From a virus, in the IMG/VR virus record IMGVR_UViG_3300035532_000075, positions 8,547 to 72,546 of that record: a stretch of DNA of 64,000 nucleotides. One strand, 5' to 3'. Position numbers and translations under genes: made by a program. The notes beneath the pieces were generated by a model. That model saw only the letters and a program-made list of their open reading frames with translations, searched no databases and was not told the origin of the DNA. This document shows, piece by piece, positions 1 through 64,000 of the stretch (positions are counted from its first letter, which is position 1; each line of letters starts with the position of its first letter).

Positions 1-2
1 AC

Positions 3-2399
3 ATATACCAAAGCACTATGGTGAAAAACAACTGGAGGTATGTAATAAAAATCAATACCTAATAAACCACCGCCTGCGTCAAACATAGTAATATCCCCAT
101 CTGGGGTTACCTCATACCAAACACCTTCCCCTAAATAAGAATCTTCTCTAAATTTTATTATTAAAGTGCTAGGGTCCAAGTCACTGGCAAAAGGACGAAG
201 TCTAATCCAATAATCAGTATCTACATTATTTTTTTCAGACCACATTTTTGGAAAAGCCTCTTGTACAAAAACAAACTGATCTAAAGCTACAGTATCTGTA
301 TGCCCATATAATAAATGCTTACTAACGTAGTTTTGACTTATAGGATGCTCAGTATAACCTTCAGGAACAATTTGAATTTTAAATTCAGACTCTGCCCTAC
401 TATTCTTACAAAAAGCCAAAGAGTTGGTATGTACGTACAACTCTGCTGAATTATTATAAAATCCAGGCGCAGGTAATTGGACGGCATTCTCTTTATGTAA
501 AACTGGCTCTTCAATTTGTTTTATAAGAGGTGGAAATTTAACTAAATCGCTATAAGTCTTCCACCCATCCTCATTTAAAAGTTTATTGTATGGATACATG
601 AACGAAACACGTTGACTAATAGCTACAGAACCGTCACAAGCAGGTACATTAACCCTATTTAACGAAGGAGCACCTTTAACTTGAGCCGGTATCAAATAAG
701 ATTTGGTAAGTACTGAACAAGTACTCGTAAAATCAGATAACAATACCAATCGTAATTCTATTGAATATTCATTATGTTGGGTCAAATTTATAACAGTGTT
801 TACAAACGAAGTACCGTGCGTAATATTACCACCATCTACCAAAGCTTTAATTTTTACTTGCCCTTGAACATTATATCCAGCATCATATGTCAAAAAAGCC
901 TGACCATCAGCATCTGATTGGCCATAACCATCTTCAGGTTGAATAACTGCCCCAGAATCTCCTTCAGTAGTAAACCAAATATTTTTATTAATAAGTCCTA
1001 CCCCAAACTGATCTCTAACAGTAACAGTTATATTAGCACGATCAGCCACCATTAACACATTATTATCAGCTTGTAAAGCCAAAGAAAATGAATAAGGTAA
1101 TAGTGAATCAGTTTGATAATTATAAGTACTCCAAGATATTACTGAGTATTGACCTGCGTCATCCTTTTTAATAATCTCTTCTTGTAACCTATATATAGTA
1201 ACATCCTTAATATCTATATCAAAAAGTTCTATTGACCTATTTGTAGTTGGGTACATTAAACTTAAACACTGTGATCTAGAAATTTCATAATCATCTAAGT
1301 CCATATGAAGTAAATTTCCGCCCTTAACAAAACTAATGGTATTCATATAAGCATTCCAAGCTGCGGAGTGTACATCACTGTATATACCACTATAATCTCT
1401 AAGATAAACTTCCCCATAATTAGTTTGGTCCATGTGAAATAAAGTACCATAAGGAGTAGTAGTTCCATATTTAATACCTATACTGTTAACTAAAGGTTTA
1501 GGATTACCAAACAAAACAACATCACCAAAAGAAGTTACTAAATCTTCTTCCATATAATCATATTTAGGAGGAATGTACCCTTCATAAGTTTTAATTACCA
1601 CCTTCTCACCATCAATACTATGTACATAAACCTCTTCAATATCTCCAACATTATCTTGATCAGTTGAAGGACCTAACATAAGTGTGTCGTATTTTTTTAA
1701 ACCAGAAGTGGTAGTAAGTGGAAGAAAAATCTGACCTGACCCATGAACTGCATGATCCAAAAGTGATGATACATTATTTACTACAGAAAAAGCGTCACCA
1801 CCAAACCAATCAGTATCATCTGAGTTTTTTATTATGGTGTTATTCAAAACCAATCTATCATTTGAACTATCTAATAACCACCTACGTATAATATTACTAC
1901 TAAATTCTGGACTGCTATCTGTATCTAAATAGCCTAAAGCATCATTAAGGTTATATTCTTCATAAGGTGCTGGGCGAGGAAAACTAATTTCATCAGCATC
2001 TTCTGGGTCTATTTCATCAAACAAAACATAAGGATGTCCTTCAACATCCAAATCTCTTTCCAATTTGTAAAAATCTCTAATAGTCTTAGCACGTTTTTCT
2101 AACGTATAAAACACCGCACCATTAAAATAAGAATTCTGATCTTTAGGTCCTACATACTTTATAGCTACAAACTCATTATAGAAATAACCATCTGAATTTA
2201 AAGTTGGGGCAGGATCATATGTATAAGGCCCCGATTCTAATACCCCTGGTGGATAAAAACCATATGTACGTATTAATTCACCATTAGTGTTCCTTACATG
2301 CATAACCACAGGATCATTGTCAGAATCTACTGAACAAAAAGTTCCAGTTTGAGGTCCTATACAAAAATTAGGATTATTAAGTCTTATATTTTCAAACAT
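3..2399 (-). CDS. Large Ig-like (Big_1-type) virion protein, 3'-truncated by the window edge; paralogue of the two upstream genes
   Basis: Not in the ORF track. Manual translation from ATG at 2399 (MFENIRLNNPNFCIG...) stays open to the window edge for about 799 codons. It contains VRDQFGVGLINKNIWFTTEGDSG...GQSDADGQAFLTY, matching the Ig-like segments of 2419..3633 and 3636..4892. Confidence 0.8.
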   Translation of the reverse strand, partial: MFENIRLNNPNFCIGPQTGTFCSVDSDNDPVVMHVRNTNGELIRTYGFYPPGVLESGPYTYDPAPTLNSDGYFYNEFVAIKYVGPKDQNSYFNGAVFYTLEKRAKTIRDFYKLERDLDVEGHPYVLFDEIDPEDADEISFPRPAPYEEYNLNDALGYLDTDSSPEFSSNIIRRWLLDSSNDRLVLNNTIIKNSDDTDWFGGDAFSVVNNVSSLLDHAVHGSGQIFLPLTTTSGLKKYDTLMLGPSTDQDNVGDIEEVYVHSIDGEKVVIKTYEGYIPPKYDYMEEDLVTSFGDVVLFGNPKPLVNSIGIKYGTTTPYGTLFHMDQTNYGEVYLRDYSGIYSDVHSAAWNAYMNTISFVKGGNLLHMDLDDYEISRSQCLSLMYPTTNRSIELFDIDIKDVTIYRLQEEIIKKDDAGQYSVISWSTYNYQTDSLLPYSFSLALQADNNVLMVADRANITVTVRDQFGVGLINKNIWFTTEGDSGAVIQPEDGYGQSDADGQAFLTYDAGYNVQGQVKIKALVDGGNITHGTSFVNTVINLTQHNEYSIELRLVLLSDFTSTCSVLTKSYLIPAQVKGAPSLNRVNVPACDGSVAISQRVSFMYPYNKLLNEDGWKTYSDLVKFPPLIKQIEEPVLHKENAVQLPAPGFYNNSAELYVHTNSLAFCKNSRAESEFKIQIVPEGYTEHPISQNYVSKHLLYGHTDTVALDQFVFVQEAFPKMWSEKNNVDTDYWIRLRPFASDLDPSTLIIKFREDSYLGEGVWYEVTPDGDITMFDAGGGLLGIDFYYIPPVVFHHSALVY

Positions 2400-2418
2400 T
2401 TTTTTTTAATAAGTCCTT

Positions 2419-3633
2419 TTAATCATATTGAGTAGCGGTAACTGTTAAAAATACTGTATTAGGAACTATACCAGCCTTATAATAAACTAAAGCGGTACCA
2501 TCTATACTTGTATAAACAGTATATGTTGTTATAAAGCCAACAGTGTCTGTATCTATAAAAGACACGGGTTTAACCTGTATTGGTGCCCCATACTGATCCT
2601 TAACAACTGCTTTTACATTAGCTACATTAATACCATTGGCGGGTAGAATCTTAGGTAGTACATCTATGGATACAGAATCCACAAAAGGACGTATAGGCGA
2701 TGGTTGGAAATTTACAGACGAAAAATCATCATCATCTTCAAAATAAGTTGCTGATTGTTGCAATCTATATAAAGTATCGCCATCTATTTGTAATGTTAAA
2801 ATAGGTATTATAGTAGATCTATCAGACTTTATATTATCAACTACCATAGTTTTATCAACTACTAAAGAGGCGGTATTTAAAAAACGTAAATTATTTTCCC
2901 AAGCAAGTATAATATAGCTATCAACCGATGAATTGTAAAAACAACTAGCTGTAATAGCAGCAAAGTCTGCATCAACAGTAACAGATTTAATTTCCTTTTT
3001 TGGTAAACCTATTTGATATAGTGCGCCGTCGCCATACGTTTTAAATGCATATTTATTTAATATCCAAAGATTAGTTGTAAAATATATAGGCACATCAGGA
3101 GGGTAAGTGTGTTGGACAAAAAAGTCTAAACCAAGTCTGCCATCAGAAAGAGTCCCAGTAACGGTGACATTTTCATAATGGCCATCATGATTAGGTCCTA
3201 AAGTAACTACCGTGCCTGGTAATACATTATCTGTATATTCAGTAATAGAAATGGTAGTATTATTTTTATAAATAATACCAGAAGAAGTAGTGTTATAAAA
3301 CTCCAAAGCAAAAGTAGATGCGTTATAAGAATGATCAGGATCATTATAAAATTCTAAAACTTCTTCTAAATGCACTACATAATTATCTTCATAATATTTT
3401 TTTATAACTATATCTTGATTTGTTGAACCTTCTTGTAGTGTCCAAAAATACCTACCATCAAATTCCATACATTTAATAGGATTACCTACTATGTCTATAA
3501 TAGGGTAAGTAAAAACAGTTAAACCATCAGAAGCTTTTTGATAAAGAACATTGTTAGATTCGTCTATATAATAAAAATAACCATTACTAACTACACAATG
3601 ATTTTTATTAAATTTAATATTCTCATAGGTCAT
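2419..3633 (-). CDS. Virion protein with putative beta-propeller-like N-terminus and C-terminal Big_1-type Ig-like domain
   Basis: 404 aa. C-terminal VKAVVKDQYGAPIQVKPVSF...TSIDGTALVYY resembles invasin/intimin Big_1. Colinear with 3636..4892. Confidence 0.65.
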   Translation of the reverse strand: MTYENIKFNKNHCVVSNGYFYYIDESNNVLYQKASDGLTVFTYPIIDIVGNPIKCMEFDGRYFWTLQEGSTNQDIVIKKYYEDNYVVHLEEVLEFYNDPDHSYNASTFALEFYNTTSSGIIYKNNTTISITEYTDNVLPGTVVTLGPNHDGHYENVTVTGTLSDGRLGLDFFVQHTYPPDVPIYFTTNLWILNKYAFKTYGDGALYQIGLPKKEIKSVTVDADFAAITASCFYNSSVDSYIILAWENNLRFLNTASLVVDKTMVVDNIKSDRSTIIPILTLQIDGDTLYRLQQSATYFEDDDDFSSVNFQPSPIRPFVDSVSIDVLPKILPANGINVANVKAVVKDQYGAPIQVKPVSFIDTDTVGFITTYTVYTSIDGTALVYYKAGIVPNTVFLTVTATQYD

Positions 3634-3635
3634 TG

Positions 3636-4892
3636 CTAAACCTGCTGTACCCTTGCAATTATTTGTACCAACTCAGCATCTAAACCAGATCTATAAGTAG
3701 ATACGGCTAATCCATCAGAATCAGTATTTACATATTCCTGACCGTCCACTATAACCCCAGTTGATTCTGTGGCTACTGAAAAATAAATTAAACGCCCAGC
3801 AATTGGCTGCAAAAACTGATCCTTTACCCTAGCAGTTAATTCTGACACACTGACTTCATTAGCAGCTATAATATTTGGGGTAGCCGTCATGGATATAGAT
3901 GATACTAATTGATTAAAAGTAGCTGCTTGGTAATTATAATTACCCCAAGAAGAAGTTTCTCCAAAATAAGTCGCTTTCTTCTGTAGCCTATAAACATTTT
4001 TTCCAAATACTGAAATATCATAAACAGTAATAATACTTATATCATCATTTTCAATTGTATCCATAGCCATAGAACCATAATAACTTAACTCATTAACAGA
4101 TGACGTTATATCAACAAATAAAAGATTGCTTGCTTTTACATACATTAAAGAATTGACCGTACCAAAATCTATAAAATGACTAATCTCTGAAAAAGTGGTA
4201 GCTTTAACATCTTTATATACACCTCCAGGATAAATAAATAGGATGGAGCCTGAATATGCATTTAATTTGTAAAGTGCCCCATTACTTGTGTCCAATTCAT
4301 TAGAATTATTAAATAACCATATATTATTATAAAATTTAAATTCCTGGCCGTCTGAATAGTCATTCTCTAACGGATCTGCAAAAGTTACTACATTATGATC
4401 AACATGTTGTATATTAATAGTTTCAAACTTACCCTCACTATTAGGACCAATAGTAGCCGCCATACCACTTAACAATTCTCCTGGCAACTCTCCATCATCA
4501 GTATCCACAGTTATAATAGTGTCCCCAGGCAAATAAGAACCGCTTATAGTACAATGGTAATGTTCTACAGTAAAGGCCTCACCATTAAAATTATGACCAG
4601 AATTACTTAATGTTAATGTATCTTTTAATTTACATGCATAATTTTCTATACGCCATCTATTAATGACCAACGTCTGCTCAGATGAACCATCATGAAGAGA
4701 CCAAAAATTGACACCGTCATATTCAATACTTAACATGGTTTCTGTCATTAAAGTATCAAAAGGATAAGAAAATGCTGTGATACCATCATCTGTTTTTTGA
4801 AGAAGCATGTCAGTATCATCATCAAACATATAAAAATAACCATCTATAAAAGTCATATGTGGTTTTCTAAATTTTAAATTATCTGTAGCCAT
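3636..4892 (-). CDS. Virion protein with putative beta-propeller-like N-terminus and C-terminal Big_1-type Ig-like domain
   Basis: 418 aa. LTARVKDQFLQPIAGRLIYFSV...NTDSDGLAVSTY. N-terminus aligns by eye with 2419..3633 (GYFY..D...L.QK..DG.T.F.YP; E(F/Y)DG..FW.L). Confidence 0.65.
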   Translation of the reverse strand: MATDNLKFRKPHMTFIDGYFYMFDDDTDMLLQKTDDGITAFSYPFDTLMTETMLSIEYDGVNFWSLHDGSSEQTLVINRWRIENYACKLKDTLTLSNSGHNFNGEAFTVEHYHCTISGSYLPGDTIITVDTDDGELPGELLSGMAATIGPNSEGKFETINIQHVDHNVVTFADPLENDYSDGQEFKFYNNIWLFNNSNELDTSNGALYKLNAYSGSILFIYPGGVYKDVKATTFSEISHFIDFGTVNSLMYVKASNLLFVDITSSVNELSYYGSMAMDTIENDDISIITVYDISVFGKNVYRLQKKATYFGETSSWGNYNYQAATFNQLVSSISMTATPNIIAANEVSVSELTARVKDQFLQPIAGRLIYFSVATESTGVIVDGQEYVNTDSDGLAVSTYRSGLDAELVQIIARVQQV

Positions 4893-4901
4893 CAGTTACT
4901 C

Positions 4902-5417
4902 CTATCTATAATTTCTTGTTATTCTACTTGGCGGTTCCCAATGTATATTATAAAAAAATGGATCGCCATCTATAATACATTCATCAGTAATATCAAATTC
5001 TATACCTTCAGTAGTTATTGTTACATTCACATCTGATAAATCTATACCAGAAGAAGGATTGTCTTCTTTTATATCTATATGTATATTAGAAGCTATAGAA
5101 ACGGATTCACCAAAAGGAGCTATATTTGACATATATGGTGGAGAACTATCACACACCAAAGGGGCCCAATTAATCTGACTAGCCAATTTAGATACAGAAT
5201 CCGCCAAAGCGTTATCTAAGTTATCAAAATTAACCACATTGTGTATATAAGAAGGTTTAATTTTAGTACCACTAGCTGAAGGATAAGTAGTTGCGGCCTC
5301 TAACACCCATTTAGGGTCCCCATCAGAGTCATTGGTGATTACAAACTTAGACAAATTTATATCTACCAAAGCAGTTTTATAATCACTTAGGCTATTTTTA
5401 ACTAATATATGTGCCAA
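4902..5417 (-). CDS. Hypothetical virion structural protein
   Basis: 171-aa ORF in the structural module. N-terminus (VDINLSKFVITNDSDGDPKWVLEAATT) resembles that of 6420..7403 (VTIDLESIIPLGSEGDEKFVLSASTS). Confidence 0.55.
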   Translation of the reverse strand: MAHILVKNSLSDYKTALVDINLSKFVITNDSDGDPKWVLEAATTYPSASGTKIKPSYIHNVVNFDNLDNALADSVSKLASQINWAPLVCDSSPPYMSNIAPFGESVSIASNIHIDIKEDNPSSGIDLSDVNVTITTEGIEFDITDECIIDGDPFFYNIHWEPPSRITRNYR

Positions 5418-5432
5418 TTAAATATCCTTTTA

Positions 5433-5996
5433 TTAACTTTTTATAATGAACCTACGAAATGATTCTAAATCATAATCTTTTTGAATGGACCTTCCATATA
5501 ATCTTTTATCATCTATATCTACTAAGGCTGCCAATGGGCCTAAAGATTTGTCCAATATAGATTTAAGATTAGCAAGACCTTGCTTATTATTAAAATATAT
5601 TGAATAATCATGTACCAATATACCTAAATTAAACAAAGTACCTTTTATTGATCTAATCGATTGTGATAAAGAAGGTATTTTCAATTCATTATTATAACTA
5701 CCAGTATTTAATATTATTATATAAAAATTAATACACCCACTAACACTTATCTGTACCATAGTATTTATATACTTAATAAGATAGCTATCATCACAAAATA
5801 CAAAAACACGTTTTTTTGAACCCATGGCAATGCCCAAAGCCACCGCAAGATAGTCTATAGATAAGTCATCAAAATAACACACACCCTCAAGCACCTCAAA
5901 CTTTGATTCACATATAAGTTCCTTTCCAATACAAAAAACCACATCTTCTTCTGACAATAGTTTAGAAAACCCAGAAAATACCCTTTTCCTATTCAT
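5433..5996 (-). CDS. Degenerate ThDP-binding (PP) domain protein, ComE / phosphonopyruvate decarboxylase beta-like
   Basis: AVALGIAMGSKKRVFVFCDDSYL...FYIIILNTGSY aligns with the A.G.A...V...DGDGS...LDNG.Y pattern. GDG is replaced by CDD. Confidence 0.6.
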   Translation of the reverse strand: MNRKRVFSGFSKLLSEEDVVFCIGKELICESKFEVLEGVCYFDDLSIDYLAVALGIAMGSKKRVFVFCDDSYLIKYINTMVQISVSGCINFYIIILNTGSYNNELKIPSLSQSIRSIKGTLFNLGILVHDYSIYFNNKQGLANLKSILDKSLGPLAALVDIDDKRLYGRSIQKDYDLESFRRFIIKS

Positions 5997-6013
5997 AAAT
6001 TTCCCCTATAAAC

Positions 6014-6415
6014 CTAAATTTTTAATATGGCAGGTAACTCCTTACACTCCATATACTCATTAAGCTGATCCAGTATAGATAGCCCACCATCAAAAGTGAA
6101 TACCTTTAAACCTACATCTTTATTAGAGTTAGTTATAAATAGTATAGGTATATTATATTTTATAATAAAATCATCTATAGATACTTTAGTCATTAATAAT
6201 GTATCACTATCACATAACACAGAACTTTTATAGCCACTCAAACATACACCAGCAGCAAGTCCTATAGCAGTGAAATCACTTACAGCTGGTACAAAATGCA
6301 AAATATCAGGATTTAATGAGTTAAAAATATCTTTAAGAGACTCATTAGGTACACCAGTAAAAAAATGATAACCTATATCTGTACAAAGTTTTTTCCAAAA
6401 ACTATTAAAATCCAT
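6014..6415 (-). CDS. Degenerate ThDP PYR-domain protein, ComD / phosphonopyruvate decarboxylase alpha-like
   Basis: FFTGVPNESLK resembles FFTGVPDSLLK of phosphonopyruvate decarboxylase. AVSDFTAIGLAAG sits at the NEG.A.G.AAG position, followed by Y.IPILFI. Only 133 aa. Confidence 0.65.
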   Translation of the reverse strand: MDFNSFWKKLCTDIGYHFFTGVPNESLKDIFNSLNPDILHFVPAVSDFTAIGLAAGVCLSGYKSSVLCDSDTLLMTKVSIDDFIIKYNIPILFITNSNKDVGLKVFTFDGGLSILDQLNEYMECKELPAILKI

Positions 6416-6419
6416 AACA

Positions 6420-7403
6420 TTAACTACTAAAATCTATTTGATTGGAAATTGTTTTTATGCCAAAACGCACCAACTGATCTATAGATGTAAACCAATTGGT
6501 TGGAACACTTTCCGGATCTTGTTCACGTAATAATTGAATTTTAGCTTTACTTGCAGTATAATTATTAGTAATAGCATCATAACCATTAGCGGATAAGGTA
6601 GCTACTTTTATAGTTGTATCATTAGTGCCAGATAATGCAGTAAAGTATTCAGGAGCTCTCTCACCATCAGTAATCATAAAAACCTTACCAGCTGCCGCAC
6701 CTGTTCCAGTATTAACACTAATAGTGTCTGTACCTGCAGTATAATCTTGATTTAATAAGGTTTCTTTAACAGCTATACTATATAACGCGTAACTAGTGGT
6801 GGGTAAATCAAAGCCCAAAACCTCGGTGCAATCATTAACAGTGCCAGAAGCAACTACTACCGAAGAACGATTGTTACCTGAATAATAAGGACTTATACTA
6901 CCAGAAACAATCCAAAATTTACCATTTTTATATTCTACTGAAGCATTTCTATATGATGCAAAAAATCCAGCATCAGCTGTTTCCAAATTATAAGCTATAG
7001 CTCTAATTTTTTCTTCCAATTCTGCTGCAATAATTTCACCAGTTATTGGTGTTTGGTCGTCATTAGGAGTCAATGTAATATTATAATAACCACTACCATC
7101 AGTACCACTAACTGTAGCATCAATTTTAATATTTAAACTTTTATGTGTGTCATCAATATAAAATTTTCCAGATGAACCAGCAAAACCAGAACTTTTACAC
7201 CAACCAGATTTCATTTCATTAACATATAAATCCTGTATTACGGTTCTACTTGTAATATCACTATAAGCACTAGTAGACGCACTCAATACAAATTTCTCAT
7301 CACCCTCTGATCCAAGAGGAATGATGCTTTCTAAATCAATAGTAACACGTTTAGTTGTTCCAGGATAATTTATAATATCCTGTGTATCAATAGTAATCGC
7401 CAA
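6420..7403 (-). CDS. Hypothetical virion structural protein (S/T/G-rich)
   Basis: 327-aa ORF with AGGAGG SD and beta-rich composition, in the tail-distal module. Confidence 0.55.
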   Translation of the reverse strand: MAITIDTQDIINYPGTTKRVTIDLESIIPLGSEGDEKFVLSASTSAYSDITSRTVIQDLYVNEMKSGWCKSSGFAGSSGKFYIDDTHKSLNIKIDATVSGTDGSGYYNITLTPNDDQTPITGEIIAAELEEKIRAIAYNLETADAGFFASYRNASVEYKNGKFWIVSGSISPYYSGNNRSSVVVASGTVNDCTEVLGFDLPTTSYALYSIAVKETLLNQDYTAGTDTISVNTGTGAAAGKVFMITDGERAPEYFTALSGTNDTTIKVATLSANGYDAITNNYTASKAKIQLLREQDPESVPTNWFTSIDQLVRFGIKTISNQIDFSS

Positions 7404-7415
7404 TGTTATATCCTC

Positions 7416-8035
7416 CTATATATTATATCTTTTATTTAAAATTGCATGATACCAAGCTTTATGCCATTTTTCATCTTTATTGGCCGCAGAATTACAACTT
7501 CTACACACTGTAATTAAATTTGACGGGTGGCAATTTTGTTTGTTGTAATCTATATGATGGATAGTTAAATCATCTGGATTTTTTGAATCGCAATAAGGAT
7601 TCAAACACTTATTACCATCACGTTCACGAATATCAAGTTTAAATTCTTTATCTTTCCAAACCTCGCAGTAAGGTTCAAAAGATTTACCACCCTTCCAAGA
7701 AGGGTTTCCAGATCCAAACCTATTTAAAGCACTACAAGTAGGGCACCTATTACCATTTCTCCAAGCATTCCAAATAGTTTTATGTTTATGACCAACAGGA
7801 CATATATACCATAACTCAGAATCACTATTAATATATTTATTACTTAAAATGGTGTGCCCTTCTTTTTCAAACTGCTCTCTAACAAAATCTATAGTAAGCT
7901 TGGCTTTTCCTGAACAATGAGGACATCTCCACCCACTAAACCAATTAGCCCAAGTTGTACTATGTGTGTGTGCCCATTAGGACACAGATAATCTAATTTA
8001 GCACTACTATTTGTATAATCTTTGCTAAGTAAAGT
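7416..8035 (-). pseudogene. 3' part of a zinc-ribbon-repeat HNH homing endonuclease gene, interrupted by the tnpB element and frameshifted
   Basis: After the IS right end the frame reads TLLSKDYTNSSAKLDYLCPNGH. A (CA)5 tract at 7963-7972 then shifts the frame; (CA)4 restores THSTTWANWFSGWRCPHC...HHIDYNKQNCHPSNLITVCRSCN (HNH motif). Confidence 0.85.
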
Positions 8036-8080
8036 GTGACACTCCACAGGGCAAGCCCTGTGGCTTCAAACGAAGTTTGA

Positions 8081-9340
8081 TTACACATTTGCAACCCTTA
8101 TTCGTTTAGGGTACGCCACAATACCTTTTATCATCTCAGGAGTAAACTCCATTGATGTTACTTTTGATTTACGAGCTATGTTTATGGCTCCATTTACATC
8201 TGAGTTCATTAGAATTCCATTTTTACTTCTAAACAAGCCCCTTTTTATTCTTCTACCAACATATTCATCATGATGTTTTACTGATTCGTTATCAATCGCT
8301 GAGCACTTAGATGTATGAGATTCTTGAGTTTCAAGATAGTTTAATCCGTATTCTTGGCATTTGGATTCAAGCATTGACATTAAATATCCAAAGGGAATTT
8401 GCACAAAGTTCTGATTATTTCTCTTACCGATGTTTATTTCTTGTTTCCAACCCTTGTTATGCCCTACAATGATTGTTCCAATATCGTTCTCAATGCAATA
8501 ATCAAGAACATATTTAGCTGTTTTCCTCATTACATCTTTAACCCGATTCTCTCTTTTTCTTTTTAGCAGAAATTGCTGCTTTGTGTACCCCTTGATATTT
8601 TGTTTATCTTTAATGCCTTGCAATTTTGCATTCTGTTTGTTCCAATAATAGTTAATTGATTTGAGTTTTTTACCGTCCATGATGAACGCCCTATTATTTG
8701 AAGCATCATAGCAAGTAGCAAGATTAGACAAACCAATATCAATACTTAGTACATTATTTTGATTGAGATTCAAATCCTGTTCTTTTATTTTATACACCAC
8801 CTCCATTTTGAAAAATGTTGCTTTTTGTTGTGGGATAATTCTTATTTCTTGGACTGTTTCCTTTTCTATCTGTGTTGGAAAATCTAAAACAATATTTTTT
8901 AATCCAGTTTCTTCTTTTAATTGTCTTGAAATCCCTATATGAATTTTATCCTCTTTAATTTGGAAACCATTTTTAGGAATTACCAATTGAAAATATCCAT
9001 CTTTAGGAAGATACTTTGGAATTGAAACTCTACTTTGATATTTACCTTTTTTCTTTGCTTTTAGCAGCCCAAAGAATGATTTAAAACTTCTATCAACAAC
9101 TTTAAGAGTTTGCTGCCCCATTACAGAAGGAAGTATTTGATAGTTCTCATTCGTCTTACAATGATGGTAGTTTTGTGGGTAAGACAGATATGTTTTAGTT
9201 TCAAAAAAGGTTTGTCGGACACTATACAAACCAAAATTATAAAGACGAGCAGAATGCCAACACATCTTTCTTAAAAGATTGTATTGATCCTTGCTCAACT
9301 GTCTTAATTGATTTGATTGTGTCTTATACAATTTATTCAC
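8081..9340 (-). CDS. tnpB: RNA-guided endonuclease TnpB family protein
   Basis: 419 aa. N-terminal ARLYNFGLY helix, RuvC-I LSIDIGLSNLA, RuvC-III NSDVNGAINIARK. Flanked by IS200/IS605 end hairpins. Confidence 0.92.
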   Translation of the reverse strand: MNKLYKTQSNQLRQLSKDQYNLLRKMCWHSARLYNFGLYSVRQTFFETKTYLSYPQNYHHCKTNENYQILPSVMGQQTLKVVDRSFKSFFGLLKAKKKGKYQSRVSIPKYLPKDGYFQLVIPKNGFQIKEDKIHIGISRQLKEETGLKNIVLDFPTQIEKETVQEIRIIPQQKATFFKMEVVYKIKEQDLNLNQNNVLSIDIGLSNLATCYDASNNRAFIMDGKKLKSINYYWNKQNAKLQGIKDKQNIKGYTKQQFLLKRKRENRVKDVMRKTAKYVLDYCIENDIGTIIVGHNKGWKQEINIGKRNNQNFVQIPFGYLMSMLESKCQEYGLNYLETQESHTSKCSAIDNESVKHHDEYVGRRIKRGLFRSKNGILMNSDVNGAINIARKSKVTSMEFTPEMIKGIVAYPKRIRVANV

Positions 9341-9364
9341 TCCATTTATTAGTATCTTGCCTAC

Positions 9365-9393
9365 AATATACTATCATATTCATACTTTGTCAA
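9365..9393 (-). promoter_or_regulatory. sigma70-like promoter inside the IS left end, upstream of tnpB
   Basis: TTGACA-N17-TATATT on the minus strand, 24 nt before the tnpB ATG. Confidence 0.7.
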
Positions 9394-9463
9394 GTGTTTT
9401 CTCAAATTATTTTACCAATTCATCCCCGAGGCAAGCCTGCAGGGGTTTTCTTGGCAGTTCCTT

Positions 9464-9880
9464 ATAACCTTCTTTTTCAAACTGTTCTCTAACATATTCT
9501 AAAGTTAATTTAGAATTTCCAGCACAATATGGGCACCGCCAACCAGCTTTCCAATTATTCCAAGTTATAGAATGTTCATGACCATTAGGACATTTATAAT
9601 CTAATTTGGTATAGTTATTTTTGTATACCTTACTCAATAAAACATAACCTTCAGAAACAAATGAGTGCTTAACTAAAGAAAAGGTTGGTTTTACTTTTCC
9701 TACACAGTAAAAACAACGTTGCCCCTGTTTCCAATTATCCCAACATATACTATGTCTATGACCTTTTGGGCAAATATAATTCAACTTTTGTTTACTATTT
9801 CTATATTCTTTTGAAAGTAAAATATAACCCTCACTCTCAAAAGAAGATTTTACAAATTCATAAGTTAATTTTTTAGCCAA
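9464..9880 (-). pseudogene. 5' part of the interrupted zinc-ribbon-repeat HNH endonuclease gene
   Basis: Two repeats of LT..FVK..F..EGY.LLSK.Y.N...KL.Y.CP.GH...W..W..G.RC..C and the start of a third. The track ORF 9407..9880 runs on into IS left-end sequence after EGY. Confidence 0.85.
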
Positions 9881-9895
9881 GATATCTCCTATAAA

Positions 9896-10390
9896 TTAAG
9901 TAAAAAAATAATGTTTGCCTGTTGATAAATAATATGGACATCCAGGATAAGTGCATTCATAACCCCACTTGCTCCCTCTAGATGCAGTTTTCATATAATA
10001 TGTGACTCCTCCAACAGAATGGTCTACTTTAGTAGGTAAAGCTTCCCCCTCCTCAAGCTTGAGTAAACGAGTAGTTTTAAAATCTGAACTTTGAGTAGAA
10101 TATGGACAAGGTGCATAAATATGTCCAACTTTATCTAAATGTTTTTTATCAGCAGGTAAATTACCATAATCTTTAGTGCCTATCTTATGTTTCCATATTA
10201 GCCATTTATCAAAAGGTACTACTTTATTTTCAGCTACCCAACCGTTATATGCTGCAATTTCTGTATTCATAAGATCAATACAATCTTGAGCATTTGATTG
10301 GATGGGCCCTGCTACTGCTCTTACCTCTCGCCAAATTTCCTCAAAAGTAGTTCCAGAAACAGTTATGCAATAATCTATACATCTACTCAT
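9896..10390 (-). CDS. Hypothetical protein with Cys/His motifs
   Basis: 164-aa ORF with CTYPGCPYY near the C-terminus. No family recognised. Confidence 0.5.
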   Translation of the reverse strand: MSRCIDYCITVSGTTFEEIWREVRAVAGPIQSNAQDCIDLMNTEIAAYNGWVAENKVVPFDKWLIWKHKIGTKDYGNLPADKKHLDKVGHIYAPCPYSTQSSDFKTTRLLKLEEGEALPTKVDHSVGGVTYYMKTASRGSKWGYECTYPGCPYYLSTGKHYFFT

Positions 10391-10817
10391 TATTAAACCT
10401 ATATCTCAAATGGTCTTCTTTTATTAAAATAGTTTTATAAACTAAAGAGTATTTATGAACACTAAACTCGTGATCACTTGTGTCTATAACAAAATAATCA
10501 GTAGGCTTTAATTTAGGTACAATATTTAACTCTTCAGTATGCGTCAAATAACATTTGTTAAGATATACTCTATTTTCAACATCTTTATATGTTACGCCTG
10601 ACCATTCAAATTTTATTACATAAACACCTTTAACTAATGTTAAATATTGTGAATAAAGATCCAACATCATATGATCTTTATCATTTATCTTCTGCGCTAT
10701 TTGCAAAGCTGGACCTGTAAAATAAGCACCAATTAACTCACAACGACCTTCTTGATTATAGACAGTACCAGCCCAATGAATTTCCAATTTAAATTTCTCT
10801 GATATTAAATAATTCAT
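10383..10817 (-). CDS. Hypothetical protein
   Basis: 144-aa ORF overlapping the downstream gene by 8 nt, with a GGA-type SD upstream. Confidence 0.5.
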   Translation of the reverse strand: MNYLISEKFKLEIHWAGTVYNQEGRCELIGAYFTGPALQIAQKINDKDHMMLDLYSQYLTLVKGVYVIKFEWSGVTYKDVENRVYLNKCYLTHTEELNIVPKLKPTDYFVIDTSDHEFSVHKYSLVYKTILIKEDHLRYRFNNE

Positions 10818-10827
10818 AAAATATTCC

Positions 10828-11502
10828 TTAAATATATATAGGGGTTAATGGAATTGAAGCGCTGCCTTCACCATAGTCTGCAACTTCAGAAGAGCCCCCG
10901 CCTACTCTATTGACTATACCATACACAGTGGTAGTTGCTGTACCTGTACTACCAGCTGATACATTGCCAGATTGTGACTCTGCAAATGTACTATCAAACA
11001 CAATACCTGTCTTCGTAGGAGACGATGCGTTTGTAGACTGCCCTTGAGTAATACCTCTGGATACAAAAGTTGGCTCTACTCCCCTGGTTGCGGCTGCGCC
11101 AGTTAAAATACTAGTAGCACCTATATATTTAATAAGTGACCACGTCTCTTGTGCTGGTACATCTTTAGATGCTTTAGAATAACTATAACTATTAACCTGC
11201 CAATCATCACCACTAACACCCTCAGAACCTACACAAGATCCAGCCTCTATAGTAAGGGATTCTGCACCTAAAGTAGTACAATCCTCAGAAGGAGTTGTAT
11301 CATAAGTAGGCCCTGGAGCATACAGAGTGAGACTCGCTGTTAATTGTGGTTTATATACTAAATGAACTAAACTAGGAGCCCAAGAACCTAAACAAAAAGC
11401 ATCTTGTCGGCCAGGGTCTGCGCCCCAACTTGCAGATATAAAACAATAATTACCCTTAAATTCTACATCAGTATTAGCACCTATTACTACAACTGTTGAC
11501 AT
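10828..11502 (-). CDS. Putative tail-tip structural protein
   Basis: 224 aa, S/T/G-rich and beta-rich, AGGAG SD, position downstream of the TMP. Confidence 0.45.
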   Translation of the reverse strand: MSTVVVIGANTDVEFKGNYCFISASWGADPGRQDAFCLGSWAPSLVHLVYKPQLTASLTLYAPGPTYDTTPSEDCTTLGAESLTIEAGSCVGSEGVSGDDWQVNSYSYSKASKDVPAQETWSLIKYIGATSILTGAAATRGVEPTFVSRGITQGQSTNASSPTKTGIVFDSTFAESQSGNVSAGSTGTATTTVYGIVNRVGGGSSEVADYGEGSASIPLTPIYI

Positions 11503-11525
11503 AATAATCTCCTTTAATATTTCTA

Positions 11526-11542
11526 TATAATTAGTAAGGTTA
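11526..11542 (-). promoter_or_regulatory. Candidate phage promoter motif TAACCT-N5-ATTATA (copy 1 of 3)
   Basis: Exact motif in the intergenic gap, 24 nt upstream of the 11502 start. Same spacing at 51971-51987 and 63097-63113. Confidence 0.45.
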
Positions 11543-11547
11543 CTTAA

Positions 11548-11775
11548 TTATTTAGGTTGGGTACCCTTACATTTTAGGTAATCTGTATAAGTACATTCAT
11601 ACCTAAACGAACATGCTTTACAAAATCTACGTTTAAAAACCTCTAACCGCGCTTGAATCTGTCTATCATTTAAACTACGAATATCCATACCACCTGTTAA
11701 ATCATAATCTTCTGGCTTCAAAGCCCTACTGTTAGGAGGCGTTCTCCTACGCTTAGAACAAGCACCGCATGCCAT
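11548..11775 (-). CDS. Small Cys-rich protein
   Basis: 75 aa with MACGAC...CKAC...C...C and an AGGAGG SD. Confidence 0.55.
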   Translation of the reverse strand: MACGACSKRRRTPPNSRALKPEDYDLTGGMDIRSLNDRQIQARLEVFKRRFCKACSFRYECTYTDYLKCKGTQPK

Positions 11776-11792
11776 TATGTATTCCTCCTTAT

Positions 11793-12035
11793 CTATGAAG
11801 TTGCTACTAAAGTAACACTAGTTGTATACCAACCACCATTATCAGAGTGCTCTGATTTAGGAATTATCTGTGTATTATAATTCATAATTACACCATTAAA
11901 AGATATTCCGCCTGCAGAAAAAGAAGAAGTTATATTAGGATTTGGTGAGTCACTTATTATGGTATAATTAATAGTAGCTATACCCATAATATTATACGAT
12001 ATGCTTTCTGCAGAACAATCAAAATATTGATCCAT
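11793..12035 (-). CDS. Small hypothetical tail-tip region protein
   Basis: 80-aa ORF tightly packed in the operon. Confidence 0.45.
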   Translation of the reverse strand: MDQYFDCSAESISYNIMGIATINYTIISDSPNPNITSSFSAGGISFNGVIMNYNTQIIPKSEHSDNGGWYTTSVTLVATS

Positions 12036-12039
12036 AAGT

Positions 12040-12312
12040 TTATTCCTTTTCTTCTATATAATTAGGACCCTGAGCCTCAGAAGCTCTATAAATTTTTTCT
12101 CCTGATGTAACAATACGTGTATAATTGGCCGAAACAAAACTACCTCCCTGACCCCTAAACTCACTAGAAGTTAGTACTGTTTTAGCACAAGTATCAGTTA
12201 ATAAATCCTGACCCTCTGCCATAAAAGAATGTAGAACAAAATAACCCGAATTTGATGTAGGCATAGGACTTCCAGCCCGTAATCTATATGAATAACCCTC
12301 ATAAGATGCCAT
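12040..12312 (-). CDS. Small hypothetical tail-tip region protein
   Basis: 90-aa ORF with AGGAGG SD. Confidence 0.5.
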   Translation of the reverse strand: MASYEGYSYRLRAGSPMPTSNSGYFVLHSFMAEGQDLLTDTCAKTVLTSSEFRGQGGSFVSANYTRIVTSGEKIYRASEAQGPNYIEEKE

Positions 12313-12330
12313 TATAAAATCCTCCTTGTA

Positions 12331-12924
12331 TTAAGCATTATATGCAAATGTATACGAAGCAATAGGTATAGAACCAGGCACCAATTCAATATTAAATGTT
12401 TGTAAATAGTAACTACCGGTACCAACACCCATATTACCCATAATGCAGCCACTCTCACTACTAGTGCTAAAACTTATAGGTCCTTTACTATAACTCATAC
12501 CTAAACCTTCTGTCTGCTCATTTATAGAAAAAAGCGTAGATGGACCAGATTGAGAAGACGCTGACACCGTTACTGTTTTGCTTGAAGATTCCTCACCCAA
12601 ACTAACATAACTTGAGGCAGGGTCTTGCATAAAAGACCTACCTGGGCCCATATAAATAAAAAGAGTAGTGTCTTCTTCGCATAAATATTTTCTCATCCAA
12701 AGGACTTGCACACCGGCCCTAGCTGGACAACCCGTATAAATATTTGTATCTACATAACCTGAAATATTTAATGTACCAATCCTTGGCCCTTCTGACATAG
12801 TGCCGCAACTATTATCAACAAACTCTGTATTTATAGTATTATTCACCGAAACAATACAACCAGGGATACTAAAATCAGTATCACTAAAAAAATTACCTAC
12901 TAAATGACAACAATCTAACCCCAT
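12331..12924 (-). CDS. Putative tail-tip structural protein
   Basis: 197 aa, S/G/T-rich with several Cys. Stop/start overlap with the upstream gene. Confidence 0.45.
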   Translation of the reverse strand: MGLDCCHLVGNFFSDTDFSIPGCIVSVNNTINTEFVDNSCGTMSEGPRIGTLNISGYVDTNIYTGCPARAGVQVLWMRKYLCEEDTTLFIYMGPGRSFMQDPASSYVSLGEESSSKTVTVSASSQSGPSTLFSINEQTEGLGMSYSKGPISFSTSSESGCIMGNMGVGTGSYYLQTFNIELVPGSIPIASYTFAYNA

Positions 12925-13313
12925 TATAAATCACCACCATCATAACTAAAATAAGTACCGTACGCAGGACCACCTTGATTTATAGACGAATGATCATGTA
13001 CCTGCATTGGTTGGGATATAACACGTACGCGTTCGCCAGTATAGGCATAAAACCATATAGTATTAGCTGTATTAAGTAAATGAGTATATTTTATAGCAAC
13101 CTCATTAGGAAACTCATCCTCGCCCCCTAAAGTACCGACAGTTTCTGATTCTAAACAAAAACCCCTCTTTAATTCCCTTTCCTGACCATTAGATAATTTA
13201 ACAAGACCTGTTTTAGGGGTAAATCCCCCATCATTAGCCAAAGTTGTTGGAATCTTTAATTTATAAGATACGCCCATCTGAAAATTAATAGACAGATTTA
13301 TTATATCAGACAT
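12924..13313 (-). CDS. Putative tail-tip protein with C-terminal HxH motif
   Basis: 129 aa ending VHDHSSINQGGPAYGTYF. Position two genes after the 680-aa tail-tip gene. Confidence 0.4.
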   Translation of the reverse strand: MSDIINLSINFQMGVSYKLKIPTTLANDGGFTPKTGLVKLSNGQERELKRGFCLESETVGTLGGEDEFPNEVAIKYTHLLNTANTIWFYAYTGERVRVISQPMQVHDHSSINQGGPAYGTYFSYDGGDL

Positions 13314-13897
13314 TAACCAGTTACCTCCCCATCTTCAGATATAGTCTCAACTTCTATAAAACAACTTAATTGCGCCGGACTACTATATGTATTTTGAGCT
13401 ACTACAGGCACTGGAGCTTTTGTTTTTTCTTGATTCTTCATACTATCAGCTGATGTAGTTTTTAACACATCGTGTTCATAATCAAATTTTCCATCACGTA
13501 AACCCTCACGCTCAACACTATTAATAGTTACCCAAGAACTTTTTGATGCGCGACATCTTCGTGTATATTTCTTACCTTCTAATTTAGATAAAACATCTGT
13601 ACCACTTATATTAAGTATAACATAACCTGGGTCATCCCAACATGGAGAAATTGTAGATTTTTTAAGTATACCGGAATAAATTTCTTTCATGGTACCATTA
13701 CCACCGGCACTTATATTCACAATACCTCCAACATTACTTCCTGAAATTTGATCATACTCCACCTTTAAAGAAGCATCAAAGGTAGATAATTGGCCCCTAG
13801 ATTTTCGCACATTAAAAGATTGAATAAATGGAGTTTCCACTATAAGAGAGTTACCAATATTAATTTTTGCGCGTATTTTAATTAAATCAATTGTCAT
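13313..13897 (-). CDS. Putative tail hub-like protein
   Basis: IQSFNVRKSRGQLSTFDASL...IYSGILKK...LNISGTDVLSKL resembles the beta-strand pattern of hub (gpD/gp27-like) N-terminal domains. Recognised by eye only. Confidence 0.4.
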   Translation of the reverse strand: MTIDLIKIRAKINIGNSLIVETPFIQSFNVRKSRGQLSTFDASLKVEYDQISGSNVGGIVNISAGGNGTMKEIYSGILKKSTISPCWDDPGYVILNISGTDVLSKLEGKKYTRRCRASKSSWVTINSVEREGLRDGKFDYEHDVLKTTSADSMKNQEKTKAPVPVVAQNTYSSPAQLSCFIEVETISEDGEVTG

Positions 13898-13900
13898 ATT

Positions 13901-15943
13901 TTATACCTCCACTGGGTTGTTGTACACGGAGCAACTTACCACATCACCTTTTCTTATTATATTATGACAAGTATTAATGGCTATACGTTCACCAAATCCA
14001 TCAATACGTACTTTAAAATGTATACCATTACCTAAATTCTGTATAACTGTTCCACGGGCAGTAACCGACTCTGTAGCTTTAATAGCAGGCCCACCAGGCC
14101 CGCCAGCAGCCAGTGATTTTACTATCCTAGGACCCTCATTAACAGATATAGTATACGATCCCTGATCTGTATAAGAATAAGTTATATTATTAATAACACC
14201 ACCTGCCGGGCCCTTTTCTCCTAATTCAACTTCGGTATTGGGGCCACACACATAATTGGTCTCTATACCTGTACCATGATTCATAAATTCAAATAAATTT
14301 TTAGATAAATTTTGAAGTTTAGTATCATCTTCCGATGGATTATTTAAAAAAGATAGAGTAAGTTCTAATCCTCCACCACCATCCATTTGATCCATCACCA
14401 ACTCTAAAGGTGTTGCTTCAAAATCTTGTTGGGTTGTAGGGTCGTTATCTTGAATTCCATCAATTTGACTAATAATATCACCATTAAAAGCTATAGTTGC
14501 TGGAGGTTCATACAAAACTAATGGTCGTATTAAATATTCAAAATCATTAGCTATATCTACAGCCTTTGAGGGCTCACCAGTAGTATTATATTCTGGATCA
14601 TAGATATTGATAGAGGGGGTGTCTATATCGATCATGGCTATTACTTGCTCCACTATATACCCCCTATTATTAGCAGCTGGAAAAATAGTAGCAAAACCTT
14701 CCTCACCTTGGCGATTAGCACCAGATTTCCCACCTTGTCCAATTACATAAGGCGTCTTAGCCCCATAAGCCATAGGATCATTTTCTCTAGTATTTTTAGC
14801 AAATAATATATATGGTTCTATATATTCTCCAGACTTATCATAAATAATGACATAATCACTACCAACATCTAATTTAAATACATGTTTAGAACTACTATCT
14901 ATTTCTATTACAGCCGTATAATCATCTGGATTAGGTGGAATATTCAGCGCTCCAGCATCATTATTATATGGCGCAGATTTACATAAAGATAAAGGGGTTC
15001 CTATTATAAAAACATCTACAACTCTCTGAAATTTATCCACTTTCGTATTTCTAATATCCTCATATCTTAAAGATTCTGGGATTGGAATAGGTATACCATT
15101 AGATATAGACAAACTTTGCTCTGCATTCGTCCAACAATCCTCATCACCAAACGCTTGTTGTGATGCTGCATTTATATCGGGCCGTTCTTGTAGATTCCCT
15201 ATATAAGGTCCGCCATCACCGTCACTTGAACACACAATAATTGCCACATTAGCCACATTATTATAACTAATACGAGTATCTTTAGTGTAACCAGGAGCAT
15301 GTTGGTAAGTAGCATAACCCATAATTTTTTCAAAAGGGTCTTCTAATTCATAAAGATTGTTTATTCCATCTTTATAAGAAGTTTTATTTAAATTAGGATC
15401 ATCAAAAACTATACTTGCATGTGTACTAAAAGCAGGGTTTGAGCAATTACTTAAAAATAAACTATTATCATACACATGCTTACCACTAATCCCCCAAATC
15501 GGTGCCCATTCAGTATCGACCCAAGTTGGTTGAGGTTTCCCTCCACGAATTATTACACCTTTACACTCTTCAATATAAGAAGAAGTTTGTACCTGATAAT
15601 ATATATCATTAAGTGACGCATAATTACCACCAACTTCAATAAATTTAGCCCCACCATCTACATCAGCTATTACTTCATACATGGTCCCTTCAAAAAAAGA
15701 CCCTGACTCAGCTAACCCCTCTAACAAAGATAAATTAATCACTGATAAAGCATCCATATTTTTTATATCTAAACCATATAAATTTCCACCATAAGAACCA
15801 TAGGATGATACTTCTATACCAAAAGTATTCAATACATCTACAGCCAAACTTCCAGTTGGGCCTGGGCAATCTATATCTACATATATAGAACTATTACCAT
15901 AAGCTTCCCAAAAATCAGCAATAGAATCTGGTAGACTATACAT
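13901..15943 (-). CDS. Large tail-tip / baseplate hub-associated protein
   Basis: 680 aa, acidic, immediately downstream of the TMP. C-terminal RGTVIQNLGNGIHFKVRIDG...KGDVVSC looks like an OB-fold. Confidence 0.5.
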   Translation of the reverse strand: MYSLPDSIADFWEAYGNSSIYVDIDCPGPTGSLAVDVLNTFGIEVSSYGSYGGNLYGLDIKNMDALSVINLSLLEGLAESGSFFEGTMYEVIADVDGGAKFIEVGGNYASLNDIYYQVQTSSYIEECKGVIIRGGKPQPTWVDTEWAPIWGISGKHVYDNSLFLSNCSNPAFSTHASIVFDDPNLNKTSYKDGINNLYELEDPFEKIMGYATYQHAPGYTKDTRISYNNVANVAIIVCSSDGDGGPYIGNLQERPDINAASQQAFGDEDCWTNAEQSLSISNGIPIPIPESLRYEDIRNTKVDKFQRVVDVFIIGTPLSLCKSAPYNNDAGALNIPPNPDDYTAVIEIDSSSKHVFKLDVGSDYVIIYDKSGEYIEPYILFAKNTRENDPMAYGAKTPYVIGQGGKSGANRQGEEGFATIFPAANNRGYIVEQVIAMIDIDTPSINIYDPEYNTTGEPSKAVDIANDFEYLIRPLVLYEPPATIAFNGDIISQIDGIQDNDPTTQQDFEATPLELVMDQMDGGGGLELTLSFLNNPSEDDTKLQNLSKNLFEFMNHGTGIETNYVCGPNTEVELGEKGPAGGVINNITYSYTDQGSYTISVNEGPRIVKSLAAGGPGGPAIKATESVTARGTVIQNLGNGIHFKVRIDGFGERIAINTCHNIIRKGDVVSCSVYNNPVEV

Positions 15944-15959
15944 AAAATTAATTATCCTT

Positions 15960-18900
15960 TTACTTTAAATTTCTAAAATCTAACGCTTGTTTAGCAAGCC
16001 GTGCAGCCTCTAAAGCTGACATGGATACTCTACTAATTTGAGAGGTTACATTATCCGAAAGTGAGCTTACCGACACACCTAAATTAGTAAGATCTTCCTG
16101 TACTCCTGATAATTTAGATGCTAAACGTGCATCTATATCTTTAGATAACTTTGACTCTAAATTAACTTCTAATTCTTTAACTTCAGTTTCTATTTTAGTA
16201 GTAGTATTTATTAATCTCTTATCCATAGCGTCTATAGTAGCCGCCAATAAATCAACCCTTTCTGCGCCAACGCCTTGACCAGATGCAACACTTGAAGGTA
16301 TATCTACCTTAACAGAAGAGCTTTTAATAGCTTTGGTTATAGCTGCCCCTAAACTAATAGCAGCCTCATTAACATCAATAGCAACTTCAGCTTTTACAGT
16401 GTTAGAAGATAATTCTAATTTTTTGTCTTCAACCTTCAAAACTATACTTTCCAAAGACCCAGTATCTAATTTGACAGGCTTATCTTCAACTTTAAGGGTG
16501 ACATCTTTTAAAGACCCAGTATCTAATTTGACAGGCTTATCTTCAACTTTAAGGGTGACATCTTTTAAAGACCCAGTATCTAATTTGACAGGCTTATCTT
16601 CAACTTTAAGGGTGACATCTTTTAAAGAACTATTATCCACCTGTACAAGTTTATCCTCTAATCTTAGCTCAATCTTACTTAATTCGCTTAAAAGTTCTCT
16701 TGAATCTATATTAACTGCAGGTAATTCTACTGATTTAGTGTCAACTTTAACAGGGGTTTTATCCACCTTAAGTACCACTGATCTTAATTCAGAAATAGCC
16801 TCACTAACATCCAACTCTATTTTTGGTACATTTAAAGATAAATTAGCAGAAGTATTTGTAAAATTAGTTGGTGGTGTTGCAGTGGATATATTACTCAAAG
16901 TACCACCATCAGCAAAAGCTGGAATGCTACCTTTTTTATTCATATAAGCTAAATTAGCATAACCTAATTTCTGGGCAGAATCTGTTTTAATTACATACTC
17001 GCCTCTACTTAAAAGAGCTGGATATTTATCATCTCCACGACTTCCAGCACCTGGCACATGACCACTTAACTCAGAATCACCTCCAGTACTATAACCCTGC
17101 AGCCAATTTTCAAAACCAAGAACATTTTCCCAATCTGATTTTTTTTGACCTTTATAAGCATCTTTAATCATCCTATTGATAATATCTTCAGATGAAGTAC
17201 CAGTACCAAAATAATTAAGGTCGATATCTTTTACAGTACCATACTCTTTTAATTTACCAAAAGCCCCACTATTACCAGTAGTATAGCGCTTGCTCACCGA
17301 ACCAGCATGGTTTTGTTTATCGAACCAACTTTTAGAAAGCATTTCTACTTCAACTGGCGCTTTAGTAACGGAACCTGCAGAAAGTGGCTTACGTTTATAC
17401 ATATCAAGATAAGCTTTATTACCGGCTTTTTCTATTAATTTTAAAAGGGAACTCTTTTCTGTAACTTGCTCATAAGCACTAACAACCTCACCACTATGTA
17501 ATTTGAACCCTATGGTCTCTTTGCCATCTTCACTTTTTATAGGTTCTACACCCTCAACACCAGCCAAACTTTTTCTCACTAAACGATTTGGAACTCTTTT
17601 AGTAGTTTCTTCCATAAGCCGTGGATCAGTAAACGGATTCCCACCTTCACGCATAACTTCATCAAACTTGCTATATGCCGACATAGCTTTGGATTGAAAA
17701 TCCAATTGTTTAATGTATTTTAATCTATCTTTAGGGTCTAAATTTTCATCATGTAATTTTTCAAAAAGATTACCAATACGTTGATTAATAAATTTAGCAT
17801 CTTTGTAGTATTTTAAAGCTACAGGATCAACTGTACCATGTTTGGGTACTTGACGCTTAAAATCCATACCAAATTCTTCTTGCGGTATTAAATCTTTGTA
17901 AGTTTTAGCCCACACGTTAGAATGATGAATGGCTTTTTTAGATGGTTTTATATTAGTAGGACGATAAGCTTTATTAGCATATCTATAAGAACTTTGCTCT
18001 ATTACGCCAGCAGATACGTCTCTACCACCAACATTAGTAGTAAACTTATGTACACCACGATAAGGATCGAAAGCATAATCACCATACTTCATACTTTCTT
18101 CAATACCAACCATAGAACCTTTATCTTTGATATGTTTGGCCAGATCTTTTTCCAAACCACGTCTGGTAGATAATATTTGTTCTGTATTATTTTTAAAAGC
18201 AGCGTCACTCAACATGGCCTTCAACAAACGGTCTTCAGCCTTAGATTTAGCATCAACCATAACATTGTACTGTGCTACTGCTGCAGTATTATAACCCCAT
18301 TTATTAGGTAAATGACCCTCACCACGGCGCATATTATTACCACTACTAATAGAATTATTTAAATAATCAGTAATGTCTTGAGCACTCCAAGATTTTTCAT
18401 AAATCGGATTATTTATAGCTTCATCTATTCCTGAAATAGTACGTGATGGATCATATGATTTACCAGTAGTTTCAACTATTTCAGAAAGAATACCACCACC
18501 AGGCCCAATGTTAGTAAATGATCTTACTTTTTTAGGGTCTACTTCTTCAGCGGCTCTACCTTCCCACTGTTCTTTTTTAAATTGGGCACTCTTTTTATTA
18601 AATTCTTCTAACCAAGAAGAAGTTTTTGAATTACCAGCTCCCCTTACTTTGCTGTGTTCTTCTTCGTAAACAGCTTTAGCCATATCAAGTCTTTTATTAT
18701 CAAGATATCTCTCGGGGTCTAAGACATAACCACCAACTGCACCACCATTAGCAAATTTCATATCTGGAAATAAATCACTTACCATATCATCTCCCCAAGA
18801 TGTGAGACGTGTGCCATACCCGTAAACCTCAGCAACAGCGTCTTCAGGTGACATATCAAACATGGTTTGGTTATCTTTCCTATTTGGATCTGCCATAATC

Positions 18901-21900
18901 TTTTCAAATTTTGCACCAAAATCTGCAAACCTTTCTTTAGCTCTGGCCGGGTCTCCAACTTTCTTAGAAGATATATATGTATTTTCGAACACATCACCAG
19001 GTAATTTATCTAATACTGCATTTATTTCAGCCATTTGTATTTTATTTTTACTAGCTCTATTAATACCGTGAGAAAGTTCATGGCCCAAAGTGTATAATAA
19101 ATCAGCTTTAATATCATCAGCCGCAACATTCAACGGTATATTATCTTTTTGGGCTTGGACAAAGTGCTTTTTAATTGCATTTTCATTTGAAATTTGCACA
19201 ACACCGGCTGGACCTTGCCTTGTAGGAATAACAGTATGCCGCCCACGATTATGCAATGGGTCCCCAACCTCAGTAGCCAGTCTTAGTGCATCATCTACAG
19301 GCATGTTTTGGGTAAACTCAGTACTACCAATAAATGATAAATGATCTTTTAATTCCGGATACCTTGTCATGTAAGAATCTATAGTTTTGCCCATATCTGA
19401 CAAAAACTGACGAGGTAAAATGTTTTCTCTAGAAAATCCAAAATCTAACCCATATTTTTCAGTATATGTCCTATTAAATTTATCTATGGCCAACATATCC
19501 TTGTTATAACTATCTTTACGCGTGGGATCTTTTTTCATAGGACTAAAACGATCATATAGACTAGGAAATTTTCTTTCAACTTTGGATTTTGATTTACTAA
19601 CTAAATCTTTTACAACCATTGCTGGATTATCTATTGCCCCAGACTCATTAGCTATTACAGATAACATGTCTCTAACTTTAGAAACCTTCCCATCACCAGA
19701 AACCACTTTGGCGGCCTTAATATAGGTGCCAACATCTGTTAATTTATTAAACTTAGACATAACACCAGTCCCACCAGCTAGAGAACCTATTACATCCGTA
19801 GTAACCCCTAAACCACCTTTACTTAAAGAATCTGTAATACTACTATATAAAGATGACCCTACACCACTAACAGTACCCATAATACCCTCAGTAGCAACTT
19901 TATTTAAAACTGAGTCCTTAATCTTACTAACACTCTTTAATGCACCACTTAAACCTTTGTTAGCTAAATAGTCCGAAGCGCCCTCTATACCTGAAAATAC
20001 ATCTAAAGGAACTTTAGTCAATCTACTAATCAACTCACCTGTAGCAAATGCCGCTTGTTTACCTACACCTTTTAAAGATAACCCTTCTTCTTTTACAGAA
20101 GATAATCTACCAGCTTCTAAATCATCTATTAAAGACTGCATTCCCCCACTAACATTACGAAAACCCCTGCCTTTGGTCATAGAATCAATAAAACCACCGT
20201 CAGCAAACGCAGGAATCAGTCCGCCATCGGCAGCCATTGCAGTAGGTAAAGTACCTTTTCTATTCATATGATCTAAATTAGCGTAGCCTATTTGTTGTGC
20301 TGTGTGGGCCCGTATTACAAACTCACCAGGACTTAAATAAGCAGCAACCTTATCTTCTCTAGGACCGCCTGGGCCTGAAACATGGCCGCCGATACTTGAT
20401 GGATGATCGCCAAAAGGTCCGCCAGTGCTAAATTTATTATCAGCACTTACCCCACTATTGTCCCCATTAGCTAAAGTTTCTAACATATTTCCCAAAGCGG
20501 CCAAACCTTTACTTATACCAGCAGCAGATGCCTTTAAACCACTACTTATAATATCAAAAGATGCATTTAAACCCTTACCTATACTCTCAAAAGATATCAA
20601 AGCCTCAGTCGGTTTTTCTGTAGGAAGTTCTCCGGTAAACAATGTATCAGGCGTACGAGCCATATTAATAGCATAACTTTTTTCAAGGTCTGTTTTTAGA
20701 TTGACTGAACCAGTCGTACCATCTTTATCCTCGTATGTATAGTTATTCTTTAAACTATAATCGATACGCTCTGGTAATCCCATCAAGGCTCTATATTTGT
20801 CACTATCAACCCCACTAAAATCGCTTTTACCTGTATAAAATTGCCAATCGTCAGTATACTTACTTGGCTTTTCTTTTCTATCTAAACCTAATAACTCCCT
20901 ATACTTCTCACTATCATCAGCTTTTGCATAAAACTGCCAATCTTTATAGTCTGTTTTTTTAGACCCTTCTCTACCACTCATAGCTTCCTCAAGAGCTGCA
21001 GTTGCTTCAGGAGCTATCTTAGCGGCTATAACTTTAACATAATTTAATATACCTTTAAGAGGCTCATTAACATAAGTCATCAAATTCTGCTGTTCTTCAT
21101 TAACAGCAAATTTAGAATATTTAGACATAAGTTCATCATATGCCGCTTTTATTTCTACAGGGTTTGCGCCCCTATACATCGTATCATCTGGTTTTATTGT
21201 AGATATAATTTTATCTATAGCTAACGCTTCTTTAGAACCTTCAACATACCCCTGAGTTGCTTTAAATTTCTCTAATTCCGCAATACGATCAGCACCAGAT
21301 ATTTTTTCACTGTAAGCCTTAGATAAGTTATCTTTAATAACACTATTAAGTCTGTCAATGTCAGTAAACTGTTCTGTACTAAGTACATCAGGTTTAGTAA
21401 AACGTAATTTTTCTAAATTCTCATATAATGTTGCTGCGGGCTGTATTGAGGCGGCGGCCAATTCATTTTGTTTTTTCTGTTCATAAGTAATCACATCACG
21501 CTTACGTTGAGTATCCAAATCATCTAACTGAGTCTGGACGCTCTCCATCTCTTCATAATTACCTGATTCCTGAGCCTTAATATAGGCATCTTCCAATTTG
21601 ACTCTTTGTAAATCATACTGACTAGACACACCGCTTGTTAAAGACATACCAAGCGAGTCAGCCAATCTCTGATCTTCTACAGATATAGCTATTGCGGCTT
21701 CTGGATGACTACCTCCTAAAAGCTTGTCTCGTTGATCATAATAAGCCTTTAAACCAGCTTCACTCTGTATAAATATATTAGCTGTAGCATTAGCTAAAGA
21801 ATCTTGAAATCCTTTAAAAGCTGTTTGAAATTCAGTCATCGCTTTAAGTGCTCGCTGAACATTCTTCATACTCTTTGACAATTTATCAGCTTCTGTAGTT

Positions 21901-24900
21901 GTATCTTTTAAAACCTTCCTACGTGTTTCTAAAATCTTTTTATTATCAGACAATGTTTGTGCAGTAGCCTCTAACTCACCATCAGTAGCCTCACCAGAAT
22001 TTTTTAACATATTAAATTTTTCTTCTAAAGATTTAATAGTTTCTTCAGAACTATAAACCTCACTTTCAAAATTGGATAACGCAGTAACATATTTATCCAT
22101 TAATTTTGAACCTTTTTGGTAATCAGTTATTAATTCTTTAAAAGCACCGCTTCCACCGGCATATAGTTGCTGCTGTGGTGAAAGTTCAGAGTAACTTTGT
22201 GCTGTCTTAATATCACCAATATAGCCCTTTAAAACATCACCAAAAGTGGATGGGCCTTGGTATTTAGCAGAAATTTCCATAGAAGTTATACTATCATGCA
22301 AAGACCTATTAAACGTCTCTAAAGTAGTAATTAATGTAGTAAATCTCTTTTTAAGAGCTGTGGCACTAGCAAGTACTGCCAATAATTGACTGGACTTAGA
22401 ATAATCGTCACCAACCGCTGCTAATTGATCATGTAATTCAGCCAAAACAGCATTAATTGAATCTTCAACATTAAAAGCAGTCGAAGGCCCTTTAATAGGT
22501 TCGCCTCTTTCTACTGGTAAAGTATCCACATCTCTACCACTAACTATAGAACTAATTATGTCATTTGCAAATTTTGGAGAAACACTGTATATTTTATCAA
22601 AGAAAATCTTAGTTTGTTCTTCAGCAGTATTTTCCATACCAGCTATTTTAGCATCACTGGCAGCATCAGAAAAGGCAGCTCTTACAAGACCCATGGCTGT
22701 TTCTAGTTTAACTAAATCCAGTACAAACTGCTTTCCAGCATCACTCTGTACAGCAAATTCTTCTTCTATAGCAGCCCTCTTTTCTTGCGCTTTTTTATTA
22801 GAGCTATATATTTTTTTAGCATTTTCAACCTCTACGGCAACATCAGCATCAGTTTTACCTGTTTCCCTACCTTGAATTTCACTATATTTTTTAAGACCTA
22901 TAAAATATTCTTTAGCTGCTTCATTAATACGGTCTTTAACCTTTGAACCATGCTTCTTTAATGCTTCTTCTACAGCTTTGGGATCTTTATTTTTCACAAC
23001 TGTGCCAATCTTTTCACCTAAACCTTTAAGAAATTTATCAAAGTCTTTAGCAAATTCAGGAACTTTCTTTAAGTTTTCCATACCCATTGATTTAAATAAA
23101 GTATGCGTTGCAACAGCGCCCATCATCAATTTAGCAGTAGCAGCGTCACTATTACCCATTGCAGCTTTGGAGCCTGCATAAGTTAAAAACCCAGTGGTAG
23201 ATAATTGCTGCAAAGTTGTACCTATCATAGCTGAAGCCTCTAAACCCTCTTTAGCTCTTTTCAACGCTTCCAACTCTGTAAGAAGTTTAGGATCTGGCTT
23301 CTCTCCCTGAGTAGCTATCTCTTTTTGCACATTACCCATTCTTTTATTAAGTTCTGTAATTTGTTCATTTTTTCTTGCAGCAGAACTACCAGCAAAAATA
23401 CTTAAACCTAAAGCCCCAAAACCCAAAGTATCTGTATTAAAAAATGACGGTTCTTTTTTAGCAGTAGCTTCTCTATACGCACCAGCACCCTTTTTAATAG
23501 ACTTTTGTTGTTTTTTAGTTAAATCTTTATTGGCAACAGCGGCTCTGTCCATATAATCTACAATATCAGAAGCGGAATAACCACTCTCACTTATAGCACT
23601 ATTAAGAATTTTATATTGGGCATCTTTAGATATTGGTGTTAAACTTCTTACTACGTCTCCCACTGAGGTACGTAAAATTAATTCTTTAGTTAATTTACCA
23701 ATGTCTTTTTCCATAAGTGCGGCTTCTTCACTACGACCCTCCGCAGCAGTAGCGCTTTGGATACGCTGCAAATCGGCTATACGCATGGCACCGGCAACAC
23801 TTTTATTACTATACCAAGTACCTTTTTCTGCTTTAGCAACGTCAATCTGAGCTTTTTCAACTTTGGATGACCAACGATCTTCTGGTGATTTGAGTAAATC
23901 GGCTACTTCATAAATACCAGTTTTAATTGCTATAAGTTCAGTATTTGATTGATTAAGTAAATCAGAAGAGGCATCAACTGCACTGACAATTTCAGCAGAC
24001 CCAAGGTCTCCACCAGTATATCTTATTGTTTCCGCATATTTATCAAACTCAGCTTGGGTGGTAAATCTGCTACTAAACCCTAAACTAGTTTCATTTATGC
24101 GTTGTACATCAAGCATGGTAGACGTTATGGCGTCCATTTGAGAAGTATAAGCATCTTGTCTCTTTTTCTCTATATTGAATGCTTTTACAAGTTCCTGAGA
24201 ACCACGATTATCATACAACATACGCTGACTTGCTGATAAATCTTTTAATTCAAAAGTACCAACATCAAAATTTTCTAATCCTTCAGGAATACCTGCCATA
24301 AGTCCTGATAAATTCTTCTGAACCTCATAACGCCGCTTTTCTAAAGCTATATTTTTAACCAAAGCAGCATCACTATCTTCTATTGTTTTAGATAAATCCT
24401 CTAAGGCTGATCTAAACTGCATCACTACTGAATTGTTCTTAAGAACATCTTGTAATTCTTTTAACTGTTCTCCAAAACCTCCAGTAAGTTTTGTATCCGC
24501 AGGCTTATCGCTTGCCCTATACGAAGCCAAAGTAGTTTCCCACTGTTCCATTTTTTCAGCATAATTATTAATAAATTCATCAGTATAATTGGCTTTATAT
24601 GCAGGAGTAGTATAAGATCTGGTTTTTACATCATAACCCTTATTGGTCTGTAATAAGACTTCTGTAGCTATATCACTATAAAATTTAGGACCTAAAGACA
24701 CGCTTCTCTTTGTTAAGCTCTTTTTATCAAGGGCGGACATGCCAGCCGAAGCCCCTGTAACCATCTCACTTAAACTAGCAAAATCACCAGTTAATTTATT
24801 AGAAACCTCTGATAATGAAACTGCTGCTTGAACCATACCATCTAAAGCTTTAATACCAGGAATAAACTTTTTCCTATATTTACCTTCAGCATCTGCAAAA

Positions 24901-27900
24901 GACAGAAAATATTTAGTTAAAACTTTACCACTTTCTTCATAACGCTCGCTGCCTAATATAGCCTGTCTCCCACTCACGCCACCTAGATCTTTTGAGGCGG
25001 TCTCGCTTAATTTCAAAATATCACCGACTTTAACAGGCATTGTCTCACCACTACCTATTCGAGGCATTAGGCCTGTATTTCTAAACCTCTCCATAGTAAG
25101 ATCAGCTGTAGGTGCCAAATAATTTTTGTAGTTTGGATTGGCTGCAGATAATACATACTGGCCCCTAACATCCCCACCTGTAACACCAGCACGTTTATAC
25201 ATGGTTGAAGACATTGATAATAATTCATATAAGTCATCGTAAATTGCTTTATTAAAAGTAGCATTTATTTCCAAAGGGCTCATGTCACTTGTATCAATAC
25301 TATCAATAATATTTTTGGCCTGTTTAGCGTCTATTTTTATAGCAGCTCGCAACTCTATCTGCCTTTCTTGTAATTCTTTAATAGCATCATCAAACGCGTT
25401 GGATAATGGGTTGGCATTTTTAGCAGTCAACATTTTATGTAATGATTTTTGTAATTCGTACATAGCCTTCTTAGGACCAACACTGATAGCATCACCAAGT
25501 TTCTCACCTATAAGTGGAAAGTTTTTAACTATCTCTTTTATATGATATTTCCATGATTGAATCCCATCAGTCTGAGTAGCCTCATTAGCAAAACGTGCAG
25601 CTATATCCATTTTCTTACCAGCCACCTCGAATTGTTTTTTGCCACTACTACGACGCAGCATAGCTGCCAAATTGTCTTCCATACCGCCTTTTAAAACAGC
25701 ATCACCTTGCAATGTATAACCAACTACAAAGTTAATATCACTAGTAGCCACTTTATTTTTAAAATCAGTATATTGATCTTCTAATTTAGCAAGCTGAGTA
25801 GCTATACCTTTAGTATTACCAAAACTATCTTCTGTAACCAACGCACCTTCAACTGCTTTAGCTGTCAATTTCTTTTTTGCTTTATCCATACGCTCATATT
25901 CCGAAATGAGCGCTCTAACTGTACTTTGTTCTTTTTCTGTAGCACCTATCTCATCATTTAGACTATTTTTATATTCCTCAGCTGACTCTGATAAGCGTTT
26001 ATATATTTTGATAAGTTGCGGAAGCGCTAATCCACCAGCAGCAGCTACACCAAGCATAGGGCCTACTGATTGTACAATACCAGCAGAGGGGCCGGTAGCA
26101 TTCTTTTTAATATAATCAGCAACATCTATACCATATTTACCTAAACCAGAAGTTTTTTCACCTACAAACTCAAGGGGTTTAGAAGCTACTTTAGTACCAA
26201 TCTTTACCATACCTGCCAATTCAGGCTGTCCGATAAGATTGGCCCCCATACCAAGATAGGTTCCTATGTAATTTATACCCTCGCCTAGTGACTTCACTAA
26301 GCTTCCTACAGCATTCGCAGCTTTGCCTGTATCTTTAGACACTAAACTTAAAAAACTATTAAAATCCCTACCAGTTGACAAAGCCAAATAACCCAATTTA
26401 CTAAACGGACCTTCTAATTCAGAAAGGGTTGCTCCCTGCTTTATAGTTTTTAAACCCATAATATTAGAATTCTTTGTAGAATCACCTATTCCAAAAAGCT
26501 CATAAGCACTCATATCAAGGCCCTTTTTAAATTCTGTCTTTAAATCTCTAAAAACAGCTTTACCTTTATTTAAATGATCAAAGAAACTATCAGTCATGGA
26601 ACTGCCTTTAATCATATAAGCGAAAAATGCTGTAAATGCGGCCCCAGCTAATTTAATTTCAGTAGGAATATTATTAAATAATTCAATAAGAGTTTTTAAA
26701 CTAGTAACGCCAACTTTAAACCCAGGTAATACTATTTTACCAAATTCAATTTTCAACTCACCAGCTGCTGCTTTTAACTGCTCAACTTGTTTAGCATAGG
26801 TCTTCATTAGAATAGCATTACGACGTTCAGCTGATCCTTTTGAATTAATACTATTAGTTACACTCCTCAACGTTTCATCCCAATTATCCATAAGTGTAAG
26901 AACAGCGTTATACTGCCTGGTCCCACCAAGTGCCTGTGCTACATTCAATTTTTGAGCTCTAGTTAATTCGTCCCATTGTTCAGATAAATCTGATAATACA
27001 TCAAAACCAGATCGTAGTTGACCTGTATTAATATCTTGTGTAGATATACCAAACTGACCTAATGTTTTTGGTCCTTTTTCGGTGGAAAGTCTATTGAATA
27101 TAAATCTTAAAGATGTACCCACCTCTTTACCAGTCTGACGTGTGGTAGACCCTATAGCAGCGACCATACCATTCAATTGATCAAATGTGAAACCAGCATT
27201 CTTACCAGCAGAAGCTGCTTTTTTAATAGCATCTGCCAGGTCGCCCGCCTTAATAGCTGCCTTAGATTCAACCTCACTCCATGAATCCAAGAAACGCATA
27301 GAACCCTCACCCTCAGTATTAAATACCCTCATAGCAGCTGTTAATGCTTCAGTGGCATCTGTAGAACTTAAGTCAGTAATATTTTCGGCCACAGTAGCTG
27401 TTTTGGTTCTATCAAGAACTTCTTGCTGACTCAAACCTTGTTGTGCAAAAACACGCATACTATCTAATACATGCTCAATACTAATACCATACTGCTTAGC
27501 AAAGGATATTGCCGACTGCTCTAACGCACTAAAACTGGTACTTAATGGGTTCATAACCATCTGAAGTTTAGCCATAGCTACTTCTATGTCAGATATATAA
27601 CTTATCGACTCTTTCAAATAGTTCATGCCACCATAAACTAACGTAGCAGCAGCTCCCCATTTAATTACTCTTTCAATAGCTATAGAAAAAGTCCTATTAC
27701 CTTCAGCGACCGTTTTAGTTATATTTTTATATTTTCTATCAAATTCGCCTAACCATTTACCTTGATCTTTATCAAAATAATCGAAGCTTTTAATAAAATC
27801 AAAACGCTCGTGCTGCATCATTTTATTATTAGGGCCGAAAGCTTTTTTATCGTAAGTATATACATCTCCACGTAAAGGTCCCCCTTCTGCAGAAGGAGTA

Positions 27901-30900
27901 GCAAAATAATCTTCTAATTTAGCCACATTTCTATTAGCTATAGCTTCTTGCCACTTTCTAGGTAATTGTTTAGGGGGCTCTATAATAGTAGGTACTATAT
28001 TCTCACCACTGGCATTTACAAAAGATTCATTTTCCAAATCAAGATTTATATAGGTTTTTTCTAAACCTTTTAGTTGCTTTAAAACTTCATCTAAATGCGC
28101 CTTCTGTTCAGAAGAATACTGATCTTTTGTAGCCATACCTATGACTTCTTCAAGACCCTCACGTAATCTGGAGATGCCCTGCTTTAAATTTTTAAAATCC
28201 ATAGAATCAAACAAAGTAGTACCATATCTACTAACAGCAGTCTCGTCTGTATACATATCAATAAGATCTTTATCCAGACCTATAAGTTCCTTTAAAACCA
28301 TGCCTACAGTGTCTCTTGGTACAGGAGTACTTTTGTCATGAATATCTAAATCAAGTATTTTTTCAAGTAACCCTCTTAAAGTGTCATCTTCACCTAAAAC
28401 ACCAGCACCTTTACTAGCTAATTGGGTGGCATTCATATAAACACCGGCGTCTTTAGCTGATTGAGGATCTACATAACTACGGTTTATAGTATAAATATCA
28501 GTAGCTTTACCTAAATCACTTTTAACCTGTCTCTGAAAACTACTAACAACATCTTTATAATTAGAAAAAGCTTTGGCCTCTGCGGCAGAACCTTGTTCTT
28601 GTTTACCTATATTAGCTAAAGCGTCTTCCATAGCTTGAACATAGTAATCACCTACTGCTACTCTATAAGCTTTCCAAGCTTTTGTAAAGTCAGCATCACT
28701 GAAAGTATCATCTTCTTCTTTTAATTTATTTAGAAGATTATAAAATTTAGTACCCCTAGGACCTGATTGTAAAACCTTCTCTAACTCCTCTTTAATCTTA
28801 GGACTAAACTTGTCCATACCGGTTTGGCTTAGAGATACACCAAAACGCTCACTTTGAATATCACTGGCTTTGGAATGTAAAGTAGATAGAGCTTGATGTG
28901 TAAATTTAGCCTGTGCCCCATATACCGGTTTAGGTGGTTTTTCTAAATCATTTAAATAGGCTGCTTGCTGCTCCATAGCTTGACGAGCCTTTGCTATATT
29001 TTTATAAGCTTCATCCCCTAAATCAACACCCGTACTAGGCAATCCTTCATACATGGATGGTTTCTTAGTTGCGTATTTATAGTATTCTTTAGCCCTATCT
29101 AATAACTCATTCACTTCTTCTTCAGTTACTTGATTTTCTGGCTTTTTTAAATCTTCAGCAATCTGTTTAGCTTTTTCAAAAGAGGCTGTTTTAGCATACG
29201 GCTTTGGGGATTCTGCACTTTCTATCCTACGACGGGCCTCTACTATAGATTCCATATCTCTGTTAAGCCGTTCTTCATCATATTTAAATTTTATAACAAT
29301 AGGATCTTTATATTCATCAGCAGTATTACTATAGAAATGAGCAAAAGCATCAGCTGATTCAGATTCCAGTGCCTTTAAATACAAGTTTAACTGAGAGGCC
29401 ACACCACCCATCTTATCAAATCTAATTTGATCTGATATTTTGGCAGGATGTGTAGTTAATTTTTCCTGAAAAGCTTCAAAAGTAACTTCCCCCTTCTCAG
29501 CTTTTAATTGGTCTGCTATCTCTTTAAATATTTTATAGTTTCTATCACTAATTGTTTTTATATCAATAACTTCAGATACTTTACCAGACTCATCCTTTCT
29601 AAGCACGTCAATAGTACCTGACACCTCACCAGCTACAGGGCTTTGATATCTAACTGGCTGCTCTATTATAGTACCAGGCTTTTCTTTTCTATAAACATCC
29701 TCTAATTTAGAATGAATAGCTGTACCAAGGAATGAGGAAGAACTCAAAATATCACTAGATTTTTCTTCCCCCAACATAGTCTTCATAATAGCCTTTACCT
29801 GTTCTTCAGGAGCTAATCCACCTTTTAATGCACTTGCACGATACTTTTTGCCAAAATCAGAATCTTTTTGTACATTAAGACTGCCCGTTATCTTTTTGGT
29901 AAGCTCTTCCATACGAGCTATGTCTTTATCAAGTCTGGTACGTACTTCTTCATAAGAAGGAGGTATACCTGCAGCTGCTGGACCTATGTTGGAAGGTTTT
30001 ACTCTACTACTATCACCTAAAAATAGACCTATACCTGATTTTATACTCTCAATATGAACTGGTACAATACCACCACTAACCGAAGGAGTAAGTCCACCTG
30101 GAGGTGTGATTAAAGGCGGAAGCATTCCTCCTCCCCCACCAGTGCCTAAGTCTGACATACCTGCGTCATATCCAAAAGATTGGGCTTTTATAGTAGCACT
30201 AATACCCTTATCCAAAGATGCACGATTTGCATTTAACTGCTGCTCCCTACGCTTATATTCTTCTTCTACAGTAGCAATACTATCAGAACCAGGAACAAAA
30301 TCCGCCATAAATAAACTATCAGCACTTTTAGTTTCAGCTGTTCTAATAACCTTGTTTAATTGAGCAACAGCAAGTACCTGATCCATAATAGCTTTAGTTT
30401 CATTTTCTGTAACTGATCGTAACTTTTCATCTGACCATGGTTTGGTAGATCTATCTTGTTTTACGCGAGCACGTTCCCCACCCAACTCTGAAGCTTTAGT
30501 ACCGTATTTAAATTTCAAATCATCTTCTTCAGCTTTACTTAACGGAGCAGTACCAGTGGCCCTAGATATACGTTCTAATTCATTTTTAATATCCAACCCA
30601 GATCCAGTGCCTAAAACATTTTTTGCTAAATAACCTAAAGGCTCTTTTCCTAATAATCTGTCCATTATATCTACGTCTACAATATCTTTACCGGCCACAG
30701 TAGATTCTTTTTTATATGTACTAAGTATATTATGAATTAACTTTTGATCAGCCCTCATATTGTCTATGGTGCTCAAAAGCATCTTATCATAACTACCAGC
30801 ACCTCTAGTAGATTCAATTTTACTAAAATCACCAAAAGCATCTGCCATATTTTGAGCCACAGCCTCAGCGCGTCTATATTTATTAGCGTAACGGCCACGT

Positions 30901-33900
30901 TCAGTGAACTGACCTTTTTCTTTATTCCACTCTTCGGCATCACCAAACACAGTAGCAAGCTCTTCATGTTGTAGTTTAACATGTTTAGTACCAAACTTTT
31001 TTAACTGATCCGCTGACGTTGCGCCAGAAGTTCTAAAACCATACAATGGAGTAAGATTTTCTTCCGCAGTGGTACGTAATTGTATACCGCCTTCTTCTAA
31101 TTGGGTTTTTAATATAGCATTAGCATATTGTGTTGGCTTCCTACCTTTAAGTTTTTTAGCCTTATAGTCATCATCCCAGGAAGCTATTTGCCTAAGTAAA
31201 CCCTCTCTAGCAGCATCTTCAATCTGTTGAGATAATTCGCGCAAGAATCCCTCAAAACCTACATGCTGTATTATATACTTTTCCAATGTTTCTCTAACAT
31301 TAGCGCTATCTTTAAGTGCGTAACTAAGCTGGGCCCCAGCCTTTTCAGGTTCTGGCTGCTTAGCAGCTATCTTAAAAGCATCCTCACGTAGATTAGCAGT
31401 ACTTACCGTACCAAAATTTCTTTCTAAAGCCTTTTTATTTGCGTCATAAAACTCATTAAGAGCTTTATAGGAACCTTCCTCATTAGTAATTTTAGAAATA
31501 AGCTTATCAACGCCTTCTGGACCTTTAGATAGTAACTGAGCCATCTCAGTAGCGATAGGTATCTCGCCTGCATGTTTTACATCCAAACCTTTCTGAATAC
31601 CAACACGAATAAACTCATTCATCATGGTAGAAAACTCTTCTTCTATAGGGCCTGCTAATGACTTTAATTGTTCTGGAAAACGAGAAGCAAACTTCTCACT
31701 CCGTGCATATTCACCAGTACCATGAATGATGCCCCCACCAAAACCTACATTACGTTCAAATACTTTTAAAATCCTATTAAGGGACTCAGTATCACGGCCA
31801 GTATTGATTTTGAACAACTGCGCATTTATAGCATTAAGATATTTAGTATCATATAACTGCTCTTTCATGCCCCCTGCCACAGGTTTCATTACTTCAGGCC
31901 CCATCTCAACTAATTTGGCTATAAGAGCGTTAGTATATTCATTAGTATCAGTCTTACCCTCAATATCTTTAGGCTCAACTACTTTATTCAATTCAGCAGC
32001 TATCTCATTAATTTTGGACTGTTCTTTGAAAACCTCCGGTAAAACTTCTTTTAAAGCATTAAGTGGGCCCTGAGCTTTTCCAGAATAGCCTGGTTGATTT
32101 GCTAAAATACCTAATTGCTCATTTGGAGACAAATAATCCAGTTCTTTTGTTAAGAAAGGTCTTTCTAGAAAAGAAAATCCTTCAGTTGTAGGAAACTTCT
32201 TTTCAAAAGCTAATTGCTGCTCTGCTAAAATGTATTTACCAGTAGATGGCTCTAACGCATCAAAAGTAAATTGATCCATGAAAGTTTTTGCAGTAGTACG
32301 TTTGTCTTCAGAAGAAAAATCAGCAACAGTTTTAAAATGCTTTTCTATCTCTTTACGAGCTGCCATTGTTTTAGCAGCATGTACTTGTATTTGATCACCA
32401 TCAAAATCCAGTTTCTGCTGTTGTGCTATATATTTAGGAATAACATCAGAAATAGCCTGATCTAAAGTATTAATTGTCTCAGTTAACTTGGCTATACGTT
32501 CCTGATTTGGATCAGCTTCTCCCTGCTCAACTTCCCTAGCCTCTACAAGTTTGTCAGCCACACCTTCTACAGAAGCTAAAATCTTCTTAAAAGCTGCCAC
32601 ATCCATTTCAGGTAAACCTGGAGCCATTAAGGCATGCTTGGCTTTAGCCCCCATTTCCCCTGTAAGTAATTTTGCTTTATATGGCTGCACAGAAGAAGTA
32701 CCAGTAAATGGGAAACGTACACTTTCTATATAAGGAGTAACTTCTTTATCAAGAATGTGCTGAATGGCTTCCTGATCTGCGGGGCTGCCCTTAAGCTGCC
32801 CTCTATTACTTTCCAACATTTTTCTATATTTTAAAAGTTCAGATAAATTACGACCTTTTTCATAAGGTTTATCTTCTGTTGGATATACTCTTTCCAGTTT
32901 GCCAGAATCTGTCATTCTAAATTTTTTATCAAATACAGCTGGAATCTTTTTTGCATATTCCTCTGGTATACCTAACTCATGTTGGCCCAACACAGGCAAA
33001 CCTTTAGCAATATGTTTTTCTACAGCGGCCACATGCTTTTTAGTTACCTTTGTTGACATCTCTTTAGACACATTTGATAATTCTGATAAAGCAGTAGCCA
33101 GATCCGAATCTCCTGCCATTTCTACTTTACTCAAATCTTCTAAAACTTTTTCAAATTTGCGAAATTCATCAGTCTTATCTACAACAGCATTGACTGCTTT
33201 AGCCATAACAGATGGAATTTTTCTACTAAAAATTACCTCTTGTACAGAGCCAGTTTTACCTAAAGCTGTGTCTGCTAATGTATTATAATATTCAATTTTA
33301 GCTTTTTCTAAAGATTTTAACGCCCTTTGAAGTTGCTCGGTCCTATCCTCAGCTGTAGGAGGTTTAAACTGCAACGCTGTAGCTAAATTTTGTACACCAG
33401 TCAATCTTTGTTCTGGGGCTTCTCTTGTTGCTATTTTTCCCAACACTGACGCACTTTTATCATAAGCACCAGGTCTTAACTGACGCCCTTTAACATTTGG
33501 ACTGGTTGGATCTTCATAAGGCCCTATAATATTATCCACAGCCTGCTCTATAGTTTCAACTAAAGCAGATGCAATAGGCTTACCTTTTCCAAGTTGTCTT
33601 TGGAAAAATTCATTCATATACATCTCAATTGATTTTTCCTTAGTCTCACCAGTAGAAGGATCATTATAATACTGTGAGTAACTTGGATACAACATTTTAG
33701 GATCAACTGCAGTTTTTAATGCAGGGCTTAGCCTATTCAGCATATTTTTTAGTTCTATTACAGCCGGATCGTCCTCACCACCAGATACAGCATTACTTGC
33801 TATAGTACGTGCTTTTTTTCTAAAATCACCGAGATTCTTTTTTAAACGCCCAGTACTTAAATCTTCAAGTTGCCCTTCAGATAATTTGCCAGATTTTAAA

Positions 33901-36900
33901 TCATCAACTTTTTTAGCAGCACTTGCCAAAATTTGAATACGTCTAGAAATTAAATCCAGCCCCTGATGCCCAGCCATAGTAGGTTCGTCATAAGTAGACC
34001 TAGCTATCGCACTTGGAATATAAACAGACTCTCTCTCATCAGGCTGTGAAGTACTAGGTATACGTAGATTAACAGCGCCAGGAAAACGAGAAGAATCTAA
34101 AATAGTGTCATTTAAAAGATTAGTCATCTCATCACGTTTATTACCTATATCTGCTAACTCCTCTTTTGAAGCCATAACTCCTGTACTACCTTGAAAATCA
34201 TAAATATCTGAAATATCAACTTCTTGAGCAGCACCTAACAGAGCTTGACGAGCTTCTAAATTAGTAGGATTGATCGACTGTAGCGCCTTCATATATTCCC
34301 AATGCTTTTTAGCGTCTAAAGGAATTTCTTCTGACATTTGACCCATAAAAGCTGAATCTTCTCCAAAAATAGAAGCATAAGTACCATAAGCAGGTAAATT
34401 TAATTTGGTACCCTTCTTCTGTTTTTGAATATCACCAGAAGACCAACTTGCATATTGATGTGGATTTTCTACTATCTCAACAAACTTTGTACCAACCAAA
34501 CTTTTACGTTGTTCACCAAACTCATCAAATATGTTAGAATAATAACTAGCGTTCTTTTCTAATTCAACTAACTTATTTAATTTGTCTTCATAACCAGGTT
34601 TATCTTCAGTAACACCACGGGCCGCAAGTAAATCTTTCATATCAGATCTTAAACGCTCTAAATCCTTGGCCTTATCCCCAGTAGTATCGTACGCTTTAGC
34701 ATAACCTAACGCCTCACTTAATTTACTAAAACTCAACTTCTCATCTTCATGTCCTAAAAATTTAGAGTAAGTCTCTTTAGCAAATTCAGTTGCAATTACC
34801 GTAGGATCTCCACCTTTTGAATTAATTATATTATTCATAATAGTTTCTAAATTCTCAGGTTGCAGGCCACGTTTTGCCAAGCCAAAAGAACTAATACGAA
34901 TATCTATAGTCTTTTCTTTAAATAACTCACCACCTGGTTTTTGAGCTTTATATATATCCTTAAGGGCCTCTATACCTTTAACACCGTCTTCTAAATTAAC
35001 TCCAAGTTTAGAAAAAACATCCTTAATATCAGCAAATAATTTTACTTGTGGAGCAGCTTCTTCAGCGGATACCATTTTCAAATTCGGATCTTTAAACATA
35101 TCCAACATAAATTTGTTACCACTGCTTTCAAGTCGTCTCTGTAATTCCCCAACATCCGGGGCTTTATTTTTTAAAAACCCTCTACGAGCGCCTAAAATTT
35201 CACTAGCTAACTCACCCATACTTTTCGGAGCAATAGCAGTACCTAGTCCAGCCTTAGCACGTTCTTCCTCACTAAGTACTTTAACTGGAGCTGAATATAG
35301 TCGTTTTATATCGGCACCCGTTAATTCCATACCAGTACCTGTAGGAGAAATAGCTACACCTTTAGATCCTGCCCTTGTAGTAAATTTTCGGCCATAATAA
35401 TCAAAAAAAGTTTCTATTATTTTAGCTAACTGAACATTTAAATCTTTACCTCTAACTACCGTTACAGCTTTTGTAACTTCTTGAATAAGTGCTTTATCGG
35501 CCCTACCTTTATACTCTTCTTTTACTCCAAGAATATTTTGAATTAGTTTGTTTAAAGGCTCCACGGCTTTAGTGACATCAGCCAGCACCTTACCTTCTTC
35601 TATGTCACTTACACCTATATTACCGCCTTTAGCAAAAGAACCTAAAGTGTCTAATAAATTAGCATTACCCAATTTATCAGGAGCTACCATAGTCTTGACA
35701 GTTTGTGTCAGCACATCTGCTAACTTGCCAGAAATTAATATCTGATCTTCAAAAGTACTTGCGGTATTTCTTAACTCAGCAGTAACATTGAAACCATAAC
35801 CTTTCTCACCAAGTCTGCCTGATCTTATTAAATCAGACTCACGTTGTGACTGTAACGCTGGGGTAGTAGTACCTAAAATACCTGCCATTTTTGGATCAGG
35901 CACATAAGTATAAGCATTAGTAGTACTGGCAATATTACGACCCTTCTGTTGAAATTGGGCCCCAAACGGCATCAAAGATGTTAAATCATCAGTATACATT
36001 TTCAATGCTGTGGCATTTAATTTAGAAAGCTCGCCTATCTTCTCATATTCTTCTTCAGCATTCATCGCTACTTTACCACCAAAACGGTATTCATTCAATG
36101 TGGCAGCTTGTGATTCAGGCACACCTAAACTTGATATATCATATACGTCTAACGGTAATTTACGACCCTCTACACCAGCAACCGTCAATGCCTGGGTATC
36201 TGCAACATACTCCCTCAATGTTTTATTTAAATCACGTATGAATGTTTTCTGATCATCAGCAGTCATTTTAGAAGTACCCTCTTCAGCAAAAATAGGAGAG
36301 GTCATAGTCATCATATTAACTATCTTTTCTTGATGTGCGTAACGCCTTGGCCTGGCCTGGTCTACTATAGGAATGGTGCCTACCAACTTACCCAAAGCGT
36401 TTTCAAAATCACGAATTTTCTTATCCTGCCATGGGGCATTTGCCAAATTAGTAAGTACTGACGGTGATCCTGGTTGATCTGTAAGTATACGCTGCATGAC
36501 TTGATAAATGTTTTCAAAATCAACACGTTCTAAACTTTTTACAAAATCATATGCTGAAACTCCAGCCTGTTCCATAGCGTCTATAAATTTTTCAGTAGCA
36601 TCTACACTACCTTCAGCAAACTCCTTACCAAAATCTTGTTTTGCAGCAGATACCCTACCTAAAACTGCAGTAGGATCTTCTGACACACCTAATTTTTGCT
36701 CTCTACGACCAGCTATAACTGCAGCAGCATCAAACTGTTTAGCAATAAACTCTCTTGTCTCATAACTAGAAGATGCATAGTCCCTTAGCATATTTTTAGA
36801 AACTTCTTCAGCCTGATCTCTTTGTGTAGCACTAGGCCTATAACCTAACTCTTTTATTTTTGTAGAGTAGTCTTTATGTATATCAAATCTATCACTGCCT

Positions 36901-39761
36901 TTTAATATATCATACATTTCCTCAAAACCAGATCTGTACGTAGCAAACTTAGGTAATACTCTACTGCTACCCTGCTGTGTTTCAAAAATATTTGCACCTA
37001 AATCCACACCTTTATTGGTTACAGCTGGAACAGATGCTGGTATGGCTATAGTACGCACAAGCCCTTTTTCATCTTCTAAAATATCAGTAGCACGCATCTC
37101 ACCCACTGTTGATTTATATACACGTTGTAAAAAAGTAGCTTGTTTTTTATAAAGCTCTCCAAGAAGATCTTTAGATGGGAGTATACCAGCTGAATTATCC
37201 AAACCTTTTAAAGATATTAATTCATCTACATCACCTTGTGATAACCCCTGCCAACCTTCAATATCCTTTTTTGAAAATTGTTTTATCCAAGAACCAATAG
37301 TTTCCACTAACCTATCAGGCTTCATATCTTTAAGAAGACTCTTTTTTATTTCATTTTTACTTTTTTCAATAACATCAGGAATATTATAAGTTGCTTGTTT
37401 TGGAAGATTATAGTCTTCTACTAATTTAGAAACATTAGCCAATTGAAAAGAATATTGTTTACCAGAGGTTTTTTTATTATAGCCGCCAGCAAGTTTAAAA
37501 TAATCACTGATAGGTTGATCTTCACGCTCACGAACTACTCTCCAAGGACTTTTATATTCACCAGTCTCAGTATTTTTTAATGTGGCATCTATATTACCAA
37601 TTATAAAGCTTTTAAGTGTATTTAAAGACTCATTCAACTCTTTTCTATTTAATTCAGTAGCGGTAATTATACGCTTAGCACCATCTTCAACTAAACCAGC
37701 ATTATATAACTTTTTAGCGGTAGCCGCCATGTCCCCATAAGTATGAACATACTCTTGCCTAGTTCTATACTCAGGTTTAGGCTGAACATTATGCTGCGTA
37801 ATAGCATTGGTAGTTGGTAAACCTTGTTTTTCTTTATCAAAAGAGGCTCTACTCTGTTTTTCACTTTTACTTTCTACAGTAGCTGCCTCAGTTTTTGTAG
37901 ATTTTGCCACTTTCACATCAGAAGCCTTAACCTCTACTTTAGTAGTAGATGGTGCTACGGCTACACCATGCCTAATGGACTCTACCTGATCCGGGGTATA
38001 AGACAATAGGAAATCTCTTAAATAACGTACAGTAGTATCCACACTACCACCACGACCTTCATAAAAATTACGAGATTCACTAGACGTAGATGTCACCTCT
38101 CTATTCACCGTCTTTGCTAACTCTGGAATCGAACTACTACGTTCCTGAACTTCCTTTAACAAAGCTGTAGCATATAATATATTTTCAGATGAGGTGCTTT
38201 CATCAGATATTATTGCTTTTAATATCTTATCAAGCATAGTAACTATACCATCAAGTTCTTTGTCAGCTACCTGAAGTTCCTTCTTAGTATATCCAGATTG
38301 CTTGACTACGTGCCCAACATCAGCAGACTTTTTAATTGTAATTGCTTTTTGGTTTCCAGTTAGATTTGCTATGTCTTCATCAGTAAACATACTCTTATGT
38401 GGAAGATTTTTAAATCCAGAAGGTTTTACGTCAACAGGCACATTTTCTTTTATACCAGAAAGTTGTTTACTTAATAACCTACCAGCATCTGATGGCAAAG
38501 TGGGTTTGACTGGTAGTGCTATTTGTCCAATAGAACTATCAAAATCACTTTGAACTTCTTTAGTAGTAGTCTTTATTTTGGGAGTGGCTGTAAAAGTACC
38601 GTCAGCTAATTTAGTAACTTCCATCTCAATTACATCACTTACCTTTTTAGCAGATGATAACATTTTATCAGTAAGGATGTTATCTATAGAAGTATCATTA
38701 CCTTTACCTCTCTGCTTATACTCAGCAGATAATCTATATACTACATCACTAAACTGGTTAACAGCCTGCCCAAGAGCGTCCACATCGACAGATGCACCAG
38801 TAGTTTTAAGATTATTAGCCTCATTTGCAAAAACCTCAGCAGCTTTCACAAGTTTATCTAAATCACCTATTTTACCACTAAATTCATTGACAGCTTTAAC
38901 AAAATCGGTATTTGCAAGTTCTGGGGATACTTGTTGAATACTTTTAGAAAACGTAGTTATTAATCCTTCCATTAAAGCTACCGGATCTTTTTGATACTTT
39001 TCACGTACATTTGCTACTTGTGCTTTACCAGCCACCTCAGCTTTTTTATAGTATTGTATTAATGTATCAATATCAGAACGCAATGCGGTTCTAACTACTT
39101 TAGCACTATCAGATAATTCTTTGGCTGCGGATTTACCTGATTTATATACATCAACACCCTCCTTAGTAACAGCCAAACCTTTTTTAACTTTAGTAACAGG
39201 AGAATCTGTTTTACTTTGTACAACATCTGCTACATCCTTGATTACTTTAGCAGCACCTTTAATTACTTTGGCAGATTCTTTGACATCTTTATGTAACTTA
39301 TTAATGGAATGCATAGTACCGGTGGGGGTCTTTGAAGTTACAGTGGTCTCTAACTGCTTAGACACCATAGCACGCCCTCTTTTAGATAGAAAGATGCCTT
39401 TTGTCTCCAAAGCATCGAAAGCTCTCATAAGTTTTTTATCTAATAATCCTGTAAAAGATTTTAAAACAGAATCAATATTTATTAAAGATGGGTCGTCTGA
39501 AGATTTTACCTTTTTTTGTAAAATAGAAGCTATATCTTGACCTAAGTTTTTAAACTCATCAGAAAGTACTGATTCTAAAGCCTTTTTATCTTTAGAATCT
39601 TTAATAACTCCAGACAATTTTGAAATGGTATCATTTAGGTTCTCAAGTACAGTGCCAGTAATTACTTGAGAATTTATAGATGTGGATAGTGCTGGTAAAT
39701 TGGTAGGGTTAGATGCACCCTCTTCGAAAAGAAATGTGTATGTGTTGTTATTGTCAGCCAA
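15960..39761 (-). CDS. Giant multidomain tape measure protein fused to a two-barrel RNA polymerase, a PD-(D/E)XK nuclease and an HExxH peptidase-like domain
   Basis: 7,933-aa uninterrupted ORF with TTG start and AGGAGG SD at 39775-39770. Canonical TMP position after the tail tube and two chaperones. Domain motifs are listed in separate features. Confidence 0.92.
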   Translation of the reverse strand: MADNNNTYTFLFEEGASNPTNLPALSTSINSQVITGTVLENLNDTISKLSGVIKDSKDKKALESVLSDEFKNLGQDIASILQKKVKSSDDPSLINIDSVLKSFTGLLDKKLMRAFDALETKGIFLSKRGRAMVSKQLETTVTSKTPTGTMHSINKLHKDVKESAKVIKGAAKVIKDVADVVQSKTDSPVTKVKKGLAVTKEGVDVYKSGKSAAKELSDSAKVVRTALRSDIDTLIQYYKKAEVAGKAQVANVREKYQKDPVALMEGLITTFSKSIQQVSPELANTDFVKAVNEFSGKIGDLDKLVKAAEVFANEANNLKTTGASVDVDALGQAVNQFSDVVYRLSAEYKQRGKGNDTSIDNILTDKMLSSAKKVSDVIEMEVTKLADGTFTATPKIKTTTKEVQSDFDSSIGQIALPVKPTLPSDAGRLLSKQLSGIKENVPVDVKPSGFKNLPHKSMFTDEDIANLTGNQKAITIKKSADVGHVVKQSGYTKKELQVADKELDGIVTMLDKILKAIISDESTSSENILYATALLKEVQERSSSIPELAKTVNREVTSTSSESRNFYEGRGGSVDTTVRYLRDFLLSYTPDQVESIRHGVAVAPSTTKVEVKASDVKVAKSTKTEAATVESKSEKQSRASFDKEKQGLPTTNAITQHNVQPKPEYRTRQEYVHTYGDMAATAKKLYNAGLVEDGAKRIITATELNRKELNESLNTLKSFIIGNIDATLKNTETGEYKSPWRVVREREDQPISDYFKLAGGYNKKTSGKQYSFQLANVSKLVEDYNLPKQATYNIPDVIEKSKNEIKKSLLKDMKPDRLVETIGSWIKQFSKKDIEGWQGLSQGDVDELISLKGLDNSAGILPSKDLLGELYKKQATFLQRVYKSTVGEMRATDILEDEKGLVRTIAIPASVPAVTNKGVDLGANIFETQQGSSRVLPKFATYRSGFEEMYDILKGSDRFDIHKDYSTKIKELGYRPSATQRDQAEEVSKNMLRDYASSSYETREFIAKQFDAAAVIAGRREQKLGVSEDPTAVLGRVSAAKQDFGKEFAEGSVDATEKFIDAMEQAGVSAYDFVKSLERVDFENIYQVMQRILTDQPGSPSVLTNLANAPWQDKKIRDFENALGKLVGTIPIVDQARPRRYAHQEKIVNMMTMTSPIFAEEGTSKMTADDQKTFIRDLNKTLREYVADTQALTVAGVEGRKLPLDVYDISSLGVPESQAATLNEYRFGGKVAMNAEEEYEKIGELSKLNATALKMYTDDLTSLMPFGAQFQQKGRNIASTTNAYTYVPDPKMAGILGTTTPALQSQRESDLIRSGRLGEKGYGFNVTAELRNTASTFEDQILISGKLADVLTQTVKTMVAPDKLGNANLLDTLGSFAKGGNIGVSDIEEGKVLADVTKAVEPLNKLIQNILGVKEEYKGRADKALIQEVTKAVTVVRGKDLNVQLAKIIETFFDYYGRKFTTRAGSKGVAISPTGTGMELTGADIKRLYSAPVKVLSEEERAKAGLGTAIAPKSMGELASEILGARRGFLKNKAPDVGELQRRLESSGNKFMLDMFKDPNLKMVSAEEAAPQVKLFADIKDVFSKLGVNLEDGVKGIEALKDIYKAQKPGGELFKEKTIDIRISSFGLAKRGLQPENLETIMNNIINSKGGDPTVIATEFAKETYSKFLGHEDEKLSFSKLSEALGYAKAYDTTGDKAKDLERLRSDMKDLLAARGVTEDKPGYEDKLNKLVELEKNASYYSNIFDEFGEQRKSLVGTKFVEIVENPHQYASWSSGDIQKQKKGTKLNLPAYGTYASIFGEDSAFMGQMSEEIPLDAKKHWEYMKALQSINPTNLEARQALLGAAQEVDISDIYDFQGSTGVMASKEELADIGNKRDEMTNLLNDTILDSSRFPGAVNLRIPSTSQPDERESVYIPSAIARSTYDEPTMAGHQGLDLISRRIQILASAAKKVDDLKSGKLSEGQLEDLSTGRLKKNLGDFRKKARTIASNAVSGGEDDPAVIELKNMLNRLSPALKTAVDPKMLYPSYSQYYNDPSTGETKEKSIEMYMNEFFQRQLGKGKPIASALVETIEQAVDNIIGPYEDPTSPNVKGRQLRPGAYDKSASVLGKIATREAPEQRLTGVQNLATALQFKPPTAEDRTEQLQRALKSLEKAKIEYYNTLADTALGKTGSVQEVIFSRKIPSVMAKAVNAVVDKTDEFRKFEKVLEDLSKVEMAGDSDLATALSELSNVSKEMSTKVTKKHVAAVEKHIAKGLPVLGQHELGIPEEYAKKIPAVFDKKFRMTDSGKLERVYPTEDKPYEKGRNLSELLKYRKMLESNRGQLKGSPADQEAIQHILDKEVTPYIESVRFPFTGTSSVQPYKAKLLTGEMGAKAKHALMAPGLPEMDVAAFKKILASVEGVADKLVEAREVEQGEADPNQERIAKLTETINTLDQAISDVIPKYIAQQQKLDFDGDQIQVHAAKTMAARKEIEKHFKTVADFSSEDKRTTAKTFMDQFTFDALEPSTGKYILAEQQLAFEKKFPTTEGFSFLERPFLTKELDYLSPNEQLGILANQPGYSGKAQGPLNALKEVLPEVFKEQSKINEIAAELNKVVEPKDIEGKTDTNEYTNALIAKLVEMGPEVMKPVAGGMKEQLYDTKYLNAINAQLFKINTGRDTESLNRILKVFERNVGFGGGIIHGTGEYARSEKFASRFPEQLKSLAGPIEEEFSTMMNEFIRVGIQKGLDVKHAGEIPIATEMAQLLSKGPEGVDKLISKITNEEGSYKALNEFYDANKKALERNFGTVSTANLREDAFKIAAKQPEPEKAGAQLSYALKDSANVRETLEKYIIQHVGFEGFLRELSQQIEDAAREGLLRQIASWDDDYKAKKLKGRKPTQYANAILKTQLEEGGIQLRTTAEENLTPLYGFRTSGATSADQLKKFGTKHVKLQHEELATVFGDAEEWNKEKGQFTERGRYANKYRRAEAVAQNMADAFGDFSKIESTRGAGSYDKMLLSTIDNMRADQKLIHNILSTYKKESTVAGKDIVDVDIMDRLLGKEPLGYLAKNVLGTGSGLDIKNELERISRATGTAPLSKAEEDDLKFKYGTKASELGGERARVKQDRSTKPWSDEKLRSVTENETKAIMDQVLAVAQLNKVIRTAETKSADSLFMADFVPGSDSIATVEEEYKRREQQLNANRASLDKGISATIKAQSFGYDAGMSDLGTGGGGGMLPPLITPPGGLTPSVSGGIVPVHIESIKSGIGLFLGDSSRVKPSNIGPAAAGIPPSYEEVRTRLDKDIARMEELTKKITGSLNVQKDSDFGKKYRASALKGGLAPEEQVKAIMKTMLGEEKSSDILSSSSFLGTAIHSKLEDVYRKEKPGTIIEQPVRYQSPVAGEVSGTIDVLRKDESGKVSEVIDIKTISDRNYKIFKEIADQLKAEKGEVTFEAFQEKLTTHPAKISDQIRFDKMGGVASQLNLYLKALESESADAFAHFYSNTADEYKDPIVIKFKYDEERLNRDMESIVEARRRIESAESPKPYAKTASFEKAKQIAEDLKKPENQVTEEEVNELLDRAKEYYKYATKKPSMYEGLPSTGVDLGDEAYKNIAKARQAMEQQAAYLNDLEKPPKPVYGAQAKFTHQALSTLHSKASDIQSERFGVSLSQTGMDKFSPKIKEELEKVLQSGPRGTKFYNLLNKLKEEDDTFSDADFTKAWKAYRVAVGDYYVQAMEDALANIGKQEQGSAAEAKAFSNYKDVVSSFQRQVKSDLGKATDIYTINRSYVDPQSAKDAGVYMNATQLASKGAGVLGEDDTLRGLLEKILDLDIHDKSTPVPRDTVGMVLKELIGLDKDLIDMYTDETAVSRYGTTLFDSMDFKNLKQGISRLREGLEEVIGMATKDQYSSEQKAHLDEVLKQLKGLEKTYINLDLENESFVNASGENIVPTIIEPPKQLPRKWQEAIANRNVAKLEDYFATPSAEGGPLRGDVYTYDKKAFGPNNKMMQHERFDFIKSFDYFDKDQGKWLGEFDRKYKNITKTVAEGNRTFSIAIERVIKWGAAATLVYGGMNYLKESISYISDIEVAMAKLQMVMNPLSTSFSALEQSAISFAKQYGISIEHVLDSMRVFAQQGLSQQEVLDRTKTATVAENITDLSSTDATEALTAAMRVFNTEGEGSMRFLDSWSEVESKAAIKAGDLADAIKKAASAGKNAGFTFDQLNGMVAAIGSTTRQTGKEVGTSLRFIFNRLSTEKGPKTLGQFGISTQDINTGQLRSGFDVLSDLSEQWDELTRAQKLNVAQALGGTRQYNAVLTLMDNWDETLRSVTNSINSKGSAERRNAILMKTYAKQVEQLKAAAGELKIEFGKIVLPGFKVGVTSLKTLIELFNNIPTEIKLAGAAFTAFFAYMIKGSSMTDSFFDHLNKGKAVFRDLKTEFKKGLDMSAYELFGIGDSTKNSNIMGLKTIKQGATLSELEGPFSKLGYLALSTGRDFNSFLSLVSKDTGKAANAVGSLVKSLGEGINYIGTYLGMGANLIGQPELAGMVKIGTKVASKPLEFVGEKTSGLGKYGIDVADYIKKNATGPSAGIVQSVGPMLGVAAAGGLALPQLIKIYKRLSESAEEYKNSLNDEIGATEKEQSTVRALISEYERMDKAKKKLTAKAVEGALVTEDSFGNTKGIATQLAKLEDQYTDFKNKVATSDINFVVGYTLQGDAVLKGGMEDNLAAMLRRSSGKKQFEVAGKKMDIAARFANEATQTDGIQSWKYHIKEIVKNFPLIGEKLGDAISVGPKKAMYELQKSLHKMLTAKNANPLSNAFDDAIKELQERQIELRAAIKIDAKQAKNIIDSIDTSDMSPLEINATFNKAIYDDLYELLSMSSTMYKRAGVTGGDVRGQYVLSAANPNYKNYLAPTADLTMERFRNTGLMPRIGSGETMPVKVGDILKLSETASKDLGGVSGRQAILGSERYEESGKVLTKYFLSFADAEGKYRKKFIPGIKALDGMVQAAVSLSEVSNKLTGDFASLSEMVTGASAGMSALDKKSLTKRSVSLGPKFYSDIATEVLLQTNKGYDVKTRSYTTPAYKANYTDEFINNYAEKMEQWETTLASYRASDKPADTKLTGGFGEQLKELQDVLKNNSVVMQFRSALEDLSKTIEDSDAALVKNIALEKRRYEVQKNLSGLMAGIPEGLENFDVGTFELKDLSASQRMLYDNRGSQELVKAFNIEKKRQDAYTSQMDAITSTMLDVQRINETSLGFSSRFTTQAEFDKYAETIRYTGGDLGSAEIVSAVDASSDLLNQSNTELIAIKTGIYEVADLLKSPEDRWSSKVEKAQIDVAKAEKGTWYSNKSVAGAMRIADLQRIQSATAAEGRSEEAALMEKDIGKLTKELILRTSVGDVVRSLTPISKDAQYKILNSAISESGYSASDIVDYMDRAAVANKDLTKKQQKSIKKGAGAYREATAKKEPSFFNTDTLGFGALGLSIFAGSSAARKNEQITELNKRMGNVQKEIATQGEKPDPKLLTELEALKRAKEGLEASAMIGTTLQQLSTTGFLTYAGSKAAMGNSDAATAKLMMGAVATHTLFKSMGMENLKKVPEFAKDFDKFLKGLGEKIGTVVKNKDPKAVEEALKKHGSKVKDRINEAAKEYFIGLKKYSEIQGRETGKTDADVAVEVENAKKIYSSNKKAQEKRAAIEEEFAVQSDAGKQFVLDLVKLETAMGLVRAAFSDAASDAKIAGMENTAEEQTKIFFDKIYSVSPKFANDIISSIVSGRDVDTLPVERGEPIKGPSTAFNVEDSINAVLAELHDQLAAVGDDYSKSSQLLAVLASATALKKRFTTLITTLETFNRSLHDSITSMEISAKYQGPSTFGDVLKGYIGDIKTAQSYSELSPQQQLYAGGSGAFKELITDYQKGSKLMDKYVTALSNFESEVYSSEETIKSLEEKFNMLKNSGEATDGELEATAQTLSDNKKILETRRKVLKDTTTEADKLSKSMKNVQRALKAMTEFQTAFKGFQDSLANATANIFIQSEAGLKAYYDQRDKLLGGSHPEAAIAISVEDQRLADSLGMSLTSGVSSQYDLQRVKLEDAYIKAQESGNYEEMESVQTQLDDLDTQRKRDVITYEQKKQNELAAASIQPAATLYENLEKLRFTKPDVLSTEQFTDIDRLNSVIKDNLSKAYSEKISGADRIAELEKFKATQGYVEGSKEALAIDKIISTIKPDDTMYRGANPVEIKAAYDELMSKYSKFAVNEEQQNLMTYVNEPLKGILNYVKVIAAKIAPEATAALEEAMSGREGSKKTDYKDWQFYAKADDSEKYRELLGLDRKEKPSKYTDDWQFYTGKSDFSGVDSDKYRALMGLPERIDYSLKNNYTYEDKDGTTGSVNLKTDLEKSYAINMARTPDTLFTGELPTEKPTEALISFESIGKGLNASFDIISSGLKASAAGISKGLAALGNMLETLANGDNSGVSADNKFSTGGPFGDHPSSIGGHVSGPGGPREDKVAAYLSPGEFVIRAHTAQQIGYANLDHMNRKGTLPTAMAADGGLIPAFADGGFIDSMTKGRGFRNVSGGMQSLIDDLEAGRLSSVKEEGLSLKGVGKQAAFATGELISRLTKVPLDVFSGIEGASDYLANKGLSGALKSVSKIKDSVLNKVATEGIMGTVSGVGSSLYSSITDSLSKGGLGVTTDVIGSLAGGTGVMSKFNKLTDVGTYIKAAKVVSGDGKVSKVRDMLSVIANESGAIDNPAMVVKDLVSKSKSKVERKFPSLYDRFSPMKKDPTRKDSYNKDMLAIDKFNRTYTEKYGLDFGFSRENILPRQFLSDMGKTIDSYMTRYPELKDHLSFIGSTEFTQNMPVDDALRLATEVGDPLHNRGRHTVIPTRQGPAGVVQISNENAIKKHFVQAQKDNIPLNVAADDIKADLLYTLGHELSHGINRASKNKIQMAEINAVLDKLPGDVFENTYISSKKVGDPARAKERFADFGAKFEKIMADPNRKDNQTMFDMSPEDAVAEVYGYGTRLTSWGDDMVSDLFPDMKFANGGAVGGYVLDPERYLDNKRLDMAKAVYEEEHSKVRGAGNSKTSSWLEEFNKKSAQFKKEQWEGRAAEEVDPKKVRSFTNIGPGGGILSEIVETTGKSYDPSRTISGIDEAINNPIYEKSWSAQDITDYLNNSISSGNNMRRGEGHLPNKWGYNTAAVAQYNVMVDAKSKAEDRLLKAMLSDAAFKNNTEQILSTRRGLEKDLAKHIKDKGSMVGIEESMKYGDYAFDPYRGVHKFTTNVGGRDVSAGVIEQSSYRYANKAYRPTNIKPSKKAIHHSNVWAKTYKDLIPQEEFGMDFKRQVPKHGTVDPVALKYYKDAKFINQRIGNLFEKLHDENLDPKDRLKYIKQLDFQSKAMSAYSKFDEVMREGGNPFTDPRLMEETTKRVPNRLVRKSLAGVEGVEPIKSEDGKETIGFKLHSGEVVSAYEQVTEKSSLLKLIEKAGNKAYLDMYKRKPLSAGSVTKAPVEVEMLSKSWFDKQNHAGSVSKRYTTGNSGAFGKLKEYGTVKDIDLNYFGTGTSSEDIINRMIKDAYKGQKKSDWENVLGFENWLQGYSTGGDSELSGHVPGAGSRGDDKYPALLSRGEYVIKTDSAQKLGYANLAYMNKKGSIPAFADGGTLSNISTATPPTNFTNTSANLSLNVPKIELDVSEAISELRSVVLKVDKTPVKVDTKSVELPAVNIDSRELLSELSKIELRLEDKLVQVDNSSLKDVTLKVEDKPVKLDTGSLKDVTLKVEDKPVKLDTGSLKDVTLKVEDKPVKLDTGSLESIVLKVEDKKLELSSNTVKAEVAIDVNEAAISLGAAITKAIKSSSVKVDIPSSVASGQGVGAERVDLLAATIDAMDKRLINTTTKIETEVKELEVNLESKLSKDIDARLASKLSGVQEDLTNLGVSVSSLSDNVTSQISRVSMSALEAARLAKQALDFRNLK
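16453..16628 (-). repeat. Perfect 57-bp tandem repeat x3 (19-aa unit KDVTLKVEDKPVKLDTGSL) in the TMP C-terminus
   Basis: Unit aaagacccagtatctaatttgacaggcttatcttcaactttaagggtgacatctttt occurs three times head to tail, with degenerate flanking copies at the protein level. Confidence 0.95.
16902..17093 (-). repeat. Second copy of the TMP C-terminal GG module
   Basis: YSTGG...GHVPGAGSRGDDKYPALLSRGEYVIKTDSAQKLGYANLAYMNKKGSIPAFADGG. Confidence 0.8.
18820..19420 (-). other. Zincin-like metallopeptidase domain within the TMP (boundaries approximate)
   Basis: LYTLGHELSHG (HExxH, H6894-H6898, nt 19082-19068) followed by PEDAVAEVYG, a plausible third-ligand motif. Confidence 0.65.
20190..20435 (-). 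repeat. First copy of the TMP C-terminal GG module
   Basis: FSTGG...GHVSGPGGPREDKVAAYLSPGEFVIRAHTAQQIGYANLDHMNRKGTLP...AFADGG, the GG.V.GPG...D...A.LS.GEFV motif typical of TMP C-termini. Confidence 0.8.
26600..27680 (-). other. Tape measure core domain (TP901 / PhageMin_Tail-like), about aa 4030-4390
   Basis: IKWGAAATLVYGGMNYLKESISYISDIEVAMAKL...AKQYGISIEHVLDSMRVFAQQG...DLADAIKKAASAGKNAGFTFDQLNGMVAAIGSTTRQTGKEVGTSLRFIFNRL. Confidence 0.9.
29230..29760 (-). other. PD-(D/E)XK (RecB/Cas4-like) nuclease domain within the TMP
   Basis: GTAIHSKLE (G3346), EQPV...SGTIDVL, VIDIKT (D3400-x-K3402), QLNLY (Q3457-Y3461). Confidence 0.8.
31500..36200 (-). other. Single-chain two-barrel (cellular-type) RNA polymerase domain within the TMP (boundaries approximate)
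   Basis: Beta-like motifs: SLMPF; GFNV...FEDQILIS (F1337); GRKFTTRAGSKGV (K1459, K1467); TIDIRISSFGLAKRGLQPENLET (T1618). Beta'-like motifs: KTGSVQEVIFSRK; PVLGQHELGIPEEYAKKI (H2261); RFPFTGTSSVQ (R2349); LDFDGDQIQVH (D2452, D2454, D2456; nt 32408-32394). Confidence 0.9.
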
Positions 39762-39819
39762 GGTAGCTTCCTCCTGAAATTAAAATAAAAAACTCTTAAC
39801 TGTTTAACAGTTAGTTAAA

Positions 39820-40836
39820 TCAGGCCCGTCCGCGCTTAGTCCTTTTTTTAATATCAGTTCTACCTTTTAATCTTTGTGCTTCTTTTGGCTTGTCGTATTC
39901 AATATCTTGCCATAACTCATTAGAAGCTGTAACTATAACTTCTTCTGAATCAAAGGCTGAAAGTTTGCCAGGAGTATTTTTCTTACTGCGTCTTGCAGCT
40001 TCCTCTCTATTCCTTTCCTCATAGTGTGCTTTCATATAAGAATCTAAGGCGTCGTCATCATCTATAATAGCATCACTTGGACGATCTTCTGGCATCATTT
40101 GATAAATATTATCATAATAATTAGACCAATAAGCCAAATTCAACATATCGTTTGAGTACTCTACAGTAGGTACTCCAAATAAAGATTCTGTAACTTTCTG
40201 GCTTGTTACAAAACGTATACGCCATAAATTATGTCTAGCTATATATCTAATAGTTTTGTTTGATAAACCAGAGGTAAATTCTAAAAACTTTGCTAAAATC
40301 TTACTTCTAAATGCAATATCTGTAGTTTTCTTAAAATCTTGGTAGGTATCCCAATATAAATTAGAATCATTATCATAAGTACAATTCCAACATAAAAACA
40401 AAGACCTTTCTTCGTGAGCCTTAACATCAGCAGACATCATTAATTTAGAAGTTTTGTTATACATAAGTTCATTAATCTGATCTCTTAAACCAACCATAGT
40501 ATTTTTAATTCTATCTTGATTAGCTTTTACCAATGTAGTTTTACCCAATAAAACTTTCTGAGCCTCTAACTGTGCTTCAAGTTTACTAAGTCTGGTTTTA
40601 TCTTCTGCAGTAAATAAATTACGTTCTTCTATTAATTTTTCTAAAGATTCCCGGTCGAGAAGGCCGTCTTGTTTGGCCTTCTCAAACTCGGTAGTATAAA
40701 TCATATCTGCTCTTTGGCGTACTAAGTTAGTAGGATGTTTAAATATAACAACAATATCATCTATAACTACAATAGAACTTCTTGTAGAAATACAAGTTAT
40801 ATAATTATCCACATCAACATCACTTAGTTCTTCCAT
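39820..40836 (-). CDS. Putative tail assembly chaperone (pre-TMP)
   Basis: 338 aa, helical and charged, directly upstream of the TMP. Confidence 0.6.
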   Translation of the reverse strand: MEELSDVDVDNYITCISTRSSIVVIDDIVVIFKHPTNLVRQRADMIYTTEFEKAKQDGLLDRESLEKLIEERNLFTAEDKTRLSKLEAQLEAQKVLLGKTTLVKANQDRIKNTMVGLRDQINELMYNKTSKLMMSADVKAHEERSLFLCWNCTYDNDSNLYWDTYQDFKKTTDIAFRSKILAKFLEFTSGLSNKTIRYIARHNLWRIRFVTSQKVTESLFGVPTVEYSNDMLNLAYWSNYYDNIYQMMPEDRPSDAIIDDDDALDSYMKAHYEERNREEAARRSKKNTPGKLSAFDSEEVIVTASNELWQDIEYDKPKEAQRLKGRTDIKKRTKRGRA

Positions 40837-40855
40837 TGGTATTTAATTAAACCTT

Positions 40856-41629
40856 TTAATTTTCCTTACTTTCTTTTTTAACAGTAGTAGAAGTTTTTCT
40901 TGTTGTGCTTCCAGTAGATTTCTTAGGCTTCTCTTCATCTACAGCTTTTTCCTTAGCAGCAGCTGCTGCTGCAAGCTCATCCAAAATCTTTTGTTCTTTT
41001 TCTGCCTCTTCTAAAAGATTAGTCTGGACCTCTTTAATAGCCATAGCTTCTGGAGTGTTATCTAGAAAATCAGAGTCATAGCCCTGCAAAAATAACATCA
41101 CTTCATATCTCGATTTTAATGTAAGTGTTTGATCTTTGCTTGAAAGAAAGTCTTCATAAGTGGGCCATACTCTATTACCGTCTTTTGATTGGATAATACA
41201 TGAGGTAAGGTACTCTAAACGAGTGTCATCTGAGATTTGTTCACAAGTATTACTCATAGGTCCAGAAAGTCTTTGATTCCACTGAAACAAAGCTTCCCTA
41301 GCACGAGCAACCTCATTAGCAAGAGTGGTTTTTTCTTCGTTAGTTGTTGCAACAGCCAACTTCATAATACAATCATTTAGAACATTAGACAATTCCTCAG
41401 CGCGATTTTCAAAATCCTGACCAATAACCCCACGGCGTTTAAGGATATCTGTTAATTCAGCACTAGTAGGCAGCCCCTCATTCAAACATTTTGTATATTG
41501 TTTACTATATTGCCAATCGGCATTTCTAATATCTTCCGCGTTCGGTGTTGCAATAAAATATTCAGTTTCACCATCAGGTGCTACGAAAGATCTTCTATTT
41601 TCTAATTCTACAATTTTTTCTTCAGTCAT
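40856..41629 (-). CDS. Putative tail assembly chaperone
   Basis: 257 aa, helical, between the tail tube and the TMP. Confidence 0.55.
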   Translation of the reverse strand: MTEEKIVELENRRSFVAPDGETEYFIATPNAEDIRNADWQYSKQYTKCLNEGLPTSAELTDILKRRGVIGQDFENRAEELSNVLNDCIMKLAVATTNEEKTTLANEVARAREALFQWNQRLSGPMSNTCEQISDDTRLEYLTSCIIQSKDGNRVWPTYEDFLSSKDQTLTLKSRYEVMLFLQGYDSDFLDNTPEAMAIKEVQTNLLEEAEKEQKILDELAAAAAAKEKAVDEEKPKKSTGSTTRKTSTTVKKESKEN

Positions 41630-41655
41630 TTTTAATTTCTCCTATACCATAAGCC

Positions 41656-41901
41656 TTACGCTCTATTTTTAAATTCTATAATTTCTTCAGTAACATTTGT
41701 ATAAACAACCTCATAATTATCAAAAGTCTTTTCAAGACTTCTCATACAGTTGTTACCAACGCGAAGAATTTTTGATCGTAATTGTTTAAACGTATCCTTT
41801 GGACAAGCCACCTCGGCATAATCCAAGGCACTCTCCATCATTTTTGTGACTTCCTGCCGCATCTCGTTATTTAAGCGGTCTTTGGATTTATTATTAGCCA
41901 T
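41656..41901 (-). CDS. Hypothetical protein
   Basis: 81-aa ORF after the tail tube terminator. Confidence 0.55.
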   Translation of the reverse strand: MANNKSKDRLNNEMRQEVTKMMESALDYAEVACPKDTFKQLRSKILRVGNNCMRSLEKTFDNYEVVYTNVTEEIIEFKNRA

Positions 41902-41944
41902 AACCTTATTAACCTTCCTTTATTTTCTAACCTTTAAACCATTT

Positions 41945-41979
41945 AAATAAAGGCTTGGAGTGCCTTAACACCCCAAGCC
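41945..41979 (-). terminator. Intrinsic terminator after the tail tube gene
   Basis: Minus strand GGCTTGG-GGTG-TTAAGG-CACT-CCAAGCC followed by TTTATTT. Confidence 0.75.
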
Positions 41980-41993
41980 AAATTAATTATATA

Positions 41994-43437
41994 TTAAGCA
42001 TTACGGGCTATAGTAGCTTTAACATTAGCATAAGATACATCGCCTTTAATTACATAAAGATCGTTATTAGCTCTAAAACCAAAAGTCTGTGTAGCATTAG
42101 AACCCAGATCAAGAGTCATACCTTCATCTGTAATCTTAAGATTTTTAACAACCATAGTCTTAAGTGCATATTCTCTATCACCTGCAGAGTAAGTTGCCAA
42201 AACACCATCATTAAAGTAGTCATCGCCTACCATAGAACTACCAGTAAGTACCTTTCTACCTGATCCAGTAGCATTACCAGCCTCCTCATCTGTCTGCTCA
42301 AAAACCTTAATAACCAAAATCATATTATCTTTAGTCATAAGATCTGTAAGAGCTACAGAATCAAGAGTATCTGCATCATACTCAGTAATTTTACCTGCAA
42401 ATTTTGCCCAGTTTTCCAAATCACCTGCAGTAGAATCTACAGTAACTGTAATTGGAATAGGCAGGGTCAACGGACGGTCATAAGGACCTAAATGTCCAAG
42501 CTCTGTAAGAGGCTCACGAGTAAGGTCTGCAGAAATAGTGGCACCTGTCAATCTCCAAGCATTTTCATAATCAGTAGCAGAAGAGTCAGGATCTACGATG
42601 TAAACTTCAATCTGCCCCTGTCTAAGAGCACCTACACTATCCGGACGATTAGTAGGTTCTGCCAGAGGAGTAAAATAGGTGTTCATAGTTGCAGAATAAG
42701 CATCAGCTGAATAAATCATATGAATTACATCATCCGCTACTGGAGTCTTTGCTCCTGTAGGAAAGTAAACTCTATGACCAGTGCCCATATCATGATAAAC
42801 ATAAGTATCAGCAGCAGCACCAGTACCCGTAGCAATAGCAATATTTTCTGCAGTAGTTGCAGAAACATCATAATGAGTTACAGCCGGAACACCGTCTACG
42901 TCTTTTCTCAAAAAGCCCAATCCTGAAGACAGTACAGCAATAGCCTTATCATCAGCTAAATCCAATTCTACATAACCATTAGAAATATCGGTTGCAGTTA
43001 GTACAAATTCCTCAAAATTGACAAATCTACCATCATTAAGCAACCACATTTTATTATCAGTTTCAGCGCCGTAGTTCTCAGTAGCATTAGCACCTGTGGT
43101 ATAACTATACTCTAAACTATTGATATATACTTCATCAAGGAAAAGAGTCTGGTCTATGTTATTGGTTAAAGTACCAATAGAGCACTCATCCTGTACAGGA
43201 GCCCATAAAGTTACACCAGTAAGGTTACCACAAGTTACAGCAAAATCAGCTAGTGCCACTCCATGGAGATAAGTAGACTCTCCGGAAACAAGGTTGGCAT
43301 TAGTTGAAGTGGCAGTAACTGCCATATCACGTTTAGCTGGAACCACCTGGGCAAGAGCTGCCAGAGTTCCAACATCACCAAAATCATTTGTGTTAAGAGT
43401 TACAGTTACTGCTGGTACGTCATCTACTACGTCTATG
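41994..43437 (-). CDS. Major tail tube protein, exon 2 (spliced product about 525 aa)
   Basis: Joining exon 1 (...GAT AT) to C ATA GAC GTA gives IFELGHLDI-IDVVDDVPAVTVTL, continuing in the frame of track ORF 41994..43460. Position upstream of the chaperones and TMP. Confidence 0.8.
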
Positions 43438-44519
43438 CTATCTGTTACTTTTATGACCATCCTAAAATTCGAATGGCGGGAACGGTACTCCTTTAAGTGG
43501 TCTGGTTACCTCTGACCGTTCCTCTCACAGTTTCCTGTGAGTTCAGACTATATCATCATCCCTTTGGGAGTTTCGCATGTAGTCGTTGAGGAACAAATTT
43601 ATAATGAATACATTCTGGAAGAATAGTGGTTACCATATCAAGTAAATCATGTAAGTACTTAGTGACACCTAAACTTATAGTATTATTATAAGTGTCTATC
43701 TTAATAGAACCATTAAAAAATTTTTTTATAGACTCTATTAGAATTTCTATCTCTTCTATAGTAAAACTACAAGTAGCTATAGACCCTCTTAAAGCTGTTT
43801 TACTTCCATGAAAAGAAAAACTACCATCATCAGCCAACCATATAGACATTCCTAAAGGAGTTAAATCTTCAATAACATCTTCACACACCCTTTTTTTACC
43901 TTTTACATAGTATTTATTAAAATACTTAGTTATACCTGGATGTGCTATTGTATTTATAAAGTAATACCCTGACGAATAAGAATCTTTACCCTGTATAATT
44001 TTTTTACCAGGTTTTTCTGCTAAAGTTATTCTTTTCACAAAAGGGTTTAATAACTCCTTCTTCCACTTTAAATACCCAAGCTGTTTAGTACAATGTCCAA
44101 TCTGTAGTCTTGCATTTTTAGATCTTCTATTCTTTAATAAAGAACCATCACCCAAAATAGAACCCAAAACAACAGATTTATGTGTTGGTGATAATTCCAC
44201 TTCTCTAAGTTCTTCATATATAGTCATACAGCTTGGTAAAAGTTTTATACCCTCTTTTTTATACCAAGAGTAAATAGTGCTATATGGTATAGATAAATAT
44301 GAAGCAACACACCCTACAGATTTAAATTCTTCTAACAATGTTAATAGTTCTTCTCTTTTTAAACGCTCTCTTTTCATTATAAATCCTTTCCTGCTGATTA
44401 ACCCTATCTTTAAGATTATTACTACCTATTTAGATTAGTACCTAAAGCATAACAGGTTGTTCCAGCATATAGCGAAATTTTTTATTTAGTAATTACTTAC
44501 CAAAGGATACCATTTTCAA
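43438..44519 (-). mobile_element. Group I intron in the tail tube gene (1,082 nt)
   Basis: P1: exon GGAUAU pairs with GUAUCC, giving a U.G pair at the splice site. P3 UUUCGC/GCGAAA; P4 AUGCUGG with Q element AAUCAGCAG; R element CUCAACGACUAC; S element GAUAUAGUC; P9 CUCACAG-GAAA-CUGUGAG; terminal G at 43438. Confidence 0.9.
43556..44377 (-). CDS. Intron-encoded LAGLIDADG homing endonuclease with N-terminal HTH-like segment
   Basis: VLGSILGDGSL and MSIWLADDGS motifs. Lies between the Q and R elements, with its 3' end overlapping R. Confidence 0.85.
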   Translation of the reverse strand: MKRERLKREELLTLLEEFKSVGCVASYLSIPYSTIYSWYKKEGIKLLPSCMTIYEELREVELSPTHKSVVLGSILGDGSLLKNRRSKNARLQIGHCTKQLGYLKWKKELLNPFVKRITLAEKPGKKIIQGKDSYSSGYYFINTIAHPGITKYFNKYYVKGKKRVCEDVIEDLTPLGMSIWLADDGSFSFHGSKTALRGSIATCSFTIEEIEILIESIKKFFNGSIKIDTYNNTISLGVTKYLHDLLDMVTTILPECIHYKFVPQRLHAKLPKG

Positions 44520-44653
44520 ATATCCAAGTGACCAAGTTCGAATATGTCCTCACTAGTAAATGAAGTTGTAGTACCAAGAGATTGTACTCTATAAAGCACT
44601 TCACCATCAACCCAAACTGATTGTGAAGCATAAATTATTCTATTACGTGCCAT
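44520..44653 (-). CDS. Major tail tube protein, exon 1
   Basis: Not in the ORF track. AGGAGG SD, then MARNRIIYASQSVWVDGEVLYRVQSLGTTTSFTSEDIFELGHLD plus AT (44 codons + 2 nt). Confidence 0.85.
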
Positions 44654-44765
44654 AATGTATAATTCCTCCTATTATTTTTTTAAATAGCACTCAGGTTGGT
44701 AAAATTCCTTGCTCGTAGTAGATAAAACGAGGCGTAATAATCTACATACGATCCTTTTCCTGTTA

Positions 44766-46166
44766 TTAATTATAAAACTTGTTAAATTTCAAATTACCAC
44801 AATCCCAAATCTTATTCCATTTTTGTGCCTTTATAATTTTCAACTCTGTTAAAACTTCTGAATCTTCTTTTGTTTTCCTTAATGAAAACTTATTAATTCT
44901 TTTTTTATTATTTTTAAAATACCAATAATTAGGTTTAGTACTTACTACAAAATCAAAACCTAAATCCTTGTACAATGAGCCCATCGACCAGCGCTTGTCA
45001 ACGTACAAAAATAACTCATCACAAAAGTAATTATTCTCAAAATATTTTAATAATTTAGAAGCAGCTCCTAAAACCATAAAACCTCTAAGAGAGCAAAATA
45101 TAGATAACTCAAAAACATTTCCTGTAATAGTTTTATTACATTTAGTGAAAATCATCACGGACACCAACATATTTTCATAAAAAAGACCCAAGCTAATTGA
45201 ATCCTTGGTAAATCCTTGAAGATGATTATCTTCACAAAAAACTTTTGCTGTAATAGAGGATATAGTTCTTACTGTACAATTTTTAGCATAAATTCTATTA
45301 ACACCCCTCCTAATATTTAGAAGGTTAGTTAATCTATCTTTAACTATGGATGATTTTGATACCCACTCATCCTCAAAAATGGTTATTAATTTATATCCAG
45401 CAGTATTACACCTGTTTAATTTATTAATATGATATCCGCTATCTTTGCCATTTAATTCTGAATGCCAATAAAGACCGCAGTATTCAATGGCTAATTTCTT
45501 AGATGGTATAACAAAATCTAACTCCAGAGGTTTAATTATACTACGATCATTAGTTTTTAAGTCTAAATCAAAATCGAGTATAAAATTTTCTAATTCTTCC
45601 TCAGCAGCTGAGGTACCCCACTTCTTACATTTTGGACATCTGGACCCAGCTCTTTTCCAATTATCCCAAGATACTTTATAAATATGACCATTTGGACAAA
45701 TTAAAGTTAATTTCTGCTTCTCATTGTGGTATTCGGTATCAACCAATGAATAGCCTTCAGACTCAATACAATGTCTTACAGTTTCAATGGAATATTTATG
45801 AGTACCAAAACATTCACTACATCGTACACCAGTATTCCAATTGTTAAAACTCATACTTCCTATATGGCCTTTAGGACACTTATATTTAAACTTAGTCTTA
45901 CTATTTACATACTCATTAGATAAACACATATAACCTTCAGAAGCCAATACTTCTCTAACATAATCCAAAGTTAGTTTTTTGTTACCAGCACAATGAGGAC
46001 ATTTGACACCTTCTCGCAAATGATCTAAACGTATTTTTGACTTATTACCACAAGTACATATAAATTCAAACTTTTGCCTAGAATTCTTATATTCCTTTGT
46101 AAGTAAGGTAAAACCTTTAGCTTCAAACTCTTTTCTAACAGTATCTATTGTCAATTTAGCTGCCAT
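44766..46166 (-). CDS. Free-standing zinc-ribbon-repeat PD-(D/E)XK (Hef/Vsr-like) homing endonuclease
   Basis: Three CP.GH/C..C repeats, then LELDFVIPSKKLAIEYCGLYWHS, ending WDCGNLKF. Likely start MAAKL at 46166, just after the upstream stop. Confidence 0.75.
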   Translation of the reverse strand: MAAKLTIDTVRKEFEAKGFTLLTKEYKNSRQKFEFICTCGNKSKIRLDHLREGVKCPHCAGNKKLTLDYVREVLASEGYMCLSNEYVNSKTKFKYKCPKGHIGSMSFNNWNTGVRCSECFGTHKYSIETVRHCIESEGYSLVDTEYHNEKQKLTLICPNGHIYKVSWDNWKRAGSRCPKCKKWGTSAAEEELENFILDFDLDLKTNDRSIIKPLELDFVIPSKKLAIEYCGLYWHSELNGKDSGYHINKLNRCNTAGYKLITIFEDEWVSKSSIVKDRLTNLLNIRRGVNRIYAKNCTVRTISSITAKVFCEDNHLQGFTKDSISLGLFYENMLVSVMIFTKCNKTITGNVFELSIFCSLRGFMVLGAASKLLKYFENNYFCDELFLYVDKRWSMGSLYKDLGFDFVVSTKPNYWYFKNNKKRINKFSLRKTKEDSEVLTELKIIKAQKWNKIWDCGNLKFNKFYN

Positions 46167-46167
46167 A

Positions 46168-47127
46168 TTAAATCCTTGTATAAGTCTGTATCTCAAAACT
46201 TATAGTAGCTCTATATGCATTAAGTTTACTAGCTTGTAAAGCTCCCTGACGACCTTCAAATAATAAACCTGTTTTAATATTCCTAGCCTCCACATTGTGA
46301 AACGTCATACCACCGTGTAAAATGCCTAAATCATTCAAACTTGTTCTATTAAATATAGAGGTTAGTTTATTATTATTTTCTTTTCTACCATAAAAAGTAC
46401 CATCAGCATCCAAAACATCGCCTGTAGAAAAATCAAATACAGGAGCACATTTTAAATAAAGAGCATCATATAAAGTTTCTACTAAGTCACTACGCTCACC
46501 GGCACTTGAAGCAAATATATGTAAATTAGCTTTACGTACATTATGTTTACCAGGCCCAAGTTGGTAACCTTGTTTTTTAGTCTCATCTATAGCCACAACT
46601 ACTATTGGAGCATCAGGAGCATAGCTATTTGGCCACTCATCCAACACACTAACATAATTCCAATAGTAATCTACATAACTAGGAACTACATCCAAAGAAT
46701 CAAAAGTAATTCTTCCAGATATATAATCTATAGTATAATCTATCCCACTTAATGTAATAAAATTATCATCATAAAGCGTGACACGATTACTTTGTTCAGG
46801 TGTTCCATAACAAATAGTACCAAGTGCATCAGTACCTGATACTAATACGTATTGATCATTAGTAGTGTTATCACAATAACCATACATGTCAGTAGCTGGG
46901 CAATCAAAAAATAACCAACCACGTCCCCTATCAGATGGTAAAGGAAATAATTCTGAGTCTGGTGTGCACAATTGGCTTTCTATTGTTTGATACACATAAG
47001 ATCCATCATAGCACATATCACGTACCAATTCCACTGAGGCTTGCTCTTCTTTTTCAACAAAATCTCTTAATGCAAAATCTTTTATATACCTATGTAAACT
47101 TAAATCTTCTTTTCTAAGTATTTTCAT
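46168..47127 (-). CDS. Putative tail completion / terminator protein
   Basis: PIVVVAID...GYQLGPG...ANLHIFASSAGERSDLVETLYDAL pattern and position before the tail tube. Confidence 0.55.
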   Translation of the reverse strand: MKILRKEDLSLHRYIKDFALRDFVEKEEQASVELVRDMCYDGSYVYQTIESQLCTPDSELFPLPSDRGRGWLFFDCPATDMYGYCDNTTNDQYVLVSGTDALGTICYGTPEQSNRVTLYDDNFITLSGIDYTIDYISGRITFDSLDVVPSYVDYYWNYVSVLDEWPNSYAPDAPIVVVAIDETKKQGYQLGPGKHNVRKANLHIFASSAGERSDLVETLYDALYLKCAPVFDFSTGDVLDADGTFYGRKENNNKLTSIFNRTSLNDLGILHGGMTFHNVEARNIKTGLLFEGRQGALQASKLNAYRATISFEIQTYTRI

Positions 47128-47756
47128 TATTTGCCCCCGTATTTATGTGCTACACTTTTCAATGAGGTTTTTATTATTGTAGATACCCAATTAGATAAAT
47201 TATCATCTATAAACTTAAAAGATTTACTAAAAAATTCTTTATGTATAGGAGGTGAATTTGAAAAAGGAAATCTATTTAAAGAATATCCCAAAATACTTTT
47301 CTCTTGTAAAATCAAATCTTCACTAATAGGTATTATATAAACAAAGTCACCATTAACTGAATTAACTTTTAAAAGTTTACCATGAACATTACCAAACAAT
47401 TGATAAACTTCTTCATAACTAGCTTCAGCAAAATCACCAACAATACCATTTAATATCGCTTCCATAAGTTCAATGTCAGAAAAATCAAAATTATCTATAG
47501 ATGGTATTACCACATCAATTCTATTTAAATCATCACTTTCAGGTATAAATTCAAATTCCATCAAACGTTCTAAAAATATATCTTTTATCATACTAAAATC
47601 AACATTAGTTTCTACATCTTCAAGCATATCATCAATTAATAAAAAACCATCCATAATATTATTTCTAATGGCTTTTAAATTATCTACTAATTTAAAATAT
47701 AATTTTAAACGTATAGTACGTTTAAGATCTCTTTTTATATTAAGTTTAATTGGCAC
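47127..47756 (-). CDS. Hypothetical neck-region protein
   Basis: 209-aa ORF in the head-tail joining cluster. Confidence 0.45.
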   Translation of the reverse strand: MPIKLNIKRDLKRTIRLKLYFKLVDNLKAIRNNIMDGFLLIDDMLEDVETNVDFSMIKDIFLERLMEFEFIPESDDLNRIDVVIPSIDNFDFSDIELMEAILNGIVGDFAEASYEEVYQLFGNVHGKLLKVNSVNGDFVYIIPISEDLILQEKSILGYSLNRFPFSNSPPIHKEFFSKSFKFIDDNLSNWVSTIIKTSLKSVAHKYGGK

Positions 47757-47758
47757 TA

Positions 47759-48364
47759 TTAAACATAATCCTTAAATTTCTCTCTACTACTTTTTTTAAA
47801 CTTAGAATCAGCTATGGCTTTAATAACCAAAACAGTTTGATTACCCAAACCACGTAAAGTAGGTGGCGAATCTAATATACAAGATATACCATCAATCTCA
47901 ATGCTGACACTATCTAAAAATAAATCAAGATATTTAGGATCTGTTTTAAGTAAAACTAACGTGGAACTATCCCTACCAGCTTGCGTATGTACAATATCAT
48001 TAGTATCAGGGTCCCAATTAATTAGACAATTTATATAATACCTTTTAAAAGTAACCAAATAACCTACATTCTTACATATAGGACATCTACCTATTTTAAA
48101 GTATTTATATCTTAAATCAGTATTACCAGTAGCTAACTCATAGGCTGCCTGTTTATTATGAGCTTCTAATGGATTCCTCAATTTACATCTACCTGTAGAA
48201 CTATCAGTAGCCTTATCATAAAAACAATTGGGGCATTCATCTCTTTTTATCTGCTTATAAACTTTAACTTTTCTACCAAGACTACCAACTACATCCCGCA
48301 TAGCTCTTTTAAAACGTGATTTAGTTTTGTTATATATTCTAGTTTTAGACATTATTATCTCCAA
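47759..48364 (-). CDS. Putative head closure / neck protein with Zn-binding Cys motifs
   Basis: CPNC...C...CPIC motifs and position after the adaptor-like gene. Confidence 0.5.
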   Translation of the reverse strand: MEIIMSKTRIYNKTKSRFKRAMRDVVGSLGRKVKVYKQIKRDECPNCFYDKATDSSTGRCKLRNPLEAHNKQAAYELATGNTDLRYKYFKIGRCPICKNVGYLVTFKRYYINCLINWDPDTNDIVHTQAGRDSSTLVLLKTDPKYLDLFLDSVSIEIDGISCILDSPPTLRGLGNQTVLVIKAIADSKFKKSSREKFKDYV

Positions 48365-48367
48365 ATA

Positions 48368-49360
48368 TTAATCTATAAGAACCCCAGAAATACCAGACAT
48401 CTTTAATGACTTTACCAACTCATCTAAATCTTTTTTCAAACCATCTAATAAGTCTTTTCTAATACCAAGTCCAGGTTCTGGATCATAAGACGTACGATCA
48501 TCCCCCACACGGGCACCATCTTCAGTCAGATCTTCAAATAATTCTTTAGTTAATATATCAATAGCGGTTTGTAATATATAAGCTTGGGTAGTAGCCGTAG
48601 TTGTAGTTAAGCCCACAGGAGGATACACGTTATCATAAGCTGCTAATATTTCTTTATCTGAATTTCTAAAAGTTCTATACCAAATGTCAATACCTTTAGT
48701 TAGTAACTTAGTTTCAGTATCACCACAAAGATTTTCAGCTTCAGCACAGGTATAACAAATATCATCCACAGGTTCTTGAAACCTTAAATATTTATAACCA
48801 TTTACTACAGGATCAGATAGACTGTTAAAAGCAACCCCGCCCATAGTGATATAAACTGGCCAACCTTTTTCTGCTAATTCAAATGTTTTAAAATCTGGAT
48901 GTAGTGAGGCTAAAGCCTCTTCGCCAAATTCTCTACGTAAACCTTTAGGATCTCCTATATAAAGTCTAATTCTATCTATTACAGCCTGATCTTCAGCACT
49001 TACAGTAACTTCCTCTGGATATATGGGATCATAATATAAATCCCCCTCACTACCTAACATGGGCTCTGACCAAGCGCTGTACGCCCCTGTAGAACTATCA
49101 TAATACCTATAACTATACCAATCTGTAGCTTCCCCATCAGGATCATAACCCATATAAACAGTTACACCGGTAGTTAAATCTATTGGAAATGGATAACCAA
49201 CTGTTCCAGAAACAACAGTCCAATCATCTATCACTATTGGCTGACCAACAGGGGTTTCAGGTTGAGTATCTGTTAAAGTATCATAACGTATTACCTGTAT
49301 CTGATCATAAGCCTGTATTACAGTAGCTATATTAACTACATTAAAAGTTATACCTATCAT
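48368..49360 (-). CDS. Putative head-tail adaptor protein
   Basis: 330 aa. FN3-like end WYSYRYYDSSTGAYSAWSEP, then VIDRIRLYIGD and a helical C-terminus. Confidence 0.5.
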   Translation of the reverse strand: MIGITFNVVNIATVIQAYDQIQVIRYDTLTDTQPETPVGQPIVIDDWTVVSGTVGYPFPIDLTTGVTVYMGYDPDGEATDWYSYRYYDSSTGAYSAWSEPMLGSEGDLYYDPIYPEEVTVSAEDQAVIDRIRLYIGDPKGLRREFGEEALASLHPDFKTFELAEKGWPVYITMGGVAFNSLSDPVVNGYKYLRFQEPVDDICYTCAEAENLCGDTETKLLTKGIDIWYRTFRNSDKEILAAYDNVYPPVGLTTTTATTQAYILQTAIDILTKELFEDLTEDGARVGDDRTSYDPEPGLGIRKDLLDGLKKDLDELVKSLKMSGISGVLID

Positions 49361-49385
49361 ATCAAAACCTCCTACACAAAATTAG

Positions 49386-50000
49386 CTACGTATTAGAAAC
49401 TGGCGACATTACAGGAATAAGAACACCTTCAAAAGAAATGTCACCAACAACCAACGCCACGTTATCTAACCAAAAATCTATACCTGACTGCAAAACAAAC
49501 TCAATTTCATTAATATAAGTAGGACTACCTTCTAATTCTACAGATTGTCGCACATTAAGCCTTTCTAAAGGAATCAGAATACGTTGCCATTGCTGTAATT
49601 TATAAAAATCAACATAAGTACTTAAAGATAAATAAGTACTACTTTTGTTTATAGTTGAATATAAACTAAGTGTTATATCTTTACCAATTTCCCAATTTCT
49701 AATATTTAACCAAAAAGATAAAAAATTATAATTATTTATATTTACTTCAACATAATCAGTGCTATGTAGTAAAACACTGCTACTGTCAGATACATTATTA
49801 ATTAATAACCCAGTATTACCTTCATAAGCTGCAGAAACATCCTCCAAACCTACACCAGTACTTATCCAATCTTCAGAAATACCAGAGGCATTTGTACCAA
49901 CCCAAATATTATAAGTTGAATCTATTAAATTTATATTTACAGTTGTAGATGTTTCTCCCCATAAATTATAGCCTGATGAAGCAAGTGTTCTTATATCCAT
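49386..50000 (-). CDS. Virion protein with carbohydrate-binding-like jelly-roll domain
   Basis: LSFWLNI...QQWQRILIPL...INEIEF...FWLDNVAL is typical of galactose-binding-like folds. Confidence 0.5.
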   Translation of the reverse strand: MDIRTLASSGYNLWGETSTTVNINLIDSTYNIWVGTNASGISEDWISTGVGLEDVSAAYEGNTGLLINNVSDSSSVLLHSTDYVEVNINNYNFLSFWLNIRNWEIGKDITLSLYSTINKSSTYLSLSTYVDFYKLQQWQRILIPLERLNVRQSVELEGSPTYINEIEFVLQSGIDFWLDNVALVVGDISFEGVLIPVMSPVSNT

Positions 50001-50530
50001 TAATTATCACCGCCCATTTTATAAGGTAAATCTGTAGAAGTAGATAAATAATGTGCATAAGCATTACCACTACTAACTGGATTACTCCAATCTAAATCAG
50101 AATCCCTTTTAACCAACGTAGTTATATAATCAGTATTACCTAAAGCCACATTTCTACCCAATTGTGAAGCTGAGGCTACAGAATTAGTTCTAACTACGTC
50201 AACAACAGAAATATTATGTGGCAAATTATACTTAGCTACATCTACTGGGGATTCCTCATTTATTACTATATCTTCAGAATTAGTAAAAAATCCTGAACAA
50301 GTTATGTAACATATATAAGTACCAGCCAATGGTATGCTAATTGCTCTTTTATAAATACCTGATTCAACTGTAGACTCTACCAATGTACCATTTATTGGAG
50401 GGGTCAGTGCAAGATCATCTATCATTCTTATATCATAATAAACTGTCTGGCCAGAAATTAATTGCGAAGTGTTTTCATCCATCAAAGTTACTGATATAGG
50501 AAATGATTCGTTTATGTTAGACTCTATCAT
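50000..50530 (-). CDS. Hypothetical virion protein (Ig-like beta sandwich)
   Basis: 176 aa with GIYKRAISIPLAGTYICYIT and an AGGAG SD. Confidence 0.45.
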   Translation of the reverse strand: MIESNINESFPISVTLMDENTSQLISGQTVYYDIRMIDDLALTPPINGTLVESTVESGIYKRAISIPLAGTYICYITCSGFFTNSEDIVINEESPVDVAKYNLPHNISVVDVVRTNSVASASQLGRNVALGNTDYITTLVKRDSDLDWSNPVSSGNAYAHYLSTSTDLPYKMGGDN

Positions 50531-50590
50531 AAGTTGGTCTCCTTATATTATCAAACTTAATACCCTCTAATAATCCATCAGTTACATAAT

Positions 50591-50625
50591 AAAAAAGGGT
50601 TCTAAAACTTAAAGCATAGAACCCT
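50591..50625 (-). terminator. Intrinsic terminator
   Basis: AGGGTTCTA-N12-TAGAACCCT followed by a T run on the minus strand. Confidence 0.75.
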
Positions 50626-50652
50626 ATTAATTTTATATATATAATAATAAAA

Positions 50653-51102
50653 CTAATTAATAATAGCAGTAGTGTCTATAGGGTCAGTATTTATAGTAAT
50701 TCGTTGGGTCTTAATAGTTACAGACGAGGTGTCGTTATTATCTACCACCAAAGTCATACTACCACCATCAGCAACAGTGTCAAAACTTAAATTGATACCA
50801 TCACCTATATTAAGTATAGCGTACTCTGTAAAAGCAGATGTAGAGTTACCATCGTGTAAGGCATAAATATCACAGGCATATCTACTATTAGAATCATCAT
50901 AAGCAACTACAAACCACTTGGCACCAAGAGTCCCTGACTGAGTTACAGTATCTATAACCGTATCTGTAGAAGAACCTCCCACAACCGAGACTGCCTCAGT
51001 TAAAACTACAGCAGCCAAATTATCGTGTGCTGTATCTACATTAATAATAGACTGATAGTTGCCAGAGGTAGTAATATTGCTAATTTTTTTAAGTACCGTC
51101 AT
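50653..51102 (-). CDS. Hypothetical virion structural protein
   Basis: 149 aa, beta-rich. AKWFVV...DIYALHDG...FTEY recalls domains of large-phage structural proteins. Confidence 0.45.
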   Translation of the reverse strand: MTVLKKISNITTSGNYQSIINVDTAHDNLAAVVLTEAVSVVGGSSTDTVIDTVTQSGTLGAKWFVVAYDDSNSRYACDIYALHDGNSTSAFTEYAILNIGDGINLSFDTVADGGSMTLVVDNNDTSSVTIKTQRITINTDPIDTTAIIN

Positions 51103-51126
51103 TATAAATATACCTACCTATTTTTA

Positions 51127-51606
51127 TTATCTAGTTAGTTCAAGATCTTTTATTCTTCTATCTAGTAACCTACATAAACTATCTTTATCTTGAAGTTGCT
51201 TTGCCTCAGCAAATGCGTACTTTAAAAGTTGATAATCCATTATATTTGGCAAAGCCTCACGGGCTTTCCTAACTGATAAATTAGCAATCTCATCAGTAGT
51301 CAACTCTTTAAATGCCCTACTTTTAATTTTATCAGCAGCACTCATAGCAGACGCAACTTCAGGCTCTTTTTGATGCTCTTCAGATTGAGCAGTATTCTCT
51401 CCAAAATCATAAACTACCTGCCATTGGTCTTTGCCTTTTAATTTTACATTTAAAAGCCAATCTACAAAGGGCTCTCCTTCATCAATACCATGTTTATCAC
51501 CGTACTGATCATAAAGCTCTGACAGGGGAACTTCCCCACCAGGCCTTATAGACCTTTTCATAGCATACGCCCACTCAACAGATTTATTTTTTACATAACC
51601 TTCCAT
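51127..51606 (-). CDS. Hypothetical protein
   Basis: 159-aa ORF with GGGGAG SD. No family recognised. Confidence 0.55.
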   Translation of the reverse strand: MEGYVKNKSVEWAYAMKRSIRPGGEVPLSELYDQYGDKHGIDEGEPFVDWLLNVKLKGKDQWQVVYDFGENTAQSEEHQKEPEVASAMSAADKIKSRAFKELTTDEIANLSVRKAREALPNIMDYQLLKYAFAEAKQLQDKDSLCRLLDRRIKDLELTR

Positions 51607-51645
51607 AATTTTCTCCCCTTTTCTATTATAAATTACCTTGTCCTA

Positions 51646-51960
51646 TCAGTATTCAACATGTTTCCTAATCACATCACCCAAACTATGCAATAAATTAGAT
51701 AAGCGATGTATTATTAAGACAGCCATTAAATGTATTGTGAAAATATTAATATTATATATTAAAACAATAGACAACATAGCAGCCCACACTGAAAAACAAT
51801 ATCCACAATCAAATATTTTGTGGATAAATCTAAATATACCTAACTTACTCTCAAACAAAAATTTACGTAATGGTAAAAATAATTCAGATTTGACAGCAAG
51901 CTCTGTCATAGCCTCAGTACAAATAACTGCGGCTATAATTTTTAATATTAAAATATACAT
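51646..51960 (-). CDS. Small membrane protein with CxxCxSxW motif (DUF1360-like)
   Basis: Hydrophobic segments around DCGYCFSVWAA. Confidence 0.55.
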   Translation of the reverse strand: MYILILKIIAAVICTEAMTELAVKSELFLPLRKFLFESKLGIFRFIHKIFDCGYCFSVWAAMLSIVLIYNINIFTIHLMAVLIIHRLSNLLHSLGDVIRKHVEY

Positions 51961-51970
51961 AGTATGTGCC

Positions 51971-51987
51971 TATAATTTAGGAGGTTA
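51971..51987 (-). promoter_or_regulatory. Candidate phage promoter motif TAACCT-N5-ATTATA (copy 2 of 3)
   Basis: Overlaps the upstream stop codon and ends 10 nt before an ATG that has no SD. Confidence 0.45.
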
Positions 51988-53493
51988 GTTTAATGTGTAT
52001 AAATAAGTTCTGTGGCCGCAATCCCAAATTCTATTATATCCCTGAGCTAATCTAAGCTCTAATTCAGTTTTACCAGTAAGACATTCTTCTGGAGTTTTAC
52101 GTAGCGACATATTCCTATAACGAACTCCAGATTTGAAATAGTGCGGAGTATATTTAGTAAACTTAAATAACTCAAAACCTAACAATTCATATACTGGCTT
52201 AAAAATATTAGCATAACGCATATCACAATAAGATTTTATGTTATCATAATTGTTATCAGATGCGTAATTAATTACATATTTAAAAAGCTTACTAACACCT
52301 CCAACAACTGCTGTACCTTTGATAGAACAAAACCTCTTTAATTCTAAAGTTTTTCCTAAATTAGCATTGTTTCTTGTAACACCGCCTACCGACATGGCAG
52401 CTACTAATTCATCACAATAGTACAAACCTAACGTATTTTTTGCAGGACAAGCGCCTTGTATATGATTGCCATTAAAAAATGATTTTGCCACCTTAGAAGG
52501 TACCTCTTTTAATTCACATTTACGTGCGTAAACCCGTACATTTATCTTACCAATTGCTTGTTTAATACGTGAACATACTAATTCAAACTTGTTATTTAAT
52601 TCATCTTCAAATATAGTAATTAACCTTATACCTTTTTCCTCACAAGCCATCATTTTATCATAATGATATCTCCTGTGAATACCATTAGCTGTATCAGAGT
52701 GCCAATAAAGTCCGCATACTTCTATAGCCAAACTATATTCTGGAAGGAATAAATCCAATTCTTTGGGCCCAATCTGAGATCTATCATTATATAAAACTTC
52801 TATTTCTGGAAACTTATTTTCAAAAAGTTCTCTTATTTTTAATTCCGGCTTTGACACATAGTTATTTTGCTGATAACAAATGGCACATCTATTTTCACAA
52901 TCTTTAAAATTATGAAATGTAGTTTCCCATTCGTGTCCTTCAGGACATTTTAATTTTATCTTTTCTCTATTATTAATATAAACAGTTGATAACAATTCAT
53001 ATCCAAATTTCTCTACATACTTTTTAACATAAGCAATAGAATGTTTATATACCCTACCAGGTAAATAAGGTTTGGCATCTGGATTTTTTTCTCTATAAGC
53101 TTCAGCTTTTTTTAAACAACAAAGTTCTTTATTTTCTTTGTAATAACGCTTACCTTTATCAATTAAATACTGTTTATCCCTATTGATATGAATTATCTTA
53201 TTCTTAGTTTCTATCCTGCATGACTCACACCCAGGTTTTCCACAATAAATTTTTTTAGAATAATGTGTAGTAAATTCTTTACCACAAGAAGGACATACCC
53301 TATTATATTCTTTATAATTATATTTCTTTCTATTTCTTTTTCTATCTCTTTTACGATCAGCTATCTTTCTACCCTCTTCTCTACACTTAATACAATATTT
53401 TTGTTTAGGACTTGTAGGCGTATACTCTTTGCCACAAAGTTCGCAATTTTTATTTTTATAATTAACCATAGTTATTATTCCACTTATTAACAT
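51985..53493 (-). CDS. Free-standing Zn-finger / zinc-ribbon PD-(D/E)XK (Hef/Vsr-like) homing endonuclease
   Basis: CxxC...CxxC fingers, one CPEGH repeat, KELDLFLPEYSLAIEVCGLYWHSD, ending WDCGH. Paralogue of 44766..46166. Likely start MVNYK at 53469. Confidence 0.75.
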   Translation of the reverse strand: MLISGIITMVNYKNKNCELCGKEYTPTSPKQKYCIKCREEGRKIADRKRDRKRNRKKYNYKEYNRVCPSCGKEFTTHYSKKIYCGKPGCESCRIETKNKIIHINRDKQYLIDKGKRYYKENKELCCLKKAEAYREKNPDAKPYLPGRVYKHSIAYVKKYVEKFGYELLSTVYINNREKIKLKCPEGHEWETTFHNFKDCENRCAICYQQNNYVSKPELKIRELFENKFPEIEVLYNDRSQIGPKELDLFLPEYSLAIEVCGLYWHSDTANGIHRRYHYDKMMACEEKGIRLITIFEDELNNKFELVCSRIKQAIGKINVRVYARKCELKEVPSKVAKSFFNGNHIQGACPAKNTLGLYYCDELVAAMSVGGVTRNNANLGKTLELKRFCSIKGTAVVGGVSKLFKYVINYASDNNYDNIKSYCDMRYANIFKPVYELLGFELFKFTKYTPHYFKSGVRYRNMSLRKTPEECLTGKTELELRLAQGYNRIWDCGHRTYLYTLN

Positions 53494-54293
53494 TTTTTAT
53501 TAGCTATATTAATTGTAGAACATTCATCCCTATGCCCATATTTATAATGACAATGTTTACAACAAGCTATACCGTTATCTGGATCTAAAGCATAAACTGG
53601 TTCTAATTTTTTAGGATTTATATGATGTGCTATAGTAGCTTTTTCACCACAATATTCACATCTATAATCAGCACGGTCTAACACCTCTTTGGACCAGACC
53701 CTCAATTCATGCTCAGTAAAGAAATTATTATTTCTATGCTTTCTAGGATTACTTCCTTTTTGGTATTTGTGTTTATTAAATACCGAACAATTGTTTTTAC
53801 ATTCATCAGAACAATAAAAACGAGACTCTCTATCAGAGTTTCCTTTTAAATACTGTGCTCTAGCTTCTACATCAGTTCTTTTTGAAATAAACCACTTACC
53901 ACAGACTGAGCATCTGACTTCCAATAACTTTTCATTACTTTGTCTAATTTTTTCTATAGGAAACAATTGATCAGCATAAGTAGCAAACAAAGGTATATTT
54001 TTAGCAACAACACCACCTTTATAATTTCCCTTAGAAACATAATTTCTTATATGATTTTTATTATATTTTTTAAGGGCTTTAGATATTTTAGTTCTAACTT
54101 CAGTAGAATTATTAGAGCACTTAATACTACAAAAATTAGTAGGTATAGATGTTCTCATAAAAAAAGAATTGTTACACACAAAACAAGCAGGTACAAACTT
54201 ATAATACAAATTTTTTCTTCTAAATACATCCTTTTTGTATACATAAACATACTCAGATAGATCTTCTAACCCATTCACATATTTTATTAACAT
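53487..54293 (-). CDS. Free-standing HNH endonuclease
   Basis: RADYRCEYCG...AHHINP...DPDNGIACCKHCH, with N-terminal CxxC and CSxxC motifs. Confidence 0.8.
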   Translation of the reverse strand: MLIKYVNGLEDLSEYVYVYKKDVFRRKNLYYKFVPACFVCNNSFFMRTSIPTNFCSIKCSNNSTEVRTKISKALKKYNKNHIRNYVSKGNYKGGVVAKNIPLFATYADQLFPIEKIRQSNEKLLEVRCSVCGKWFISKRTDVEARAQYLKGNSDRESRFYCSDECKNNCSVFNKHKYQKGSNPRKHRNNNFFTEHELRVWSKEVLDRADYRCEYCGEKATIAHHINPKKLEPVYALDPDNGIACCKHCHYKYGHRDECSTINIANKKC

Positions 54294-54327
54294 CTTTTCT
54301 CCAAACGTTATAAATTATATTGTTATA

Positions 54328-54355
54328 ATAATAATTACAATCTGGTATTTGTCAA
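54328..54355 (-). promoter_or_regulatory. Possible sigma70-like promoter for the HNH gene
   Basis: TTGACA-N16-TATTAT directly after the capsid gene terminator. Confidence 0.45.
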
Positions 54356-54399
54356 ACAAAAATGGGACTATTGGAAATAACGTATCCAAATAGTCCCAT
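54354..54399 (-). terminator. Intrinsic terminator after the major capsid gene
   Basis: ATGGGACTATT...AATAGTCCCAT stem followed by TTTTGTTT. Confidence 0.8.
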
Positions 54400-54425
54400 C
54401 TTTTATATATTAAACTATGTAATTA

Positions 54426-55284
54426 TTAAAGAGATCTGTCAATGATACCCATACCGAGCATTCGGCTATCTAAACAAGCAAATCCAAGCTCTGCCCATCC
54501 AAAAAAGCCTTGTTTCTGACGACGTAGCAGGGTAGGATCATCATGGGCCTCATACTCTTTACGAACAGGCATAACCAAAGAGTCATTGCCTGTAAGATCG
54601 AAGCCAAGTACCTGAGTTTCACCTAAAGTAGTAATAGTACCATCAGCTGCGGTAACATTAGGATTATCAATGGTATAACCATTGTAAGCACCAGTACCAT
54701 CAGCTTTAAATTTACCATAATCTGCAGCATTACCATTAATATTATACAGACCGGTGGCACCAAGATGCTGTACTTCATGAAGAGTAACATTCCAAAGACT
54801 ACCCATTCCACCAGCCTGGAAAATTTCCCTACGGGTTACTGGGTCAATGTCAGTGTCAGTCCATTCTCTAATGTCGGCTGCATCTTCAGGAGATACATAC
54901 AGATCAGTAAGAGTTCTACCGATACGTTTAAAACCAACAATCATCTTATTAATCAGCTCTTTTGACAGATAACCTGCACCTTGAGCCGACGGGCTAATTT
55001 CATAAATCGGAGCCGGTCTAGAACCTAAAAGACCTTTACCAGAAAATGCAGAGGTAGCAGCAGGCATAATTACACGCCAACCACACTCTTCCTCATAATT
55101 TGCCAGTTCCATAGCAGCCTTTGCAGCTGCTCTCTGAGCAATATCAATTCTGGAATCACGAGCATATGTAATTTTCCAATCAGCAGCAGTAGAAATGCTG
55201 AAAGTAGGTACATATACCTCTTCTCCGATACCTTCTACAAAGTTCTGAGCTACATACGACAGCCCAGGCAAAACCCATACAGGG
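54426..55284 (-). CDS. Major capsid protein, exon 2 (spliced product about 356 aa)
   Basis: Exon 1 ...GAG AT plus C CCT GTA TGG gives EDFEI-PVWVLPGL, in frame with track ORF 54426..55271. Follows scaffold and decoration genes. C-terminal QGFFGWAELGFACLD fits an HK97-fold capsid. Confidence 0.85.
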
Positions 55285-56472
55285 CAAAAACTGTTACTTA
55301 TAATGACCTCAGCATTACCTGTTAGGCGGAACCGGTACTCCTTTAAGTGGTCTGGTTACCACTGACCAGTTCTCTCACAGTTTCCTGTGAGTTCAGACTA
55401 TATCTTCACAATAAGTGCTTAACATGTAGTCGTTGGGGAATCTATTAAAAATTTGTATTTAATTCTTTAATTTCATTATATATACTAATTATATTTTTAG
55501 TGTTAAATCTACATTTTTGTTTTTCAAATATAAAATTTTTAAGTAATACAGCTTGCTTCTGCTTAGCAATTAGTTTTTCATCTAACTTATCAAGTAAAAT
55601 AAGTAAGTCATTAAAATTAGTAACTGTTATATTATACATAACCTTATAAAGATTTCTTCCTAATTTTTTACTTACTTTACTTTTAACTTCTTCTTTAAAA
55701 AAATTTACATTTAACTTATTATATATTTCTATAATATTATTATAAACAGCCGTAGACTCTGTAGTAAATTTTAAAACTGGTAGATATTTATCATAACTAT
55801 ATGTCTTATAAGTACCATTATTTCTTCTATATTTACATTTTCTATTTGTTTTAGTTATAAAAATACTACCATCACCATCCAACATACCAGCCAACCAACT
55901 ATATGAATAATTTCTATTTTTAAAATCAACATTGTAATTTAAATTTAAATTTTTTAAATTATCACATATAGCTTTTTCCTCAATAGTATAAACTCCAAAT
56001 TTTCCATCAACATACGATGCCAACCTACTAACACAAAAATCTTCAAGTAAATTTAATTGTTCTTGTCTACCTACTACTAATGATTTAAATTTATTACAAA
56101 AATCTATACATTTACTCAACCTTTGTATTATTAAATATTTAGCATCTCTACCTACTGTAGCCTTATTTATAGAAACATAATGATTAATACCCAAATATTT
56201 TAAATATTCGGAACAAACGTCTGTTAAAATATGTCTAGTATTAATAAACTTTATTCTTGGAGACATGGAAAATTTACCTTTATAAGTATTACTTACAATA
56301 TATATTCCAAAATCACTATCGATAAGTCCTGCTATATAATTAGCACTAATTTTTAAAGTTTCCTGCTGATTGTCCATATAATATCTCCTTTATTTTCACG
56401 TTATAAGTAAAAGTAGTTTTAGGATATTCCAGCATATAGTTAAGTTACGAGACCTCTATTTAAATAGTTTTG
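55285..56472 (-). mobile_element. Group I intron in the major capsid gene (1,188 nt)
   Basis: P1: exon GAGAU pairs with GUCUC (U.G at the splice site). P3 CUUAAC/GUUAAG; P4 AUGCUGG with AAUCAGCAG; R element CCCAACGACUAC; S element AAGAUAUAGUC; P9 with GAAA loop; terminal G at 55285. Confidence 0.9.
55445..56377 (-). CDS. Intron-encoded double-motif LAGLIDADG homing endonuclease
   Basis: YIAGLIDSDFG and WLAGMLDGDGSI. The N-terminal codons for MDNQQET overlap the intron Q element. Confidence 0.88.
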   Translation of the reverse strand: MDNQQETLKISANYIAGLIDSDFGIYIVSNTYKGKFSMSPRIKFINTRHILTDVCSEYLKYLGINHYVSINKATVGRDAKYLIIQRLSKCIDFCNKFKSLVVGRQEQLNLLEDFCVSRLASYVDGKFGVYTIEEKAICDNLKNLNLNYNVDFKNRNYSYSWLAGMLDGDGSIFITKTNRKCKYRRNNGTYKTYSYDKYLPVLKFTTESTAVYNNIIEIYNKLNVNFFKEEVKSKVSKKLGRNLYKVMYNITVTNFNDLLILLDKLDEKLIAKQKQAVLLKNFIFEKQKCRFNTKNIISIYNEIKELNTNF

Positions 56473-56684
56473 ATCTCAAAGTCTTCAGCAACCGGGTACA
56501 TCGCCTGTGCCCCAGGTCCAAGATTTTCAACAGCAAAAAGCTGTCTCATAATGGACTCAAGTTCTAGTTTTTTCAAAATAGGAGTAGTTAGTGCAGCAGC
56601 AAATGCTCTGTAGGCCTGAAGGCCTTCAGGAGTATTAATATTAGCAGTAGCTCTAAAAAGCTCCATCATTTCTTGTCTATTCAT
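56473..56684 (-). CDS. Major capsid protein, exon 1
   Basis: AGGAGG SD; 70 codons + 2 nt ending at the P1 splice site. Confidence 0.85.
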
Positions 56685-56753
56685 CGTTATTTCCTCCTAA
56701 AATTTATATAAATATGGATGTTATTATTTAACATTAATCCATGTTAACTTTAA

Positions 56754-57380
56754 TTATACCAAAAGTTTTACTCTAATTGGGTACAGAGTAGTGTTATCAA
56801 TATTAGCCTGGCATTTAGCTACGCTAGCGCCTTTAAGTACTCTAGCTACGACAGTAGAAGAGCAACGTGCTCCGGTATCAGCATCAGTAGAACCATCAGA
56901 TGAATCTGTACTATTGGTCAAACGTGCCTCATCAGCAGCTGTATATAAAGCTGCACCAGGCGTCATTTTAGTACTTACAGTTCCAGAAACAGCCGTACAA
57001 GTATAATGTACAGTATCATAAATACCAAGGTGAGCAACACCTACAGGTACAGATTTGTGACCTACAATGGCACCAGAAGTATTATACAACGGCTGTGCAA
57101 TAGCATCACTTGAACCCAAATCTCCAGGCATTACAAATCCAGTAGGATGTACGCTGTGGTAACCTACTTTTACTTTCTGCAAAGAAAGCCCAAAAGGTGT
57201 TTCAGAAACACCATGAGCCATTTTCTTAACCATGGCCTCTTCATCAGAAGCGTTAGGGTCTAAATATACAACTGAACCAGCATAAGCAACAACACCACCA
57301 ATACCAGTACTTCCAAATGTATTATCTGATGCATAGCTGCAAAACTGGTCTTCTACAACTGGATGTCTAGGAATAAACAT
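56754..57380 (-). CDS. Putative capsid decoration / cement protein
   Basis: 208 aa, beta-rich, between the scaffold and capsid genes. Confidence 0.55.
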   Translation of the reverse strand: MFIPRHPVVEDQFCSYASDNTFGSTGIGGVVAYAGSVVYLDPNASDEEAMVKKMAHGVSETPFGLSLQKVKVGYHSVHPTGFVMPGDLGSSDAIAQPLYNTSGAIVGHKSVPVGVAHLGIYDTVHYTCTAVSGTVSTKMTPGAALYTAADEARLTNSTDSSDGSTDADTGARCSSTVVARVLKGASVAKCQANIDNTTLYPIRVKLLV

Positions 57381-57407
57381 AATTTATATCTTCCTCCTTA
57401 TTTCGTA

Positions 57408-58160
57408 TTATTCATCAGAACTGGTTGTAAAAGCAGCAGCCATGGCTTTACCCAAATCAGCATATTTGCTTGCAACATCTTCTGAAGGTATAGTTTCAAA
57501 ATTCATAGCGGATGCAATTGCATGGCCCGGAGAGATTTCAGCTGGAGGTGTAACACCTTCTTCAACCTCAACCTCTGCTTCAGGTTCTACAGCAGACGCT
57601 TCTTCTTTATTATCTTCTACAACAGTTTCAGTAGTTTCAACTACTGCCTGAGATTCTGCAAGTTCTTTAGCAACTGCAGCACGGAGTTCTACACGATCTG
57701 CTTTGTAAGCAGCGAACTCTTCATCAGACATTTCTTTGACTTTTGCAAACTGTGTATCTACGTCAGTGGAAACTTTAACTTTAGCTTCCTCAAGCTCAGC
57801 CATTCTGGCTTCAGCTACTTTATCTTTCTGCATACTATCAATTTCTTCGTTAACCTTGGCAAGTTCAGCCTCAAGATCTTCTGATTTCTTTTGAGCCGCC
57901 TCAAGCTCTGTAGAAAGGTCAGAAAGCTTTGTGTCTTTAGATGCCAATTCCTCTTCATAAGATACTTTAGCATCGTCAAACTGGGACTGAAGATCTTCTA
58001 AATTAGTAGTCAAATTTTCAATAGCAGTAGCAGACTCAGTAAGTGCCTCCTGCATAGCTTGTTTTTGAGAAGCTTCTTCTTTTCTAGAAAAAACCTGCTC
58101 TACAATATTAAGAATATCTTTTTCAAGATTAAGTTCAACATTTCCAATATCTTTACTCAT
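57408..58160 (-). CDS. Putative capsid scaffolding protein
   Basis: 250 aa, acidic coiled-coil, upstream of the capsid genes. Confidence 0.6.
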   Translation of the reverse strand: MSKDIGNVELNLEKDILNIVEQVFSRKEEASQKQAMQEALTESATAIENLTTNLEDLQSQFDDAKVSYEEELASKDTKLSDLSTELEAAQKKSEDLEAELAKVNEEIDSMQKDKVAEARMAELEEAKVKVSTDVDTQFAKVKEMSDEEFAAYKADRVELRAAVAKELAESQAVVETTETVVEDNKEEASAVEPEAEVEVEEGVTPPAEISPGHAIASAMNFETIPSEDVASKYADLGKAMAAAFTTSSDE

Positions 58161-58279
58161 AATTGTATTTCCTCCTATTAAAGTGTATGTGATCTTTCGA
58201 TATGTTTGGCTACCAACCTGATTTTTTAATCAAAACACCTTTACCAATTCAATCACATAGTGTTTAAAAAAATTAATTA

Positions 58280-58705
58280 TTAGGGATAACTTTGTGCTGG
58301 AGCACCAGTTCCCTGTGTGTTTAATGTGGTGATATCAATTTCCTGGCCCAGCATAAACTGAACATTAAAATCTACATCAGCACTTACAGCTGAACCAACA
58401 ACTAATTTGATAGTGTTAGCAGCTGTATCAACGTCTAAATAATAGTCACCCGAAATATCTGAAGTAGGGGTGGCTACGACATTAGCATAAGAAGCCAGAT
58501 CCATATCATAAAAACTAACGCCTGATGTGACAGTGGTTTCAGTTGTACCAGAAACTACTGTAGCAGTACTGCACCACATAAATGGGATATTGTGATTGTT
58601 ACCCATATTTTTGAAAAGGGCAGCACTCTTATCTGACGCAGAAACTTTTAACTGTTTTGGAGTGCTTCTCAAAGAGCCTGTCTGAGCTTGTCCTAATTGT
58701 GCCAT
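58280..58705 (-). CDS. Hypothetical head-module protein
   Basis: 141-aa ORF with AGGAGG SD. Confidence 0.5.
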   Translation of the reverse strand: MAQLGQAQTGSLRSTPKQLKVSASDKSAALFKNMGNNHNIPFMWCSTATVVSGTTETTVTSGVSFYDMDLASYANVVATPTSDISGDYYLDVDTAANTIKLVVGSAVSADVDFNVQFMLGQEIDITTLNTQGTGAPAQSYP

Positions 58706-58726
58706 ATAATTTCCTCCTTATAAAGT

Positions 58727-59740
58727 TTAAATCCTCATAGACGCACGGTCTATAGCATTACGTAAACGTTTCAAATCACTATTACATTTAGCAACTTCCT
58801 GTTTACTAACTATAAGAGAATCAACATGTTTAGATGCTGTCTCTTTTATAAAGGAGAAAAATTCAGTCTGGTCAGGACTTTCTTCCCCTCCAATACTTTT
58901 ATCATCTAAATGATCTGTAACATCATAATCCTCTGTATTTTTAGAATATTCTATACTTTTAGAGGTTACATTAATAACCTCATCTTCAACACTTTCTTTT
59001 TCAGTCATATCTATTACAATATCAAAATCTTTTTCACTAGCCACTTCTACAATTACAGAATCTGGATTGGCAGGACTCTCTACAATACCTACCCCAGAAA
59101 AACAAATACCTCTTAAAACCCTAGCGAGGGTCCCAGAGGCAATCTCTTTACCGTCTTTCATAACTTTTGCTGATCTACCATAAGAAGCTTCATCATTGAT
59201 ATTTATTCCACAAGCGGCGGCAGCTTGTTTTGGTATGATAGTATCACCCACTTTGATATCAAAATCTTTATAGTAACATTCCATGCTTACCTTATATTTA
59301 TCAGAAGCTACATCCTCATAAAAATCTTTAAATCTATCTCTATACATAATACATCCTATATGGATATGCATATCTTTTTTATCTAAACAGGCAACTTCAT
59401 TAGAGGCCAATTCTTGTAAATCCAAAGGTTTATGATCTTTATCAACAAAGGCTGATGAATAAATATGACCTATGATCTCATCTTCTATATGTTCAACATC
59501 TATTGCTTTATTATTAACAGTATCAGCAGCTGCCAATAATTCAGAACCTAAGAAATGTGCAGAATTTAGATTAGTACCAGTAGAAACTAGTACCGCTGAA
59601 AAATAACCAAGATCCATTTGTTTTTCAGAATTTAAAGGCAAGTCAATGACTGCTGCTACTTCTTTTTTAAGTTCTGGTGTTTCTTGTTCTATTTTTACAG
59701 TACTTGCTGTTAAATAGAATTTATGTTTATTATCTTCCAT
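58727..59740 (-). CDS. Putative prohead protease
   Basis: AIDVEH (His), VSMEC (Ser) and FSGVGIVESPANP motifs; position between portal and scaffold. Confidence 0.7.
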   Translation of the reverse strand: MEDNKHKFYLTASTVKIEQETPELKKEVAAVIDLPLNSEKQMDLGYFSAVLVSTGTNLNSAHFLGSELLAAADTVNNKAIDVEHIEDEIIGHIYSSAFVDKDHKPLDLQELASNEVACLDKKDMHIHIGCIMYRDRFKDFYEDVASDKYKVSMECYYKDFDIKVGDTIIPKQAAAACGININDEASYGRSAKVMKDGKEIASGTLARVLRGICFSGVGIVESPANPDSVIVEVASEKDFDIVIDMTEKESVEDEVINVTSKSIEYSKNTEDYDVTDHLDDKSIGGEESPDQTEFFSFIKETASKHVDSLIVSKQEVAKCNSDLKRLRNAIDRASMRI

Positions 59741-60780
59741 TATGCCTCCAAAGACTTTCCTATTTTTTTACATTTAAATCCCTTGTGATGGTTTCTTCTT
59801 CCATAAGCCACCATACGTAACCCACCATCATTTAGATTATAATCTCTGCTAAAAGCACTTAAATTTTTTATTATTTTAATTCTACCATCTGGAAATGTAA
59901 TTTCCCAGTACTCACTCTTAGATTCAGCTACCGCTTTTACATGATCTTTAGATTTTTTCTTACCTTTACGCATCTTTGATAATTTAACTTTCGTCTCTTC
60001 GCTTACCAAAATACCCTTTCTAGAATTTGATATTTTCAACATAGCTTCTTTAGTATGCTTTCTACCAACCGAACCCTCACCACCTAAAGTCATGTTATAA
60101 CCATTTTTAAAAGAATCGTATTGTTTAATGTAATGGAACTCCATGTCATCAAGTTCTTTTTTTGAATCGCAATTTTCAATTACTTCCCATTTAAAACTAT
60201 CTTTTCCGTACTTCTTCAATGCTCTATGAAAATACATGGTTGGTTTTTCTTCATTAGATTTAGAAAAATGTTTAAGTTTTCTTTTATGAAAATCACAAAC
60301 TGTTTGTCCAATATATACTTTGCCATTAACTTTATTAGTTGCTTTATAAATTACACCATCTATTTTATAATCATTTTCTAATTGTTTATAGTACTTTGGC
60401 CTATTCCTACTATCTTCTACCGAACATGTTGGACATCTATGACCATTTCTCCAAGATTTCCAAATCATACTATTATTATGACCTCTTGGACAAATATATT
60501 TTAATTTAGTTTTACTATTTTTATATTCAGTAGATATTAATTTATATCCACAATCAGCAAAAGACTTATTAATAGTATGTATAGATGGTCTCAAAAATTT
60601 TGGGTCATTATGTGCTTTTTTACCTTGTTGCCAAGATTGCCAAGTGGTTTCAAATTCTTCACCTTCTGGTGATAAATATTTAAGAGGTTGTCTATTTCCT
60701 TTATAATCTAAACTCAATAAAATGCAACCTTCTTTTTCAAACTGCTCTTTTACAAAACCATATGTTAATCTTTTAGACAT
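59740..60780 (-). CDS. Free-standing GIY-YIG homing endonuclease with zinc-ribbon repeats and NUMOD3-like tail
   Basis: VIYKATNKVNGKVYIGQT; GRKHTKEAMLKIS and SEETKVKLS repeats; N-terminal LTYGFVKEQFEKEG repeat. Confidence 0.85.
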   Translation of the reverse strand: MSKRLTYGFVKEQFEKEGCILLSLDYKGNRQPLKYLSPEGEEFETTWQSWQQGKKAHNDPKFLRPSIHTINKSFADCGYKLISTEYKNSKTKLKYICPRGHNNSMIWKSWRNGHRCPTCSVEDSRNRPKYYKQLENDYKIDGVIYKATNKVNGKVYIGQTVCDFHKRKLKHFSKSNEEKPTMYFHRALKKYGKDSFKWEVIENCDSKKELDDMEFHYIKQYDSFKNGYNMTLGGEGSVGRKHTKEAMLKISNSRKGILVSEETKVKLSKMRKGKKKSKDHVKAVAESKSEYWEITFPDGRIKIIKNLSAFSRDYNLNDGGLRMVAYGRRNHHKGFKCKKIGKSLEA

Positions 60781-62758
60781 CTAATCTTTCCTTTAAAACA
60801 GTTTCAACAAAATTAATATAATCTTCCCCACTTAAAACTTCCTTGGCTCCTGCCAAAAAAGCATCACACTCTTCAGAGGACATATGTTTTACGTCTTCCC
60901 AAGAAGCCGCTTTTTTATTTGTTTTAGTAGGTTTTGTACCAGGCTGATTAGCTGGATCTGTGTTTGTAGTTTTCTGCTTAGTTTGGCCTTTTGGCCTGCC
61001 GTTAGATGGGGTCCCTGTAGGTGCATTTTGTGTATCTTGAACTCCTGATGGATTAGCAGCCTTTTGAAACGGAGATCCAATTATACCGAAGGTACCATCC
61101 TCTACAAGAGACAGTTCTTCTTGCATATTACGTAATTCATTGGCATAATCAAAGCCTAATGCCTCCAAAGCTGTCCTATAACTAAGCATACGACGATCCA
61201 CCAACTGAGCTAGCGTATTCATATAAAGAATTGTATCTTTAAGAACACCCTCATCCCATCTCACCTTGGGGAAACGGTCAAACCCCATTGCTTCTGCTAT
61301 TTGTCTGTATTCTCTGTATATCCAATTTTCAACTTGTCTACGAGCATAATTTACCTCTTCCATTATGCCCTTAGTCAAAAGTCCAACTTCGGCGGTATTT
61401 ATATCCCCACTGCCGTCAATAATTGCTCTAGTAACAGCAAGACCTGCTGTCATATCATCATTAACTTGGCCGTATTTTTCTTTACCTAAAATAGACTCGA
61501 TCTCTGGAGAAACTATCTTTTGAATATCCATAGTATGGTTCCATACTACGTCAAATCCCTTACTTGGGGTATTGAACAACTGAGAAACAGTCTCTAGCTC
61601 AGCTTGAGACGTAACTGGGTACTCATCATTACCAACCGTAATCTTTAATATATAATTAGAAATACCATCCAAAGTACTTATATCAGCATCCTTCAATTTC
61701 TGCTGATAATTTATTGTTTCAAATAAACGAGTACTTCTTGGCTTAGCATACCTCTCATAAGGCTGTTTTCTATAAGTTACAGATCCAACTAAACGAGAAT
61801 CTAGTTGAAATTCTCCACCTGACTCTGCGGCCTTCTTCATCTCGTTAGGTAAAGCTTTTATTAAAGCTCTTTCGTCCTCTGTCAATTCAGAAGTATTCTT
61901 CTTAAGAAGCTCGCCTAATTCTGGAGGAGGAGTTAGTTTTACAGAAATAGTATCAAATAGTAAATTACCTTCTATATTAACTGTTTGAGGATTGAGGACT
62001 GTATAAGATACAGGTAGATGCCCTTTAGACCAAATACTCTTTTTAGCAGCTCTTTCATAGGCTAACAATTCTACACCAGATATTCCGGCAGCTTTAGCTT
62101 TATTAACAAGACTACTATATTCTTTTTCTACGTCTTCTTGATACGAAGCATGTAGTTTATTTATACGTTCTAATTCACCTTTTGATGTTTTTGTTTTGAT
62201 ACTTGTTCCAGGAGCTGGAGATAATGTAGATACTCTAGGTTCATATTTAGCCAAAACTTTGTAAGTAGTAACATGACCAATTTTAAAAAAATCTAAAAAT
62301 ATCCATTCAAGCACCTGATCAAAATTAACATCAAACGCCCATACGTCAAAAAATTGCTTTATATTTTCATCATCAATGTCATTCTCAAAACCCTTCATAG
62401 CCAAAGATGCTAATACATTGGTAACAGATCCAAGTAGAGGGTTAGTATAATATAACCTATCAGCTTCCTTAAATAAATCTAAAGAATCAGTTTCATAAGG
62501 TGATTTAGATAGACCTAAATCCAAGTCTCCTCTAGAAATAGCATCCCTATTAATTGTAGCCGCACTACTCTTATAGATATGAGGATTAATCGCTGCGCCA
62601 GGTTTATCTAAAAAAGCTAAATTTTGTTTAGTAGGTGTTAGATAAAGTGTAGACGTACCTCTATCTTCATTAATCTCAATAGAATTAATACCAGCATTGG
62701 GATACTTGGTTTTAAGATCAGCAGTAAGTTTATTTATGTCAATTTGATCAGTTGTCAT
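60773..62758 (-). CDS. Putative portal protein
   Basis: 661 aa, between terminase and protease, helical, with a low-complexity C-terminal tail. Confidence 0.7.
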   Translation of the reverse strand: MTTDQIDINKLTADLKTKYPNAGINSIEINEDRGTSTLYLTPTKQNLAFLDKPGAAINPHIYKSSAATINRDAISRGDLDLGLSKSPYETDSLDLFKEADRLYYTNPLLGSVTNVLASLAMKGFENDIDDENIKQFFDVWAFDVNFDQVLEWIFLDFFKIGHVTTYKVLAKYEPRVSTLSPAPGTSIKTKTSKGELERINKLHASYQEDVEKEYSSLVNKAKAAGISGVELLAYERAAKKSIWSKGHLPVSYTVLNPQTVNIEGNLLFDTISVKLTPPPELGELLKKNTSELTEDERALIKALPNEMKKAAESGGEFQLDSRLVGSVTYRKQPYERYAKPRSTRLFETINYQQKLKDADISTLDGISNYILKITVGNDEYPVTSQAELETVSQLFNTPSKGFDVVWNHTMDIQKIVSPEIESILGKEKYGQVNDDMTAGLAVTRAIIDGSGDINTAEVGLLTKGIMEEVNYARRQVENWIYREYRQIAEAMGFDRFPKVRWDEGVLKDTILYMNTLAQLVDRRMLSYRTALEALGFDYANELRNMQEELSLVEDGTFGIIGSPFQKAANPSGVQDTQNAPTGTPSNGRPKGQTKQKTTNTDPANQPGTKPTKTNKKAASWEDVKHMSSEECDAFLAGAKEVLSGEDYINFVETVLKERLDV

Positions 62759-62770
62759 TAATATCCTTTA

Positions 62771-62986
62771 TTAAGTTAATACAGTACCACTAGTACCACT
62801 AACTGTAGTAGGATCAGTAGTAACAAGTTTGTATTTGTTAGTATCTTTGCGACCAATTAAATCATCAATAGTATAACTTACAGCAGCCCTACGTTTTGTG
62901 TAATCAACACCACTAGCTACTGGAGTTTTCCACCAAGGTTCATTCATGAAATCTGAATAATTTTCATTATTTTGATACGCTGACAT
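62771..62986 (-). CDS. Small hypothetical protein
   Basis: 71-aa ORF with AGGAG SD. Confidence 0.5.
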   Translation of the reverse strand: MSAYQNNENYSDFMNEPWWKTPVASGVDYTKRRAAVSYTIDDLIGRKDTNKYKLVTTDPTTVSGTSGTVLT

Positions 62987-63096
62987 AGTTATACGTTCTC
63001 CTTGAGTTTTTAATATAAGATAGGGGTAAACGAATTGTCAGCAGTAACTTAATTTCAACCACAACTCTTTAAACCCCATACCAACAATATTACTTA

Positions 63097-63113
63097 TATA
63101 ATAAGGGAGGTTA
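63097..63113 (-). promoter_or_regulatory. Candidate phage promoter motif TAACCT-N5-ATTATA (copy 3 of 3)
   Basis: Begins 5 nt after the terminase stop codon, upstream of the small ORF and portal. Confidence 0.45.
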
Positions 63114-63118
63114 GTTTA

Positions 63119-64000
63119 TTATTTCTTTTTAATTCTCTTTTTTAATATAGCAGACCCTAAAATATTATTAGTACTATTAAAATCAGTAACTAATGAATTA
63201 GATGTTTGTACAGCTGCTGAAAAAGGATTAAAATTTGCACCACTACCATTACGTAATCTAACCATTCCAGACCCATGATGTAGTATAGGTTTGTCATCTT
63301 CTTCTAACTCTTTTTCAAATGTACGGGCACCATGTGCTGCCAAAATTAATGCTGAATATAAATCTTTATGCATGGTTTTTGATGGAGTATCAAAATGCAA
63401 TATACCAGTGGTTGTTTGTGTAACTACTATACTTAATAATTGTGATTTAAGTGTATGTATACAATCATAAGCTTTGGATACTACATCTGAAGCGCCAACA
63501 GGTAATTCTGGAAAAAGTAAATGCTTAGATTCAAATAATGACTTAGTCGTAAAATTAGCATCTGAAATCCAAGCAGGATTAAAATTTACCATTTCTAAAA
63601 TATGACGACCGTCTTTAAAATCATTATCTGGATTAGATCTATCAAGAATTAGTTCTTTATTATCATAACCATCCTCCAATAAATCCATTATAGCTTTACC
63701 TCCGCCACCTTTATCCATGTAAATACGAATTATATTATACTGTTCGCACAAAGACTGTACAGCTTTTGTTAGTGCTTGTGTTGTTTGTTTCTTTAATTCA
63801 ATTACATTAACTATCTTATGCTCACTTCCAAGTTCTAAAATTATAACACCACAACTATCAGCCCCACCTTGATTAGGATCTACACCCATTATAAAATTAC
63901 CAGAACCACCCGTAAGATTTAAACCAAAACCAGATCCTAAAGTACAATCTTCTAATAAAGATGCTTTAAAAAAACCTTCTGAGTCATCTACCATGGCACC
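63119..64000 (-). CDS. terL: Terminase large subunit, C-terminal RNase H-like nuclease domain (5'-truncated by the window edge)
   Basis: IMGVDPNQGGADSCG, IYMDKGGGG, HKDLYSALILA. The frame stays open to the window edge. Confidence 0.8.
   Translation of the reverse strand, partial: GAMVDDSEGFFKASLLEDCTLGSGFGLNLTGGSGNFIMGVDPNQGGADSCGVIILELGSEHKIVNVIELKKQTTQALTKAVQSLCEQYNIIRIYMDKGGGGKAIMDLLEDGYDNKELILDRSNPDNDFKDGRHILEMVNFNPAWISDANFTTKSLFESKHLLFPELPVGASDVVSKAYDCIHTLKSQLLSIVVTQTTTGILHFDTPSKTMHKDLYSALILAAHGARTFEKELEEDDKPILHHGSGMVRLRNGSGANFNPFSAAVQTSNSLVTDFNSTNNILGSAILKKRIKKK

What the first reader, a model, noticed from the sequence alone, without database searches (positions are those of the whole stretch)
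15960..39761. 7,933-aa tape measure protein built as a polyvalent injection cassette
The order is about 1,200 aa of unassigned N-terminus, RNA polymerase, PD-(D/E)XK nuclease, tape-measure core, a long helical region with hydrophobic segments, GG module, HExxH domain, about 550 unassigned aa, second GG module, 19-aa repeats and a coiled-coil. TMPs are ejected during infection, so each enzyme domain could be delivered with the genome. At about 0.15 nm per residue, the core-to-C-terminus part implies a tail near 0.55-0.6 um and the whole protein near 1.2 um (rule-of-thumb inference).
Basis: partly seen in the sequence, partly recalled or inferred. Interest (0 to 1): 0.72.

Follow-up and report, generated by a model that had tools for sequence, protein, structure and literature searches.

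The report
Giant tape measure carrying RNA polymerase
One 7,933-residue gene of an uncultured jumbo phage joins the tail's length-setting "tape measure" protein to a complete cell-type RNA polymerase and a DNA-cutting enzyme, so the phage probably injects its own transcription machinery through the tail; one Thermus phage is known to do this, but here it defines a large, separate and undescribed family.

Summary
The ORF is real: window 15960-39761, minus strand, 7,933 aa, with AGGAGG 8 nt before the TTG start. It is not a chimera, because at least 70 clusters of 6.4-8.0 kaa proteins from independent contigs share its architecture.

The RNA polymerase (RNAP) spans aa ~700-2900, not ~1200-2750. 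It is a beta-like half followed by a beta'-like half. Only aa 1-700 stay unassigned.

After the RNAP come a Cas4-like PD-(D/E)XK nuclease with no Fe-S cysteines and a Pfam-confirmed tape measure core. The C-terminus is lineage-specific. It holds two homologous GG modules around an HExxH region and three perfect 19-aa repeats.

Two new points:
- Complete relatives (~230-270 kb) also encode a standalone ~1,100-aa RNAP paralogue. This mirrors the virion/non-virion RNAP pair of Thermus phage P23-45.
- The giant protein has 0 Cys in 7,933 aa, against 1.7% in its neighbours and 16-18 Cys in the standalone paralogue. That fits ejection of the whole chain.

P23-45 gp96 is a published tape-measure-fused virion RNAP. 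Its RNAP shows no profile similarity to this one, and its tape measure backbone differs.

Verdict: a new variant of a known kind. Delivery and enzyme activity are inferred, not shown.

The parts
15960..39761 (-). Whole gene: 7,933-aa tape measure protein, TTG start with AGGAGG Shine-Dalgarno, TAA stop
37662..39761 (-). aa 1-700: lineage-variable N-terminal module, unassigned. A subclade of relatives carries an RNase_T exonuclease in this position.
   Evidence: Shared by only ~3-12 of 70 homologues. No Pfam or Atlas assignment. P0052 has PF00929 at its aa 241-344.
34482..37661 (-). aa 701-1760: beta-like half of the RNA polymerase. Holds the FEDQILIS motif (aa ~1337) and GRKFTTRAGSKGV (aa ~1457-1469).
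   Evidence: AF2 model pLDDT 79. The long co-linear top VIA matches are second-largest RNAP subunits, Z 7.8-6.0, 366-407 residues aligned. Invariant E639/D640 and G758 K760 R764 G766 K768 G769. The motif aligns to E. coli RpoB 1064-1076. hhalign to the standalone RNAP family: Prob 98.2%, E 4.6e-14.
31062..34481 (-). aa 1761-2900: beta'-like half of the RNA polymerase, with the Mg-binding DFDGD at aa 2452-2456
   Evidence: AF2 model pLDDT 83, pTM 0.71. VIA Z 12.2-13.0 to beta'/Rpb1/A190, 330-455 residues aligned along the whole chain. Foldseek's top hits are almost all beta'/Rpb1. DFDGD is invariant in 43/43 aligned sequences and present in 69/70 homologues. It aligns to E. coli RpoC NADFDGDQMAVH.
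29772..31061 (-). aa 2901-3330: poorly conserved linker with a Gly/Pro-rich stretch near aa 3210-3250
   Evidence: Conservation falls to ~32-45 of 70 homologues. Sequence.
29322..29771 (-). aa 3331-3480: Cas4/RecB-like PD-(D/E)XK nuclease without Fe-S cysteines
   Evidence: Family profile hits 4ic1 at E 1.7e-5 and the Cas4-family exonuclease 4r5q at E 0.04. Invariant E3367, D3385, D3400, K3402, Q3457, Y3461. Pfam PDDEXK_1 scores 19.6 bits, below the cut-off of 22.
24162..28964 (-). aa 3600-5200: conserved tape measure backbone. PF10145 lies at aa 4082-4280 (window 26922-27518). The one strongly hydrophobic segment is aa 4562-4584.
   Evidence: tblastn: 27-31% identity to Bacillus and Staphylococcus siphophage tape measure proteins.
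20172..20432 (-). aa 6444-6530: GG module 1, a conserved tape measure C-terminal module
   Evidence: PHROG tape measure families match aa 6456-6549. Homologous to module 2.
17112..19844 (-). aa 6640-7550: lineage-specific insert. It holds the HELSH motif (aa 6894) and ~540 unassigned residues.
   Evidence: Only three close homologues among shorter proteins. No Pfam match. Atlas gives only weak leads, 'Peptidase' and LPD families at 0.86-0.90.
16887..17093 (-). aa 7557-7625: GG module 2
   Evidence: BLASTP E 4e-21 to module 1
16453..16628 (-). aa 7712-7770: 3.1 perfect copies of a 19-aa (57-nt) repeat

Best explanation
This is the tail tape measure protein (TMP) of an uncultured, probably non-contractile-tailed jumbo phage of about 260 kb.

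**Layout**
- The TP901-type TMP core has a ~3,500-aa N-terminal extension.
- That extension holds a variable 700-aa module and a 2,200-aa single-chain RNA polymerase (RNAP). The RNAP is a beta-like half followed by a beta'-like half, both with intact catalytic motifs.
- A loose linker and a Cas4-like PD-(D/E)XK nuclease follow the RNAP.
- The C-terminal third is lineage-specific. It holds an HExxH region between duplicated GG modules, repeats and a C-terminal tail.

**Proposed mechanism (inferred, after P23-45 gp96)**
1. The whole chain sits in the tail channel. By analogy with other siphophages, the C-terminus lies at the tip and the RNAP-nuclease end lies next to the DNA.
2. The chain is ejected ahead of, or together with, the DNA.
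3. The fused polymerase acts as a virion RNAP and transcribes the first genes to enter.
4. Those genes are expected to include the separate ~1,100-aa cytoplasmic RNAP paralogue, which then takes over.
5. The tethered nuclease acts on DNA at entry. It may resect the leading genome end to give a single-stranded template, or it may attack host DNA. This step is speculative.
6. The HExxH region may cut the chain after delivery or cut the cell wall. This step is also speculative.

**Shown here:** domain identities, conservation of catalytic residues, family-wide architecture, the RNAP paralogue pair and the cysteine contrast.

**Inferred:** virion location, ejection, activity and timing.
For: **Gene and TMP identity**
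- Intact 23.8-kb ORF with a good ribosome-binding site.
- PF10145 well over its cut-off, plus 11 PHROG TMP families.
- Conserved gene order around the TMP even in a distant 4,089-aa relative.

**RNAP**
- Beta'-like fold: Z 12.2-13.0 over 330-455 residues.
- Beta-like fold: Z up to 7.8 over 366-407 residues.
- The catalytic DFDGD, the ED pair and GxKxxxRxGxKG are invariant across 39-43 sequences that share 22-52% identity.
- Sequence link by transitivity. The fused RNAP matches the standalone family at E 4.6e-14 and 6.4e-13. The standalone family matches PDB beta at E 7.5e-7 and beta' at E 0.0045.

**Nuclease**
- Profile hit to 4ic1 at E 1.7e-5 and to the Cas4-family entry 4r5q at E 0.04, with all motif residues invariant.

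**Two-RNAP logic**
- A standalone RNAP is present in 3 of 5 large relatives, including the 100%-complete 268,764-bp record.

**Ejection signature**
- 0 Cys in 7,933 aa, and 0-4 Cys in each of 70 homologues. Neighbouring ORFs hold 190 Cys in 11,259 aa.
- The standalone paralogues have 16-18 Cys.
- Ordinary long TMPs (1 Cys in 3,079 aa; 0 in 2,757) and P23-45 gp96 (0 in 5,002) are likewise Cys-free.

**Precedent**
- gp96 is full-size in virions, is active as an RNAP and transcribes pre-early genes (PMC10770324).
Against: - There are no experimental data for this phage: no virion proteomics, activity assay, host or micrograph.
- Pfam does not call the RNAP or the nuclease at its own thresholds.
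- Foldseek E-values are all above 1e-3.
- Z 7.8 for the beta-like half lies inside the range the tool says unrelated models can reach.
- The model contains a region that aligns to the RNAP clamp. The P23-45 authors argued that lacking a clamp is what lets their enzyme pass through the tail channel. Passage of this bulkier enzyme is therefore unexplained.
- The window's own contig is only ~30% complete and has no second RNAP.
- Two of five large relatives showed no standalone RNAP.
- The tail tube and chaperone genes next to the TMP have no family hits.
Confidence: 0.72

Rival explanations
1. The N-terminal half (RNAP plus nuclease) is made as part of the precursor but is cleaved off during tail assembly. 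Alternatively it works only inside the producing cell. Either way only the C-terminal ~4,000 aa is a virion tape measure, and no enzyme is injected.
For: A poorly conserved Gly/Pro-rich linker at aa ~2900-3330 could be a processing site. One relative has the gene split into 4,530-aa and 4,028-aa ORFs, so the chain can exist in pieces. An HExxH region is present. The RNAP model has a clamp-like part that may not fit a tail channel.
Against: Cysteine is excluded from the RNAP and nuclease parts as strictly as from the TMP core. The cytoplasmic paralogue keeps 16-18 Cys. In P23-45 the RNAP domain is in virions as part of full-size gp96. The split in the relative falls after the TMP core, not between the enzymes and the core. 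A phage that already encodes a standalone RNAP has little need for a second cytoplasmic one.
Confidence: 0.12
2. The protein is not the tail-length ruler. It is an internal or ejection protein that contains a TMP-like domain, packed in the head as the crAss-like and N4 virion RNAPs are. Tail length would be unrelated to its 7,933 residues.
For: Neighbouring tail genes could not be identified by Pfam or PHROGs. A 1.2-um tail would exceed any described. Large virion RNAP fusions in crAss-like and N4-related phages are not tape measures.
Against: PF10145 scores 108 bits. Eleven PHROG TMP families match over 300-900 residues. tblastn gives 27-31% identity over ~400 aa to annotated tape measure proteins of Bacillus and Staphylococcus siphophages. 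The synteny of two mid-sized ORFs, then the giant gene, then a ~700-aa ORF is kept in distant relatives. No other TMP candidate exists in the contig.
Confidence: 0.07
3. The RNAP-like and nuclease-like parts are catalytically dead relics that only add length or act as a scaffold.
For: Pfam thresholds are not reached. No activity data exist.
Against: All catalytic residues are invariant in a family that has diverged to 22-30% identity. These are DFDGD, the ED pair, the two Lys and the Arg of the beta motif, and the nuclease E, D, D-x-K and Q-x-x-x-Y. Dead domains would lose them.
Confidence: 0.05
4. Assembly chimera, or an artefactual fusion of several genes.
For: The contig is a metagenomic fragment of about 30% completeness.
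Against: A 99%-identical 7,955-aa copy and more than 70 diverged full-length homologues exist on independent JGI, ENA, NCBI and Logan contigs of up to 318 kb. All keep the same domain order. Base composition is uniform across the ORF.
Confidence: 0.01

Closest known systems
Thermus phage P23-45 gp96 (Oshimavirus): tape-measure-fused virion RNA polymerase. Chaban et al., Nat Commun 2024, PMC10770324.
   Same: A two-barrel RNAP with a DFDGD motif lies N-terminal to the tape measure in one giant chain. The phage also carries a second, standalone RNAP. The whole chain is Cys-free, 0 of 5,002 aa.
   Different: - The family profiles A1/A2 find no significant similarity to gp96 residues 1-1200.
- gp96 has no PF10145 match and carries an M23 peptidase rather than an HExxH region.
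- The gp96 RNAP is ~1,200 aa, starts at residue 1 and is described as clamp-less and flat.
- Here the RNAP is ~2,200 aa and starts after a 700-aa module. It aligns co-linearly with whole beta and beta' subunits, including a clamp-like part.
- A Cas4-like nuclease is added here, and no nuclease is reported in the gp96 domain description.
- The genomes here are ~230-270 kb, against 84 kb for P23-45.
Catalytic subunits beta and beta' of multisubunit RNA polymerases, and phage derivatives such as the AR9 and phiKZ non-virion RNAPs
   Same: These are the best structural matches for both halves, in the order beta then beta'. The hallmark motifs line up with E. coli RpoB and RpoC.
   Different: The protein is a single chain embedded in a virion protein. 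No Pfam RNAP family reaches its threshold. A profile search of 1.84 billion representatives found no cellular RpoB or RpoC at E <= 0.001.
crAss-like phage phi14:2 gp66 and phage N4 virion RNAPs (large virion-packaged RNAP fusions)
   Same: An RNAP inside a giant virion protein, thought to couple DNA entry to first transcription.
   Different: The publications describe those as fused to large proteins of unknown function, not to tape measures. gp66 did not appear among the listed structural matches here, which is inconclusive.
Polyvalent proteins of phages and conjugative elements (Iyer et al., J Bacteriol 2017, PMC5512222)
   Same: Many enzymatic domains sit in one polypeptide that is proposed to be delivered with the DNA, often with a metallopeptidase proposed to separate the parts.
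   Different: That paper never mentions tape measure proteins. No LPD or MuF Pfam domain was found here. The only links are weak Atlas leads.
Cas4 / RecB-family PD-(D/E)XK nucleases (PDB 4ic1, 4r5q)
   Same: Same motif set and a significant profile match.
   Different: There are no cysteines at all. The four-Cys Fe-S cluster that I recall as typical of Cas4 therefore cannot be present. The nuclease is embedded in a virion protein and is not CRISPR-associated.

Membership tests
Phage tail tape measure protein (TP901-type, PF10145) | PhageMin_Tail domain above Pfam's gathering score | tested here: met
   108.3 bits against a cut-off of 33.2, aa 4082-4280. 115.5 bits in the six-frame search. 11 PHROG TMP families match.
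Phage tail tape measure protein (TP901-type, PF10145) | Position in the tail module, after the tail tube and chaperone genes and before the distal tail genes | tested here: inconclusive
   The flanking ORFs have no Pfam or PHROG hits. The same ORF pattern around the giant gene recurs in relatives.
Phage tail tape measure protein (TP901-type, PF10145) | Located inside the tail tube, with length proportional to tail length | not testable with these tools
   Needs electron microscopy and virion proteomics.
Two-barrel (beta/beta'-type) RNA polymerase | DxDxD Mg-binding motif in the beta'-type barrel | tested here: met
   DFDGD at aa 2452-2456. It is invariant in 43/43 aligned sequences and present in 69/70 homologues. 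It aligns to RpoC 458-469.
Two-barrel (beta/beta'-type) RNA polymerase | Second barrel supplying conserved basic residues (beta GxKxxxRxGxKG) and the ED pair | tested here: met
   Invariant E/D at aa 1338-1339 and G-K-R-G-K-G at aa 1457-1468. The motif aligns to RpoB 1064-1076.
Two-barrel (beta/beta'-type) RNA polymerase | Fold similarity to the largest subunit | tested here: met
   VIA Z 12.2-13.0 with 330-455 aligned residues. All 50 listed entries are beta'/Rpb1/A190/C160, and 508 chains reach Z >= 8.
Two-barrel (beta/beta'-type) RNA polymerase | Fold similarity to the second-largest subunit | tested here: inconclusive
   The long co-linear matches are beta/Rpb2-type subunits with 366-407 aligned residues. 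Z is only 6.0-7.8, within the tool's stated background range. Foldseek is not significant.
Two-barrel (beta/beta'-type) RNA polymerase | Template-dependent RNA synthesis | not testable with these tools
   Needs a biochemical assay.
P23-45 gp96-type tape-measure-fused virion RNAP | RNAP and tape measure in one polypeptide, RNAP on the N-terminal side | tested here: met
P23-45 gp96-type tape-measure-fused virion RNAP | Detectable homology of the RNAP part to gp96 residues 1-1200 | tested here: not met
   hhalign of both family profiles against gp96 1-1200 gives only spurious short alignments, Prob <= 1%. 8h2m appears only at Foldseek rank 11 with E 0.21. A distant fold-level relation is not excluded.
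P23-45 gp96-type tape-measure-fused virion RNAP | Clamp-less, flat architecture | tested here: inconclusive
   Model residues 114-480 align to an archaeal RNAP clamp domain (3qqc, Z 8.6, 148 aligned). The beta' alignments start at chain residue ~20. This rests on a predicted model.
P23-45 gp96-type tape-measure-fused virion RNAP | Paired standalone non-virion RNAP paralogue in the same genome | tested here: met
   Found in 3 of 5 large relatives at 1,069-1,200 bits. It is homologous to the fused RNAP at E 5e-14. The window's own contig is ~30% complete and has none.
Cas4/RecB-like PD-(D/E)XK nuclease | Motifs: E, D, (D/E)xK and QxxxY | tested here: met
   Invariant E3367, D3385, D3400, K3402, Q3457, Y3461. 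Profile matches 4ic1 at E 1.7e-5 and 4r5q at E 0.04.
Cas4/RecB-like PD-(D/E)XK nuclease | Pfam PDDEXK_1 above the gathering score | tested here: not met
   19.6 bits against a cut-off of 22, E 9.7e-4
Cas4/RecB-like PD-(D/E)XK nuclease | Four-cysteine Fe-S cluster (Cas4 proper; feature recalled from my own knowledge) | tested here: not met
   The whole protein has no cysteine.
Polyvalent proteins (Iyer et al. 2017) | LPD, MuF or other signature domains of the class | tested here: not met
   No such Pfam family at E <= 1 on the fragments scanned. Only Atlas feature leads at 0.77-0.86.

The most novel reading that the evidence does not exclude
Fusing a tape measure to an RNA polymerase arose at least twice. 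This family would be an independent fusion of a cell-like beta-beta' enzyme, clamp included, with a Cas4-like nuclease, onto a TP901-type tape measure. It is widespread in mesophilic jumbo siphophages, whose tails may exceed 1 um.

Strict cysteine exclusion would then be a sequence-only marker of proteins that travel through the tail channel. That marker could be used to predict ejected enzymes in any phage genome.
Probability: 0.4. Interest if true: 0.75.

Novelty: new variant of a known kind. Interest (0 to 1): 0.62.

Why it matters
- The only characterised tape-measure-fused RNA polymerase comes from one small group of Thermus phages. Its authors called it a previously unsuspected association.
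- This family has 133 clusters at 50% identity among 1.84 billion representatives, nearly all of them 4-8 kaa proteins or fragments of them. That suggests the strategy is a recurrent solution in large uncultured phages.
- It can be built from a different, more cell-like polymerase on a different tape measure backbone.
- It raises a mechanical question: how does a 2,200-residue polymerase with a clamp-like part get through a tail channel a few nanometres wide?
- It adds a tethered nuclease whose role at DNA entry is unknown.
- The paired Cys-free (fused) and Cys-containing (standalone) paralogues in one genome form a natural experiment on what ejection demands of an enzyme.

Tried and rejected
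**No match**
- Nucleotide and protein searches of 50,697 GenBank phage records with the RNAP region found nothing.
- phmmer of aa 1100-3700 against PDB found nothing.

**Weak or uninformative**
- The A1 profile against PDB gave only coiled-coil noise and a non-significant RPC1 hit at the DFDGD motif, E 1.5.
- Foldseek against PDB and BFVD gave no E <= 1e-3 for either model, although RNAP subunits dominate the top ranks for the beta'-like model.
- Atlas feature searches were uninformative for aa 1-700 and gave only weak leads for the HExxH region.
- Rfam at gathering thresholds and ARAGORN found nothing in the window.
- No tail sheath (PF04984) in five records. This is weak support for a non-contractile tail, given how divergent these phages are.

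**Limits**
- The look-up of encoding contigs refuses proteins over 5,000 aa, so I could not inspect the 300-kb contigs of the closest full-length relatives.
- P0138 looked like a standalone 2,260-aa form but is cut off at its contig's end.
- P23-45 gp96 and crAss gp66 were not among the listed VIA matches. That does not exclude a relation.
- Literature searches found no description of this family.

**Not done**
- No coiled-coil prediction.
- No host assignment.
Full report
**1.

The window is part of a 78,342-bp IMG/VR virus record that CheckV rates about 30% complete. All long ORFs lie on the minus strand, and GC content is 30-38% throughout.

The ORF at 15960-39761 (-) encodes 7,933 residues with no internal stop. 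Its TTG start sits 8 nt after AGGAGG. The TAA stop is followed at once by the next gene.

It is not an assembly artefact. A search restricted to proteins of similar length found 70 clusters of 4.5-8.0 kaa proteins, all but two longer than 6.4 kaa, and every one carries PF10145. They come from JGI, ENA, NCBI and Logan contigs of up to 318 kb. One is a 99%-identical 7,955-aa copy on other contigs.

A BLAST coverage profile shows which parts the family shares:
- aa ~700-2900 and ~3600-5200 are present in about 65 of 70 homologues.
- The nuclease region is present in about 55.
- aa 1-700, 2900-3300 and most of 5200-7933 are variable.
- aa 6700-7500 is almost private to this lineage.

**2. Tape measure identity**

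Pfam PhageMin_Tail (PF10145) matches aa 4082-4280 at 108 bits, against a cut-off of 33.2. Eleven PHROG tape measure families match aa ~4000-4800, and four more families, three of them annotated as tape measure, match the first GG module at aa 6456-6549.

By tblastn, the core is 27-31% identical to the tape measure proteins of large Bacillus and Staphylococcus siphophages such as vB_BanS_Nate and SPbeta-like. That hints at a Bacillota host but does not establish one.

The neighbouring ORFs have no family hits. The local gene pattern does recur, though: a ~470-630-aa ORF, small ORFs of ~250 and ~340 aa, the giant gene, then a ~680-700-aa ORF. It appears in a close relative and in a distant, complete 4,089-aa member.

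No sheath domain was found in five records. That is weak support for a non-contractile tail.

**3.

I built two family alignments, A1 (aa 1700-2899, 43 sequences) and A2 (aa 700-1760, 39 sequences), and folded each.

*Beta'-like half.* The model of aa 1700-2899 has pLDDT 83 and pTM 0.71.
- In an exhaustive VIA-align search its best matches were the largest subunits of multisubunit RNAPs. Human Pol I A190 gave Z 12.8 with 403 residues aligned. Rpb1 gave 12.5, archaeal A' 12.1, vaccinia Rpo147 10.9 and M. tuberculosis beta' 10.7.
- Single-chain relatives scored lower or aligned over less: QDE-1 at Z 11.3 with 207 aligned, and P74-26 gp62 at Z 8.7 with 197 aligned.
- Re-aligning Foldseek's top 961 chains gave 508 with Z >= 8. 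All 50 entries listed are beta'/Rpb1/A190/C160, and the alignments run from about residue 20 to the C-terminus of those subunits.
- Foldseek's own E-values never pass 1e-3.

*Beta-like half.* The model of aa 700-1760 has pLDDT 79.
- Its longest, co-linear matches are second-largest subunits: plastid beta at Z 7.8 with 366 aligned, Xanthomonas beta at 7.0 with 407, ASFV RPB2 at 6.9, and the AR9 and phiKZ non-virion RNAP beta pieces.
- These Z values are modest, and the tool warns that unrelated models can reach 7-8. On its own I count this as suggestive only.

*Sequence evidence.*
- In A2 the invariant columns include the ED pair (aa 1338-1339) and G-K-R-G-K-G-V (aa 1457-1469). hhalign places that motif on E. 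coli RpoB 1064-1076.
- In A1 the DFDGD motif (aa 2452-2456) is invariant and present in 69 of 70 homologues. It aligns to RpoC NADFDGDQMAVH.

The RNAP therefore spans about aa 700-2900, beta-like part first. The truly unassigned N-terminus is about 700 aa.

**4. A paralogous standalone RNAP, and a statistical bridge to cellular enzymes**

An exhaustive profile search of 1.84 billion representatives with A1 gave only 133 hits at E <= 0.001. Nearly all are 4-8 kaa proteins or fragments of them. No cellular RpoC appeared.

Four of the weaker hits are proteins of 1,000-1,161 aa (P0162, P0164, P0167, P0169). They carry DFDGD and have 9-18 cysteines. They sit among replication-type phage genes.

Their alignment (A4) links the fused RNAP to cellular enzymes:
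- A4 is clearly homologous to the fused RNAP. Against the beta-like barrel region it gives Prob 98.2%, E 4.6e-14 over 194 columns. Against the beta' N-terminal region it gives Prob 97.9%, E 6.4e-13 over 184 columns.
- A4 in turn matches PDB beta/Rpo2 at E 7.5e-7 and beta'/Rpb1 at E 0.0045-0.02.

Searching five large IMG/VR relatives that carry a giant tape measure found a full-length A4-type gene in three of them. These open frames are 1,088-1,180 aa and score 1,069-1,200 bits. One of the three records is the 268,764-bp record rated 100% complete. Genomes of this group are therefore ~230-270 kb and carry two related RNAPs, one fused to the tape measure and one free.

This is the arrangement shown experimentally for Thermus phage P23-45. 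There, gp96 (5,002 aa) is a tape measure whose N-terminal ~1,200 aa is a virion RNAP. It is present full-size in virions and transcribes pre-early genes, including the gene for the non-virion RNAP gp64 (PMC10770324).

**5. Relation to P23-45: same logic, probably a separate construction**

- Neither A1 nor A2 finds gp96 residues 1-1200. A4 finds only the generic DFDGD barrel, at Prob 79%.
- gp96 has no PF10145 hit and carries an M23 peptidase. The protein here has PF10145 and an HExxH region.
- The gp96 RNAP is described as flat and clamp-less, which its authors link to passage through the tail channel (preprint text). The model here has a region that aligns to an RNAP clamp (3qqc, Z 8.6), and the beta' alignments begin at the N-terminal clamp residues.

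I read this as a likely independent fusion. I hold that loosely, because these enzymes diverge beyond what sequence methods can resolve and the clamp rests on a predicted model.

**6. Nuclease**

Alignment A3 (31 sequences, aa 3280-3540) has invariant E3367, D3385, D3400, K3402, Q3457 and Y3461, and a near-invariant His at aa 3350.

Its profile hits PDB 4ic1 at E 1.7e-5. I recall 4ic1 as the Sulfolobus Cas4 SSO0001, although the entry is titled 'uncharacterized protein'. It also hits the Cas4-family exonuclease 4r5q at E 0.04. Pfam PDDEXK_1 reaches 19.6 bits, just under its cut-off of 22.

With no cysteine in the protein, a Cas4-type Fe-S cluster is impossible. What the nuclease does is open. 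Two candidates are resection of the entering genome end to make a single-stranded template, and attack on host DNA. Both are inference.

**7. The variable ends**

- The two GG modules are homologous to each other (E 4e-21). The first matches conserved tape measure C-terminal families.
- Between them, aa 6640-7560 holds HELSH. It has only three close homologues among shorter proteins, no Pfam match and only weak Atlas leads, 'Peptidase' and LPD families at 0.86-0.90.
- The 19-aa repeat is 3.1 perfect copies.
- At the other end, a subclade of relatives has an RNase_T-type exonuclease at aa 241-344 of the variable N-terminus. One relative's downstream half carries HHH_3.

So both termini accept different modules while the RNAP-nuclease-core backbone stays fixed. 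This resembles the 'polyvalent protein' idea, including the proposal that metallopeptidases separate the parts after delivery (PMC5512222). That paper does not mention tape measures, and no signature LPD or MuF domain was detected here.

**8. Cysteine exclusion**

- The protein has no cysteine in 7,933 residues. The 70 homologues have 0-4 each.
- The other 35 ORFs of the window have 190 Cys in 11,259 aa, or 1.7%. At that rate about 134 would be expected here.
- Within the same genomes, the standalone RNAP paralogues carry 16-18 Cys.
- Ordinary long tape measures are similarly bare: Bacillus phage Nate has 1 in 3,079 aa and the Staphylococcus SPbeta-like phage has 0 in 2,757 aa. Their neighbours run at 0.3-0.6%.
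- P23-45 gp96 has 0 in 5,002 aa, against 0.17% in its neighbours.

The enzyme domains thus obey the same constraint as the tape measure proper. I take this as indirect evidence that they share its fate: storage in, and passage through, the tail channel and the cell envelope.

**9. Tail length**

P23-45 is reported at 5,002 aa and ~800 nm, a ratio that fits the whole chain. The same authors nevertheless propose that the RNAP domains stay folded as a ~19-nm 'caterpillar'. I cannot choose between ~0.6 um and ~1.2 um. Relatives with 4,089-aa and ~8,000-aa proteins would calibrate this.

**10. Verdict**

A tape measure carrying a virion RNAP is a published kind. This family differs in several ways:
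- It is a large group from mesophilic jumbo phages, built on a different backbone.
- Its polymerase is larger and more cell-like.
- It adds a nuclease.
- Its ends are variable.

I found no description of the family in the searchable literature. Activity and delivery remain untested.

Noticed in passing
window 15960-39761, and homologues P0002-P0071: Cysteine is almost totally excluded from a whole family of 6.4-8 kaa proteins (0-4 Cys each). Neighbouring genes run at 1.7%, and the standalone RNAP paralogue has 16-18 Cys. Ordinary tape measure proteins and P23-45 gp96 show the same bias. This could be a general sequence marker of tail-channel proteins.
   Followed up: partly
L054 (G001:C1:44394-47393), L053, L055; P0162, P0164, P0167, P0169: A compact (~1,000-1,180 aa) single-chain beta-beta' RNAP family with DFDGD, encoded among replication-type genes (helicase, RNase H, COOH-NH2 ligases, GATases) of the same jumbo phages. 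It is a probable non-virion RNAP.
   Followed up: partly
L002:5331-28923: In one relative the giant gene is split into abutting ORFs of 4,530 and 4,028 aa. The second half carries an HHH_3 DNA-binding domain. The cause could be a frameshift, a sequencing error or a genuine two-gene form.
   Followed up: no
P0052 aa 241-344 (also P0056, P0062, P0063, P0066, P0067): A subclade has an RNase_T (DEDD) exonuclease in the variable N-terminal module, where this protein has unassigned sequence.
   Followed up: partly
window 8081-9340 (-): A 419-aa ORF matches PHROG 506 'transposase' at E 2.5e-38.
   Followed up: no
window 43556-44377, 44766-46196, 51985-53493, 59740-60780 (-): Four homing-endonuclease genes (LAGLIDADG, HNH, HNH, GIY-YIG/HNH-like) lie scattered through the structural module.
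   Followed up: partly
window 60773-62758 (-): A 661-aa ORF with a weak PHROG portal match (E 2.8e-4) and only 1 Cys. Nearly all other structural genes have no PHROG or Pfam match, so this phage group is very far from cultured phages.
   Followed up: no
P0048 (7,100 aa, DFDGD at 765) and P0055 (6,792 aa, DFDGD at 696): Two family members begin at the beta'-like half. Their beta-like half may be a separate upstream gene, or the ORFs may be cut. I could not inspect them because of the tool's 5,000-aa limit.
   Followed up: no
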